The notes under the pieces are model-generated. The model did not search any database and had not been told where the DNA came from. It was given only the letters and a program-made list of their open reading frames with translations. The translations under genes and the position numbers were made by a program. Below are positions 1 through 63,762 of a stretch of 63,762 bases of DNA, one piece after another. Where the stretch lies: positions 20,336,001-20,399,762 of the forward strand of contig OZ286476.1 of the NCBI GenBank assembly GCA_965644265.1. Direction: 5' to 3'. Within the stretch, counting starts at the first letter, position 1; the number at the start of each line of letters is the position of its first letter. Source of the stretch: Glycera tridactyla. Taxonomy: Eukaryota.

Positions 1-244
1 TCTTATCGAACTTAACGAGTATGAATTCCGTGTGTGCGCCGTCAACCTCGCCGGAGTCGGACCGCCATCTGCTGGAACTGGTGTCATCAAGGCCAAGGAT
101 CCCTTCGATCCTCCGGGTAAACCCGAAACACCCGAGATCAAGTCAATCACCCCAACGGAAGCCACCATCACCTGGAAGCCACCTGCAGACGATGGAGGAT
201 CGCCGATCTTCAACTATGTTGTCGAGATGCGTCCTCTTGGAGAC
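1..244 (+). CDS. Exon, unit 0: end of FN3 I and first half of FN3 J (5'-truncated by the window)
   Basis: Frame 2 reads [15 protein letters not shown]...[12 protein letters not shown]...EMRPLGD; donor GTAAGT at 245, phase 0. Confidence 0.93.
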
Positions 245-3200
245 GTAAGTTTACAAATTATAGAATAAATCACGCTGATTGTATGTGCCTAGTGGCAATG
301 AACTGGTAGTATACGACCCTAGAATTTTTCTGCCTTCAGTCCTAACATCTTTCAGTTATTTCTACCCTGATGGAAATCTCATGGATTTAGTAGTATATGA
401 CCCTAGAATATTTCTGCCTTCAGTCCTGACATCTTTCAATTGATTCTTCCTCTGATGGAAATCTCATGGATTTGATGAACTGAAGTCAGAATTGCTCATC
501 GGAGGTGAAAAAATCCCGATTTTCATTTCGTGGTGCCCCATGCATTTGACCTCATACAATAAAGTGGCAGTCCTGATCAATGCAATGGCAGATTGCATTC
601 AATGACTGATGGTTTTCACTTTATTGAGAAATCCATGGCATGAATTATATTTGAGTAAATATGAGATAATGCTTATTGGATATCAGGTAATAAACTTCTC
701 AGTACTCACAGTAAGCTATGACAGCAAGGAGCTTTCAGGATCCATCTGCACCATTCTATCAGTTCAGTAACAATTCTATAAACATCTTAGTGTTTCCTAG
801 ACTTTGGAATTATGAGTTAGTCAAAGTTAAATGTTCAGTTTAACCTCTCTATAAAGATCGCCCCTATTGCATCAAAAAGTGTCCTTTATAGGGAGGTGGT
901 CTTTATAGAGAGGTCATTTACTGTTGAGAATACTACCATGGTCACATCTCAGGGTGGCCTTTATAGATAAGTGGTCTCTTTAGAGAGGTGGTCTTTAGAG
1001 GAGGTTCAACTGTATCTAATAATGGCATAGGTGTGTTTAAAATCCATCAATAATCTTCATTCACATCCAATGGCTTTTGGTGTGTTTTCACATCATTTCA
1101 GAACTCACTTTTTGATTTTTTTTTTTTTTTTTGGCAGGTGAAGTGGAAGGTGGTGAATGTGGATGTGAGGGTACCAGACTTGATCTACACCATCCCAGGT
1201 CTCAAGGAGGGCACCGAGTATGAGTTCCGTGTCACCGCCGAGAACAAGGCTGGATGTGGACCTCCGTCGAACCCATGCAAACCTGTCAAATACAGTACGT
1301 ATCTCGATATGCGCTCACTATCGATCTTATCCAATCGATGTCTCCTCCCAAAATAGGCTTGAATCCATGTATAATATGATATGGTGCCAGTCTCAATCAC
1401 TGCATTATCATCTGTGAATAAAAGCAAGAACATATCTTTGTATCAGTGGAATCAAAGGATTGAGATGTCATCATCCAGACCGGTCTCCCTGGGCAATAAG
1501 GGCACGCTGGCCATGGTCTACCAAACATGAATAGATTTTGGGCTTTGGAACAGGTCATCAAATGTGAGTTTTGGGACTGCATCAGAATCTGCCTGCTTTG
1601 TAAGATTGCTTTCTAGGGTGGTCTCTCTATTGATTTAACTGTACTGAATGATACTGCCCTCTTCAAAAAGACCAGAGGATAAACATCTACAGGGATGCAT
1701 CCAGAGGGGGGCATGGGGGCATTTCACACATTTTATGACAGTTGACCCCTTTTCAAGGCAATCAGGGGGCCACAATACCCCCTAAATTCACCTGGAGGCT
1801 GCACTTCCTGAAATCAGGTGAACCCTTCTGGGAAATTTCTCTGAAGAAATTCCCCCTTTCCTTGAATTTAAGGGGGCAAATGTCCCCAATTTCTGAAATT
1901 CTGGATGCAACCCTTAACCATTTTCACTCGGATAATTCAATCTACAAAAATTGGAATTCTCATTTTGTTTCATGGACGCCCTGGTCTGAAATGTGACATT
2001 CTTGTGTTTCAGTTGAAGCCGTTAACTTCCTCCAGCCCCTTGAAGACGTGATCCTAAAGGAGGTAGGCATCAAAGGTGTCTTCTCCTGCACGATCTCGAA
2101 GGAGGGACTGAAGGCTGAATGGTTCAAGGGCGATACCAAGGTCAAACGTGGCAACAAGTATGACATCACCGTTGATGGCGGAACCCACTCGCTCGTCATT
2201 GAGGAAGCTGATGAGAACGACGAGGGACCGTACACAGTCAAGTTTGTTGACTATGCTGATCTGACATCAACAGCCAACCTTTACGTCAAAGGTAAGTCAC
2301 CACTAATTGCATTCCCTCTCATTTCTTATTTGCCTGGGACTCGACCCTTGTTCTTTCATAGTGAGTATCAATGCTGGATGGTTTGCAAAAATTAAGAGAG
2401 CGCGGACTGCGGCCCAGATTGTGATGTTGAGATCACCTAGTGATGCTTTGATGGTGCAAGATATGAGAATTTGAATTTATGGGTAAGTAAGATTGAACAA
2501 GGGTCAGCAGGCACATAAAATCACATCAATTTATATGGATGGATTTTGCCAAAATGCGAATCTTGAGCTTATTTTAAGCTTATCATCTCTCTGAATATGA
2601 ATACAGTGAATTCTGTGACAAAAGACCCTGTAAACGTCAGCAAACAGTGATCTATCTCAAAAGAGATGGTATATTTGACAATGCCAAATAATAAGGTGAC
2701 CCTAAAAAGTGCTCTCTAATCAGAGATGGTCTTTTGATGGGGGTCTGGTCGCAGGTTCCACTGTAATTATGGTTTTTAGCTGAACCATTTCACCACTATT
2801 GCATGCATGTGTGTTTGACAGATTTTTTGTACTTCACTGATCTTATGGAATATGAGCACTCATTTCCTTTGAGAAAAACAAGGTTTTAGACAGAAACAAT
2901 TGGATGAATGTGAATTTGATCATGATAGTCCTATTATAGACAGGAATCCAGAAAGCTTGCATTGCTATTTTTTCAAGCCAGACAAATGGACACTATTACA
3001 TGTGTCACCACGGTCGTATATGTGTATTTCAAAAGGACCTTGTCGTCAAATAACATTGGTACATGTAATCTATGTACAGTAGAGTATGTGGTTAGAAACC
3101 TTCTGGCAATGGATCACCTGTTTTGGGACAAGAGTGAATGGGACCTCCACCTAACCACTCCACTCATCTCAGGTGTGAAATTGTGATCAGCCTTTTGCTT

Positions 3201-6200
3201 TTTTGGGTCAGGTGGACTAATTCGAAAGACCACTATTTCTTTTTCTATTTCTATTTTTTCTATCTCATTCAAGCCTTATGTGTCGTATTCCATAGTCTGT
3301 GAAGTACATTATTACAGGAATTTCTTTCAGTTGAATAAGCAAACCTACATCTGAGCATGATATGTACCAGTAATGGTTGATAGACAGGTTTTACTGTTAT
3401 GTGGTCAATCTCCCAAGACTGAAAGAACTGCATGGAGGTCATCAATGTCGGTCATTTGTAGGTCAAAGATTCAAATGAAAGACTTGATTTTTTTTTCTCT
3501 ACCAGAGTAGCTTGAATCTGTGTTGAATTGAACAAAGTTCTCAGGAATTAGGAGTTTTCGCTTATCACATGATGTGCTTTGTTAATTGGAGCCTTGTACA
3601 ATGGGACCAGAGATGAATTAATGCCCTGTATGTCACCTTGAGCAGACATTTGTGTATTCCTTGCTGGGTTTTTTCACTATGAGTTACCTGCCCAAATCAG
3701 ACTGTCAAAGGGGTGACCTCTCATCTGAGGTATATTTGATGAATTCAAAGCAAGAAACTGCCTTAAGAGAGCAATACCCCATCAGAGGTCTCTCAGGGTC
3801 ACTTATCTCTAGTTCACCTCTAAAATGTGAGGTTTATGAGTGGGGACAGGGCTGCAATGAGGTCTTTTCTGGCAGCATATAACACGCCACAGAGCACAAA
3901 CAAAATGGAAGATAATTTGTTTCAAGAAATATGAAGTTCACGGATCTCACAGTTAGTTGGGTAAGTCGAAGCTTTCAGAATCCATCCAGACTCTTTCCTA
4001 AGCAAGGGGCTACTGCAATGAGTTGGTGGTTGATAATTTTTTGTAGATCTATGATAGCAGAAATTAGGAGAAATGCTTCACATTGCCTGATTTTCCTGGA
4101 TGAAAATTCAACATTGTCTATCTTTCACATACTTTGGAGGTTGAGATTGAGGAACATTTATTCCATTCCATGATACACGATCATGATAACTTAGTAACAG
4201 GATTTTCATGCTTTCATGGTGTAGCACCAACTTAAAAACCAATACTACATGATCTCTGATAGGAATGGTATTTGACCAATGAGCTCTTGAGTACTTTTTA
4301 CGTTACACTGCAGGGAAGATCTCCTTTCCAAGTGCAATATTTGAGACTATTTCTTGAGTGAAATGATCCCAAACCATTGTACTTTATTTGTTCCTCTCTT
4401 GTTGGGGAGTGGGTGTGGTATGATAAACAGCTGGATGCTCTGGTGCTTACATGTGAACTCCAGTGTCATCCATCAGTATCCATGGTAGCCAACACACATG
4501 CCAAGCTAAGCAATCCCGCTATGTTGATGAAAGATACGGCCTAAGTGTGAATTCTTGGACATTGTGAGTTTTCTTCTATCTAGTCTGATGACCTTCATCA
4601 ACATCAGTGCTTGTTGAAAGACACGATTGGCTATCCCATGTATCATACTGACAGGATCGGGTGAAAGATAGGGCCTAAGTGTGAATTCTGGGATATTGTA
4701 TGTTTCCTCCTATCTAGTCTGATGACCTTCATCATCATCGGAGCCTGTTGAAAGGCATGTATTGGCTATCCCATGTATCAAACTGAAAGGATCGGGAATG
4801 CCCACTATATTTTTGGCACGCATGCGGAGCAAAATGCGTGTCTATGTAATGGCGCAGATTCCGTCTGTCCGGCCGTCCGGCCGTCCGGCCGTGTGGCCGT
4901 CCGGCCGTTTGGCCGTGTGGCGTAAACTTCCTGGTTAAAGTTTTTGGTTAAAGTTTTTCTTTGAGCTACTACTCTGTAACTAATCAAGCAATATTTCTGA
5001 AATTTTGCAATCATAAAGATCATGAGCGGCAGAATACCGGGTATCAATATTGTTCCAATGACTTTCATGGAAGATGAGTTATTCAGGCTGGAATCCTGAA
5101 TTTTGAAGCAACTTTCTACCAGCAGAAAAGGAAAGAGTGGACTATATGATGTCTATTACCGAGGCTGTTATGTAATGACACTGCCGGTCCTCTGAATGGA
5201 GCCTTGTCACATTTTGTCCTCGGTTATATAACTGTCTTTGCACCAAGTGGAGTCTTTTCACATATCAGCAGAGCTGTCTGATCTCTTGATTAAACTGTGG
5301 TGGGCAGGGCAGGGGGTGGGGGCAGCAGCGAGTGGCCATGGGATGGGGTGGGGGGGGGGGGGCAGTGCCAGTTGTAGCAGGATTGATTGCACCTGGGTGG
5401 GGGGGGGGGGGGGCTAGGACAGTGAGAGGGGCAATGGCAGGGGCGGAAGGAGCCTATCAAATGCCTGTGACCTTGACCTTCATTTTCAAGGTCATGACCT
5501 TGACTTTGAAAACTTCAAGCTACATCCATCAAATTTTGCCAGATATGCACCAATGAATGGGGGACAGTCCCATCGAATGTGGTTGACCTCAACTTTAACC
5601 TTCAAGGTCATGACCTTGACATTCAAAATATTTTGTTACTCCAATAACATGAGAACGCTTGGAGCTACATTCACCAGATTTACACCATATATGCACCACT
5701 GAAAGCAAAAGAAGCCTATCAAATGTCAGTGACCTAGACCTTCATCTTTCAGGTCATGACCTTGACTTTCTGCCAGATATGTACCAATGAATGGGGATAA
5801 TCCCATCAAATGTGGTTGACCTCATCCTTCACCTTCAAGGTCATTACCTTGACATTAAAAATACTTTGTTACTCCAATGACATGAGAAAGCTTGGAGCTA
5901 CATTCACCAGATTTACACCATATATGCACAATTGAAAGCAAAAGAAGCCCATAAAATGGTGAGTAAGTAAGTAAGTAAGTAAGTAAGTATTCTTTTATTA
6001 GGGAATATATACATCACGGGAATGCAATCAATATACCCCAGCGTAGGTTCCGACTGACATTTCTATACATCCAACACATATATAACGACTATTATGAACA
6101 TGACCAGTAGTTTCAATTTATGTCATCCTCTCATACTTCTCCATTTATGTCCAGATTTTCACTACAATTTGATAATCAAGGGTACTACACCGACGATCAT

Positions 6201-9200
6201 ACTCTTCTACACCCCGACACTTTTGTAAGCCATTTATTCGCATTCATGCCATTCATACCTAGAAATTTATATTTACCCGTAGTTGTAATTATTTGATATA
6301 TAGGACAAAAGGGCTGATTTGAATGATATCAATGTGTTAGCGTCTCTCAAGTCTGTCGGTAGTGAGTTCCAGGCTCTCGGGGCTCTATAAGAGAAAGTCT
6401 GCTCTCCTGCTTTGGTTCTTCCAATAGGTACCTGTAGATTATTTTGGATTGCCGATCTAGTTACTCTTTCGTGCTGGTCTCGGATGAAATGAAGAGATTC
6501 TGATAAATAAGACGGGGCCATCGAATTTAGACATTTATAGGTTTGAACACATAGATTGTAGAAACGCCTGTCTGATAAATAGAAAATCTTTAGTTCATCA
6601 TGCATGTCTGCTATATGGGTTCTTTTGTCAGCCATGAGTACCATTCGGCAAGCAGAATTTTGTAGTTTCTGTATTTTTGTTAGATTTGCGGCCTTTGTTA
6701 TGGAGTAAACTAGGTCACCATATTCTATAACTGGCAGGAGCAGACTCTTGTATAAAAGCAGAGCTGTGTCTTTATCAATGAATTTCCTGATTCTACCAAG
6801 ACTAGCTAGCTTTTGTTTCGACTTCTTACATAGTACATCTATATGATGGTCGAAGGTCAATTTTTGGTCCAAGTATATCCCAAGATATTTGAAATTTCTA
6901 ACACATTCTAAATGGTCATTGTTTATGCTGAGGGTTATGTCCGTGAAAATGTTCCGTCCTCTACCGAATACCATGATTTTTGATTTTCGTGCATTTAGTG
7001 ACAATTTATTTACTTTCATCCAATTTTCAACAGCATTTAGATCTTGTTGCAAGCATGTTTCCATCTCTTCTCTATCTGCTGACTCATAGTAGATGGCTGT
7101 GTCGTCTGCATATAATGCTATTTTACTATTTAGGAGAATATTTGGCATGTCGTTCAAATAAAGAATAAAGAGTAGAGGGCCAAGAATGGAGCCTTGTGGC
7201 ACACCATAGCTAACTTTATTTGCCACGGATAGTGAACCATTGCATGATGTAACTTGGGTACGATTTGTCAAATAATTTCGGATCCAGCGTTCGACACTGT
7301 GGCCTACACCATATAACAACAGTTTTTGACATAATAGATCATGATCCACAGTGTCGAACGCCTTCTTTAAATCAAGAAACACAACCCCAACTTGTAGGCC
7401 TTTGTCAATCGAGCTTAACAGATCATCCATGACTGACAAGGTGCATGTATTGGTCGAATGCATTTTTCTAAAACCCGATTGTGCCCAGTGAAAAATATTT
7501 TCATTGGTCAGATAGGAGTAGAATTGGTCGTGAAATATTCTTTCAAGAATTTTACCGAGGATTGGTAAAACTGATATTGGTCGATAGTTTTCGGGGCTAT
7601 CGCGGTCGCCATCCTTAAAGAGGGGAGAGATGCGCGCTTTTTTCCAACAACTAGGAAAGATACCAGTTTGAAGTGATTGATTTACAATATGTTGTATGGG
7701 TAAAGATATGGCGGTATGAGCACTCTTAAGAAGCCTTGCATTTATACCATCTATTCCGGTTGATTTTGAGCAAGAAATTCCTTTTAATGAAGACTTGATT
7801 GTGTCTAGGTTGACAGGCGTTAGTTTTAGTTCGGTTGGGCATTTTTCAATTTCTGGAATAATTTCGATTTGACCTTGTGGTATCTTTTGGGCAAGTTTCT
7901 CTCCAACAGTCGAAAAATAATCATTTAGGGTGTTTGCCATGATGGTTGGGTCTGTGGCGCCATTGATAGATTTAATTTGATTTTTTGCACTTTTTGAGTC
8001 TGGTATAACCTCACGTAGGGTTTTCCAAAGTTTTCGACTGTCTCGCCTATTTTCATTTATTTTACTGCAAATATAATCTCTTTTTAGGTTCCGGTTTAGG
8101 GTATTCGCAAAGTTCTTTGCATGCTTAGCTCTATTTTTATCTTCTTCACTTCTCGTACGCTTATAGATACTATATAAATAGTCTCTCTCATCAGCAGCAG
8201 AGAAATAATCGTTTGTCAGCCAAGGGGGTAGTAGCCCTTTCACCTTTATATTTTTAAATGGGGCATATATATCACAGATGGGTTCAAATAGAGAGATAAA
8301 AAGCATCCAGGCAGAATTTGGGTCTGTTTCTTCCAATACAGGTTGCCAGTCAACTGAGGATAGTCTGTTGACAAAATCATTTTCAACAAATTTAGAGAAG
8401 GTACGAGCTCTTATGTAGGTGGTTTCACCAGTGATATTTGGTTTCTTTCTGCATGAATAAATAAGGTCATGATCACTGATCCCATGAGAGATAGTGCCTG
8501 ATATAGAATAATAGTCTGATCTATTTGTAAGGAAATGGTCAATTCAAGAGTTACCATGTAATCCTACTCTTGTTGCACTTGTTATCAGTTGGCTAAGCCC
8601 ATACGTTGCATATACTCTCTTCATACTTTTACATTCAACACTTCCAGGCTTTAACCAGTCAATGTTCATATCTCCGCACACATTGAGTTCACATCCTGCT
8701 GTCCCTATGGCAATGTCAAGAACTGAACTGAGATTATCCAAAAAAAATTCTATAGAACCAGAGGGTGGTCTATATACCCCGATCATAAATATTTTTCTGG
8801 TAGATGGTAGTTTCAGCTCGAGTGTTAATATTTCACAATCATGATTTGATACACACATCGTATCATTCACACAGGTAACATATTTTCCTTTTATGTGGGC
8901 AGAAAGCCCTCCACCTCGTGCTTGTAATCTATCCAATCTGACAGTATAGTACCCACTTATAGCAATATCAATATCAGGATTGTAAGGTTTCAACCAGGTT
9001 TCGCTGGTGACCTTGATCTCCATCTCCCAGGTCATGACCTTGTTACTGCAATTACTTAAGAATGCTTGGAGCAAAAGATTATGCTTGCTAGATTCAGCTG
9101 CTTTGATGAATTAGCGGCGCACATGCGTGCCATTTGTGCATTTATGCCTTGTTTGGTGAAAAATAAGGCCAAAGTGTAAATTCTGGAATAGAGTGCGTTT

Positions 9201-12200
9201 TCTTCTATCTAGTCTGATGACCTTCATCATCATCAGAGCTTGTTAAAAGACATGCAATGGCTATCCCATGTATCAAACTGACAGGATCGGGAATGTCCAC
9301 TAAGTTATTCTGGTGAAAGGTAGGGCCAAAGTGTGAATTCTGGGATATTGTCAGTTTTCTTCTATCTAGTCTGATGACCTTTATCATCATTGGAGCCTGT
9401 TGAAAGACATGCAATCGCTATCCTATGTATCATACTGACAGGGAATGCCAGCTAAGCAATTTTAGTGGTGGGGTTCTTGGACCCCTGAAGATTGCAAAAA
9501 TTGGGTATTTTATCTGAAATATGAGTTCACTCTCTTCAGTGAGTAGGTTCTGATATGGGTCCAGGGTTGAGACGTTAGGGCGGGTCAAGGTCCTCACTGA
9601 AATATTGGACTAAATAGGCGAGAAACTTGGATCAGCCCCTCCCCTCCCCTATCACTTCTTATGTGTGAATTTTTTCATCATGCAAGTTTCCTGAATATTG
9701 TCTGAAAGGTGTTGTTGGCGACTATTGGAAGCCTGTTGAGAGACTTGCAGTTATTCACCGTTATTATCTATATTATAGGATCTGGAGTGATGGATTGATT
9801 GATTGCATTGGACTTAATGTCTCTTCAACCCAGGCCGGATTATTTGAGATGGATCTTGGTGCCAGGTTGAGCAATCAAGTAATGCTGATAAAACATAGGA
9901 ACAATGTGTAGATCACTTAACTTAACACATATCAAGAGTCCTGCCTGGTTTTCATTGGATCCTCTAATCAGGCATGCAGTGGTTGGCAAAAGGAAAACAT
10001 ATTGAATCATGTTTAGATCGCAACTTTGCAGTGCAATACAGCAGATCTCGTAGCTCACAATGCACATCTGTACTCCTGCCTCAGCAAGTGGCTACTGCGC
10101 TGAGCTTGAGTCAAGCTCCTGTGACCTGGGTACCTGTAGTCCAGTTAGGTCACATGTTGGTAGGATCTCCCCATATATGGCAGGGAGAGTGTGGTGGCCC
10201 CGGTCCCTGTTCAAGTCATAATACAGTCAAACCTGTTCTAAGCAGCCACCCTTTGGGAAGGTGAAAAGTGGCTGCTCAGGGCAGGTGGCTGCTTAGAGCA
10301 GGTCAATTATAGTGGAAAAGTCTCCGGTGGGAAATTCAAAAGTGGCTGTTTAGAGCAGTTGAGTTGAGTGAAATGAGCCAATTATGAGAACATGAACAAA
10401 GGCCGAATATTTTGGAGGTATTCAAGCTGAGCAGGCAGAGGGTGACATACATACACTTGATGTGATCTTCCTAGGAACACTGATCTCATCATCTCTGTTG
10501 GGTAGAAAAACTAAAACCCTGTGCTTCTGTTGCCAAGGCAACCCAAGTTTTTTCAGTGTTGATTGTTTCCCTCAACCAGTGAAGTATCTTTGCCAAAAAC
10601 TTACCCTGCCTAGTGAAAAAACTGCCAGATTATCTTCAGAGGCTGAGGGAGCATACTGTACTGAATGGTTGGTTTGGATCAGTTGTGACCCCTTCCCCTG
10701 AATTCTTGATAGACTGAAGTTCGAGGAAATTGAGATACTTGATGTCAAAAGTGACATATCTGCCACCATCTCAAGGAATACAATTTGATGAGAGCTTTAT
10801 ATCCAATGGGATCTGATTCAATTTCATCAGGTAGTTGATATAATTCAATCAATCAATCATCCATTCATTTAAGCAGGTAGTCAATCATTCACAATCAGGT
10901 GGGCAGGCAGGCAATTCCATGCATCAGTCAGTCAGTCAATGGGCATCTTGTTCAGTGGTAGCAGGAGTATGAACAGACTGCGGTCTGATTTTTCACTATA
11001 CCTTTGTCATTTATATGTTGCATTTGCAGTCATCACCTAGCCAATAAATGATATTATATGTCTATCTTGTTCAGTGCAGAAATTTCAGTGTTGAAACAGC
11101 CATTGACAGAGCCCTTTCTGGCTGTAACATACATTATGCAATCTGTGCCAACAAAAGAAATCGGGTCTTATCTATACCACTTCTGAAGTTATTTTACATG
11201 TGTCTCTTGCTGATGGTGCTCTCCTATCATAATAAAGACGCATTTTCGAAAACAATGTAGATATGTTGTGAATAAACATTCCTTAGAACTAATCGTGCTG
11301 TTTAACATGTTTCCCTGTCCCATTTGACATATTCCTGCAGAAGTGAGCTTGACAGGGCTGACAAATAACATCTTGCTATGATACTTCAATGGTACTGAGT
11401 GGATAATGAGTGACTTTTAAAAGGGACGGATTTTTTTGAGCAAACGAAAATTTATCTTTGATCATTTTTTTCGATGTTTGGAGTTGTCTCCTTGAGGCCT
11501 CGAGTAAATTTCCGATGTTCCATTTCCTCATTTCATGTAATTAAGATGTATATGCATTATTGACAAAAACCTTTTTTTTTTTTGCTTTTTCCAATTTTGA
11601 TGTATCTCAATCAAACTAGAATACAATAAAAGTTGTTGTAAGAGAACTTCTGCAACAGGCTTTGTTTAATCACATACGAGTATGGCTCACGGCAATTCAC
11701 TAGGATGCATTATAATCGATCTAGCCATGAATTTGCTCTTAAAAGTACAATCTTGTGTATGTTATCTCTGTAAAATGCTGAAGTTCACTGCCTTCTGGCC
11801 CCATCACTAATGGTGTGCTTTTGATAAAGCTGATATGCTTTCACAAACCGGAGTCATAATTGAGATCAATTTATTTTGCCAGAACCATGCAGGTGTAAAA
11901 GTTGAATACCTATATTGCCTCCCTAGACAGTCTCTATCACTCATGGTGTGCTTTTTAATAAAGTTGATGTGCTTCCACAAACTGAGGTCAGAATTGAAAT
12001 TTCACTTTGTTCAGTTCAGCTCAGTTTTTTTTTGCCGGAACCATGTAGGTGTCAAAGTTGAATACCTACGGTGCCTCCCTAGACAGTCTCCCATCTTCAC
12101 TTACCTCCTTGCCATATGCTTCTAATAAAGCAATACATATTGGCAGGCTGGCTGTGCGTCTTTCTTGGCACACACCCACAAACACCGTCTCTTCATATCC

Positions 12201-26500: not shown

Positions 26501-29500
26501 CTCATTGAAATGTCATCTTCTCCACCTATTGACACCCCAGCTTGATTCCAGCATCTATTTGGCACTCAAAAACACTATTATCCGATCAAATTGAAGGAAA
26601 TTTATTATTTATCATTTCTATATGACAATCCCCACATGAAATTCTCTTGTCTGTCAAATACAATTTCCATTTGACCATTTTTTTGGTTCTTATCATCTTG
26701 TGTTCAGGGTTTGTTAGAGTGAATGCTGCTGGGGCGAAGCATCCAACTCTGATAGATCAAACACACAGCATACATATACATTGTACTTAAGAATGTAGGT
26801 TGAATGTAGAATCTGATACTCATTATGAAAAAAACCATCATCATTATGGGCATGAATGTATTGCTGGGATCATACCTCTCAGGTGTTTTTTTTTTGCCTT
26901 TTTTCAAGAACTATGTATCTTAGAAAGCGTGGTTGATTGAGTATTGTTCAACGTCCTCTCGACATCACACAGGTCATTTTGAACTTAGCATGGATCCAAT
27001 GTCTGTCATTAATGTCCACCTTGGATGGACAGAAACTACTTTTTACCGTCTTTTATCCCATCTCAAGTTTTAATGCCATAAATCCCGTATGAAAAGTACC
27101 CATGGGAAGAAAGGACTTCATTGGCAGCAGAAGTCATATGTTTATGATAAGAAATGTATACTTGAGCTTGTCTTGAGATACTTTCACCTGAATTAGGTGT
27201 TTTCTTGATGGATATGTTCAACCTTATTTGAATGGCAGTCTCATTGATCATCCAGCATTTATATTTCTACTTGAATGCTTAAAATATTTCTCATGCATAT
27301 CTCTTTATATCTTTTGAGATATCTTGCTTCAGTCTGCATCAAATTCTCTTGCTGTCGTACCAAGATACATCCAGCAAATTTCTATAGATTGGTTTAAAAA
27401 TACAGAAAAACCTCTTTTGTGAGACTGCCCTCTTTCGAGAGACTGCTCTTCATCGGTTCATTCTTATTTCACTTAGTGAATGACCATCTTCATTGAGAGA
27501 ACACTTGTGGGTGGCATTTCGGGCAGTCTCACAAAAGACGTTTTACTGTGCTATACCTGCTCAGTGGCCACAGAAATAGAAGCTTCTTGTAGCACAAAAC
27601 TTTCGTTTCCATGACAATATCAAATGAGCCATCAGGAGGATATGGTGCATGACTCCCCAGGGCTCTACATTAACTTTTCTCTTCAGCTGTCCTTCGTGCA
27701 GGTGGCGTAGGATTTTTACCTGCCCTCCCTGTCATATTCAACTGCCCTCCTGCATATAATCATAGCCCAAATAAGGATTGTGTACCTGCCCATCGGGCAG
27801 CCAGATTGATAAAATTACCTGCCCTAACAGCACATCTGCCTGCCTGTGCCAGTAGGGCAACCATTAGCGTAGAGCCCTGCTCCCTGTCATTGGACATAAA
27901 AATGAGATAAGGGCGACACTGCCAATAAGTATACACAAAAATAAACATAGTCAAGTCTGCCAACATTTTTTATACATGGTCTTCTGATCACTGAGGAGGG
28001 ATAAATGTCTGCTTGTAAGATGGGATAAAAGAAGGCGCAAAAACCTTGACGTTGACAGAAACCATAGAAAAAATACTCATAATCAAAATTCCCTTTGAAG
28101 CATGTTTTGTTTGTTCTCTTTGATGTATTGTGAGATGGTTGAAACCTCATCACTTTATCGACAAAATATTTGGGAAATGATTAATTCAAAGAGAAAATTT
28201 TGATTCATACTGACACATCTGCTCATATATTCACAATTTACTGGGAGGATAGAAATATTTGTGTTTTATCATTGCAATACCAGATTTTCTGTAAATGGAT
28301 TTATTTTCCCTATTGAGTGTAATTTGATTGTTGTTGGAATAAATTGCCAATTTATGAAATTCATCATTCACAGTGTAAATGGTCCATTCCATATTGACCA
28401 TCCTGACTGTCTCTATCGAGCCAATTTCCTTGGGCATTCCCGAGGCTGTTTTGCTGAAATTCCAATTTCTGCTGAACAATAAATTCAGGTCTGGATATGT
28501 TCCCCATCATCATAATTTGATCATGATTATGAGCACTCATGAAATTTATATTTCATGAAGACTGCATTTGTCTGTCTTGAGGAATTCCTATGAGGATTTC
28601 TCTTTCATGTGTGAGATCACATTGTGAGCATCTCTTGTGCAATTTATTCCCCAACAAAAATGATTACAATCTTTTAACACTAGGAGAACACTTACAAAAT
28701 TTTAATTTATCACTTTATGTGAGCATAACCCAAACTTCAGCTCGATATCAAAAATTGTTTTGTCGATCCATCATCGATGTTTCAGAAATGGTATTGCATT
28801 GGTTAAACTCAGATATTGTTTCAAGGTAAGATCACGGTATGCTGATGAATTGATCACAGTTGACTTTCCTGATGATTACTCATGCCATAGATTTGCATAA
28901 ACAAAATGCATTCATGAGGTAACCCTGTTGTTCAATTTGGTTGATCAGAAAGTAATATCATTTGGATGCAACATAATACTGAAGATCATCTGAAGGTCCA
29001 GTATACCTCATTTGATTGACATAGTCATAGGTTTTACTGGTAGATGGGAAATAGTTCTTGTTTGACACAGCTGTGGTGAAAAGTTGGAATTTCATGCATT
29101 TTGATCAGAGTTGAGATATCATGGTGCCAAAATGTCTGATGAAACCCCTGTGCAAATCTCATGACATTGATGTATTTCATCCCTCATGAAATATGAATGC
29201 TTTCTTGTTTGGTTTTTATCATTACCAGTATTTTCAACCAAAATTGAAGAAATTGACCAGGGAACTACTTTCTGAACCAACTGTCAAATTGACCAATGAG
29301 AGGCCTGCATTTGAGTTACTGCACACATGTTGACCCTATCTGACCTTCAAAGGGATCATACATTTCTTGTTGCCTGAATCTGCAACTCACATGATAAGAA
29401 TTGAATATCATTCTTGTTTGGCTTGTTGAAAATTGGATAATTCATCATATGACTTTGTTCCTGCTCTCAAATGCCATTCTCTCTCATTTCCATATCAGAA

Positions 29501-32500
29501 TCCAGCACACATGAAATGGAAATTACAGTAAAATTTTCATGAAATGAAGCCAAACTCTTGATTTACACAATGATTCCTGAAAACTCTCATGGAACCATTG
29601 TGCATTAATTATTATGAAAATATATTGTAATTTTTTTTAACGATTTTGCTCCAATTGATGCTGACTCTGTTTAGATGGGAAAGTTTGGTACGACAAGAGT
29701 TGAGCCGTCTATGAATTTGAATTTGATTGATAATTGCATTGTACTTCACCATGATTCCATCTCAATTTTCGTGGTGACTGACAATTCTAAAAAGTCAGAA
29801 TTTTCAATTGTTGAAATTCTGATGAAATAGGAAGATTGAAGTCAACATGTGAGTGGTTAACTCCCAATAATTTGATTCATAATTCAAAATTAATGTGGTT
29901 GTGTAGTTGTGAGGAATAGCTGTGATCAGTTTGTCATCTATAATACAAAATGGTGCAGGTGGATACTGCATACAAGCCAGAAGAAGAGGAACACTGGAAC
30001 ATTTGATTCAGGAATGGTGACTATCTATGTAGGTGATACTCATGTACAGTCTAACCTGTCCTAAGCAGCCACTGTACTAAGCAGCCACCTGTCCTGAGCA
30101 GCCACTTTTTGCCTCCCTGAAGGGTGGCTGCTTAGAACAGGTTTGACTGTACTTGGTTCACGAGACAATACAAGGACTGCTGACTACACTGATATCAATG
30201 AATGAGTGCTAAACAAGATCATCACTCAACAGCACAAAATACTTTACCCTTGGTGCTCTCACAGAAGCAAGAATTTGAATAAACAGTCTGAATATCTTTC
30301 TCTGAATCAATGCATGTTCATCAAGAATATTATTATTCATGAATCTATTGTGAAGTGGAAACTTTGATGACGGATGCTAGTCCTATTCTGGAACTTATAG
30401 GTAAACTAGTATCCCCAATACAACCACAACAATGAAAGTTTTGGATTATCAAGAATACCATCATGATGATGCATTATATCAACTGGAGGCAGGCAATCAA
30501 CAATAACTTCAAAATTTTAATTTCAGTCATCTTTTAAATTTCCGTCAAAATTTTAATTTCGGTCATTTTTTAGTATTTCTCGCTATTCATATCCAAAGAT
30601 AAGAATTGATATGCATCGTTGGGTATTATGAATTCTGTTGATTCGAAACTAGATCTTGAATTGTCTGATATATTTGATAATTCATCATGTGATTTCATCT
30701 CAAAATTGTATTTGCAAAATATTACAATTAGACTAATTCCTGCCTCCTTGGAGATATAATCCTTGCAGAAAAATCTGATAAGATTCTCATTAATCCATGA
30801 TGAGACTGCTTTTTGCTCTTCTCCTGCTCTACCCTGGGTGTAATCCAACTTTTTTCCCAGTTAATGAGGAAATTTCATTCAAGATTCTATGCAAATTGAG
30901 AATGCACTCTATTCATTCATCCAAATTATGACTTTTCGAAATTCATAACTCCGTAGCTTTTTGATTGGAAAGCTCTGAACTTTCATGGACATAAATGTGT
31001 ATGTAATCCTGTAATGAATCGAGAAATCATTACTTTAATTCATACAGGTGTGGGCTTCCAAAAAGAAAGTGTTGAGTAATTCTGAGAATTTCATCAGCAG
31101 GATAAGGGCCAAGGCCAGCAAAATTTGTTCGAATGACATAGTTCAGTTTATGGGACATGTCTGCATCAGGCTGCTTTGAATTCTAGATGGAAACATCTTT
31201 TGGAAGTCGATTGTATTTCTGCTTCATCATGCACTCAACCAAATGCAATGCTTTACAATAGATTGTTCATTGATGAACACCATATTTTCATTCATGAGAT
31301 ATATATATTCAGGCTGTTCCTCTGTTTGAAGAAAAGCACTTTAAGATTCATACATGTGCACAGATAGACACAGACAGAATGATTACAAATTTGACTATTT
31401 TCTACAAATTATTTCATGTCTGTAAACTTGAGATGCCAAACAAATACCAAATATCTCCTGTGAGAAAAACCATATGAATGCAGTTTCATATTACTGGACT
31501 CTAAGTTACCTTGGTGGCCTATACAGTGAGTCAAATTGATGGCATAACCAGCAAAGAGCTAAGGACAGATCACTTCTCTCAAAAGTTGACTTGAAAACAG
31601 TTTGACCATTATTTTGAATGAACAATATCACACATAGACTGAAGTTTACCACTCTATCATGACATATATCGAACATATATGACTGAATACAAGTGACAGT
31701 TCTTGGGTGAGGCTTTGCCTCAAATACAGACTTTCAGAAATGATACCTCAATGACAGATGCTGGTGACTTTGTGACATACAGGTAAGAAACAAATCCTGG
31801 TGTCCATATTGGACATTACAATAATCAAAATATCTCCAGGATATTTTGCCTTCAAATGATGATGACAAAGTTATTTATCTGGAAGATTTAGTTACCCAGA
31901 ACAGGTAAGTTGTACAGGTGACCAAGATGTGGAGTATTCAAGACTTGCAGTGTAGAAATAGGGAGTAGATCAAGTTTGAAGGTATACTCAGAGGTAAGTG
32001 TGAGGTATTTGAGGTCTGTGCAAACCACATGTGAAGATGGTAGATATTGTGGTGACCTTGTGGTGACCTTGTGCTGACATTACCTCCTCATCTCCGATAA
32101 AATATCATGTTCAGCTGAAGAAAACAAAATTTGCTTACTTTGGAATGATCGTTGAAACGATAGTTGACGATGTTTCTTCTCCGCCTAGGAATCTTGATCA
32201 TGTGATGTTACATGCGATCCCAGAAACTGCTCTTTTACTTGATTTTTTTCTCTCCGTGTTCAAACCACAAATTTATAATTTCACAATTTAAGTACTTTCC
32301 AGTGATTCCTTTCACTTTGAAGAATTCTTCCTCATAATTCAGTGCTGCATTTTATGAGGAATTTGAATAGTACATATTATCTAGGAAAGTAGTATCCAAG
32401 GAGAATTTTAGTATTTTCTCTATCCTAATCACTGCCTCAACAGCTTTGGGTCCATACAGTATGTGATCACAATGCAACTGCAGGATCAATATGTCACATC

Positions 32501-35500
32501 TGCAGAAAACACTATGAAATTTGAATGCATTCTTGGCAAACATGATATATTGCAATGGGAATGAGGAATGGTAATGCAGTTACAATATACACATTTGAGC
32601 TTCAGTATGAAGAAGAGCTTTCACACAGGAATCATCTCAGATGTAAACACAATTGAATTTAAAGTTGACAAGAATTCATTTAGTTTCAATGATAGTAGTA
32701 GGAGATGTTCAGATCTACTTTTGTCATATTTCCTAGCAATGGTTTTGGAATTCTCTTAATTCATTTCATTGAAGAAAGAGCTGGATATTTTCTGGCCTTA
32801 ATAAATGTAGTTTTTTGTTATCAATTGAATCACATTGAGATACAGGAATTGAGCATTTCAGGCACATTTAAGCTGTATCTATCTTTGTTTTAAAAACACG
32901 ACTCACATAGTATCTGAGCTGATTCTTGAGAAAGTATACCACCACCCGTAGATTGGAGGCTGTGATACCGCAACATTGTACATGAGTCCTTGTTGATATC
33001 CTGTCTTGTGTCAAGCAATGTAAATGATTAAGCTAATCCTCATCGCTGTCAACTCAGTGGCCCTATTTGACTGGTTGGTTTCGTTGAGTACGGCAGGGCT
33101 GTTGAGTGCTTTTTGTATTCGGGTGGCGCTAAACACTTTTTCGTTGCGTACAAATCTCAATGGTCATTGAACTTGCTAAACGAAACCTATCCAGGTGGGC
33201 TACAACCGTCGAGTCCATTTCTGAAACACACACTCAACGGAAACTGACCAGTCAAATAGGCCCAGTGCCATGCTTTACAAGAGATCTTCATCACATTCCA
33301 ATTATATTGCAGAAAATACAAGTACATTTATATGATATAAATTCATGCCCTTTCCTCCATCAACGATAACTTTTCTCGGTGAGAAAACATTGGGACTGAA
33401 ATTTATAGTTTATTCCATCTTCACCCATTCACTTCTCACAATAGGTAGAATAGTATATTTCACTGAAATCTGGTTAATATTTTGATTTTTTCGTGTCAAA
33501 ATTGCTTGACCTGACTGGCTCAGCATGGACTTATGATCCTTCCATAGTACAGTGGACCCTGTGAAGAGAGATCACCCTGAGTCACACAGTGAAACCTGTC
33601 TCAAAATAGAGAAGCTGACCAGAGAATGCAGTCTCTCATTGAAGGTCATACTATTATTAGAGGTCAGTACCTCTCACATTTGAGGTCAGGCTCTTACTGA
33701 AGGTCAGTTTCTCATTGAAGGTCAGACTCTCATCAGAGATCAGTCCCTCCCATTTAAAGATTGCAAATTCATTTTGAGATCCGTCTCTTATCTGGGAGCC
33801 CATCCTTCATGGAAAGCCACTCCCTCATTAGAGATCAATCTTTCAAAGGGATGTGTCTCTCATTAGAAATTTTTCTTCAATTTGAAGTAAGTCTCTCAAC
33901 AGGGAATCTCTCATGACAGGTTTCACTGTAGTATAAATTCATCGATACCTCCGAGATATCAAGATGAGTGAGAAGTAGGGACCCTTATCTTTGGGATATA
34001 CAAGGGATACTTTGGGGTATTACATCTGAGACATGCAGTCAAAAAGGTATCCCTTGTTTATCACATGACTTGATGCTTCATTTCCCCAGAGATGCCGCTC
34101 TAAGGAACAAGGTACTGAGTTCAGATGCACTCAAATTCAGTGTAGATACTTTTTTTAGCCTGTCAAATTCATCTGGTTGGTGATTCCCATCATCTTGTGT
34201 TTAGGATCCTGCAGGACACCCTGCTTTCATGGATCACATGGCATATATAATCCTTTCATAAATGTCATTTAACTCTGACTGATCAATCAATCAATGCTTT
34301 GCGATTATCTTGCCAATTATCATTAGATGAATTTTCTAAACTCTACAGTTGAAGTATGGAATGCTGCCATCGAATATCGTAACTCGTGGTGCAGTTTATT
34401 CCAGATCTATCCTACGTCAGAGTGAATGTTTAAACAGAAGATGATGATATGACCTCAAACCTAATATGTGGCTGCCAGGTTAAAACTTGACAGACTTCAT
34501 TCTCATATCCATGGTTACCTATGGTTTCTATGATGTCTGGAACAAGAATGAGAAGCTGTATTATTTCTGAATTTGAGTGCACTTGAACAAAATGTGCCTG
34601 TGATGGTAGGTTTGGTGTTCACCCATTAGAATTCCCCTCAACCAGTCACCCAGAAATTCCCTTATCTAGGAAGCCAATATCTGTCCCTGTCCTACATTGT
34701 GTATCTGAAATATCTCAGTCAACCAACGAACAAAATCAATCAATAAATACAATCCCATTTTGAGAATTTAAATCCTAGCTGTTGATTTCTATCGGCTGTA
34801 TCCCTTCAATTTGGCAAAGATTTAGTCAACTTTTACCTTGGTTTTCTCTCTCTCATGCTCGAAATTGATGGCCGCTTTCAGATATTTTCCAAGTACAGAA
34901 TATTGAACTGGTCCAGTGATCATCTGGAAAAATCTAAATCTCACATCATCTTTATCAATAAATATTATCAAAATGTATGCAGTATATTCATGCTGTCTAG
35001 GTCATTTTGGCCGCATTTTTGAATTAGTTTTTGATCCTAGTTCAAATTCATTTTTATCTGCCAAGTGATACTATCCAACCGATTTCATTTTTCCATTCTG
35101 TTCAGATCAGTTCACCAATATATTTGACCTAAAAACTCCAACAAGTATAAAATTATTGAGCATGAGAGAGGTAGAAGAATGCTGGAAAGTTCTCATCGTA
35201 AATCCCATGAAATTATGGGGGAATAACTTATAATATCATTCTCAAAATGGGTTGATGTATACTCTGGAACTTTTAAGTTTGTGACACCTTGTGGTATGAA
35301 TAGTGGTAGGAAATATATGCAGTGGAATCTGTGACATGTAAGCATATGATGAGTAATCACATGCTTTTCTAGGACACCTCTTCATCAACCTCTTCATCAA
35401 CCCTTCGCAAATATGCATGTGATGAGCAATCATCTGTCATGAGGGATCAAATTTCGGGGAAATTTTTGGTGCTTGCTTTTCGCCACTTCCACTGTATTTG

Positions 35501-38500
35501 CAGTCATCCATGAAGACATTCCAGTGAATTGGAGGTTTTTTATGGTACAGTGAAACCTGCAATGAGAGCCGCCCTGATGCAAGACCACCTCCAACAGGAG
35601 ACTGCTTCTGCAGGGCAGCTTTGATATTTACGTAATCAAATATACCTACAACCAAAGACCTGAAGAAATTCATCAGGCCAGTGGATTCTATAAAGCTGCA
35701 AAAAGTTCTCATAAAATGGCCAAAAATGTCACTTACTATGTTGACAGTGTTGATGATTGTCTGCCATCTTATTCATGACTGACATTTTTGATCATGTTAC
35801 AAGAACTCTTGGCATCTTTATAGAAAGACACCACTCTTTGCTGACATTCAGGGCAGTCTTTTGTCGCAGGTTTCACTCTACAAAATGAAAAAAATGCAGC
35901 TGCTGTTGAGTTGTCATTTCAGGTAAATGCACGCTTGCGCACAGTTAACTAACACAACCATGCAGTCCCTGTTTGTGTTTCTTTACCAGACCTGCCAGGT
36001 CCTCCCGAGGCACCTGCAATCACCGAGATCTTCAAAGAGACCTGCGTGGTCACTTGGCAACCACCGACGGAAGATGGTGGAACCCCGATCCTTGGATACC
36101 ACGTTGAACGTCGCTTGACCTCGTCATCTCGTTGGGTGAAGGTCACAAAGGACCTCATCACTGAGCTGACCTTGAAGGTCACCGATTTGATTGAGGACAA
36201 TGAGTACGAATTCCGTATCTTCGCTGTCAACAAAGTTGGAGATGGTCCCCCAAGTGCTCCATCACCACCATTTGTTGCTAAAGATCCATGGAGTAAGTAT
36301 AATTTTTGTGTTTCTCCCTGCCTGTAATCATTATTCTATATCCATAACTTTTTTGCACTTCAAATTGGATGAATCATTTCAGTAAAATGTTTCATATTAT
36401 AATATATTAAGATAAACTTCACTCATTCCACTTTGACAAATTTCATGGCATTTTTGGTGTGCCTTGAATTTACTGACCCATGGGTATGTTGGAAACCAAT
36501 CAGAACAAATTTTGTAGGATTCATTTTCACCCCTTTACAACATTAGTAAAATTGTCAAATTCTCCACTATTTTTTGTGATTGTTCATGGACAGTTCCAGG
36601 AATACCACTTATTCTTTCATTCTTGCCTTATTCTAGTGCTTTTAATAAAGGTATTTGTGTAGAACTGAGACTATAACCGTATCACTCTCTTGTGGAGGAG
36701 GTATCTGATCAACTATATCCAAAGGCACATCTGTGATGCCACTCCATGGTTTCCTTAAAAAGTCTCTGAACTGCATTGAGGGATATGATCTATGATCCTC
36801 GAAACTGTCGAAATGGCCATGTGTGAAGGCCAATGAAGACCGGAAAACTGTAATATGATCGCCCAATTTATTGATTTTTTTCTTGAATATTTGCACTCTT
36901 CATTATTGAATGATGAAAGATATTCACATCAAATTGAGAGAATTGAGACTAGATGTTGAAGAGCACATCAAGGCAAAGCAAAAGAGCACATGATTATTCA
37001 GGATGTAGTTTTTCAAGGTCATGATCTTGGGAATCTCCTGCATACCCACCAGATGGCCTACCATTCCCAGGGAAACCTTGAATGTGTGCATTATGCTTTC
37101 CCCAGCTTGCAGCCTGTAAGGTGCTGCCACCTGGCATCATGAGCAACAAACTAGTTCTTACTTTACTTACTCATTATAAACANNNNNNNNNNNNNNNNNN
37201 NNNNNNNNNNNNNNNNNNNNNNNNNNNNNNNNNNNNNNNNNNNNNNNNNNNNNNNNNNNNNNNNNNNNNNNNNNNNNNNNNNNNNNNNNNNNNNNNNNNN
37301 NNNNNNNNNNNNNNNNNNNNNNNNNNNNNNNNNNNNNNNNNNNNNNNNNNNNNNNNNTGCCCGGAAAATCAAAATCTGACCAATGAAAGAGTTTATATTT
37401 CATCATACTTCATTCATGCTTATGTGTCTTCAAGTGCATATGTCATCATCTTCTTCTCCACAGACAAACCCGGTAAACCAGATCCACCAGCAATTGCCAA
37501 GACCACCAACGGAACAATCACAATCAAATACAAGCCACCAGAGGATGATGGTGGTTCAGAGATCTTCAACTACGTCATCGAGTACCGTGCAGAGGGTGCA
37601 TTCAAGTGGATTCAAGCTAACAAGGAGAACGTCGCAGACTTGACCTTCACAACAAAGGGTCTGAGTCCCGATACGCTGTATGAGTTCCGTATTGCGGCTG
37701 AGAACAGGGCCGGAGTCGGTCCACCCTCGGATCCATCCAAACCAATCCCTGCAAAGGAAATTATCGGTAAGTGAACAATTTTTTTTGCAATTCTAGGGTC
37801 TCAGACTTCTGGTTGTCTAGTTACTAATACAGTCGAATCTGCATATGAAACCATCTCTGTATGAAGGCTGCCTGCCCACAAAAACCACCCAAAGAGAAGA
37901 CTGCATTAGTATCATTTCTATACAGTGGTCTCTTGGCTACCCTGAGCAGTGCCCATGATACTATTTTCTACAGTTGAAGGGTGTGTTTGTGAGCAGGTTT
38001 TACTCTATATAGTGAGATCACCTGTCTATGTCTGCCTTATTGTGCTATGATGGATGGTATTGGTAGACAGGTTTCACTTTATAGATCATGCTGTTGAATT
38101 TGTCAGATGCATAGTTTCGTCTCCCAGTAATAGTGGTGTACATTTTGTCAGAATTGCGAATTTTCAGTCGCACATTCAGTTCCAGAAGGAACTAGTCGAC
38201 ATTCCCCTCTCCTTTTGCTCTCAACTTGACCTCTACAGACTATGAGTGAAGCTCTCTGGTTCTCCACCATCTTCTGGGTTGATATAAGTCATTACAATTC
38301 CAGGGTATGAGCTCAGCCCTTGACTCTTTTGTACTGTATATGCTAGCCACAGAAAAAATCAAAATCAAATTTTGGTCAGGAAGAAAAAAAGAGAATTTCA
38401 CTTCCAGAATCCTGCACTTACAGAATGCAGCTTGTCTAGGGAAAGGTCATGTTTGAATGCCATCTTTCACGATGTATGACTCTTGGTGATCTTCACATAA

Positions 38501-41500
38501 GAAGTTGACCCAGCCCTAACTGAAATAGAACCATCTGGTGGAGCCATCTAGTGGTGTGAAGATACACTAATCTCTAATTCAAGTCATGATGCGCTCACCC
38601 AGCTATTGGCGCCATCTATCTGCTGGAGTTCCTGCATAAAACTTCAAGGGCTGACTTCTTCAGAAACTCTAAATATAGTTGAACCTGCTATAATGGGCAC
38701 CTGTATTAAGCAACCACCTGCCTTAAGCAACCACTTTTGAAAATCCCTCCGAGTATTTCTCACTATAATTAACCTGTATTAGACTGTTTGACTGTACACA
38801 AATTGATTGGCCTTTGATGGCCGCTATTCATGAATCTCCTAATTTCATGGAAGGCATTTATTATGCATCTGTGTGTATCATTTATTTCCACTGAAGAGTA
38901 TTTGTAATGTGTTCATCTCCACGAAAAAATGCAGGCTTTTGTAAAATCCTGATCAAATTCAAGACCCTAAACACAAACAATGTGTGATAGGAATTTGACA
39001 AAGGTCAATTTATTGTGGGATGAATGCATTTCTTGTTTTGTTTTGTGTATTACCAATGGTGGAACATCTCTGTTTCCAGATGGCAGTCCACCCAAGGTCA
39101 CAGAGAACCTGCAGGATGTCCTGACGGTTGCCCCCGCCAACACGAAACTCGAATGTGAGATTGACGGTGGCAAGCCATTGGCCAGTTTGACATGGTACCG
39201 TGACGGACGTGAGGTCCATGCGGGCGATCGCTTTGAGATGTCCTACACGGAGGATTCAGCTGAACTCACCATCAAGGGCACCGTGCCAACGGATGCTGGT
39301 GTCTACAAGTGTGAGGCTGTCAACAAACTTGGACGTTGTGATACCACTTGTAATCTCACCGTGCACAGTNNNNNNNNNNNNNNNNNNNNNNNNNNNNNNN
39401 NNNNNNNNNNNNNNNNNNNNNNNNNNNNNNNNNNNNNNNNNNNNNNNNNNNNNNNNNNNNNNNNNNNNNNNNNNNNNNNNNNNNNNNNNNNNNNNNNNNN
39501 NNNNNNNNNNNNNNNNNNNNNNNNNNNNNNNNNNNNNNNNNNNNNNNNNNNNNNNNNNNNNNNNNNNNAAGGAACCCAAAAATTGGGCATAGGCATTTGA
39601 CACATTTTATGGACCTTTTGCTAATGATTCATGTCACTGACATGAAAGTAATCTTAATAGTGAGCATCATTATGTGTATTTGTGTTTGAGAGGTCTGCAC
39701 ATGGTTGAGATGATGAACATCATATTGGTATCACAATTACAATATAAGAACCGCCTATCCTCTGCAATGTATGAAAGTGTCTCCATCACACACCAGGGGA
39801 ATCACTGATTTAGGAAAGGGTTGGTTGAAATCATTCACATCTGGTAGATTATCTCAAGCCGACATTTAATGAGAGCCTATCATGTTTATATTGTGGATAT
39901 TTTGGAAATGGTCGTAGAGTCCTAGTTCCATGATGAAGTATGAGTAGACATTCACTTTTGATAGCTGAAATAAGTACACTTCAGGTGAAAATGATAGAGA
40001 TACTATAGTAAGACGACATTGGTGTGTGAGATCCGCTTGTTATTCCCAACTCGGTTGTGTCCGCGGCTGGAGGCACACTCGGCCAGCATGTGAGAATACT
40101 CAGTAAACCAGTATGTCCACTTCTCAAATCAGAATACACCAAATACAGTTGTCACATTGTGAATTTATTGGTGGACAGTTGTCTGGATAGCTTAGAGCAT
40201 GTGACTGTTCATTCCAACACAGACACATGAGTTTGGTGCAATACTGAAGATTGAAGATCCAGGTTGAAATCCACAAAAATGAATTGAATGATGATTCCTG
40301 ATGGTGTCATTTGGACATTACGAGTGTGTACAGTGAAACCTGTGACAAGAGACCCCCTAATGAGAGACCATTTTCTACAGGTTTTTTCAGGGCAGCTTTT
40401 CTATAAGACATAGTCAAATATACCTCCTACCTCTTTTGGGAGACCACTTTTTGCCCACATTTAGTGTGGTCTCTCGACACAGGTTTCAATGTATTGTGAA
40501 ATAGGGTTTCATTCAAGACCAATTGTCTTTTTTTTCAGGCAAACCAGTCATCACATACGATGATGCTCTGAAGGAAGGCATCTCCCTAAAGGCTGGCGCC
40601 TCCCTGCTCATCATGGTGAATGTCACCGGCGAGCCAACACCCCGCATCACCTGGTACCATGGTGAGGAACAGATCTATGATGGAGCTGAGGGCACAACCA
40701 TTGAAACTGGTGCTGACTTCTCACGATTGACCATCAAACCCGCCCGTGGTCAACACACTGGTGTTTACAAGGTCGTGGCTGAGAACAAACACGGCAGCGA
40801 TGAGGCAATCTTCAATGCTACAGTCATTGGTAAGTATTATATTTATGTCATTCATAAACCAAAGGCAGCAATGGCTGCTGAAACAGTAAGAGATTCATGC
40901 TCTACCTACTTTTCAGCTTCATTTAGAATATTTTACCTGAGGCTGCAAATGGGACCTCATGATCCATGGTATACTCTTGGGCCTGGATTCAGAATTCTCC
41001 CTGCCTGAGGTTTGATGATATGTAAAAATGCCTCCCACATCATGAAACTCCCTTATTTTGCCATCTTTCATATGTTAACAATAGTACATGTCTACTTTTT
41101 TTATCAAAAAGTGATGACTTTGGGGTGGAAAGATTCGGACATTTTTTTATGAATACATAATTGGCTGATGCTTTCACAATGCATTGCAGGATCAACAGAT
41201 AGTTGACAATTTTGAGGCAGCTGAATTTAGCACAGATGCGCCCTATATGTGCTTAGTGATGTAGTGGGGTAGGTTACAAACCAACCAAAAACAGATTGAT
41301 TCTGAGCATGTAGTGTGATACTTAAGTGGGCGATCATTGAGAATAGTTTAGATATATAATCGTATTCAATCAATTTGTTTCCAGACCGCCCGTCCCCGCC
41401 TCTGAATCCACACCATACCGAGGTCTACAAGGATTACATCACCATTGCCTGGGAGACGCCCAAGTCTGATGGTGGCTCACCAATCACCGGATACATCGTG

Positions 41501-44500
41501 GAACGACGTGACGTCAAGAAATCATCCTGGGTCAACGCAGGAACCACTGATGCTTCAACGCTGACCCTGAAATGTACTCGCCTTGTTGAGGGCAATGAGT
41601 ATCTATTCCGAGTTTACGCTGAGAATGCTATCGGACAGAGTGATCCTGCCGAGACTACAGAACCAGTCAAAGCACGTCTCCCATTCGGTGAGTATCTTAT
41701 GCATTCACCATACAACTGGAAAGTATGATTTTGAAGTATTGTATGGAATGAGTGCATCAATTTGAAGGACAGCTTCGATGTATGTTTACTGCTTCACCTC
41801 AGTTGGTTGAAAATATAGTGAGGCTACTTGAAATTACTCATTTCTCTGAAACCACGGTCTTTAAGCTGATTGCCTCCCACAGAAATTCATGCATTTTGCT
41901 TCTGAGTTTGGTTCAGTGCTTCCTAAAACAAATAAATTCCTGATGTGAATGATGTTATCCTCGAAATACTTCAACCAAAGTAAAGGTAGTTGTGCCGATG
42001 CCCTTTTTAGAATTGACCAGTATGCATGTGGAATTGGTTCACTCTATGGTTCGATGTGGTATAATATGTCTCATTGTATGGCATTCAGATTTATATCAGT
42101 GAATTGGTACTAATTGTCCAACATTATAGTGATTGACCATGCTATTGAACTTTTGAATTGTGGTTATGATGTGATTAATATTATTATTGTGATTATCTAT
42201 TCCCTTGTCATTTGAGATCCAAATCTCAATATTGCTGAATAGTTCTCTGTTGCCATGTCTATATGAGATTGTTTCTGTATGTTTTAGATCCACCAAATCC
42301 ACCTAGGAATGTCCAGGTGAAAGACATCACAAAGACGTCTTGCAAGCTGACTTGGGAAGTTCCTGACTTTGATGGTGGCTCTCCAATCACTGGCTACTAT
42401 GTGGAGAAGTTCTCTGGAACCCGCTGGTCAAAGGTCAACAAGAAGTCTATCAAGAACCTTTACATGGAATTCGATGACCTCATTGAGTTGTCTGAATATG
42501 AGTTCCGTGTAATTGCTGAGAATGATGCTGGTCAGAGCAAGCCATCAGACACCTGCGGCCAGTTCAAGGCTAAAGATCCATTTGATCCACCAGGTCGCCC
42601 AGATGCCCCAGAACCCGAGATGGCCAAGGACAGTGCTAAGGTGACATGGAAGCCACCAGAGAGCGATGGTGGGGCACCCATCACAAACTACATCCTAGAA
42701 ATGCGCCGTGTTGGTGATGTCAAGTGGGTTGTATGCAATAAGAAGGAGACAGTGACCGACTTGGAATTCACAGTCACTGGAATCACAGAAGAGACTGATT
42801 ATGAGTTCAGAGTCACAGCTGAGAACAAGGCTGGACCAGGTCAACCATCACCTCCATCCAAACCAGCCAGATACAGTAAGTCAATACCCATACAGATGTC
42901 CTTTTGGAAAAACTATCAGACTTCACCGTTTGAGAATACTGAGAAGCAAGACATTCAGTTCTTTGAATAAAATCTCAATCTCAATCAACCAACCAGCCAT
43001 ATGAAGGTCCATTTGCAGGGCATTTTGCGGTCATTAGCTTTCTTCAAGATAAGATCAATCGACTGATCTGAGGTCAATTCAGAAAAGGATGACCTAATTT
43101 GATATTCAAACTCATGATCCATTTTTTAACAAAATTTATGTTCTATTTCTTAACCAATATAGCTATATTGAGGAGATTCTCAAAATCTTCTGAATAAAAT
43201 GCAGCAAAAATGGTCTCCTAGATAGCAGGACTGATTTATAGCCAGTACCAAAAGTATCTGTTGATTTCCCAAATTCCTTGAAGAAATATTGCTGTATATC
43301 CTTCTAAGAATGATATTTATCTCCTCTAATAGGTGAGAAGATCACATTCATCCGTGAACTTGAGGACACTATCATAAAGGAAGCCAATAAGACAGTCACA
43401 CTGGAATGTGAGATTTCTAAGGAGAATCTCACTGTTGACTGGTATAAGGGCGACCGCAAAATCCGCCGTGATGAGAAGTTCGACATCAAGATGGAGGGCA
43501 AGGTTCACAAGCTCATCATTGAGAAATGTGACGTGGATGACATTGCCTCCTATAGTGCAACTTACAAGAATCTGAAGACTTCATGCAAGTTGGATCTTGC
43601 TATTGCACCCAAGTTTGAGGCAACTGAGGAGACACGCTACATGAAGGTGAGTCTGAATATACCCCATTATCCTGTTTAGCTACCAGGGTGTCTCAATATT
43701 GTCATCAATCTGCTGATTCTATACATACGTTATGGAGCTACCTGGCAAAAGTTGTTGATAAGTAATCAATTGAAATTGCTATTGGAATGATATCCTGAGG
43801 TGAACACAAGCTCTGATGGTTGGCCACAGATTATGACATCCTCTCTACAAGTTATTGAGCTGAACATCTCTTACCATAAGAGATAATTTGTTAGGGATAT
43901 GACAAACATTCTCTCTGTTTGCCAAATTAACCTACCTGCAGATGGTTGCCAGATCCCAGTCAGATGAAGGTACAGTGAAACCTGTCTTGGGAGACCCCTC
44001 TTTTGGGAGACCACCCTCTAATGGGAGACCGCTCTTTATCGGCTCCTCTCTATTTGACATCGCAAAATATACCTCCAATGAGAGACCACCTGCCTTGAGA
44101 GACCACTTTTTGTTGACGTTTGGGGCGGTCTCCCAAGACAGGTTTTACTGTACTAAATAGAAATGATATGTCATCTAGAAACTTTGAATGTTAGTGAACA
44201 TCAACTATTGCACATCACAGGTACATAAGTTTATATGATTGCTTTGTGCAGAGAAAATGGGCCATGAGTAGGTCCTCAGTTGTCATTGATTTCTCATCAG
44301 TGTTGATGTTGTTTTGCTTTATGTTATTCTCACCTGATTCCAGTTTCGAATGTGGACAATTAGACCTCCTCCTGCAAGCTTATCTGTTTGGCTAACTGAG
44401 AAAACTTTAGCGGAATCCCCTGCCGATGATCTTTATCTTAAGTGTGACACAACAGAATGGGGACCTGTTTCCCTGTACAAGATGTTGCAACTGAACAGCC

Positions 44501-47500
44501 TGATGTATATGCACCATTTTTATCATTCCAGGTTGGCTCTCATGACAAGATTGAGCTGATATTTGCTGCAAACCCAATGCCTGAGGTGGAGTGGAAGTTC
44601 AACAATGGCAAGCTGCCTGATGCTCGCCGCTTCAAGACTGACATCATCCGTGGCATGACCTCCATGACTATGACCAAGCTCCAGCGTCCTGACAAGGGCA
44701 ACTATGTTGTTACCCTGAAGAACGAGCATGGACAGTCATCACTCACTGTCAAACTCATTGTGCAAGGTGAGTAGAATCTCTCCTAATGCTGAACATCTTA
44801 CCATACTATAAATGCACTTATGAATGTGATTATGGCTTTTGTTCAGAGGTAGTGGGTGACTAATTGAGACAAAATCATGAAGGTCGTTTGTATATCATCT
44901 TCTCGTGATAAAGTGATATGAAATGCCTTAAGAGAGCTAATCTAATGATGTACTGCAAAGGTGAGAAGCTTTCAGATTTCCCATGAGGAATCTTCATCAG
45001 CTCATGGCTACTGTGTCACTGCAGTATGAAAAACATATTCATGATGTTTCTAAAGAAATCTCCTTCTTTGAGCATTCAAAGTAACCATTATTCCAAGGAT
45101 GTTCTGAGTGAATCACTAGCATGTTCAATCTTCCTTTGGATAAAGGTTTATGTAAGATTAACTTTTAAAAATGAAATTCGTTCCCTTTTCACAGATGTTC
45201 CAAGTGCACCAGATCGCTTCCGTCCTACAAAGGTTACAGAGAACACAGTGTCCTTGGTATGGGAGGAGCCAGTTGATGATGGTGGCAGCGCGATCACTGG
45301 ATACAAACTGGAGAGACGTGAGGCCAGCAAGCGTAACTGGATTTCCGTTGGTAACTTCACTGAGATGGAGACCACAGTCACTGGATTAACGGAGAAAGTC
45401 CCATACCTCTTCCGTGTTGCCGCTGAGAATGAGATCGGCATGGGACCATTTGTAGAGCTCTCAGAACCCGTCACACCGAAGAGCCAGCATAGTAAGTGGA
45501 CCTGAATCATTTACCAGCAATTCAACAGTCGTTGCATCCGGAACATGAACTGTATACCCTTAGAGATACTATGAGAATGTTGCCAGCAGTATGCTTCTTT
45601 CAGCATAGAAAACATTCATTAAATTTCTACTAGTACTCCTGTTATGTAAGTCAAAAATGTTTCCAGGAATTACATCTATGTCACGAAATATTTGCAATCA
45701 TCAAGAGATCTAGCTACATGTAGTATCTTTGCTCTTGAACAAAAACTGGTAGATTTTTACAGTGATTCAGCTTAGCTCACAAAAGCTAATGTTGTTTGCC
45801 AATTTTGTAACTTAGGTGAAGCTTCTTCAACAAAACATCAACCACAACCATAATGGCAAACCATTACTTCTATTAGCAGCATATATCTTGTAAAGGTAAC
45901 CACTGCCATCTGGTGGTACATTAATCCACTGACAATGTAAATTGGTGTTGATTGATATGGAGCAATTGAATATAGATAATACCATCAGCGAGTACTCTGC
46001 TAACATTGAAATCATTTGAGGAATGGTTTCGAGATATTGTGAATTGAGTGCAAAAATCTGCTCAAAGTCAAAAGGCAATCATCAGTGGTACTTTTATTTG
46101 GATTAATTTTTTTGGCAATTTTGAAGGAGCCATTGGAGAATTGCTATGTGAAGCACCTTCGATACTACATCATGGCATGTATGGAGTGTTGAAAGAATGC
46201 AACCATTGATCTGTGTACAACTGTTATTTGATTGACTGATTCTTTTCTGTAACAGACCCACCAGGTGCTCCCGAAGAACCAACTGTCTCTGATGGGATGA
46301 AATCAAGCTGCGTTCTGACATGGAAACCACCAACAGATGATGGTGGCACCCCAGTCACCGGCTATTTCATCGAGCGACGATTGACCTCATCCACTCGCTG
46401 GGTCAAGGTCAACAAGGATGCGGTCACAGAATTGACTCTGAAGGTCAAAGAACTGATTGAGGACAATGAATATGAGTTCCGTATCTATGCTGTTAACAAG
46501 ATTGGTGAAGGTCCACCTAGCTCACCAACAGCGCCATTCAAGGCTAGAGACCCATGGGGTAAGTTATCATGTGTTGAATGACCGTCATTGTTAGGTATTA
46601 ATTTTGGTGAAATCCTCAAGGGCTTTCGCTGTTGCATGATTGCTCAAATTTGAAGCAAATTTGAGCTCATTGCTGGACATTTACTTGGCAGTTATAGTCA
46701 TTATTGGTTGTCTACTTTTGTGAAGGGAAGAAGTAGCCCCTCCATCTCATCTGAAAATGTAGTGTAATGATTAAGAGCCATCTCCTGAAAAGAGAAGGAT
46801 GCGAATGAAAATTTGTCAACCCATATTTGTGTACATATTATGCCAGAAACCATTACCTAGGTGAAAGTAGTAATGCTGCCTAAGTAACATTGTTGCTAAA
46901 ATTCCGTGCCATAGTACATCAAACACTTCGAGAATATTGAAGCATTCTGATTCCAGCACTAGGTCCACCATCAGGCAAATTGGAATAAAGAGTTCAATCC
47001 TATATTTTTCCGGCCTGTCATGGTGGCTCAGTGGTAGCATGCTGGGCTGGCGTGCAACGGGTCTGGGTTCAATCCCCGGCCCTACCATGCAGGAATGTTT
47101 CACCCGTCATCTTTGCTCCTCCTTGGCAGGTGGTTTGATTTAGCCTACTCAAGTGCAGAAAGTGGACCTAAAACCTTAACATTTCATTTATTTTTCTATG
47201 TTTTTCCACAGATAAACCTGGTAAGCCTGATCCACCAGTGATTGCCAAGACAACCAATGGTACAATCACCCTCAAGTACAAGCCACCAGAGGATGATGGC
47301 GGTGCTGAGATCTTCAACTACGTCATCGAGTACCTTGCAGAAGGTGCATTCAAGTGGGTCCAAGCAAACCGGGAGAATGTTGCGGACCTGACCTATACCA
47401 TCCGTAATCTTGACCAAGACACAATGTATGAGTTCCGTATTGCTGCTGAGAACAAGGCTGGTGTTGGACCACCATCTGACAAATCCAAAGCAGTTCCTGC

Positions 47501-50500
47501 TCGGGAAATCATTGGTGAGCATAATGTGAATGAATGTTGTGAATATTGATACATTTGCATGATAGCATGATTTTTATTTCTGCATTATCCATGACATATC
47601 ACAACAGATTTGTCAAAGTCTGGGTCATTGCCAGAGTGTTTTTTCCAAACAAGCATAGAAAGAATTTAGAGTAAGATCAGCGAATCACTCTGACAATTAT
47701 CTAACATGATCATCATCGAGGAACTTTCAAAGATGTATCAATAGCTTGAGTAAGTTCTATTCCAGCATGGGAGGTTTGGCATAAAGTTTGTAGATAGACC
47801 GTGGGAATACAGTTTAACCTGTCCTAAGCAGCCTATATACCAATCAGTCATCTACCTTAAGAAGCCACTTTTGAATTTCCTGCTGGAGATTTTTTTTAGT
47901 ATAATTCATCTGTTCTAAGCAGCCACTTTTTACCCTTCAGAAGGGGGGCTGCTCAGGTCAAGGTAAACTTTAAATTTCATGATGTATAATACATTTTTCA
48001 TTCATTGTCCTAATGGGGTATCTGAGAAAATTCATAAATCTGACATCAAATTCTTACAGATTCTTGATGGAGATTTTATTTCTTTCTTTGTTCAGATGGA
48101 AGTCCACCAAAGGTGACAGAGGAACTGCAGGATGTCCTGACTATTGCCCCTGCCAACACCAAGCTTGAGTGTGAGATTGATGGTGGCAAGCCATTGGCCA
48201 GTGTGACATGGTACCGTGATGGACGTGAGGTCTATACTGGTGATCGCTACACCACATCTTACTCTGATGATTCTGCTGTCCTAACCATCAAGGAGACAGT
48301 ACTGACTGATGCTGGTGTCTACAAATGTGAGGCCGTCAACAAACTTGGACGTTGTGACACTACTTGCCACCTCACCGTACAAAGTGAGTGATAAGTCGAT
48401 TTGAATATTCTGTTATCAAAGAGATGTCACCATTGTTGATTATAAACAACTGTATTCCATGATGACTTAATGTGAGATCTCCAATAGTTCATCATCACAC
48501 TGTATAGTTGATCTCCGATTCTATAATCATCAGCCCCTTCTTTTTTCCTCTCTCCTTTCTCTCTTCTCTCTCTCCCTCTCTCTCTCTCTGTCCCAGTCTC
48601 TATTTATCCATCTCTGTCTGTGAATCAGTCTCTCTTAAATACACACACACAATCACACTCTTGTGCACACACACACTTACATGCAAACACATATCTAGAC
48701 ACCCCCAACACATGCATCTTAATGAAGACACACCACTATATGTGTCCTTTGACTTGTATTTTCCAGGCAAACCAGTCATCACCTATGATGCTGTCCTCAA
48801 GGAAGGCGTATCACTGAAGGCAGGTGCCTCTCTCATTCTGATGGTGAACATCAGTGGTGAGCCACAGCCTCGTGCCTCCTGGTTCCTTGGTGATGAACAG
48901 CTATATGATGGATCAGAGGGTGTCACCATCGAATCTGGTGCTGACTTCTCACGTCTGACCATCAAACCGGTACAAGGGCAACACAGCGGAGTGTTCAAGG
49001 TTGTTGCTGAGAACAAACATGGCAGTGATGAGGCCACATTCAATGCCACAATCATTGGTAAGTATCCATATCTCAGATCTGTCTCAGATCTACATTTATG
49101 TGATACCTATTTCAGTCATTTATGTCATTAGTATGCAAATTTTCTCACATGCAGAAGGTGGAGAGGTAATTTGCCTCTCTGTAGCTTTACAGTTAGTTGC
49201 ACTAAATAGAAGTATAGAGTTTTTCAATAAGTAGAATCACCAATGGGTCTGTACTAAGTCCATTGCCAACATACAAATGTAAAATGTATGACATTGGTCT
49301 CTCATTATCCTGTATATCACAGATCATGGAGGACCTAGTTACGGCATTTGCAACAACATTGTTATGTTTCAATGATCCATGAATTGTGAAACTCTTTATT
49401 CATGTTCTCATAAGATGCTTGAAAGGCAATTGTAATCCCTTTTATCAATTCCCTTTTTTGTGACTGCTGATTTTGATGAGTAATCGAGCCTAAGTGTCCA
49501 AAACGATGTCAAGATATTAGTCTATGTAATGCATCACAATTTTGAATGTGAATGTATGATTTATGCTATCATTGATATTTTCAGACCGTCCATCCGTGCC
49601 TCTGAATCCACACCATACCGAGGTCTACAAGGATTACATCACCATTGCTTGGGAGACACCCAAGTCTGATGGTGGCTCACCAATCACCGGATACATTGTA
49701 GAACGACGTGACATCAAGAAATCATCCTGGGTGAACGCAGGAACCACTGATGCTTCAACGCTGACCCTGAAATGTACTCGCCTTGTCGAGGGCAATGAGT
49801 ATCTATTCCGAGTTTACGCTGAGAATGCTATCGGACAGAGTGATCCCGCTGAGACTCCAGAACCAGTCAAAGCACGTCTACCATTCGGTGAGTTCCTCGT
49901 GCATTCATCATGAAATTGGGGAATATGAATGGATTATTTATGGAATTGGTGCACCAAAGTAAACTAGAGCCTTGATGTATATTTGAATCATCATTCTTGC
50001 TTCACCTCAGTCGGTTGCAAATATACTGAAGCTACTTGAAAATGCTCATTGCCCTCTATCCAGTGTCTTCAGGTTTCATATATGGTTCAATGTATTCTCT
50101 TTGGTATAATATGTCTCATTGTATGGCATTCAGATTTATTTAAGTGAATTGGTACCAATAACTGTTGAACATCGTAGTTATTGACCATGCTGTTTAGATA
50201 TTGAACTGTTGATTTGTTGTTATTATCATATATTTTTATTGTAATTATATCATTGTCTTGTCACTTGAGAGCCAAATCTCAGTATTGCTGAAAAGTTCTC
50301 TATTGCCATGTCTATATGAGATTGCTTCTCTGTGTTTTAGATCCACCAAATCCACCTAGGAATGTTCAGGTGAAAGACATCACAAAGACATCTTGCAAGC
50401 TGACTTGGGAAGTTCCTGACTTCGATGGTGGCTCTCCAATCACTGGCTACTATGTGGAGAAGTTTTCTGGAACCCGCTGGTCAAAGGTCAACAAGAAGTC

Positions 50501-53500
50501 TATCAAGAACCTTTACATGGAATTCGATGACCTCATTGAGTTGTCTGAATATGAGTTCCGTGTAATTGCTGAGAATGATGCTGGTCAGAGCAAGCCATCA
50601 GACACCTGCGGCCAGTTCAAGGCTAAAGATCCATTTGATCCACCAGGTCGCCCAGATGCTCCAGAACCCGAGATGGCCAAGGACAGTGCTAAGGTGACAT
50701 GGAAGCCACCAGAGAGCGATGGTGGAGCACCCATCACAAACTACATTGTCGAAATGCGCCGTGTTGGAGATGTCAAGTGGGTGGTATGCAATAAGAAGGA
50801 GACAGTGACCGACTTGGAATTCACAGTCACTGGAATCACAGAAGAGACTGATTATGAGTTCAGAGTCACAGCTGAGAACAAGGCTGGACCAGGTCAACCA
50901 TCACCTCCATCCAAACCAGCCAGATACAGTGAGTCAATGTCCATACTTCTGTGAAAAACTTTATCAGATATCCGCATTTGAGAACACTGAGAAACAAGAT
51001 ATTCAGTTCTGTGAATATAGAAAACATTCCTGGAATCCCTGCTGAATATCCTTCAAGTGTGTCAAAAATGAAGCAGAGCTTCTTTTCAGTTTGAATATAA
51101 GCAGACATAAGCAGTAGCATGCTGGGCAGGCGTGCAATGGGTCTGGGGTTCAATCCCCGGTCGTACCATGTAGGAATGTTTCACTCTTCATCTTTGCTCC
51201 TCCTTGACAGGTGATCTGATTTTTTTGTGATCTATTTTCAAATAAACTTTTGATCCATCTCTTGACTAATATAGCAGCAACGAGAAGTTGCTCACTCCTG
51301 TATTTTTGAAGGAAATGCAGCAGATATACATTTCTAGATCACAGGACTGAGATGTAGCCACTACCAAAAGAATCTGTCAATTTCCCATGTTCCTTGAAGA
51401 AATATTGCTGTATATTTTTCAAGAAAGCAATGTTTCTTTTCTAATAGGTGAGAAGATCACATTCATCCGTGAACTTGAGGACACTATCATCAAGGAAGCC
51501 AATAAGACAGTCACACTGGAATGTGAGATTTCTAAGGAGAATCTCACTGTTGACTGGTATAAGGGTGACCGCAAAATCCGCCGTGATGAGAAGTTCGACA
51601 TCAAGATGGAGGGCAAGGTTCACAAGCTCATTATTGAGAAATGTGACCTGGATGACATTGCCTCCTATAGTGCAACTTACAAGAATCTGAAGACTTCATG
51701 CAAGTTGGATCTCGCTATTGCACCCAAGTTTGAGGCAACTGAGGAGACACGCTACATGAAGGTGAGTCTGAATATAGACCATTATTCTGTTTAGCTACCA
51801 GGGTGATTTGGCCATGGCCATATTGTCATGAATCCATTGATTTTATGCATGCATTATGGAGCTGCCAGTCAAAATTTATTCAGGTAAACTTGTTGATAAC
51901 TTGTCAATTGAAATGGCTATTGGGATGATATCATCAGGTGAACACAAGCTCTGATTTTGGCCACAGATTATCTCTTACCATAAGAGATAATTTGTTTGGG
52001 ATTTGACAAACATTTTCTCTGTTTGTCAAACTAAACTGCCTGCAGATGGTCTCCATATCCCAATCAATTAAAGTTACTTTATACAAATGATATATCAATG
52101 AGAGATTTGTTGAATGTTAGTGAATGGCAGCTATTGCTTATGAGAATAAGCTCCTCAAAGGTACCTGATTATATTTTATCGATTTGGGCAGAAAAATCGA
52201 CCAGAAATAGGTACAAAAGGTTAGTGACCGTTAGCTGCAACTGAACAGCCTTATGTATGTGCACCATTTTCATCATTCTAGGTTGGCTCTCATGACAAGA
52301 TTGAGCTGATATTTGCTGCAAACCCAATGCCCGAGGTGGAGTGGAAGTTCAACAATGGCAAGCTGCCTGATACTCGCCGCTTCAAGACAGACATCATCCG
52401 TGGCATGACCTCCATGACCATGACCAAGCTCCAGCGTTCTGACAAGGGCAACTATGTTGTTACCCTGAAGAACGAGCATGGACAGTCATCACTCACTGTC
52501 AAACTCATTGTGCAAGGTGAGTAGAATCTCTCCTAATGTTGAACCTCTCACAAAAAACTCTCCATCTTTCCAGCTTGGTCCCTTTCTCATACTATGAATG
52601 CACTTATGAATGTGATTATGGCTTTTGTTCAGAGGTAGTGGGTGACTAATTCAGACAAAATCATGAACGCCATTGGTATATCATCTCTTTATGATAATAT
52701 CATAGTGGAAAAATAGGTGTTTTAGGATTATTGAAATATTTTGAATCCTCATTGTATTTCTATGTATGTGAATTGAATAGAACCACAGCAGTCAGCAAGT
52801 CTGTGATGACACACAAGCCAACGTCCGGCAAGTGGGTGAAGCCATGAGAGTCCTCTGGTACAAAGTCATTAGCCAACAGGACCATGCTGGGAAATACCGG
52901 CCTGACTAGCCATGACTGTGATTCAGTCATCCAAACCTATAAACGGAAAGTCACCAGCCTCCCTGCAGTCAGTCAGACACAGTCAGACAGCCAGAGTCAG
53001 TTAGTCTGATGATAGTGTTTGGATTTCGTCTCGGACACTATTTCTACATATGGGCCGCCTTTGAGTGGCTTCCTAATTGTACACTATCTGGACATCCCAT
53101 GCCCCGCACAAGTGCCCACTCTCCTCACTGACTTATTCTGCTTGGTTCCAACTCTCTACAAACTCTCTACTGTTGAATCAATGAATGCTACAACATTTCT
53201 ACAAGCTGCGTTGGATTATACCTAACCTGCGAGTGTTCTACGTAATGTGATTCCATGTGCTCATCCCATGGTGAACTGTAACATTTATCCCCCGCGTTAT
53301 ATCACATATGAGTTCTGCTGAACTGCGGCAAAACCCATATGGTAATGAAGTGAAATGAATTGCCTTAAGAGATCTAATCTCATGATGTACTGCATATTCA
53401 TGACGTTTCTGAAGAAATCTCCTTCTTTGAGCATTCAAAGTAACCATTATTTCAAGGATGTTCAGAGTGAATCACTAGCATGTTCGATTCTTTATTTGGA

Positions 53501-56500
53501 TAGAGGTTTATGGAAGATTAACTGTTAAAAATGAGATTTGTTCCCTTTTCACAGATGTTCCAAGTGCACCAGATCGTTTCCGTCCTACCAAGGTTACAGA
53601 GAACACAGTGTCTTTGGTATGGGAGGAGCCAGTTGATGATGGTGGCAGCGTGATCACTGGATACAAAATGGAGAGACGTGAGGCCAGCAAGCGTAACTGG
53701 ATTTCTGTTGGTAACTTCACCGAGATGGAGACCACAGTCACTGGATTAACGGAGAACCTTCCATACCTATTCCGTGTTGCTGCTGAGAATGAGATCGGCA
53801 TGGGACCATTTGTAGAGCTCTCAGAACCCGTCACACCAAAGAGCCAGCACAGTAAGTGAACCTGATTGAGTATTGTTTAATGTCCTATCATTTACCACCA
53901 GTCCAAAAGCAGATGCATGTGGACCATGAAGTGATTGGTAAAATTGTACAGTGAGTTCAGCTCAGCTCACAAAAGCTAATGTTCACCAAGTTGTCTGCCA
54001 GTTTTGTAACTTAGTTGAAGCAACCTCAACAAAACATCAACCACAAGCATCATGGCAAACCATAAATTCTGTTAGCAGCACATGTCTTGTGAAGGTAACC
54101 ACTGCCATCTGATGGCATATGAATTCATTGATGATGTAAATTGATATTGGTGAGACTGAGCAATTGAATATGAATAACGCATGCTTCAGCTTCCTATCCG
54201 CAAGGACTCTGCTAACATTGAAACCATTTGAGAAATGGTTTTGAGAGAGGGGCATTATGTTTTTGAATCGACCCTGGTGTGGGTGGGTGGGTGTGTGGGT
54301 GGCTGGGTGGGTGAATAATGGTTTCCGACCGATAACTCAAAAAGTTTCAGGGCTGATCTTTTCAAACTTGGGATACAGACTCCCTGGGGAATGGCAAGAC
54401 ACCTATTGATTTCGGGGCGGTCATCTTGAATTTCAAAGTCACTGAGTGCAAAAAGGTCAAAACCATTTCCGACCAATAACTTTAAAAGTTTCAGGGCTAG
54501 CTTTCTCAAACTTAGTGAACAGAATTCCCTGGGGTCTGGTAAGACACCTATCGATTTGGGGGTGGCCATCTTGAATTTCAAGGTCACTAAGTGCAAAAAG
54601 GTCAAAATGGTTTCTGACCAATGACTTGAAGAGTTTCAGGGTGAACCTTCTCAAATTTCATGAACAGACTCCCCTAGGGTCTATCAAAACAGCTATCGAT
54701 TTTTGAGTGGCCATCTTGAATTTCAAGGTCACTGAGTGCAAAAAGGTCAAAACCATTTCTGACCAATAACTTGAAAAGTTTCAGAGCTAGCTTTCCCAAA
54801 TTTGGTGTGCAGACTCCCCCAGGTTCTGGTAAGAATCCCATCGATTTTGAGGCGGCCATCTTTAATTTCAAGGTCACTAAGTGCAAAAAGGTCAAAATGG
54901 TTTCGAACCTATAAATCAAAAAGTTTCAGGGCTAATCTTTTCAAACTTGGTATACAGTCTCTCCTGGGGTATGGCAAGAAATCTATATATTTTGGGGCAG
55001 CCATCTTGAATTTCAAGGTCACTGAGTGTGGAAAAGGTATTAGTTTTGTTCTATTTCACTTCTTTCGTTCCACCTTCCTGAGACAAGCATGCACTCAGCG
55101 GGGCATTCACACTTACTGAGTGCATCTATTTTTTGGGGGAAATTTTGAATGAGCTATCAGAAAATTGCTATATGAAGCACCTTCGATACTATATCATGGC
55201 ATGTATGACTGTTGAAAGAATGTGACCATTGGTCTGTGTACAACTGTTATTTCAATGACCGATTGTTTTCTGTAACAGACCCACCAGGTGCTCCTGAAGA
55301 ACCAACTGTCTCTGATGGGATGAAATCAAGCTGCGTTCTAACATGGAAACCACCAACAGATGATGGTGGCACCCCAGTCACCGGCTACTTCATTGAGCGT
55401 CGGTTGACCTCATCTTCCCGCTGGGTCAAGGTGAACAAGGATGCGGTCACAGAATTGACTCTGAAGGTCAAAGACCTGATTGAGGACAATGAATACGAAT
55501 TCCGTATCTATGCTGTCAACAAGATTGGTGAAGGTCCACCTAGCTCACCAACAGCACCATTCAAGGCTAGAGACCCATGGGGTGAGTCATCATCTGTTGA
55601 ATGACTGTATAGCATTGTTTGGTATAAGTTTTGGTGAACTCCTCTAGGGTTTTTCATGTTGCCTAATTGTTCATTCTGAGATGAAGCAGACTTGAGCCTA
55701 TTGCTCAACATTCGCATGGCGGCTACGTTCATTATTGATTGACTACTTCAATGGTTTAGAGAAGTAGCCCTGCCATCTCATCTGAAAATGTAGTGTAATA
55801 ATTGCAGCCATTTCATGAAAAGAGAAGGATGCAAGTGAAAATTTGTCATCCCATATCTATGTACATATAATCACCAGAAACCATTACCTATTTGAAGGTA
55901 GTAATGCTAGTTGAGTCACATAGCTACATGTATTCTATCAAACCTTTAAAAGATATTAAAGCATTCTGAACAGTAAATTCTGAATTAAGAGAATTCAATC
56001 TTATGTTCTTTTACACAGACAAACCTGGTAAGCCAGATCCACCAGTGATTGCCAAGACAACCAATGGTACAATCACCCTCAAGTACAAGCCACCAGAGGA
56101 TGATGGCGGTGCTGAGATCTTCAACTACGTCATCGAGTACCTTGCAGAAGGTGCATTCAAGTGGATTCAAGCTAACAGGGAGAACGTCGCTGACTTGACC
56201 TATACCATCCGTAATCTTGATCAAGACACAATGTATGAGTTCCGTATTGCTGCTGAGAACAAGGCTGGTGTTGGACCACCATCCGACAAATCGAAAGCAG
56301 TTCCTGCTCGAGAAATAATTGGTGAGCATGTTGTAAACAAATGCTATGAATATTGCAACATTTGCGTCATAACATGATTTTTATTTCTGTATTATCCATG
56401 GCTTGCCACAACAAACTAGTCAAAGTCTGGCTCATTGCCAGATTGGTTATTTCAAAGAAACATATAAAGAATTCCGAGAAGATCAGTGAATCACTCGGAC

Positions 56501-57414
56501 AATTGACTAACATGATCATCATAGAGAAAGTTCCATTGATAGCTTGGGCATGTTTGGCTCAATTTCAGCATGGAATGTTTGGCATAAATTTTGATAATAG
56601 GGTTGGTTCAAATTGTGGGAATACTTTCAATCCCATGATGTATGACACATTTTTTATTCATTACCCAGAAGTAATATTTGAGAAAGTCCATGAAACTGAC
56701 ACGATATAATGACTTCAGGTCTATGATGGATATCTAATTTTGTTATTCAGATGGCAGTCCACCCAAGGTGATTGAAGACCTGCAGGATGTCCTGACACTT
56801 GCCCCTGCCAATACAAAGCTGGAGTGTGAGATCGATGGTGGCAAGCCATTGGCCAGTGTGAGTTGGTACCGTGATGGACGTGAGGTCTATGCTGGTGATC
56901 GCTACACCACATCTTACTCTGATGATTCTGCTGTCCTCACCATCAAGGAGACAGTACTGACTGATGCTGGTGTCTACAAGTGTGAGGCCGTCAACAAACT
57001 TGGACGTTGTGACACTACTTGCCACCTCACCGTACAAAGTGAGTAATGAATCAATTAGAATATTTTGTCAACAAAGAGATGTAAGCTGTGTTCATCATAC
57101 ACTATTATACTCCATGATAAGAAGTTTTGATAGTGCATAATCAGGGTGCAGAGATCATATGTATAAAATTGGCATCATTAACTTTGTCTATTTGTCTGCA
57201 CTGCTCTATATCTCCCCCTCTTTCCCTTTGTATATTAGTACAGTATTATCTTTCAGTCCAGAATGATCATTTGATGGCAAGAAAATGTTGAATTACACTC
57301 AATCGATCAATCTACCAATCAATCAATCAATCAATATCTTTATTTTTGTCCGGCTGTCAGTCTCTCTCTCTCACACTAACACACCCACACACAATGCATG
57401 CATGCGAGCACACA

Positions 57415-57476
<62 letters not shown>

Positions 57477-60400
57477 TCTCCATGAAGACAAATAACTATA
57501 TATGACTTTTGGCTTGAATTTTTCAGGTAAACCAGTCATCACATATGATGCTGCCCTCAAGGAAGGTGTCTCACTGAAGGCAGGTGCCTCTCTCATTCTG
57601 ATGGTGAACATCAGTGGCGAGCCACAGCCTCGTGCCTCCTGGTTCCTTGGTGATGAACAGCTATATGATGGATCAGAGGGAGTCACCATCGAATCTGGTG
57701 CTGACTTCTCACGTCTGACCATCAAACCGGTACGAGGGCAACACAGCGGAGTGTTCAAGGTTGTTGCTGAGAACAAACATGGCAGTGATGAGGCCACATT
57801 CAATGCCACAATCATTGGTGAGTCTTCCAATTAATCTCTGTCCCAGATCTACATTTTGTAACACCAATATGTATTTCAGTGATTTGTGTTATTAGGATGC
57901 AAATTTTTCCATGCGCAGAAGCTGAAGTAATTTGCCCTCACAGTCAGTTGCGATGAATAGAAGCTAGGTAACATTGCATGTGGGGTTGTGCTCAAACCAT
58001 TTCCAATGTGCTAATGTGAAACGTATGACATTGATTTCCCATTATCATGAATATATAGCAGGAAATGGAGGACCCAGTTACAGCATGATAGTAAAAAATA
58101 TGCACATTCACCCACATGGCCAATTGATCAAATGGTCCAAAATTTCTTTAACATACATTGGCAACAACATTCTGTTATGTTTCAATTGTCCATGAATTGT
58201 AAAAATGTTTATTCATTTTCCCATCAGATGCATCAGAGGAAATTGTGATTCCTCCTGTCGATTCCCTGGTTATAACTACTGAGCTTATTTGGTAATCAAG
58301 CCTAAGTGTCCGAATAGATGTCAATCTAAGATATGGATGTATGGTGTATAATGTATGCTATCATTGATTTTTTCAGACCGCCCATCCGTGCCTCTGAATC
58401 CACACCATACCGAGGTCTACAAGGATTACATCACCATCGCCTGGGAGACACCCAAGTCTGATGGTGGCTCACCAATTACCGGTTACATTGTTGAGAAGCG
58501 TGACATCAAGAAATCATCCTGGGTGAACGCAGGAAATGTTGATGCCTCAACGCTGACCCTGAAGTGTACTCGTCTTGTTGAAGGCAATGAGTATCTGTTC
58601 CGAGTTTATGCTGAAAATAAAATTGGACAGAGTGATCCTGCCGAGACTACAGAACCAGTCAAGGCACGCCTTCCATTTGGTAAGTGGAATTGCTTTTCTG
58701 ATGATTGGTAATTGAGTTGTTTCCTGAGTTACAGTTCACTACTTCAAGATTGGTGGCAATTTTTTTTATCTCACTCATGTGCCATGGAAACATTAGAGTA
58801 CTCTCCCCGGAGACAGTTTCATCCCTCATATACCACTCGTCAGCCAAATGTGTTGATTTAAGATTGTTGACAACTTGTCAGTCAAAATAGTGGACCCCTT
58901 GCCAACACAAGAATGTGAAAGTAAAACTCTGAGGCTCATTTGTGGATTATTGACAATTTGTATGGTCTCCATTGCTGAGTTGTGGACCTTCTATGATGAC
59001 TTTCATATCATTCAAGATAGTGGATTGACCATATTCATTTCAGTTGATTACAATCTCAAATGCAGTACATTCATATTATCCACCACATAAGGTCCTGAAA
59101 CCACTAAACTTGTAATGTATTGCCATCTTTGTGGAGCGATTACAAAGCACTTATTCCTAATCACCCCAGTTAAATACTTCTTTTATATTTGCAGACCCAC
59201 CAAATCCACCCAGGAATGTCCGTGTGAAGGATGTAACAAAGACATCATGCACTCTGACTTGGGAAGTTCCCGACTTTGATGGTGGCTCTCCAATCACTGG
59301 CTATTATGTGGAGAAGTTCTCTGGAACCCGCTGGATCAAGGTCAACAAGAAGCCAATGAAGAAACTCATCATGGAATTCGATGACCTCATTGAGTTGTCT
59401 GAATATGAGTTCCGTGTAATTGCTGAGAATGATGCTGGTCAGAGCAAGCCGTCAGATGGCTGCGGCCAGTTCAAGGCTAAAGATCCATTTGATCCACCAG
59501 GTCGCCCAGATGCCCCAGAACCCGAGATGGCCAAGGACAGTGCTAAGGTGACATGGAAGCCACCACAGAGCGATGGTGGAGCACCCATCACAAACTACAT
59601 TGTAGAGATGCGCCGCACCGGTGATGTGAAGTGGGTTGTATGTAACAAGAAGGAGAAGGTGACTGACTTGGAATTCACAGTAACTGGATTGGTTGAGGAG
59701 ACTGAATATGAGTTCAGGATCACAGCTGAGAACAAAGCTGGACCAGGTCAACCATCACCTCCATCCAAACCATCCAAATATGGTAAGCTCCAGGTTTCAA
59801 ATTTTAAGAAATATTAGCACAGAAGCAAGAAAGGATACAAAAACAAAATAGTCAGCATTCCTCACTCTGGTACATATGGAAAAATTGTTTCGGTTCTGTC
59901 TGCCCTACTTCTGTTTGGAATCAGGATTTTGTGTTTTGGTGATCTAAGATCATAGCATAGAATACATATTGACCACCCACATTTCAGGCCCCACCAGCAG
60001 GAAGTTCTTCCCAGCAAACACATAAGATGTGCCAAACTTACTATCAAGTATTCTCTATTTTGAAGCTGTCAAAATGGCTGTGAATCTCTTTCCATCACCG
60101 AAACTTACCCACGCATACACAAATAATTGCTGCAATTTGACACCCTGCAGTCATCAGTTCTCATGATATGCAGGAATTGTCAGATGATACTTGTTCAACT
60201 GTGACCAAAAGCTGCTTATCATCTTTATCTTTATCTGCCTCAATTTTTCAGTGGAGAAAATTACATTCATCCGTGAACTTGAGGAAATCACCATCAAGGA
60301 AGTCTGCAAGACAGTCACATTGGAATGTGAGATTTCCAAGGAAAATCTCACTGTTGACTGGTACAAGGGTGAACGTAAGCTGCGCCGTGACGAGAAGTTT

Positions 60401-63400
60401 GACATCAAGATTGAGGGCAAGGTTCACAAGCTGATTATCGAGAAATGTGATGTAGATGACTGTGCAACTTACAGTGCTACCTACAAGAAGCTCACTACAT
60501 CAGGAAAACTGAACCTAGCAATTGCTCCCAAGTTTGAAGCCACCCAGGAGACACGTTACATGAAGGTAAGTTACTCAACCACATTGAAACATGTCAACAC
60601 GGACCATTCTGAATGTTACCAAAGTGTATTTCTTTCGAAAGTGGTAGTATTATATCAGAGGTATATCTTTGACCATATCAAATAGGAAAGCGGTTCGGAG
60701 ATCTCTCATTGTGGGTAGTCTCATCTAGGTCTCTCATGCCAGTATTGGACCATCAACTTTCACTATGCAACAACAGGTAATCTATATGTTAGATCAAAGT
60801 TGAAGCCTGAATATAGTATTTGGAAGACCCAGTTATGTGTTAATTTCTTGTCTTGTATTTTATGTTTTGGAAATGACTAGGATTGTCCACTCCTATTATG
60901 ATATTGGAGAATGGTCTTTTGTTAGTTGAACTGGGCTCTCTGCTGATAATCAGATGGGAGAACAACTCAGTGTATGATGATTTTTGCAGTTGCATGCAGA
61001 ATGATCGTTATTGGCTGGCTACACTATCTACGAATTTGTGTGATGTTCCTTGATTGCAGGTTGGCTCCCATGACAAGATTGAGCTACTCTTCGCTGCAGC
61101 TCCAATGCCTGAGGTTGAGTGGAAGTACAACAATGGCAAGCTGCCTGATGCTCGCCGCTTCCAGACAGACATCATCCTTGGCATGACCTCCATGACCATG
61201 ACCAAACTGAAGCGTTCAGACAAGGGCGACTACGTAGTTACCCTGAAGAACGAACATGGACAGGCATCACTCACTGTCAAACTCATCGTGCAAGGTGAAT
61301 ATGAGAAATTTATTTCAAGCTATTGAGTTCACTTTCCAGCAAATGATGGACAAAATTCACGGAAAGAAATAAGTGGATGACCTGAGTCATATCAGCCATT
61401 ACAATTGCTCAAAGCAAAACAAGGCTGTCTTAGACTTGGTTCATGAGTTACTCTGCATGGCTTTTTGTTCAGCCATCAGTGTTGTTGGAACAATGAAGAG
61501 TCATTTTTGGTTCAGACATATGATGAAAGGCTCTGTTCAGCTCTAGTGAGATTCATCATCTGAGGCTTTTCCTTCCGATATTCCAGTTGACCTTGTTAAG
61601 ACATATGCTCAATTAGTTTTTCCAGAGGAATAGATTTTCCACATGATTGTAAGATTATGGTTGTGATGAAAATCAAAAGCAATGTAGCCCAAACCAATGA
61701 TTGAGGATAATTACCTGTTGTCTTTCAATTTATTATTAGATAAACATGAAGTTGTATTTGTGTGTAGCTATTTTGACTTATAATGCCTTCTGTTTCACAG
61801 ATGTTCCAAGTGAACCAGATCGCTTCCGTGCTACCAAGGTTACAGAGAACACAGTGTCCTTGGTATGGGAGGAGCCAGTTGACGATGGTGGCAGTGCGAT
61901 CACCGGATACAAGATGGAGAGACGTGAGGCCAGCAAGCGTAACTGGATCTCCGTTGGCAGCTTTACCGACATGGAGACCACAGTCACTGGACTCATCGAG
62001 AATACTCCATACCAATTCCGCATTGCTGCTGAGAATGAGATCGGCATGGGACCATTTGCTGAACTTGCTGAACCTGTCACTCCAAAGAGCCAGCATAGTA
62101 AGTGGACCTATATCATCCATCACCACTTCTTCAGTAGCTGCATTTGAACCTTAAACTGTTTGTTCTAAGAGATACTTCTTCATTGTTCTAGATATTTCAA
62201 CATTTATATCAAGGTGAAAATACCACTCCTGAGCCTGCAGGCTGTTCAGTTTGACTAACAGAGAGAATGTTAGCAAAGTCTTCTACCAAATATTGTTCAT
62301 CTGAGGTTCGACACAATGTATGGGGACGTGATTTCTGTTACAAAATGTTAGTGACCATTAGTTGCTAGTCAACAGCCTGCTGGAGTCAAGATTTTAAAAC
62401 ATTTTGTTTGATGTGAAAATAGCCACATTTGTTGAGTCCATAACTTGCTTATGTACCACCTTTTAAAAATTTCAAAATTCGAGACTGAATTAACATTCAA
62501 GATTCATTCATAAGTATGTTTCGATAAATGGTGATATGCAGATGTATAATACTCCATCTTTTCCATCTGACCAATACAGTTTTGGAACCTAATGGAGTTG
62601 TAATGTGCTTTTTGTTCAGATCCACCAGGACCACCTTCGGCACCAGAAGTGTCTGAGGCTCGCAAGGATGGTTGCGTGTTGACATGGAAAGCACCAGAAG
62701 ACGATGGTGGCACTCCAGTTACTGGGTACATCATTGAACGTGGAACTCCAGGCAGTGCCCGCTGGTTGCGCCTCAACAAAAAGACAGTTGATGAGCTCAC
62801 CTACAAGGTGACTGAGCTGATTGAAGACAACGAGTATATCTTCCGCATCACAGCTGTCAACAAGATTGGTGAGGGACCACCAGGACCAGAGTCTGAACCT
62901 ATGAAGGCTAAGGATCCATGGGGTGAGTTGGATTTCTCTTGCATTTTTCGATGCCAAGTTCAGGTACTTCAGAATTGTCCACTATCTCTCAGTCCTACAC
63001 ATATATCAAAGATGCACCAACTAATTTGAAATTGTTGATGTTTGATCATTCACAATGGACAATCATTCATTTAATGTGGTTTTTCCACAGATTGTTGATA
63101 ATCTGTCCACTAAGTCATGAACTGTGACAAGCCAAATTACCCAACAGATGAATTCAAAGATACCTAATTGCCAGTCATTGTGATTTTGCAATCAGGATTG
63201 CCATTATCATCCTTGCATGATGATATATGCAGGGACAGGAACTGCACAGTGGTAGCAGTAATCGCAACACCCACAGAAGCAGCAGCAGGAGCGACTAGTA
63301 TTCATGTGACCCAAATCCTCACTCACCCAATCGCTGTATGATGTATCTGCTTTTTACCAGGAAGAGAATTTTAGAAATACAGTCCTAATCTATAAACTCT

Positions 63401-63617
63401 GTTGCCTTTCATTCTTGCAGACAAGCCTGGTAAACCCGATCCACCAACCATCCTGAAGATGACACCCAAGACATGTGCATTGTCATACCGACCACCAATG
63501 GATGATGGCGGTGCACCAATCACCAACTACGTTATTGAGTACCGTGTAGAGGGCGGATTCAAGTGGGTACACGCTAATGTGGATGAGACAGTCTCAGAAA
63601 CCAAGTACACTGTCAAG
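1..63617 (+). CDS. Internal fragment (34 exons, about 3,500 aa) of a giant titin/twitchin/projectin-family Ig-FN3 muscle protein
   Basis: Every exon has canonical AG/GT ends and compatible phases, and the spliced frame has no stop. Domains carry I-set Ig motifs (W-Y/F-K, D-x-G-x-Y) and titin-type FN3 motifs (W-x-P-P-x-x-DGG-x-x-I-x-x-Y, Y-E-F-R-V/I-x-A-x-N-x-x-G). The exact orthologue cannot be assigned without the kinase or termini. Confidence 0.95.
308..473. repeat. Tandem duplication of about 83 bp
   Basis: TAGTATA(C/T)GACCCTAGAAT...GATGGAAATCTCATGGATTT occurs twice. Confidence 0.8.
836..1012. mobile_element. Tc1/mariner-type MITE
   Basis: CAGTTTAACCTCTCTATAAAGA / TCTTTAGAGGAGGTTCAACTG-TA; same subfamily as 17728-17870 in the opposite orientation. 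Confidence 0.72.
1138..1294 (+). CDS. Exon, unit 0: second half of FN3 J
   Basis: Poly-T plus GGCAG acceptor; VKWKVV...[12 protein letters not shown]...KPVKY; donor GTACGT at 1295, phase 1. Confidence 0.93.
1690..1915. mobile_element. Probable MITE with CAGGG-type TIR
   Basis: AGGGATGCATCCAGA / TCTGGATGCAACCCT (1 mismatch in 15); no clear TSD. Confidence 0.5.
2013..2291 (+). CDS. Exon, unit 1: Ig A
   Basis: TTTCAG acceptor; [16 protein letters not shown]...AEWFKG...DEGPYTV...LYVK; donor GTAAGT; 279 nt, phase 1-1. Confidence 0.93.
2604..2763. mobile_element. Degenerate Tc1/mariner-type MITE
   Basis: TA-CAGTGAATTCTGTGAC / GTCGCAGGTTCCACTG-TA. Confidence 0.62.
4810..9154 (+). mobile_element. 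Helentron-associated non-autonomous element (HINE/DINE-1-like), interrupted by the LINE
   Basis: 5' T-run; subTIR TGGCACGCATG (4814-4824) with partial inverted copy ATGCGTG (4834-4840); (CCGT/GGCC)-type microsatellite at 4861-4920; about 230-260 bp internal tandem repeats at 5449-5960 that continue after 9010; 3' subTIR CATGCGTGCCA (9122-9132); hairpin GCAT-TT-ATGC; terminal Ts; inserted in a T-run. Confidence 0.75.
5963..9004 (-). mobile_element. 5'-truncated non-LTR retrotransposon (CR1/L2/Crack-Daphne group), APE endonuclease plus RT ORF2 with one premature TGA
   Basis: APE motifs SETWL, VYRPP, GDMNID, IDH, ISDH; RT motifs [32 protein letters not shown]. ORFs 8544-9074 and 6273-8336 are in the same frame, separated only by TGA at 8544-8546. 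The 3' end has AATAAA then a (TTAC)n tail. Candidate TSD TGGTGA at 5957-5962 and 9005-9010. Confidence 0.92.
10224..10366. mobile_element. Tc1/mariner-type MITE (AAGCAGCCAC subfamily)
   Basis: TA-CAGTCAAACCTGTTCTAAGCAGCCACC; internal GTGGCTGCT repeats; related to 30047, 38676 and 47810. Confidence 0.68.
11813..12092. repeat. Imperfect tandem duplication of about 130-150 bp
   Basis: GGTGTGCTTTT...GAACCATG(C/T)AGGTGT..AAGTTGAATACCTA...CCTCCCTAGACAGTCTC occurs twice. Confidence 0.75.
13150..13269. repeat. 60-bp direct tandem duplication
   Basis: 58 identical nt at period 60. Confidence 0.9.
16263..16470 (+). mobile_element. Probable second SINE family with (TCAA)n tail
   Basis: B-box-like GGTTCGACT; 10-bp hairpin at 16334-16363; tail GATAC(A/C)TGCCGTT that also occurs near 12895 and 16235; followed by TCAA repeats. 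Confidence 0.45.
17728..17870. mobile_element. Tc1/mariner-type MITE (one end lost)
   Basis: TA-CAGTCGAACCTGCTCTAAAGACCACC with internal GACCACCTCTCTATA repeats. Confidence 0.68.
19548..19704. mobile_element. Tc1/mariner-type MITE running into an N-gap
   Basis: TA-CAGTGAAACCTGCGACGAGAGACCACC directly after an (ATT)n tract. Confidence 0.68.
21789..21836. repeat. (CA)24 microsatellite next to an N-gap
   Basis: Read directly. Confidence 0.95.
22258..22458. repeat. Imperfect tandem duplication of about 120 bp
   Basis: CTGTATT(T/G)GAAGTGA.ATGTGCTCCT.GCTGGGTTATTCGG occurs twice. Confidence 0.7.
23471..23526. repeat. (TCAA)14 microsatellite
   Basis: Read directly; shorter TCAA tracts at about 10845, 15257, 16414 and 57300. 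Confidence 0.95.
24246..24527 (+). CDS. Exon, unit 1: Ig B
   Basis: CTCAG acceptor; [11 protein letters not shown]...ANPMPEVKW...DGGRYTV..ENEHG; donor GTAAGT; 282 nt. Confidence 0.93.
25413..25709 (+). CDS. Exon, unit 1: FN3 C
   Basis: TTCCAG acceptor; DKPSAP...DDGG...YLFQVAAEN...TPKSQY; donor GTACGT; 297 nt. Confidence 0.93.
27403..27548. mobile_element. Tc1/mariner-type MITE
   Basis: 28-bp TIR with 2 mismatches: CAGAAAAACCTCTTTTGTGAGACTGCCC / GGGCAGTCTCACAAAAGACGTTTTACTG. Confidence 0.78.
30047..30149. mobile_element. Tc1/mariner-type MITE (103 bp)
   Basis: TIR CAGTCTAACCTGTCCTAAGCAGCCAC / GTGGCTGCTTAGAACAGGTTTGACTG; TA flanks. Confidence 0.85.
33059..33263. mobile_element. MITE with about 30-bp TIRs and 3-bp TSD (PIF/Harbinger-like)
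   Basis: GGCCCTATTTGACTGGTTGGTTTCGTTGAGT / ACTCAACGGAAACTGACCAGTCAAATAGGCCC; AGT on both flanks. Confidence 0.68.
33550..33928. mobile_element. Degenerate or compound Tc1/mariner-type MITE
   Basis: CAGTGGACCCTG and CAGTGAAACCTG at the left; ACAGGTTTCACTG-TA at the right; internal GGTCAG..CTCTCA repeats. Confidence 0.55.
35548..35878. mobile_element. Degenerate Tc1/mariner-type MITE
   Basis: TA-CAGTGAAACCTGCAATG / GTCGCAGGTTTCACTC-TA. Confidence 0.6.
35990..36292 (+). CDS. Exon, unit 1: FN3 D
   Basis: TACCAG acceptor; DLPGPPEAP...YEFRIFAVN...AKDPW; donor GTAAGT; 303 nt. Confidence 0.93.
37464..37766 (+). CDS. Exon, unit 1: FN3 E
   Basis: CCACAG acceptor; KPGKPDPP...YEFRIAAEN...AKEII; donor GTAAGT; 303 nt. 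Confidence 0.93.
38676..38794. mobile_element. Degenerate Tc1/mariner-type MITE
   Basis: TA-TAGTTGAACCTG...AAGCAACCAC repeats...GTTTGACTG-TA. Confidence 0.55.
39080..39367 (+). CDS. Exon, unit 1: Ig F
   Basis: TTCCAG acceptor; DGSPPKVT...WYRDG...[11 protein letters not shown]; GT donor immediately before an N-gap; 288 nt. Confidence 0.9.
40331..40491. mobile_element. Tc1/mariner-type MITE
   Basis: CAGTGAAACCTGTGACAAGAGACC / GGTCTCTCGACACAGGTTTCAATG; TA flanks. Confidence 0.8.
40539..40829 (+). CDS. Exon, unit 1: Ig G
   Basis: TTTCAG acceptor; KPVITYDD...GEPTPRITW...[11 protein letters not shown]; donor GTAAGT; 291 nt. Confidence 0.93.
41385..41687 (+). CDS. Exon, unit 1: FN3 H
   Basis: TTCCAG acceptor; DRPSPP...YLFRVYAEN...ARLPF; donor GTGAGT; 303 nt. 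Confidence 0.93.
42288..42875 (+). CDS. Exon, unit 1: FN3 I plus FN3 J
   Basis: TTTTAG acceptor; DPPNPP...[12 protein letters not shown]...KPARY; donor GTAAGT; 588 nt. Confidence 0.94.
43333..43646 (+). CDS. Exon, unit 2: Ig A plus start of Ig B
   Basis: TAATAG acceptor; [10 protein letters not shown]...[16 protein letters not shown]; donor GTGAGT; 314 nt, phase 1-0. Confidence 0.92.
43973..44150. mobile_element. Tc1/mariner (pogo/Tigger-like) MITE
   Basis: TIR CAGTGAAACCTGTCTTGGGAGACC / GGTCTCCCAAGACAGGTTTTACTG; TA on both sides; empty site in the paralogous intron near 52075. Confidence 0.88.
44532..44766 (+). CDS. Exon, unit 2: remainder of Ig B
   Basis: TTCCAG acceptor; VGSHDK...DKGNYVV..KNEHG..LIVQ; donor GTGAGT; 235 nt, phase 0-1. 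Confidence 0.92.
45195..45491 (+). CDS. Exon, unit 2: FN3 C
   Basis: TCACAG acceptor; DVPSAPDRF...TPKSQH; donor GTAAGT; 297 nt. Confidence 0.93.
46256..46558 (+). CDS. Exon, unit 2: FN3 D
   Basis: TAACAG acceptor; PPGAPEEP...ARDPW; donor GTAAGT; 303 nt. Confidence 0.93.
47012..47195 (+). mobile_element. tRNA-derived SINE
   Basis: Pol III A box TGGCTCAGTGG (47024) and B box GGTTCAATCCC (47066); 12-bp TSD CTATATTTTTCC / CTATGTTTTTCC; absent at the paralogous site 55990-56018. Confidence 0.8.
47212..47514 (+). CDS. Exon, unit 2: FN3 E
   Basis: CCACAG acceptor; DKPGKPDPP...AREII; donor GTGAGC; 303 nt. Confidence 0.93.
47810..47970. mobile_element. Tc1/mariner-type MITE
   Basis: TA-CAGTTTAACCTGTCCTAAGCAGCC...AGGTAAACTT-TA; absent at the paralogous site near 56622. 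Confidence 0.72.
48096..48383 (+). CDS. Exon, unit 2: Ig F
   Basis: GTTCAG acceptor; DGSPPKVT...HLTVQ; donor GTGAGT; 288 nt. Confidence 0.93.
48767..49057 (+). CDS. Exon, unit 2: Ig G
   Basis: TTCCAG acceptor; KPVITYDAV...NATII; donor GTAAGT; 291 nt. Confidence 0.93.
49585..49887 (+). CDS. Exon, unit 2: FN3 H (mosaic of H3-like and H1-like sequence)
   Basis: TTTCAG acceptor; DRPSVP...ARLPF; donor GTGAGT; 303 nt. Confidence 0.93.
50341..50928 (+). CDS. Exon, unit 2: FN3 I plus FN3 J
   Basis: TTTTAG acceptor; near-identical to 42288-42875; donor GTGAGT; 588 nt. Confidence 0.94.
51112..51215 (+). mobile_element. Truncated copy of the same SINE
   Basis: GTAGCATGCTGGGC...GGTTCAATCCCCGG...CATCTTTGCTCCTCCTTG aligns to 47034-47135. 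Confidence 0.75.
51448..51761 (+). CDS. Exon, unit 3: Ig A plus start of Ig B
   Basis: TAATAG acceptor; 5 differences from 43333-43646; donor GTGAGT; 314 nt. Confidence 0.92.
52282..52516 (+). CDS. Exon, unit 3: remainder of Ig B
   Basis: TTCTAG acceptor; 5 differences from 44532-44766; donor GTGAGT; 235 nt. Confidence 0.92.
53555..53851 (+). CDS. Exon, unit 3: FN3 C
   Basis: TCACAG acceptor; DVPSAPDRF...TPKSQH; donor GTAAGT; 297 nt. Confidence 0.93.
54245..55130 (+). mobile_element. Second HINE-like element with 5 x 145 bp internal tandem array
   Basis: GGGGCATT near both ends; (GGGT)n microsatellite at about 54278-54314; marker AAAAAGGTCAAAA at about 54455, 54600, 54745, 54890 and a variant at 55036; 3' hairpin GCACTCAG...CTGAGTGC then Ts; absent from the paralogous intron 45492-46255. 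Confidence 0.72.
55279..55581 (+). CDS. Exon, unit 3: FN3 D
   Basis: TAACAG acceptor; PPGAPEEP...ARDPW; donor GTGAGT; 303 nt. Confidence 0.93.
56019..56321 (+). CDS. Exon, unit 3: FN3 E
   Basis: ACACAG acceptor; DKPGKPDPP...AREII; donor GTGAGC; 303 nt. Confidence 0.93.
56751..57038 (+). CDS. Exon, unit 3: Ig F
   Basis: ATTCAG acceptor; [10 protein letters not shown]...HLTVQ; donor GTGAGT; 288 nt. Confidence 0.93.
57417..57474. repeat. (CA)29 microsatellite
   Basis: Read directly; the paralogous intron (48640-48710) has only an interrupted CA-rich tract. Confidence 0.95.
57527..57817 (+). CDS. Exon, unit 3: Ig G
   Basis: TTTCAG acceptor; KPVITYDAA...NATII; donor GTGAGT; 291 nt. Confidence 0.93.
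58377..58679 (+). CDS. Exon, unit 3: FN3 H
   Basis: TTTCAG acceptor; DRPSVP...ARLPF; donor GTAAGT; 303 nt. Confidence 0.93.
59195..59782 (+). CDS. Exon, unit 3: FN3 I plus FN3 J
   Basis: TTGCAG acceptor; DPPNPP...KPSKY; donor GTAAGC; 588 nt. Confidence 0.94.
60252..60565 (+). CDS. Exon, unit 4: Ig A plus start of Ig B
   Basis: TTTCAG acceptor; [10 protein letters not shown]...TRYMK; donor GTAAGT; 314 nt. Confidence 0.92.
61060..61294 (+). CDS. Exon, unit 4: remainder of Ig B
   Basis: TTGCAG acceptor; VGSHDK...LIVQ; donor GTGAAT; 235 nt. Confidence 0.92.
61801..62097 (+). CDS. Exon, unit 4: FN3 C
   Basis: TCACAG acceptor; DVPSEPDRF...TPKSQH; donor GTAAGT; 297 nt. Confidence 0.93.
62620..62922 (+). 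CDS. Exon, unit 4: FN3 D (divergent)
   Basis: GTTCAG acceptor; [10 protein letters not shown]...AKDPW; donor GTGAGT; 303 nt. Confidence 0.93.
63421..63617 (+). CDS. Exon, unit 4: first two-thirds of FN3 E (divergent)
   Basis: TTGCAG acceptor; DKPGKPDPP...TKYTVK; AAG|GTAGGT donor, phase 0; FN3 similarity ends at the donor. Confidence 0.85.
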
Positions 63618-63762
63618 GTAGGTCCAGACTCTTGTCATGACTCTCAATGTATGAAGCCTAAAACCATGGATTTGCTTCCAATGAATTTTCCAGGTCATTT
63701 TGTGAATTTTGCTGTGGAACACTCTAAATGATACAACTGTGTTGTGCAGCCAATGCTCTCTC

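What the first reader, a model, noticed from the sequence alone, without database searches (positions are those of the whole stretch)
2013..63617. Titin/twitchin-like protein built on a 10-domain (Ig-Ig-FN3-FN3-FN3)x2 super-repeat
Seen: the spliced domain order is A(Ig) B(Ig) C D E(FN3) F(Ig) G(Ig) H I J(FN3), repeated as 3 full units plus flanking partials. Each position has its own signature, and the unit is 2,922 nt (974 aa) in units 2 and 3. Established: vertebrate titin A-band uses 7-domain (Ig-Fn-Fn-Ig-Fn-Fn-Fn) and 11-domain super-repeats, and twitchin/projectin cores use Fn-Fn-Ig triplets; this pattern matches neither. Inference: 10 domains at roughly 4-4.5 nm each span about 40-45 nm, close to three 14.5-nm myosin crowns, so this may be an independently evolved thick-filament ruler. 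I cannot check whether it is already described in invertebrate connectins.
Basis: partly seen in the sequence, partly recalled or inferred. Interest (0 to 1): 0.8.

Follow-up and report, generated by a model that had tools for sequence, protein, structure and literature searches.

The report
Ten-domain repeat in a worm titin
This stretch encodes the thick-filament-type part of a giant titin-like muscle protein of a spiralian invertebrate. It is built from a conserved 10-domain, roughly 975-residue unit (Ig-Ig-Fn3-Fn3-Fn3 twice) instead of the 7- and 11-domain units of vertebrate titin, and I found no paper that describes it.

Summary
On the + strand, GT-AG exons, mostly phase 1, encode Ig-Ig-Fn3-Fn3-Fn3-Ig-Ig-Fn3-Fn3-Fn3 (positions A-J). 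All 14 Ig exons and all 20 Fn3 exons in the window match Pfam I-set or fn3. Units 2 and 3 each splice to 2,922 nt, and unit 1 to 2,934 nt with an open frame. All six assembly gaps lie in introns.

Spliced contigs from four runs in two studies reproduce five predicted junctions, including J to A.

In the whole genome the array has 11 complete units. It is preceded by tandem Ig domains and followed by F-G, a run of about 13-16 Fn3 domains, and Ig-Ig-Fn3-kinase. Older units are only 42-50% identical, yet each position keeps its own signature. The unit consists of two diverged 5-domain halves.

The same order and a 972-981-residue period occur in predicted proteins of Lineus (nemertean) and Helobdella (leech), and in four genomic contigs of unnamed species.

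It is not fully independent of titin. The B/G Ig plus three Fn3 domains match the Ig-Fn3-Fn3-Fn3 module of chordate titin and twitchin, while A and F are extra Ig domains of the I-band type. The ruler function is untested. The scan also flagged this repeat in the overlapping neighbouring window.

The parts
1..244 (+). Exon cut by the window start: end of Fn3 I and start of Fn3 J of the preceding unit (u-1)
   Evidence: ORF and position match; GT donor at 245; fn3
1138..1294 (+). Exon: second half of Fn3 J of unit u-1
2013..2291 (+). Unit 1, Ig A
   Evidence: I-set 3e-12; AG/GT borders
24246..24527 (+). Unit 1, Ig B. It follows a 22-kb intron that holds four assembly gaps and a reverse-transcriptase ORF.
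   Evidence: I-set; borders
25413..25709 (+). Unit 1, Fn3 C
   Evidence: fn3 2.5e-13
35990..36292 (+). Unit 1, Fn3 D
37464..37766 (+). Unit 1, Fn3 E. The acceptor lies 106 nt after gap 37183-37357.
39080..39367 (+). Unit 1, Ig F. The exon is full length (288 nt) and its GT donor at 39368-39369 abuts gap 39370-39568.
40539..40829 (+). Unit 1, Ig G
41385..41687 (+). Unit 1, Fn3 H (95% nt identical to H of unit 2)
42288..42875 (+). Unit 1, Fn3 I + Fn3 J in one exon (98% nt identical to unit 2)
43333..43646 (+). Unit 2, Ig A plus the first 15 residues of Ig B
   Evidence: I-set; borders
44532..44766 (+). Unit 2, rest of Ig B (phase-0 intron inside the domain)
45195..45491 (+). Unit 2, Fn3 C
46256..46558 (+). 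Unit 2, Fn3 D
47212..47514 (+). Unit 2, Fn3 E
48096..48383 (+). Unit 2, Ig F (I-band-type Ig by best PDB matches)
48767..49057 (+). Unit 2, Ig G (A-band-type Ig by best PDB matches)
49585..49887 (+). Unit 2, Fn3 H
   Evidence: spliced joint 49887>50341 in RNA-like contigs
50341..50928 (+). Unit 2, Fn3 I + J
   Evidence: joints on both sides
51448..51761 (+). Unit 3, Ig A plus the start of Ig B
   Evidence: joints 50928>51448 and 51761>52282
52282..52516 (+). Unit 3, rest of Ig B
53555..53851 (+). Unit 3, Fn3 C
55279..55581 (+). Unit 3, Fn3 D
   Evidence: The loose end after 55581 reads the start of exon E.
56019..56321 (+). Unit 3, Fn3 E
56751..57038 (+). Unit 3, Ig F
57527..57817 (+). Unit 3, Ig G
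58377..58679 (+). Unit 3, Fn3 H
59195..59782 (+). Unit 3, Fn3 I + J
60252..60565 (+). Unit 4, Ig A plus the start of Ig B
61060..61294 (+). Unit 4, rest of Ig B
61801..62097 (+). Unit 4, Fn3 C
62620..62922 (+). Unit 4, Fn3 D
63421..63617 (+). Unit 4, first part of Fn3 E. The rest of the unit lies beyond the window end.
41385..57817 (+). Young tandem duplication of one whole period in the register H-I-J-A-B-C-D-E-F-G. Copy 1 runs from H1 to G2 and copy 2 from H2 to G3, each about 8.1-8.8 kb.
   Evidence: Self-alignment covers exons and introns at 81-94% identity. Exons are 94-98% identical (A-G, u2/u3) and 95-98% (H, IJ, u1/u2), against 89% for H and IJ between u2 and u3.

Best explanation
Shown. 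The window is the middle of the A-band-like (thick-filament-type) region of the titin/connectin orthologue of a spiralian invertebrate.
- The region is an array of 11 copies of a 10-domain, roughly 975-residue super-repeat: Ig A, Ig B, Fn3 C-D-E, Ig F, Ig G, Fn3 H-I-J.
- The array sits between tandem Ig domains upstream and, downstream, F-G, a run of Fn3 domains and an Ig-Ig-Fn3-kinase end.
- The array is old. Units are 42-50% identical, and order and period are shared with a nemertean and a leech.
- One whole period was added recently by tandem duplication.
- The exons in the window are spliced as predicted.

Inferred origin. Each 5-domain half is the Ig-Fn3-Fn3-Fn3 module that also builds chordate titin and twitchin, plus one extra Ig of the I-band type. 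The 5-domain half then duplicated to give 10 domains, and the 10-domain unit was amplified.

Inferred function. As in the vertebrate titin C-zone, the array probably lies along the myosin filament. It would present the same domain at a fixed axial spacing. If nearly straight (about 4.3-4.4 nm per domain) this spacing would be about 43-44 nm, or three 14.5-nm myosin crowns. It would serve as a periodic docking scaffold and possibly a partial length template.
For: Domain types and order.
Splice sites and the 2,922/2,934-nt units.
Spliced contigs with five exact joints, including J to A.
Eleven A-J units, then F-G-H, an Fn3 run, Ig-Ig-Fn3 and kinase exons on G000:C47 between about 20.289 and 20.512 Mb.
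Position-specific identity matrix and half-repeat pairing. Tree.
Same order in other genomes (L019, L021, L022, L023).
Same order in named predicted proteins. These are P0308 titin-like of Lineus longissimus and P0330 of Helobdella robusta, which ends J + 2 units + F-G + 13 Fn3 as here. Periods are 972-981 residues.
B/G type for the single Ig of titin and twitchin modules.
Best solved relatives: the I-J exon hits human titin chains from cardiac thick filaments (8g4l, 8q6t, E 4e-143 and 2e-137) and A77-A78. Ig G hits the A-band Ig of those same chains. Ig A and F hit I-band tandem Ig domains (7ahs, 5jdd, 3b43, 2rik).
Kinase exon nearest MLCK4, twitchin, DAPK and titin kinases.
Literature: lophotrochozoans are said to have two titins with 'more mixed' I- and A-band features: PMC12063666.
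Against: - No localisation, binding or tissue data. The runs that hold the exons have no recorded library type or tissue.
- At the vertebrate packing of 11 domains per 43 nm (3.9 nm per domain), 10 domains would span only about 39 nm. That is not a whole number of crowns.
- Eleven units would cover only about 0.45 um. That is far less than half a thick filament in most spiralian muscles, so the array cannot be a full-length ruler.
- The unit count is not fixed. One unit is a recent duplicate.
- Continuity of the array with the upstream spring region and the downstream kinase in a single transcript was not shown here.
- The origin as 'shared module plus extra Ig' rests on best-match classification of roughly 95-residue domains, not on a resolved phylogeny.
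Confidence: 0.62

Rival explanations
1. The 10-domain periodicity is only a by-product of recent segmental duplication, or of collapsed or duplicated haplotypes in the assembly. It would have no structural meaning.
For: Units 2 and 3 are 96% identical in protein, and their introns align at 81-94%. H, I and J of unit 1 are 95-98% identical to those of unit 2. RNA contigs cannot tell the two young copies apart.
Against: - The other nine units are only 39-56% identical to each other yet keep the same order and position signatures.
- The same order and a 972-981-residue period occur in a nemertean, a leech and four further contigs.
- In the young copies, intron divergence of 6-19% with exons at 94-98% fits true paralogues under selection, not haplotigs.
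Confidence: 0.05
2. The gene is the twitchin/projectin (A-band mini-titin) orthologue rather than the titin/connectin orthologue.
For: UniRef labels the Helobdella protein with the same array 'Twitchin'. The kinase exon scores slightly better against twitchin kinase than titin kinase.
Against: - Named twitchins of Lineus, Haliotis, Gigantopelta, Lingula, Anneissia and Anopheles show Ig-Fn-Fn and Ig-Fn-Fn-Fn, with no A-J unit.
- Lineus has both a 'titin-like' protein with the A-J unit and a separate 'twitchin-like' protein.
- Earlier scan notes, not checked here, place a twitchin gene on another part of this genome and spring-type exons more than 300 kb upstream on the same strand.
Confidence: 0.08
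3. The array is a thick-filament or sarcomere scaffold, but the repeat length is not tuned to the 14.5-nm myosin crown spacing. The super-repeat would be maintained for another reason. Examples are matching a paramyosin-core period, binding a partner present once per unit, or concerted evolution of a convenient duplication unit.
For: - Ten domains at the vertebrate on-filament spacing give about 39 nm, not 43.5 nm.
- Spiralian thick filaments have large paramyosin cores.
- A related protein from a metagenome scaffold keeps the roughly 975-residue period but has an Ig instead of an Fn3 at position J. The composition is therefore flexible.
Against: Conservation of the period within 972-981 residues across phyla, even where a domain type is swapped, argues that length itself is constrained. 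The closest solved relatives are titin domains that follow the myosin repeat.
Confidence: 0.25

Closest known systems
Vertebrate and amphioxus titin A-band super-repeats: D-zone 7 domains (Ig-Fn-Fn-Ig-Fn-Fn-Fn) and C-zone 11 domains (Ig-Fn-Fn-Ig-Fn-Fn-Fn-Ig-Fn-Fn-Fn)
   Same: - Position-specific conservation across tandem super-repeats of I-set Ig and Fn3 domains of about 97-98 residues.
- The Ig-Fn3-Fn3-Fn3 module, with the Ig of B/G type.
- An Ig-Ig-Fn3-kinase end.
- Titin chains from solved human thick filaments are the best PDB matches.
- Eleven copies here, as in the C-zone. This is probably coincidence, since one copy is young.
   Different: - Ten domains instead of 7 or 11.
- Two adjacent Ig domains in each half; the extra Ig (A, F) is of the I-band type.
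- No Ig-Fn-Fn triplet.
- The unit is an exact duplicate of a 5-domain half.
- One domain per exon with large introns, rather than giant A-band exons.
Twitchin (C. elegans unc-22, molluscs) and projectin (insects, crustaceans)
   Same: Ig/Fn3 array with a C-terminal MLCK-type kinase and thick-filament association. An Ig-Ig-Fn-Fn(-Fn)-Ig-Ig-Fn stretch occurs just before the kinase in twitchins (strings such as FGCDFGD).
   Different: The twitchin and projectin core is Fn-Fn-Ig, with some Fn-Fn-Fn-Ig. No A-J unit appears in any named twitchin classified here.
Predicted proteins 'titin-like' of Lineus longissimus (P0308, NCBI/UniRef) and HELRODRAFT_191479 of Helobdella robusta (P0330)
   Same: Identical A-J order with periods of 981 and 977 residues. 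The Helobdella protein ends with F-G and an Fn3 run as here. Same-position domains are on average 43% (Lineus) and 36% (Helobdella) identical to those of this genome.
   Different: These are fragments of automatic gene models (2,894 and 3,689 residues), named only by similarity. No publication I could find comments on the architecture.
Myosin-binding protein C and myomesin
   Same: Sarcomeric I-set/Fn3 proteins. MyBP-C is among the PDB matches of Ig A and F and of the I-J exon. Myomesin starts Ig-Ig-Fn3x5.
   Different: These are small proteins of about 10-13 domains, with no super-repeat and no kinase.

Membership tests
Titin/connectin family (giant sarcomeric Ig/Fn3 kinases) | Long arrays of I-set Ig and Fn3 domains with short or no linkers | tested here: met
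   14 of 14 Ig exons hit I-set and 20 of 20 Fn3 exons hit fn3. There are 110 domains in the 11 units.
Titin/connectin family (giant sarcomeric Ig/Fn3 kinases) | C-terminal Ser/Thr kinase of the MLCK/titin/twitchin group, preceded by Ig-Ig-Fn3 and followed by Ig domains | tested here: met
   Kinase exons lie at C47:20509746-20512100 on the same strand. Best PDB matches are MYLK4, twitchin, DAPK and titin kinase. Ig, Ig and Fn3 lie just upstream and Ig domains downstream. Being on one transcript with the array was not shown.
Titin/connectin family (giant sarcomeric Ig/Fn3 kinases) | A-band part organised in super-repeats with position-specific conservation | tested here: met
   Identity matrix and tree.
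Chordate titin A-band type | 7-domain and 11-domain super-repeats (Ig-Fn-Fn and Ig-Fn-Fn-Fn modules only) | tested here: not met
   The unit is 10 domains with Ig-Ig pairs. Amphioxus and fish titins classified with the same models show the chordate pattern only.
Titin/connectin family (giant sarcomeric Ig/Fn3 kinases) | N-terminal Z-disc/I-band part with tandem Ig domains and an elastic (PEVK-like) region in the same gene | not tested
   Tandem A-type Ig domains lie directly upstream of the first unit. Spring-type exons further upstream are reported only by earlier scan notes.
Titin/connectin family (giant sarcomeric Ig/Fn3 kinases) | Sarcomeric location, binding to myosin filaments, expression in muscle | not testable with these tools
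   Spliced contigs exist, but tissue and library type are not on record.
Twitchin/projectin | Core of Fn-Fn-Ig (and Fn-Fn-Fn-Ig) repeats | tested here: not met
   The array contains no single Ig flanked by Fn3 on both sides, in contrast to the named twitchins.

The most novel reading that the evidence does not exclude
Spiralian titins carry their own conserved thick-filament template: a 10-domain, roughly 975-residue super-repeat made of the ancestral Ig-Fn3-Fn3-Fn3 module plus an extra Ig.
- Its length, rather than its domain composition, is under selection. The period stays at 972-981 residues across phyla, and also in a relative that has an Ig instead of an Fn3 at position J.
- It lies in register with three 14.5-nm myosin crowns.
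- This would mean that a titin-type periodic A-band scaffold in one gene together with I-band features predates the protostome-deuterostome split. The super-repeat would then have been re-solved differently in chordates (7/11 domains) and spiralians (10 domains).
Probability: 0.35. Interest if true: 0.8.

Novelty: new variant of a known kind. Interest (0 to 1): 0.6.

Why it matters
Whether titin acts as a thick-filament ruler or template has been tested almost only in vertebrates. The invertebrate models used so far, fly and nematode, split I-band and A-band functions between two genes.

A conserved super-repeat with a different domain count is a natural experiment. It sits in a single giant gene of annelids, nemerteans and probably molluscs and flatworms. 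If 10 domains span the same three-crown distance as 11 do in vertebrates, then filament geometry dictates the repeat length. If they do not, the super-repeat serves another purpose.

It also bears on the open question raised in PMC12198301: was the bilaterian ancestor's titin one gene or two?

The position-specific domains give ready epitopes for immuno-EM, and cryo-ET of spiralian thick filaments is feasible.

Tried and rejected
- **Word search with the I-J exon.** It returned only exon-sized, mostly unnamed ORFs. The listing of cluster members gave no taxa for them.
- **Paper search for accessions.** GCA_029979725, JARPNT, ERZ26052378 and SAMN14350112 found nothing, so the species of L019 and L021-L024 stay unknown.
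- **Amphiura filiformis 'myomesin-3-like' hit (P0030, L020).** It proved to be an Fn3-only run, not the super-repeat.
- **Exhaustive representative search.** The top 150 were dominated by chordate titins, twitchins and Fn3-only proteins. Only P0137 showed the period, so absence of the unit from other phyla cannot be concluded from that list.
- **A donor inside Ig F1 at 39350.** Rejected in favour of the GT at 39368, which gives the 288-nt exon seen in F2 and F3.
- **Non-canonical joints in read laying.** Examples are 49694>53779 and several within 54.3-55.0 kb. I take them as contig chimeras between similar Fn3 exons or as a tandem repeat, not as splicing.
- **Telling the young copies apart in RNA.** This failed. 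The contig laid on exon A3 carries two of the five A2-specific letters.
- **Not attempted.**
  - Mapping each position onto individual positions of the human 11-domain unit.
  - Structure prediction of a multi-domain piece, because inter-domain geometry from AlphaFold would not be informative.
  - Complex prediction, because no binding claim is made.
Full report
**What is in the window.** The window is G000:C47:20336001-20399762, + strand, of a 2.04-Gb genome. It is eukaryotic DNA with six N gaps.

On the + strand there is a series of open pieces of about 290-590 nt that look like Ig or Fn3 domains. Pfam on the pieces of unit 2 gives I-set, I-set, fn3, fn3, fn3, I-set, I-set, fn3 and a double fn3 exon. 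I then aligned all Ig exons and all Fn3 exons of the window and scanned every member. All 14 Ig exons hit I-set and all 20 Fn3 exons hit fn3.

**Exon borders and frame.** A search for compatible GT donors and AG acceptors gives one clear solution per intron.
- Introns at domain borders are phase 1.
- Units 2-4 have an extra phase-0 intron inside Ig B.
- Fn3 I and J share one exon.

Unit 1 is 2,934 nt and reads through without a stop.

**The assembly gaps.** All six gaps lie in introns.
- Four are in the 22-kb A1-B1 intron.
- One is in the D1-E1 intron, ending 106 nt before the acceptor.
- One is in the F1-G1 intron. It starts right after the GT donor of a full-length 288-nt F1 exon.

Every position A-J is present once in unit 1, so no domain exon is hidden in a gap. 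A small extra exon cannot be excluded. I did not fill or look up any gap.

**Transcription.** The look-up of sequencing runs found five runs from two studies that hold about the exon share of the sampled words of 49600-55590. I laid four of them on that stretch.
- Their contigs cover the exons and leave unique intron sequence empty.
- They carry joints at 49887>50341, 50928>51448, 51761>52282, 52516>53555 and 53851>55279. All are GT..AG and identical to my predicted sites.
- The loose end after 55581 reads the start of exon E.

So H-IJ-A-B-C-D-E are joined in RNA, including the junction from one unit to the next. Library type and tissue are not on record. The contigs cannot distinguish units 2 and 3.

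**The whole array.** I fetched 50 kb upstream and 130 kb downstream. Every + strand open frame was classified against the ten domains of unit 2, and later against position HMMs built from ten of the eleven units, leaving out u3. The architecture is:
- about three tandem A-like Ig domains;
- eleven complete A-B-C-D-E-F-G-H-I-J units;
- F-G-H and a run of about 13-16 Fn3 domains;
- Ig-Ig-Fn3 and kinase exons;
- Ig domains at the end.

The kinase exon is closest to MYLK4, twitchin, DAPK and titin kinases.

**Is the periodicity real and old?** Between units outside the young cluster:
- same-position domains are 36-53% identical;
- the i/i+5 pairs are 27% (A-F), 26% (B-G), 42% (C-H), 45% (D-I) and 44% (E-J);
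- other Ig pairs are 20-24% and other Fn3 pairs 33-40%.

Whole units are 39-56% identical to each other. The exceptions are u2/u3 (96%), u1/u2 (76%) and u4/u2 (66%).

An ML tree of the 66 Fn3 domains needs the minimum of five label changes, which no shuffle reaches. C+H and E+J are sisters. The unit is therefore two diverged copies of a 5-domain half, amplified long ago.

**The young duplication.** Self-alignment shows that exons and introns of roughly 41.4-49.3 kb align with 49.6-58.1 kb at 81-94%.
- Exons A-G of u2 and u3 are 94-98% identical in nucleotides.
- H and IJ of u1 and u2 are 95-98% identical.
- H and IJ of u2 and u3 are only 89% identical.

So one whole period in the register H..G was duplicated recently, and there were ten units before that. 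Another first-stage note on the same stretch made the same point.

**Other species.** Exon-sized ORFs similar to the I-J exon occur on long contigs of other assemblies. Four such loci, classified with my position models, show the same order.

| Locus | Order |
|---|---|
| L019 | C..J A..G |
| L021 (GCA_029979725.1) | G..J A..J A..G |
| L022 (a metagenome scaffold with different intron positions) | two full periods |
| L023 | tandem Ig domains, then the first units |

The exhaustive representative search returned mainly chordate titins, twitchins and Fn3-only proteins. One hit, P0137, had a 975-residue period. Using P0137 in the word search gave named proteins.
- 'titin-like [Lineus longissimus]' (P0308) has the perfect order IJ + 2 units + A-H.
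- The unnamed P0314 is likewise perfect.
- HELRODRAFT_191479 of Helobdella robusta (P0330) has J + 2 units + F-G + 13 Fn3. This is the same array end as here.
- Partial matches come from Bulinus truncatus and Macrostomum lignano.

Periods are 981, 972-975 and 977 residues. The super-repeat is thus conserved at least across a nemertean, a leech and this genome, and it is already present in public automatic gene models.

**Relation to titin and twitchin.** The same models were applied to amphioxus and fish titins and to twitchins of Anopheles, Anneissia, Gigantopelta, Haliotis, Lingula and Lineus.
- They give only Ig-Fn-Fn and Ig-Fn-Fn-Fn.
- The single Ig is always B/G type, by 22-39 bits over A/F.

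Against solved structures:
- the I-J exon is closest to the human titin chains of cardiac thick filaments (8g4l, 8q6t) and to A77-A78;
- Ig G is closest to the A-band Ig of those same chains and to A164-165;
- Ig A and F are closest to I-band tandem Ig domains (7ahs, 5jdd, 3b43, 2rik) and to MyBP-C/obscurin-type Ig domains.

I therefore read each half as the ancestral Ig-Fn3-Fn3-Fn3 module plus one extra Ig of the I-band type. That makes the super-repeat a different solution built from shared modules, not a fully independent invention.

**A variant.** P0137 and its scaffold L024 come from a metagenome and an intron-poor organism. They carry at least six periods of about 975 residues in which position J is an I-set Ig rather than an Fn3. 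The period is kept while the composition changes.

**Literature.** Five full-text searches found no description of an Ig-Ig-Fn3-Fn3-Fn3 super-repeat.
- PMC12198301 discusses whether protostomes split one gene or chordates fused two. I found no mention of annelids or molluscs in it.
- The library searched holds only open-licence papers and preprints, so older Japanese connectin papers on polychaetes could not be checked.

**Function.** Nothing here tests function. By analogy with the titin C-zone, the array most likely lies on the thick filament and repeats a binding surface at a fixed spacing.
- Ten domains fully extended (4.3-4.4 nm each) would give about 43-44 nm, or three crowns.
- At the vertebrate on-filament spacing (3.9 nm) they would give about 39 nm.
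- Eleven units cover only about 0.45 um. At best the array is a zone-specific template, not a full-length ruler.

**Verdict.** The array is a new variant of a known kind, titin-family A-band super-repeats.

Noticed in passing
window 6273-8336 (- strand): A 687-aa open frame with a reverse-transcriptase domain (RVT_1, 2e-40) lies inside the 22-kb A1-B1 intron. It is a retrotransposon insertion that helps explain the size of that intron. A 176-aa ORF next to it (8544-9074, -) has no Pfam match.
   Followed up: partly
window 54317-55038: Tandem repeat with a period of about 144-145 nt in the C3-D3 intron. RNA-like contigs pile up here and show several non-canonical 'joints'. It is probably a dispersed repeat that is expressed elsewhere.
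   Followed up: no
window 51000-51199: Very high summed contig depth (about 800-1,800) in the J2-A3 intron in all four runs, with differing loose ends entering at 51114. This looks like a high-copy, SINE-like element rather than an exon.
   Followed up: no
L024 (ENA ERZ23486787 metagenome scaffold_2190) and P0137: An intron-poor relative with at least six periods of about 975 residues. Position J is an I-set Ig, giving Ig-Ig-Ig-Fn3-Fn3-Fn3-Ig-Ig-Fn3-Fn3. The source organism is unknown.
   Followed up: partly
G000:C47:20459600-20475150 (L012-L013): After the last unit come F-G and then about 13-16 consecutive Fn3 domains with no Ig. The same tail is present in the Helobdella protein P0330. Long Fn3-only runs also make up the Amphiura filiformis 'myomesin-3-like' and neighbouring gene models (L020).
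   Followed up: partly
G000:C47:59372841-59393159 (- strand): A second cluster of Fn3 exons lies on the same chromosome, 31-41% identical to the I-J exon. It is another Ig/Fn3 gene and was not examined.
   Followed up: no
G000:C47:20501884-20502983 (L016:2122-3221): A stretch of open frames made of a short repeat (DKNSDAGYVS-like) lies between the Fn3 run and the Ig-Ig-Fn3-kinase end. Whether it is coding low-complexity sequence or a minisatellite is unknown.
   Followed up: no

What the first reader, a model, noticed from the sequence alone, without database searches (positions are those of the whole stretch)
35990..62922. Older nested duplication with its breakpoint in FN3 exon D explains the 9-exon triplication
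Seen: the similar block runs from D1 to C4; domains outside it (A1, B1, C1, J0, D4, E4) are much more divergent. D2/D3 resemble D4 at the N-terminus ([17 protein letters not shown]) and D1 further on ([32 protein letters not shown]). Introns of the older pair do not align by eye. Inference: a first unequal crossover in D gave two units and a second in H gave three. This order predicts the observed pairings E2=E3 vs E1, F2=F3 vs F1, G2=G3 vs G1, IJ1=IJ2 vs IJ3 and ABC2=ABC3 vs ABC4. It would be a readable record of a giant protein lengthening by exact super-repeat steps via recombination in FN3 exons.
Basis: inference. Interest (0 to 1): 0.7.

Follow-up and report, generated by a model that had tools for sequence, protein, structure and literature searches.

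The report
Titin-like super-repeat duplicated twice
A titin-like muscle gene carries three tandem copies of a nine-exon, ten-domain block that relatives carry once or twice; the two-step duplication history holds, but placing the older breakpoint inside FN3 exon D is not supported by the tests.

Summary
The + strand encodes a titin-family Ig/FN3 protein with a 10-domain super-repeat in nine exons per unit. All splice sites are canonical, and both N gaps lie in introns.

**Confirmed**
- The similar block runs from D1 to C4; the flanking domains are only 36-66% identical to it.
- All predicted pairings hold: E/F/G 2=3 versus 1, and IJ/ABC 1=2 versus 3.
- The younger junction lies in exon H. The introns either side of H2 switch parent.
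- Introns of the older pair no longer align.

**New here**
- Two unnamed relatives carry exactly one unit between D1-type and D4-type exons.
- A third relative carries two units, and those two are each other's closest kin.
- So this spot was amplified repeatedly, or it evolves in concert.

**Not supported**
- A single crossover in exon D. The maximum chi-square test gives p = 0.04-0.14, where a clean hybrid would reach p < 0.05 in 93% of simulations.
- The site-likelihood test with outgroups gives p = 0.29.
- The D4-like signal is confined to codons 20-38. Several residues "shared with D4" are ancestral. D1-type markers (E6, P24, T26) sit inside the supposed D4 part.
- Exon-restricted gene conversion is demonstrable and blurs the record.

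The older junction is bracketed to about 0.8 kb. This is a known kind of event (human TTN triplication, nebulin). The scan had already noted this stretch.

The parts
2018..25708 (+). Flanking exons A1 (2018-2290), B1 (24248-24526) and C1 (25415-25708) of the preceding super-repeat. They lie outside the duplicated block.
   Evidence: Canonical splice sites. They are 36-55% identical to A/B/C 2-4. A1/B1-type orthologues precede the D1-type exon in all three relatives.
35990..41687 (+). First half of the a-type unit: exons D1 (35990-36292), E1, F1, G1 and H1 (41385-41687).
   Evidence: Exon table. They are 70-83% nt identical to the D2/3..G2/3 exons, and only the exons align.
37183..37357 (.). 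Assembly gap inside the D1>E1 intron.
   Evidence: The E1 acceptor lies 108 nt downstream of the gap, so no frame is involved.
39370..39568 (.). Assembly gap at the start of the F1>G1 intron. It begins right after the GT donor.
   Evidence: The last coding base of F1 is 39367 and the GT is at 39368-39369.
41688..45491 (+). Second half of the a-type unit, copy 1: H1>IJ1 intron, then IJ1, A2, B2, C2.
   Evidence: Exons and introns align with 49887-53851 at 78-94%. Exon dS is 0.06-0.16.
45581..46377 (+). Bracket for the older junction, in copy-D2 coordinates. It runs from about 90 nt into the C2>D2 intron to codon 40 of exon D2. The same bracket exists upstream of and in D3.
   Evidence: C2/C3 and C4 share about 90 nt of intron; C1 does not. 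D1-D2 similarity reaches the older-pair level only from codon 41. The intron flanks of D carry no signal.
46256..46558 (+). Exon D2, the internal FN3. It is D1-type from codon 41. Codons 20-38 (46315-46371) form a D4-like patch. Codons 1-19 match neither parent.
45492..49744 (+). First half of the b-type unit, copy 1: C2>D2 intron, D2, E2, F2, G2 and the 5' part of H2.
   Evidence: Aligns, introns included, with 53852-58530 at 78-87%.
49597..49744 (+). Junction zone of the younger duplication inside exon H2 (exon nt 11-158).
   Evidence: Informative sites are H3-like at nt 6, 10 and 11, mixed up to nt 147, and H1-like from nt 158. Maximum chi-square gives p = 0.019. The flanking introns switch parent.
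49745..53851 (+). Second half of the a-type unit, copy 2: 3' part of H2, then IJ2, A3, B3, C3.
53852..58679 (+). First half of the b-type unit, copy 2: C3>D3 intron, D3 (55279-55581), E3, F3, G3 and H3.
58680..62097 (+). Second half of the b-type unit: IJ3, A4, B4, C4.
   Evidence: 82-90% nt identical to IJ1/2 and ABC2/3, in exons only. IJ1 and IJ3 share a 106-nt perfect run, p = 0.001.
62620..62922 (+). Exon D4, the first domain beyond the block. It is a D4-type FN3 conserved across relatives.
   Evidence: 68% identical to the syntenic D4-type exons of L002 and L004, against 53-54% for D1-D3. It falls in a separate clade.

Best explanation
The window holds part of a titin-family gene whose protein is built from a 10-domain super-repeat (Ig-Ig-Fn3-Fn3-Fn3, twice). 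One super-repeat length of it, nine exons and about 8-10 kb, running from within or just before exon D to exon C, stands three times head to tail.

**Inferred history**
1. The ancestral state had one unit between a D1-type and a D4-type exon, as two relatives still show.
2. An older tandem duplication made an a unit and a b unit.
3. Much later, an unequal homologous crossover between H of the b unit and H of the a unit added the third unit.

All 27 duplicated exons remain open, keep canonical splice sites and are under purifying selection. The protein has therefore most likely been lengthened by 20 domains.

**The older junction.** It cannot be read to the base. It lies somewhere in about 0.8 kb, between 90 nt into the C>D intron and codon 40 of D. 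An intronic or extreme-5' junction by illegitimate recombination is at least as likely as a crossover in the exon.

**The mosaic look of D2/D3.** The pattern is D1-type markers at codons 6, 24 and 26, a D4-like patch at codons 20-38, and D1-type sequence from codon 41. I attribute it to three things: derived changes in D1 itself, fast change in the first 19 codons, and possibly a short gene-conversion tract. Exon-restricted conversion is demonstrably active in this array.

**What is shown and what is inferred.** Shown: the copy structure, the pairings, the junction in H, the one-unit and two-unit relatives, and the conversion tracts. Inferred: the mechanism and place of the older junction, the independence of the relative's duplication, and expression.
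For: - **Exon structure:** phase and splice sites; Ig I-set and fn3 domains; best solved relatives are titin A-band chains.
- **Copy structure and pairings:**
- **Younger junction in H:**
- **Purifying selection:** dN/dS 0.02-0.25 in all pairs.
- **One unit in relatives:** in L002 and L004 exactly one unit lies between D1-type and D4-type exons, preceded by A1/B1-type exons.
- **Two units in a third relative:**
- **Per-exon trees:** our three copies are monophyletic in 8 of 8 exon families (support 0.93-1.0). The relative's two units are sister to each other in 7 of 8 (0.84-0.99).
- **D tests:** maximum chi-square p = 0.04-0.14. Site-likelihood difference is -4.4 for codons 1-40 and +19.4 for codons 41-100, permutation p = 0.29. 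Profile log-odds show a mosaic. Segment counts and the 93% power estimate are.
- **Ancestral residues:** seen in the syntenic orthologues.
- **Gene conversion:** a 106-nt and an 81-nt perfect run in IJ (p = 0.001 and 0.006). Older-pair exon dS ranges from 0.28 to 1.6. Younger-pair exon dS of 0.06-0.08 sits below intron divergence.
Against: - The 5'/3' contrast in D is real in size. A fixed split at nt 117 gives Fisher p = 0.017 before correcting for the choice of breakpoint.
- With only the syntenic orthologues as reference, codons 1-40 of D2 score like D4's own. A crossover in D with later changes therefore cannot be excluded.
- D1-D2 identity falls to background in codons 1-40, although orthologous comparisons show equal rates in both parts. 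An intronic junction alone does not predict this.
- No reads could be laid, so the three-unit assembly and the use of the exons in mRNA are untested.
- The organisms of the relatives are unknown.
Confidence: 0.6

Rival explanations
1. The older event was one homologous unequal crossover inside FN3 exon D, near codons 38-41. D2/D3 would then descend from D4* on the 5' side and from D1* on the 3' side.
For: - Codons 1-40: D2-D4 70% against D2-D1 55%. Codons 41-100: D2-D1 77% against D2-D4 63%.
- In nt 58-117, D2-D4 is 78-80%, which is the level of older-pair exons.
- The amino-acid maximum chi-square for D3 gives p = 0.039 with the break at codons 38-41.
- The block boundaries on both sides fall at D.
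- All exons are phase 1, and the younger event did use an exon.
Against: - Other versions of the test give p = 0.08-0.14, and third codon positions carry no signal.
- With outgroups, p = 0.29.
- A clean hybrid would be detected in 93% of simulations. Too few D4-like sites are seen in the 5' part, p = 0.04.
- In nt 1-57, D2-D4 is only 56-58%, below the D1-D4 background of 60%.
- E6 and T26 of D2/D3 equal D1, whereas the 17 D4-type domains examined all have S6 and E26. This requires 3 plus 2 base changes converging on the D1 state.
- L20, V33 and T34 are ancestral.
- About 60% identity between the parental exons is a poor substrate for homologous exchange.
Confidence: 0.2
2. The older duplication is far older than it looks and is shared with the two-unit relative. 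Copies within each genome have since been kept alike by gene conversion (concerted evolution). The a/b exon divergences then date the last conversions and not the duplication, and the D mosaic is a product of those conversions.
For: - Copies cluster by species in the per-exon trees.
- Conversion tracts exist and exon dS is heterogeneous.
- a/b introns are unalignable even where exon dS is only 0.3.
- In both genomes the junction lies at D, give or take one intron.
- The exon from a closer relative (P0001) sits at dS of about 1.0 from IJ1, IJ2 and IJ3 alike.
Against: - The relative's two units are only 55-79% identical, so little homogenisation has happened there. Yet they are still closer to each other than to our a or b units. 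Concerted evolution would therefore be needed in both lineages and in nearly every exon.
- The internal D of the relative is D4-type throughout, whereas ours is D1-type from codon 41.
- Our a/b exons A, E, F and G have dS 0.7-1.2 and no long identical tracts.
Confidence: 0.15
3. Assembly artefact: the three units are haplotypes or mis-joined reads of fewer real copies.
For: The window contains assembly gaps.
Against: - The copies differ by 2-6% in exons and 6-22% in aligned intron stretches.
- They differ by many indels, a private tandem array and different intron lengths. This is far beyond allelic divergence.
- Both gaps lie in the first unit, away from both junctions.
Confidence: 0.03

Closest known systems
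Triplicated region of human TTN (exons 173-199, three blocks of nine exons; 'two additional 10xIg super-repeats' absent from teleosts)
   Same: A giant sarcomeric Ig/FN3 gene is lengthened by tandem copies of a nine-exon block, giving three units in place of one (PMC11514934; PMC12198301).
   Different: The human block lies in the elastic I-band/PEVK part, and mapping reads to single exons within it is reported as difficult (PMC11514934). Here the block is a mixed Ig/Fn3 super-repeat of A-band type. The copies are old (exon dS 0.06-1.6), two ages can be told apart, and one junction is mapped inside an exon.
Nebulin super-repeat number variation and the NEB triplicate region
   Same: The number of whole super-repeats differs between species through segmental duplication in a filament-ruler type protein (PMC7754682).
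   Different: It is a different protein fold (nebulin repeats) and belongs to the thin filament. No relation to filament length or body size is known here.
Titin A-band super-repeats (7-domain and 11-domain)
   Same: The building blocks are I-set Ig and fn3 domains. The best solved matches are human titin C-zone chains 8g4l and 8q6t, at about 45% identity per domain pair. There is position-specific conservation of domains across species (PMC10665226).
   Different: The pattern here is 10 domains, Ig-Ig-Fn3-Fn3-Fn3 twice, with Ig pairs that titin's A-band lacks. No phrase for such a pattern was found in the paper library apart from myomesin's N-terminal layout. The best full-length relatives are 'titin-like' predictions at 50% identity or less.
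Concerted evolution of tandem exon arrays by interlocus gene conversion
   Same: Perfect-identity tracts are confined to exons. Exon dS is below intron divergence. Paralogues cluster by species.
   Different: Homogenisation is partial and differs from exon to exon. Exons A, E, F and G keep dS 0.7-1.2.

Membership tests
Titin/connectin family of sarcomeric Ig-Fn3 giants | Chains of I-set Ig and fibronectin type III domains | tested here: met
   Pfam I-set and fn3 are above their cut-offs for every exon of a unit.
Titin/connectin family of sarcomeric Ig-Fn3 giants | Closest solved relatives are titin A-band domains | tested here: met
   Exon IJ hits 8g4l and 8q6t titin chains best, at about 45% identity. 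MyBP-C and myomesin score lower.
Titin/connectin family of sarcomeric Ig-Fn3 giants | A-band super-repeat of 7 (Ig-Fn-Fn-Ig-Fn-Fn-Fn) or 11 domains | tested here: not met
   The order here is Ig-Ig-Fn3-Fn3-Fn3-Ig-Ig-Fn3-Fn3-Fn3. The same order is found in three relatives. This is therefore a titin-like protein, not an orthologue of vertebrate titin.
Titin/connectin family of sarcomeric Ig-Fn3 giants | C-terminal kinase domain; expression in muscle | not testable with these tools
Tandem segmental duplication by unequal crossing-over | Head-to-tail copies in one orientation with collinear exons and preserved phase | tested here: met
Tandem segmental duplication by unequal crossing-over | A hybrid element at the junction whose two flanks descend from different parents | tested here: met
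   This holds for the younger event. The upstream intron of H2 is of the H3 kind and the downstream intron of the H1 kind, and the sites switch within nt 11-158.
Tandem segmental duplication by unequal crossing-over | The same, for the older event in exon D | tested here: inconclusive
   p = 0.04-0.14 and p = 0.29 with outgroups. The pattern is a mosaic. The intron flanks are uninformative.
Tandem segmental duplication by unequal crossing-over | The unduplicated state is present in relatives | tested here: met
   L002 and L004 carry one unit. The contig covered by L003, L009 and L001 carries two.
Concerted evolution by gene conversion | Identity tracts longer than chance between copies whose surroundings have diverged | tested here: met
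   IJ1-IJ3 share 106 nt (p = 0.001), IJ2-IJ3 81 nt (p = 0.006) and H2-H3 56 nt (p = 0.019). There are none in D1-D2, A, F or G.

The most novel reading that the evidence does not exclude
The same super-repeat-length unit of a titin-like protein with an undescribed 10-domain repeat has been amplified independently in at least two lineages, giving one, two and three copies in four genomes. Each junction lies at or next to exon D or exon H. The locus would then be a recurrent 'length dial' of a thick-filament-type ruler protein, adding exactly 10 domains per step. It would offer a natural series for testing whether protein length sets filament length.
Probability: 0.45. Interest if true: 0.55.

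Novelty: new member of a known kind. Interest (0 to 1): 0.35.

Why it matters
Giant sarcomeric proteins are thought to act as rulers, and how their length changes in evolution is known mostly from titin's I-band triplication and from nebulin. Here an A-band-type super-repeat unit varies from one to three copies among related genomes. All copies are under purifying selection, and one junction is mapped inside an exon. This gives a usable comparative series: copy number could be compared with thick-filament length. It also serves as a caution. Exon-restricted gene conversion makes exon divergence a poor clock and can imitate a recombinant exon, so 'readable' duplication histories in such arrays need outgroups before they are believed.

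Tried and rejected
- **Intron homology around D** (upstream of D2/D3 against D1 or D4, and downstream likewise). Local alignment with shuffles and MAFFT gave nothing above the negative controls. Positive controls among older-pair introns also fail, so this test has no power. One control pair scored z = 6.5, probably through shared repeats.\n- **First constrained-tree test.** It was uninformative because both constraints allowed the same tree. It was redone with stricter constraints.\n- **Search for close relatives.** The word search with exon IJ found one exon at 89-91% identity on a 1-kb metagenome contig. It sits at dS of about 1.0 from all three IJ copies, so it does not date the events. 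The search with the D alignment found nothing above 72%.\n- **Whole-library phmmer search.** It returned only 'titin-like' giants at 50% identity or less.\n- **E4 as a marker of orthology** for the domain after D4. The result was ambiguous. Every search was made exon by exon by reference.\n- **Gaps.** The N gaps were not filled.\n- **Assembly artefact.** Rejected on divergence between the copies.


Full report
**What is there.** The + strand of the window carries 32 exons of a gene made only of I-set Ig and fn3 domains. The order is A(Ig) B(Ig) C D E(Fn3) F G(Ig) H I J(Fn3), with I and J in one exon, so each 10-domain super-repeat has nine exons. All exons have AG/GT borders. They are phase 1, except for the phase-0 intron that splits Ig B in units 2-4. 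The best solved relatives of exon IJ are human titin C-zone chains (8g4l, 8q6t) at about 45% identity. The Ig-Ig pairs do not fit titin's 7- or 11-domain repeats, so I call the protein titin-like and not titin.

**Gaps first.** The gap at 37183-37357 lies inside the D1>E1 intron, 108 nt before the E1 acceptor. The gap at 39370-39568 begins right after the GT that follows the last coding base of F1. No reading frame crosses a gap, and the exon order D1-E1-F1-G1 is complete. The true lengths of those two introns are unknown. Nothing was filled in.

**The observation.** Self-comparison and per-exon statistics confirm the block and every predicted pairing.

| Exon family | Closer pair (nt identity) | Against the third copy |
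|---|---|---|
| E | E2=E3 95% | 79-81% |
| F | F2=F3 94% | 82% |
| G | G2=G3 98% | 77-79% |
| IJ | IJ1=IJ2 98% | 90% |
| A | A2=A3 98% | 82% |
| B | B2=B3 98% | 89% |
| C | C2=C3 95% | 88% |

- Flanking domains are far more distant: A1 36-38%, B1 about 55%, C1 51-54%, D4 57-66%, E4 59-64%, J0 60-63%.
- For the younger pair, introns align at 78-94%.
- For the older pair, only exons align, plus about 90 nt of intron after exon C that C2, C3 and C4 share and C1 does not.
- dN/dS is 0.02-0.25 in all pairs, so all copies look like working coding exons.

**The younger event.** The intron upstream of H2 aligns with the one upstream of H3. The intron downstream of H2 aligns with the one after H1. Within exon H the informative sites are H3-like at nt 6-11, mixed up to nt 147, and H1-like from nt 158 (maximum chi-square p = 0.019). 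The junction in exon H is therefore solid. The event is not very young: aligned intron stretches differ by 6-22%.

| Codons | D2-D4 | D2-D1 | D1-D4 |
|---|---|---|---|
| 1-40 | 70% | 55% | 55% |
| 41-100 | 63% | 77% | 58% |

The pattern does not hold up under test.

- Maximum chi-square with permutation gives p = 0.14 and 0.08 (nucleotides, D2 and D3) and p = 0.13 and 0.04 (amino acids). Third codon positions carry no signal.
- Simulation shows that a clean hybrid, as parent-like as the 3' part is, would reach p < 0.05 in 93% of cases. The 5' part has too few D4-like sites for that model (p = 0.04) and too few D1-like sites for a pure D1 origin (p = 0.0009, chosen after the fact).
- By segment, D1-like: D4-like sites run 11:8 (nt 1-57), 5:12 (58-117), 31:8 (118-240) and 10:9 (241-300). 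This is a mosaic.
- The first 57 nt match neither parent above the D1-D4 background.

**Outgroups.** A search with the D1-D4 alignment found about 100 D-position exons from unnamed metagenome-assembly contigs. They split into a D1-type clade and a D4-type clade. I fetched four loci and could place syntenic orthologues.

- The D1-position exons of three relatives also carry L20 and V/I33-T/I34. Much of the motif that D2/D3 share with D4 is therefore ancestral and was lost by D1 alone.
- D2/D3 have E6, P24 and T26 like D1 and the D1-type exons. The 17 D4-type exons examined all have S6 and E26. A D4 origin of that part needs 3 plus 2 base changes converging on the D1 state.
- Profile log-odds put codons 1-19 with D1-type when the wider D1-type and D4-type clades serve as reference; with only the syntenic orthologues they score slightly D4-like (-4.4, against -4.7 for D4 itself). 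They put codons 20-38 with D4-type and codons 41-59 and 88-94 strongly with D1-type.
- Site likelihoods for 'sister of D1' against 'sister of D4' give -4.4 for codons 1-40 and +19.4 for codons 41-100. Permutation p is 0.29 for such a prefix.
- The intron flanks of D carry no usable signal.

I conclude that D2/D3 is D1-derived from codon 41 on. It carries a short D4-like patch. A single crossover at codons 38-41 is neither demonstrated nor excluded. The older junction is bracketed to about 0.8 kb (45581-46377 in the D2 copy). Because D1* and D4* were already ancient paralogues of about 60% identity, an illegitimate junction in the C>D intron is at least as plausible as homologous exchange in the exon.

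**Gene conversion blurs the record.**

- Older-pair exon dS is 0.28-0.45 for H, IJ, B and C, but 0.7-1.2 for A, E, F and G, and 1.3-1.6 for D. All the introns between these exons are unalignable.
- IJ1 and IJ3 share a perfect 106-nt run (p = 0.001), and IJ2 and IJ3 share one of 81 nt (p = 0.006).
- In the younger pair, exons A, B, G and IJ have dS 0.06-0.08, below the divergence of their introns.

Exon divergence is therefore not a clock here. A patch such as codons 20-38 of D2/D3 could be a conversion tract.

- In L002 (ERZ26222911) and L004 (ERZ25767047) the order is A1-type, B1-type, C, D1-type, E, F, G, H+IJ, A, B, C, D4-type, E and onward. That is exactly one unit.
- A third assembly (ERZ26052378, covered by L008, L003, L009 and L001) reads as follows. 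An A1-type exon (65% identical) is followed by a 20-kb intron, then B1-type, C, a 6-kb intron and a D1-type exon (72%). Then come E-F-G-H-IJ-A-B-C, a second D, again E-F-G-H-IJ-A-B-C, a third D, and E-F-G. That makes two units.
- Per-exon trees make our three copies monophyletic in all eight families (support 0.93-1.0). They make that relative's two units sister to each other in seven of eight (0.84-0.99). The single unit of L002/L004 falls outside.
- The relative's internal D is D4-type over its whole length, unlike ours.

The simplest reading is that the same unit was duplicated independently in two lineages. A shared old duplication followed by concerted evolution in both lineages is the rival reading. 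The organisms are not named in the sources.

**Limits.**

- The large phmmer search gave only titin-like giants at 50% identity or less, from amphioxus and Saccoglossus.
- One closer exon (P0001, 89-91% identical) sits at dS of about 1.0 from all three IJ copies and does not date the events.

**Known parallels.** Human TTN holds a triplicated nine-exon block, exons 173-199 (PMC11514934). It is described as two extra 10xIg super-repeats that teleosts lack (PMC12198301). Nebulin super-repeat numbers vary across vertebrates (PMC7754682). Lengthening of a giant muscle protein by whole repeat blocks is thus a known kind of event. This case adds an A-band-type unit, two distinguishable ages, one exon-mapped junction and a 1-2-3 series among relatives.

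**Verdict.** The two-step order is supported. The breakpoint in exon D is not established, and I give it about 0.2. The earlier notes of this scan on the same stretch agree with what I tested: the young duplication in H, the exon-restricted homogenisation, the discordant A/B intron, and the 10-domain super-repeat.

Noticed in passing
window 43646-44532, 51761-52282, 60565-61060; compare 2290-24248: In units 2-4 the intron between Ig A and Ig B is missing. A phase-0 intron sits about 41 nt inside Ig B instead. A1/B1 keep the domain-boundary intron. The same split-type B exons (76-78 aa matches) follow the A2-type exon in all three relatives, so the discordance is old.
   Followed up: partly
window 2291-24247 and 25709-35991; L008/L003 of the relative: The A1>B1 intron is 22 kb and the C1>D1 intron 10 kb, against about 0.5 kb elsewhere in the array. 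The two-unit relative has about 20 kb and 6.4 kb at the same two places. The one-unit relatives have short introns there.
   Followed up: no
L002:9923-10807, L004:12553-13437: In the two one-unit relatives, H, I and J lie in one open exon of about 885 nt. Here and in the two-unit relative an intron separates H from IJ. An intron has been gained or lost at the exon that hosts the younger junction.
   Followed up: no
window 54317-55038: There is a tandem array with a period of about 144 nt inside the C3>D3 intron. It is absent from the C2>D2 intron and accounts for much of the length difference between the two copies.
   Followed up: no
window 63423-63617; L001:17291-17461 and 18136-18270: Exon E4 is cut by an intron after codon 65 (donor GTAGGT). 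The E exon after the third D of the two-unit relative is also split, but 8 codons earlier. The one-unit relatives have an unsplit E there.
   Followed up: partly
L009:14200-20588 and L001:1-2139: A long satellite-like tandem array fills most of the roughly 19-kb intron between B and C of the first unit in the two-unit relative.
   Followed up: no
window 45491-45580, 53851-53980, 62097-62185: About 90 nt of intron directly after exon C stay about 70% alike between a-type and b-type units, although all other older-pair intron sequence is unalignable. This may be a conversion tract running over the exon edge, or a conserved splicing element.
   Followed up: partly

What the first reader, a model, noticed from the sequence alone, without database searches (positions are those of the whole stretch)
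41385..58679. Young 8.2-8.8 kb tandem duplication adding one whole super-repeat, with its breakpoint inside FN3 exon H
Seen: exons and introns from H1 to H2 (8,200 bp) align with H2 to H3 (8,792 bp). The intron upstream of H2 matches the one upstream of H3 but not H1; the intron downstream of H2 matches the one downstream of H1 but not H3. H2 starts like H3 (PSVP, DIKK, GTGAAC) and ends like H1 (GTTDAS, AENAIG), with a few discordant sites. Inference: unequal crossover between H1 and H3 inserted 974 codons in frame. Human NEB and TTN have analogous triplicated exon blocks (established), and the NEB one is copy-number variable. Caveat: two very divergent haplotypes joined by the assembler would look similar, although the intron divergence and multiple TE differences argue against this.
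Basis: partly seen in the sequence, partly recalled or inferred. Interest (0 to 1): 0.75.

Follow-up and report, generated by a model that had tools for sequence, protein, structure and literature searches.

The report
Extra super-repeat in worm titin gene
A giant titin-like muscle gene of a worm holds two neighbouring copies of one complete 10-domain building block, most likely made by an ancient unequal crossover inside an exon; both copies are intact and at least parts of both are transcribed, but this kind of event is already well known from human titin and nebulin.

Summary
Unit A (41385-49584) and unit B (49585-58376) align collinearly through nine exons and nine introns. Unit C and the upstream unit match them in exons only. 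Each unit is 2922 nt, or 974 codons, with no stop codon and intact AG/GT sites.

The junction lies inside FN3 exon H2. The 400 bp upstream match only H3's upstream intron (z=61). The 400 bp downstream match only H1's downstream intron (z=29).

H2 is not a clean two-part chimera. It runs H3-type, a short H1-type patch (49685-49706), H3-type, then H1-type from 49744. The last switch falls in 49734-49743.

Spliced RNA contigs from four runs in two studies carry GT..AG joints into and out of H2. Contigs listed for three of those runs begin with an H2-specific 31-mer. This rules out an assembler chimera.

"Young" holds only in a relative sense. Intron K2P is 0.19 and dS is 0.135. With dN/dS about 0.07, both copies are under purifying selection. 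Repeat insertions differ between the copies.

Exons IJ, K, L and Q are more alike than the introns, which points to later gene conversion.

A net gain of one unit, rather than overwriting of an older unit, is inferred and was not tested. This is a new example of a known kind of event.

The parts
41385..49584 (+). Unit A: a complete 10-domain super-repeat with its introns. Exons are H 41385-41687, IJ 42288-42875, K 43333-43646, L 44532-44766, M 45195-45491, N 46256-46558, O 47212-47514, P 48096-48383 and Q 48767-49057.
   Evidence: Exon ends come from RNA joints and homology extrapolation with AG/GT sites. Pfam gives fn3 and I-set for each exon. The unit is 2922 nt with 0 stops.
49585..58376 (+). 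Unit B: the duplicate super-repeat. Exons are H2 49585-49887, IJ 50341-50928, K 51448-51761, L 52282-52516, M 53555-53851, N 55279-55581, O 56019-56321, P 56751-57038 and Q 57527-57817.
   Evidence: It is collinear with unit A, introns included. Exon identity to A is 94.1-98.4%, with dS 0.135 and dN 0.010.
41385..41687 (+). Exon H1 (FN3). It is the parent of the 3' part of H2.
   Evidence: From H2 position 49744 to the exon end, every one of about 18 informative sites groups H2 with H1 and none with H3. The downstream introns are homologous.
49585..49887 (+). Exon H2, the chimeric junction exon (303 nt, in frame).
   Evidence: Site pattern. Max-chi-square permutation gives p=0.016-0.019 on exon sites alone. 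RNA joints 49056>49584 and 49886>50340 are GT..AG.
49585..49658 (+). H3-type 5' segment of H2.
   Evidence: Sites 49592, 49596-97 and 49658 agree with H3 and not H1. The GT at 49596-97 is a derived state shared by H2 and H3 relative to outgroup exon L001. 49646 is the only discordant site. There H3 alone differs from H1, H2 and L001, which fits a later change in H3. All 15 informative sites in the 20 bp of intron just upstream (49562-49581) are H3-type.
49685..49706 (+). Short H1-type patch inside the H3-type half of H2.
   Evidence: 49685, 49691 and the 4-nt cluster 49703-49706 agree with H1. H3 and outgroup L001 share the other state at 49685 and 49703-49706, so these are not later changes in H3.
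49713..49733 (+). Second H3-type segment of H2.
   Evidence: Sites 49713 and 49733 agree with H3 and not H1.
49734..49743 (+). Ten-base interval holding the last H3-to-H1 switch (the crossover point).
   Evidence: It is bounded by the H3-type site 49733 and the H1-type cluster 49744-47. RNA contigs in X1, X2 and X4 start at 49714, so their first 31-mer spans both markers. An X4 contig laid up to 49743 continues as H3 sequence.
49744..49887 (+). H1-type 3' segment of H2.
   Evidence: About 18 informative sites group H2 with H1 and none with H3. H2-private letters at 49787, 49847 and 49850 are read in RNA of run X1.
58377..58679 (+). Exon H3 (FN3), first exon of unit C. It is the parent of the 5' part of H2.
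   Evidence: The upstream intron is homologous to that of H2. Identity to H2 is 89% over the whole exon.
47007..47200 (.). Short interspersed repeat present only in unit A, in the intron before exon O.
   Evidence: It is absent at the matching place in B, 56007. A copy of the same family lies at a non-matching place in B, 51114-51222, at 90% identity. The flanks look like a target-site duplication. RNA word depth is very high.
54322..55028 (.). 145-bp satellite, 4.9 copies, present only in unit B (intron M-N).
   Evidence: TRF. It is absent from A at 46034-46113.

Best explanation
A titin-like muscle gene is built from a 10-domain super-repeat: Fn3-Fn3-Fn3-Ig-Ig twice, in nine exons. It underwent one unequal homologous crossover between the first FN3 exon (H) of two neighbouring super-repeats. 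Only same-position exons of neighbouring units were alike, so pairing was in register one full unit out of step. The product carries one extra complete unit of 974 codons in frame.

The new middle exon H2 is a hybrid. Its 5' part and upstream intron come from the downstream parent (H3). Its 3' part and downstream intron come from the upstream parent (H1). The short H1-type patch inside the H3-type half is most simply a footprint of patchy heteroduplex repair at the crossover, or of one later short conversion.

The event is old, at about 0.19 substitutions per neutral site between the copies. Since then both copies have stayed under purifying selection. Each has gained its own repeats. Some exons (IJ, K, L, Q) have been partly re-homogenised by gene conversion.

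Shown: the structure, the junction, the intact frame, transcription and splicing of exons H2 and IJ-L of unit B and O-Q of unit A, and selection on both copies. Inferred: the crossover mechanism, the net gain of one unit, and any effect on filament length.
For: The copies are collinear through exons and introns. Flank homology switches exactly at exon H2: upstream H2~H3 z=60.8, downstream H1~H2 z=29.4, and all other pairs z about 0. Informative sites in H2 switch from mixed or H3-type to purely H1-type at 49734-49743 (permutation p=0.016-0.019). H2 is exactly 303 nt. The unit is 2922 nt with no stops, and all splice sites are AG/GT. Four runs from two studies give spliced RNA contigs. The joint 49056>49584 is seen in all four, and 49886>50340 in three. 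Listed contigs of three runs begin with the 31-mer 49714-49744, which only H2 has. H2-private letters are read in X1. A versus B gives dS 0.135 and dN 0.010. The synonymous p-distance of exons M-P equals the intron p-distance (0.17 against 0.168, Fisher p=0.80). Copy-specific repeats are described. Domain identity comes from Pfam. The best solved relatives are titin C-zone chains 8q6t_I and 8g4l_bm.
Against: No outgroup with resolvable one-to-one orthology was available. The net gain of a unit is therefore not demonstrated. H2's 5' half is equally far from H1 and H3 (10 differences each), so its H3 ancestry rests on the intron and a few shared derived sites. Three H2-private letters (49589, 49649, 49857) equal the outgroup state while H1 and H3 share another. 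A simple model does not predict this. The RNA evidence comes from short de Bruijn contigs that mix paralogues wherever they share more than 31 identical bases. No single contig links unit A through H2 into unit B with copy-specific letters on both sides. No DNA reads were available.
Confidence: 0.8

Rival explanations
1. There was no net gain. The array already had a distinct unit between A and C. A long (about 8.5 kb) gap-repair or gene-conversion event, anchored in the H exons on both sides, overwrote it with a copy of its neighbour. The number of super-repeats did not change.
For: The end product would be the same pattern of flank homology and a hybrid H exon. Gene conversion is clearly active in this array. 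Exons IJ, K, L and Q have a synonymous p-distance of about 0.07 against 0.168 for introns (Fisher p=1.7e-6). IJ of unit C is also unusually close to A and B (dS 0.28-0.33 against 1.0-2.5 for K and N).
Against: The tract would have to cross about 5.5 kb of introns with no homology between donor and recipient. That is much longer than the exon-sized tracts seen here. Both tract ends would have to fall at nearly the same place in exon H. Unequal crossover needs one event only.
Confidence: 0.1
2. The duplication is real, but the original junction was not inside the exon, or lay at its edge. The present mosaic of H2 was produced afterwards by several short conversions among H1, H2, H3 and other H exons.
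For: The mosaic has at least three switches. Three H2-private sites match the outgroup. Exon-limited conversion is active in the array.
Against: Intron homology runs right up to both exon edges with opposite parents. The exon has no indel. A non-homologous junction exactly at an exon edge is unlikely, and the only shared homology for a homologous junction is the exon itself. The 3' 144 nt are uniformly H1-type.
Confidence: 0.07
3. Assembly artefact: two divergent haplotypes of one unit were placed in tandem, and H2 is an assembler-made chimera.
For: The window has six N runs elsewhere, so the assembly is not gap-free.
Against: There is no N run in 41385-58679. Intron divergence is 0.19, with many indels and different repeat insertions. 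The 31-mer 49714-49744 is specific to H2 and begins the RNA contigs listed for three runs across two studies. The H2-private letters are read in X1. RNA of study P1 differs from the assembly at 49781, so it is not the assembly's own data. A-type O and P exons and B-type L exons occur together in the same runs.
Confidence: 0.02

Closest known systems
Human NEB triplicate region (TRI: exons 82-89, 90-97, 98-105)
   Same: It is an in-frame tandem repeat of a whole block of exons, corresponding to super-repeat units, inside a giant sarcomeric filament-protein gene (PMC9109913, PMC6087456).
   Different: The NEB blocks are described as highly identical and are recurrently copy-number variable in people. 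Here the copies differ by 2-6% in exons and about 17-19% in alignable introns. Copy-number variation was not tested. The domains are Ig and Fn3, not nebulin repeats.
Human TTN segmental duplication region (PEVK exons 172-180, 181-189, 190-198)
   Same: A nine-exon block is repeated in tandem within a titin gene, with recurrent copy-number variation reported (PMC9142044). Here too the block has nine exons.
   Different: The human block lies in the elastic PEVK/I-band part. This one lies in an Ig/Fn3 super-repeat array whose best solved relatives are thick-filament (C-zone) titin. It is also much more diverged.
Variation in nebulin super-repeat number among vertebrates
   Same: Gain and loss of whole super-repeats is a route by which a filament-associated giant protein changes length between species (PMC7754682).
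   Different: That work links repeat number to thin-filament length and body size across 53 species. No such comparison exists here, and the ruler role of this protein is untested.
Vertebrate titin A-band super-repeats (7-domain and 11-domain)
   Same: The Fn3/Ig domains are closely related (E=3e-140 to chain 8q6t_I, summed over five matched stretches). Both show a strict periodic domain order that must have arisen by whole-unit duplication.
   Different: The unit here is 10 domains, 2 x (Fn3-Fn3-Fn3-Ig-Ig), with Ig pairs that the vertebrate A-band repeats lack. This duplication still has alignable introns, so its junction can be read.

Membership tests
Tandem segmental duplication by unequal homologous crossover (NAHR) | Two adjacent, same-strand, collinear copies that include non-coding sequence | tested here: met
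   nine exons and nine introns align in order. 2749 intron bases align at p=0.168.
Tandem segmental duplication by unequal homologous crossover (NAHR) | The junction lies in sequence homologous between the two parents, in register and without an indel. The sequence upstream of the junction derives from the distal parent and the sequence downstream from the proximal parent. | tested here: met
   H2 is 303 nt like H1 and H3. Flank z-scores are 60.8 and 29.4 against about 0. The last switch is at 49734-49743.
Tandem segmental duplication by unequal homologous crossover (NAHR) | Net gain of one unit relative to the ancestral or outgroup locus | not testable with these tools
   The related loci found are too distant. 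L001 has dS>1 and is a 1.2-kb contig. L002 has 42-67% aa identity and matches units U, A, B and C about equally.
Copy-number-variable intragenic segmental duplication (NEB TRI / TTN SD type) | The copies are highly identical throughout, including introns | tested here: not met
   Intron K2P is 0.19 and exon identity is 94.1-98.4%. The longest perfect A/B tract is 194 bp, in exon IJ (sites listed).
Copy-number-variable intragenic segmental duplication (NEB TRI / TTN SD type) | Copy number differs between individuals | not testable with these tools
   Only RNA contigs were available. All four runs examined contain H2. No DNA run held the stretch.
Titin-family giant sarcomeric protein with a periodic Ig/Fn3 super-repeat | Exons encode I-set Ig and Fn3 domains whose closest solved relatives are titin | tested here: met
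   Pfam fn3 and I-set for every exon tested. PDB best hits are titin 8q6t_I, 8g4l_bm and 3b43_A.
Titin-family giant sarcomeric protein with a periodic Ig/Fn3 super-repeat | A fixed domain order is repeated along the gene | tested here: met
   The order H(Fn3) IJ(Fn3-Fn3) K,L(Ig-Ig) M,N,O(Fn3 x3) P,Q(Ig-Ig) holds in units A, B and C, and in part in U. The same order is found in another species' locus, L002.
Titin-family giant sarcomeric protein with a periodic Ig/Fn3 super-repeat | Binding along the thick filament, or a ruler function | not testable with these tools
False duplication in the assembly (uncollapsed haplotypes) | The junction sequence is absent from real molecules, and the copies differ only at an allelic level | tested here: not met
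   The H2-specific 31-mer and the H2-private letters are present in RNA contigs. Divergence is far above allelic levels and the repeats differ.

The most novel reading that the evidence does not exclude
The number of 10-domain super-repeats in this worm's titin-like protein may be evolutionarily adjustable and may set a filament dimension. On that reading, this retained, selected and transcribed extra unit lengthened a molecular ruler in this lineage. The extra length would be about 40 nm if each domain spans about 4 nm, as in vertebrate titin. The 194-bp perfect tract still shared by exons IJ of A and B would keep the locus prone to further gain or loss.
Probability: 0.12. Interest if true: 0.65.

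Novelty: new member of a known kind. Interest (0 to 1): 0.35.

Why it matters
This is a readable record of how a periodic giant muscle protein grows by one whole period. The parents, the hybrid exon, the crossover interval (10 bp) and a repair or conversion patch can all still be seen. The extra 974 residues are kept under purifying selection, and exon H2 and the three exons after it in unit B are spliced into mRNA. The locus also gives an internal clock: synonymous sites of four exons match intron divergence. That clock exposes exon-sized gene conversion in the other exons. If the protein measures a filament, counting these units across related worms would be a direct test. In itself the mechanism is textbook and has well-known human parallels in NEB and TTN.

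Tried and rejected
1. Global MAFFT with iterative refinement timed out. The fast mode was used instead.

2. Homologues of exon H2 were searched to look for the orthologous locus. The closest (P0001, locus L001, GCA_013332675.1) is a 1.2-kb contig with no intron homology and dS>1. It is usable only as an outgroup for exon sites.

3. A second species' 20.5-kb locus (L002) has the same module order. It is only 42-67% identical in protein and matches U, A, B and C about equally. One-to-one orthology and unit counting were not possible, and walking the contig was judged not worth the look-ups.

4. The accession of L001's assembly was not found in the paper library, so no species name or date calibration was obtained.

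5. tRNA ancestry of the short interspersed repeat at 47007-47200 was not supported. ARAGORN found nothing and Rfam gave no hit at E<=1.

6. A paper on titin evolution (PMC12198301) held nothing on this kind of repeat.

7. RNA contigs could not give copy-specific linkage across several exons. They mix paralogues wherever more than 31 bases are shared. Examples are K contigs with A-type letters at 2-4 of 5 sites and Q contigs with two B-type letters.

8. The haplotype-artefact reading was rejected (see the rival explanations).
Full report
**What the window is.** The + strand carries a long run of about 300-nt and 590-nt exons. Each encodes Fn3 or I-set Ig domains (Pfam). Their best solved relatives are titin, namely the C-zone chains 8q6t_I and 8g4l_bm and the I-band chain 3b43_A. 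Earlier notes of this scan call the gene a worm titin-like gene with a 10-domain super-repeat (s1-345380). I confirmed the domain order myself. It is H (Fn3), IJ (Fn3-Fn3), K and L (Ig-Ig), M, N and O (Fn3 x3), and P and Q (Ig-Ig). The N runs lie outside the finding and were not touched. Exons were sent to search tools one by one, by reference. Concatenation was used only inside local scripts, to count stops and to compute dN/dS.

Self-BLAST gives a collinear chain of HSPs between 41378-49893 and 49578-58685 at 81-94% identity. The chain includes introns. MAFFT shows exon windows at 94-99% and intron windows at about 58-90%, with many indels. H exons start at 41385, 49585 and 58377, giving periods of 8200 and 8792 bp. 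Unit C and the upstream unit U match A and B in exons only.

- All 18 exons of A and B keep AG/GT sites and equal lengths.
- Each unit is 2922 nt = 974 codons without a stop.

**The junction.** A local-alignment test against shuffles gave these results.

| 400-bp flank | Pair compared | z |
|---|---|---|
| Upstream | H2 vs H3 | 60.8 |
| Upstream | H1 vs H2 | -0.3 |
| Downstream | H1 vs H2 | 29.4 |
| Downstream | H2 vs H3 | -1.3 |
| Either side | H1 vs H3 | about 0 |

Homology with opposite parents therefore runs up to both edges of exon H2. The only sequence shared by the parents is the exon, so the recombination point must be inside it.

Within the exon the sites fall into four segments.

- **49585-49658:** H3-type, at 49592, 49596-97 and 49658.
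- **49685-49706:** H1-type, at 49685, 49691 and 49703-06.
- **49713-49733:** H3-type.
- **49744-49887:** uniformly H1-type. About 18 informative sites group with H1 and none with H3.

A max-chi-square permutation on exon sites alone gives p=0.016-0.019.

An outgroup H exon from another species (L001) shares the H3 state at 49685 and at the 4-nt cluster 49703-06. The H1-type patch in H2 therefore cannot be a later change in H3. It must come from H1. H2 is thus a mosaic with at least three switches, and the last lies in the 10-bp interval 49734-49743. Patchy repair of heteroduplex at the crossover, or one later short conversion, explains them most simply.

**Is it real?** Only RNA-type runs hold the stretch. 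Contigs from four runs, in two studies with two organism labels, were laid at 97% or more.

- They give GT..AG joints at every intron from exon O of unit A to exon L of unit B.
- The joint 49056>49584 is seen in all four runs, and 49886>50340 in three.
- Contigs in X1, X2 and X4 begin exactly at 49714. The preceding 31-mer is shared by H2 and H3 and then branches.
- The first 31-mer of these contigs holds G at 49733 (not H1) and C at 49744 (not H3), a combination only H2 has.
- An X4 contig laid up to 49743 continues as H3.
- X1 reads the H2-private letters at 49787, 49847 and 49850.
- Study P1 differs from the assembly at 49781, so it is independent data.
- A-type O and P exons and B-type L exons occur in the same runs.

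An assembler-made chimera is therefore excluded. There is one limit to this evidence. The contigs switch between paralogues wherever more than 31 bases are identical (K, Q and IJ show mixed letters). No single contig proves the order A-H2-B.

**Age and selection.** A versus B gives dS 0.135 and dN 0.010, a ratio of about 0.07. Alignable intron sequence (2749 nt) gives p=0.168 and K2P 0.19. Exons M, N, O and P have a synonymous p-distance of 0.17, equal to that of the introns (Fisher p=0.80). Exons IJ, K, L and Q have 0.07, which is lower than the introns (p=1.7e-6) and lower than the other exons (p=2e-4). The duplication is therefore about 0.19 substitutions per neutral site old. Some exons were re-homogenised afterwards. 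This agrees with the scan's separate note on exon-restricted homogenisation (s1-349800).

Copy-specific repeats confirm long independent histories.

- A short interspersed repeat lies at 47007-47200 in A only, with duplication-like flanks.
- A fragment of the same family lies at 51114-51222 in B only.
- A 145-bp satellite lies at 54322-55028 in B only.

A/B versus C has dS of about 0.55, and the outgroup species has dS>1. 'Young' is therefore true only relative to the other units. By my own rough knowledge of invertebrate neutral rates, this means tens of millions of years.

**Mechanism.** Same-position exons of neighbouring super-repeats are far more alike than different positions within a unit. 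For example, the H exon protein is about 48% identical to the M-type exon in tblastn. Homologous mispairing is therefore channelled to a full-unit offset, and an exon-internal crossover keeps both the frame and the domain intact. This is the classical unequal-crossover route. It is the one invoked for the human NEB triplicate region and for the TTN nine-exon block that is repeated three times (PMC9109913, PMC9142044). Gain and loss of nebulin super-repeats between vertebrates is also documented (PMC7754682).

**What is not shown.** A net gain of a unit was not demonstrated. A long conversion or gap repair that overwrote an older unit would leave the same picture. The related loci I could fetch are too distant to count units. 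Copy-number variation, filament binding and any ruler role are untested.

**Verdict.** This is a genuine and well-preserved but ancient intragenic tandem duplication of one super-repeat, with a mosaic junction exon. It is a new instance of a known kind, of moderate interest.

Noticed in passing
window 42288-42875 / 50341-50928, 43333-44766 / 51448-52516, 48767-49057 / 57527-57817: Exons IJ, K, L and Q of units A and B have dS 0.06-0.08. Neighbouring introns have K2P 0.09-0.29, and exons M-P have dS 0.16-0.22. This points to exon-sized gene conversion after the duplication. The intron after L (K2P 0.087) seems to be included in one tract.
   Followed up: partly
window 49589, 49649, 49857: Three letters private to H2 equal the state of the outgroup exon L001, while H1 and H3 share another letter. 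This is more than chance would suggest. It may mean conversion between H1 and H3, or input from another H exon outside the window.
   Followed up: no
window 47007-47200 and 51114-51222: A short interspersed repeat family has very high RNA word depth (about 1000-3000 in bin 47000-47196). By eye it has tRNA-like box motifs, but ARAGORN and Rfam do not recognise it. Insertions are independent in the two units.
   Followed up: partly
window 54322-55028: A 145-bp satellite of 4.9 copies, about 80% alike, is present only in the M-N intron of unit B.
   Followed up: partly
window 6276-8543 (-) and 8547-9110 (-): An uninterrupted 756-aa ORF with a reverse-transcriptase domain (RVT_1, E=2.7e-40) follows a 188-aa ORF. 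Both lie inside a large intron of the titin-like gene. This is probably a fairly recent non-LTR retrotransposon.
   Followed up: partly
window 48921, 48974, 48142: All four RNA runs read letters that differ from the assembly at 48921 and 48974. Three of them (X1, X2 and X6; X4 has no depth there) also do so at 48142. The RNA letters equal the paralogous copy: Q of unit B for the first two and P of unit U for the third. Either conversion polymorphism or contig path switching could explain this.
   Followed up: partly
L002:3800-20528: A distant species' contig (ENA ctg10156) shows the same module order, M N O P Q H IJ K L M N O P. There P and Q appear to lie in one exon (6954-7526), so intron positions differ between species.
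   Followed up: no
window 1-40838: The upstream unit U has far larger introns than units A-C. They span tens of kb and contain transposons and all six N runs. The younger units have introns of 0.4-1.4 kb.
   Followed up: no
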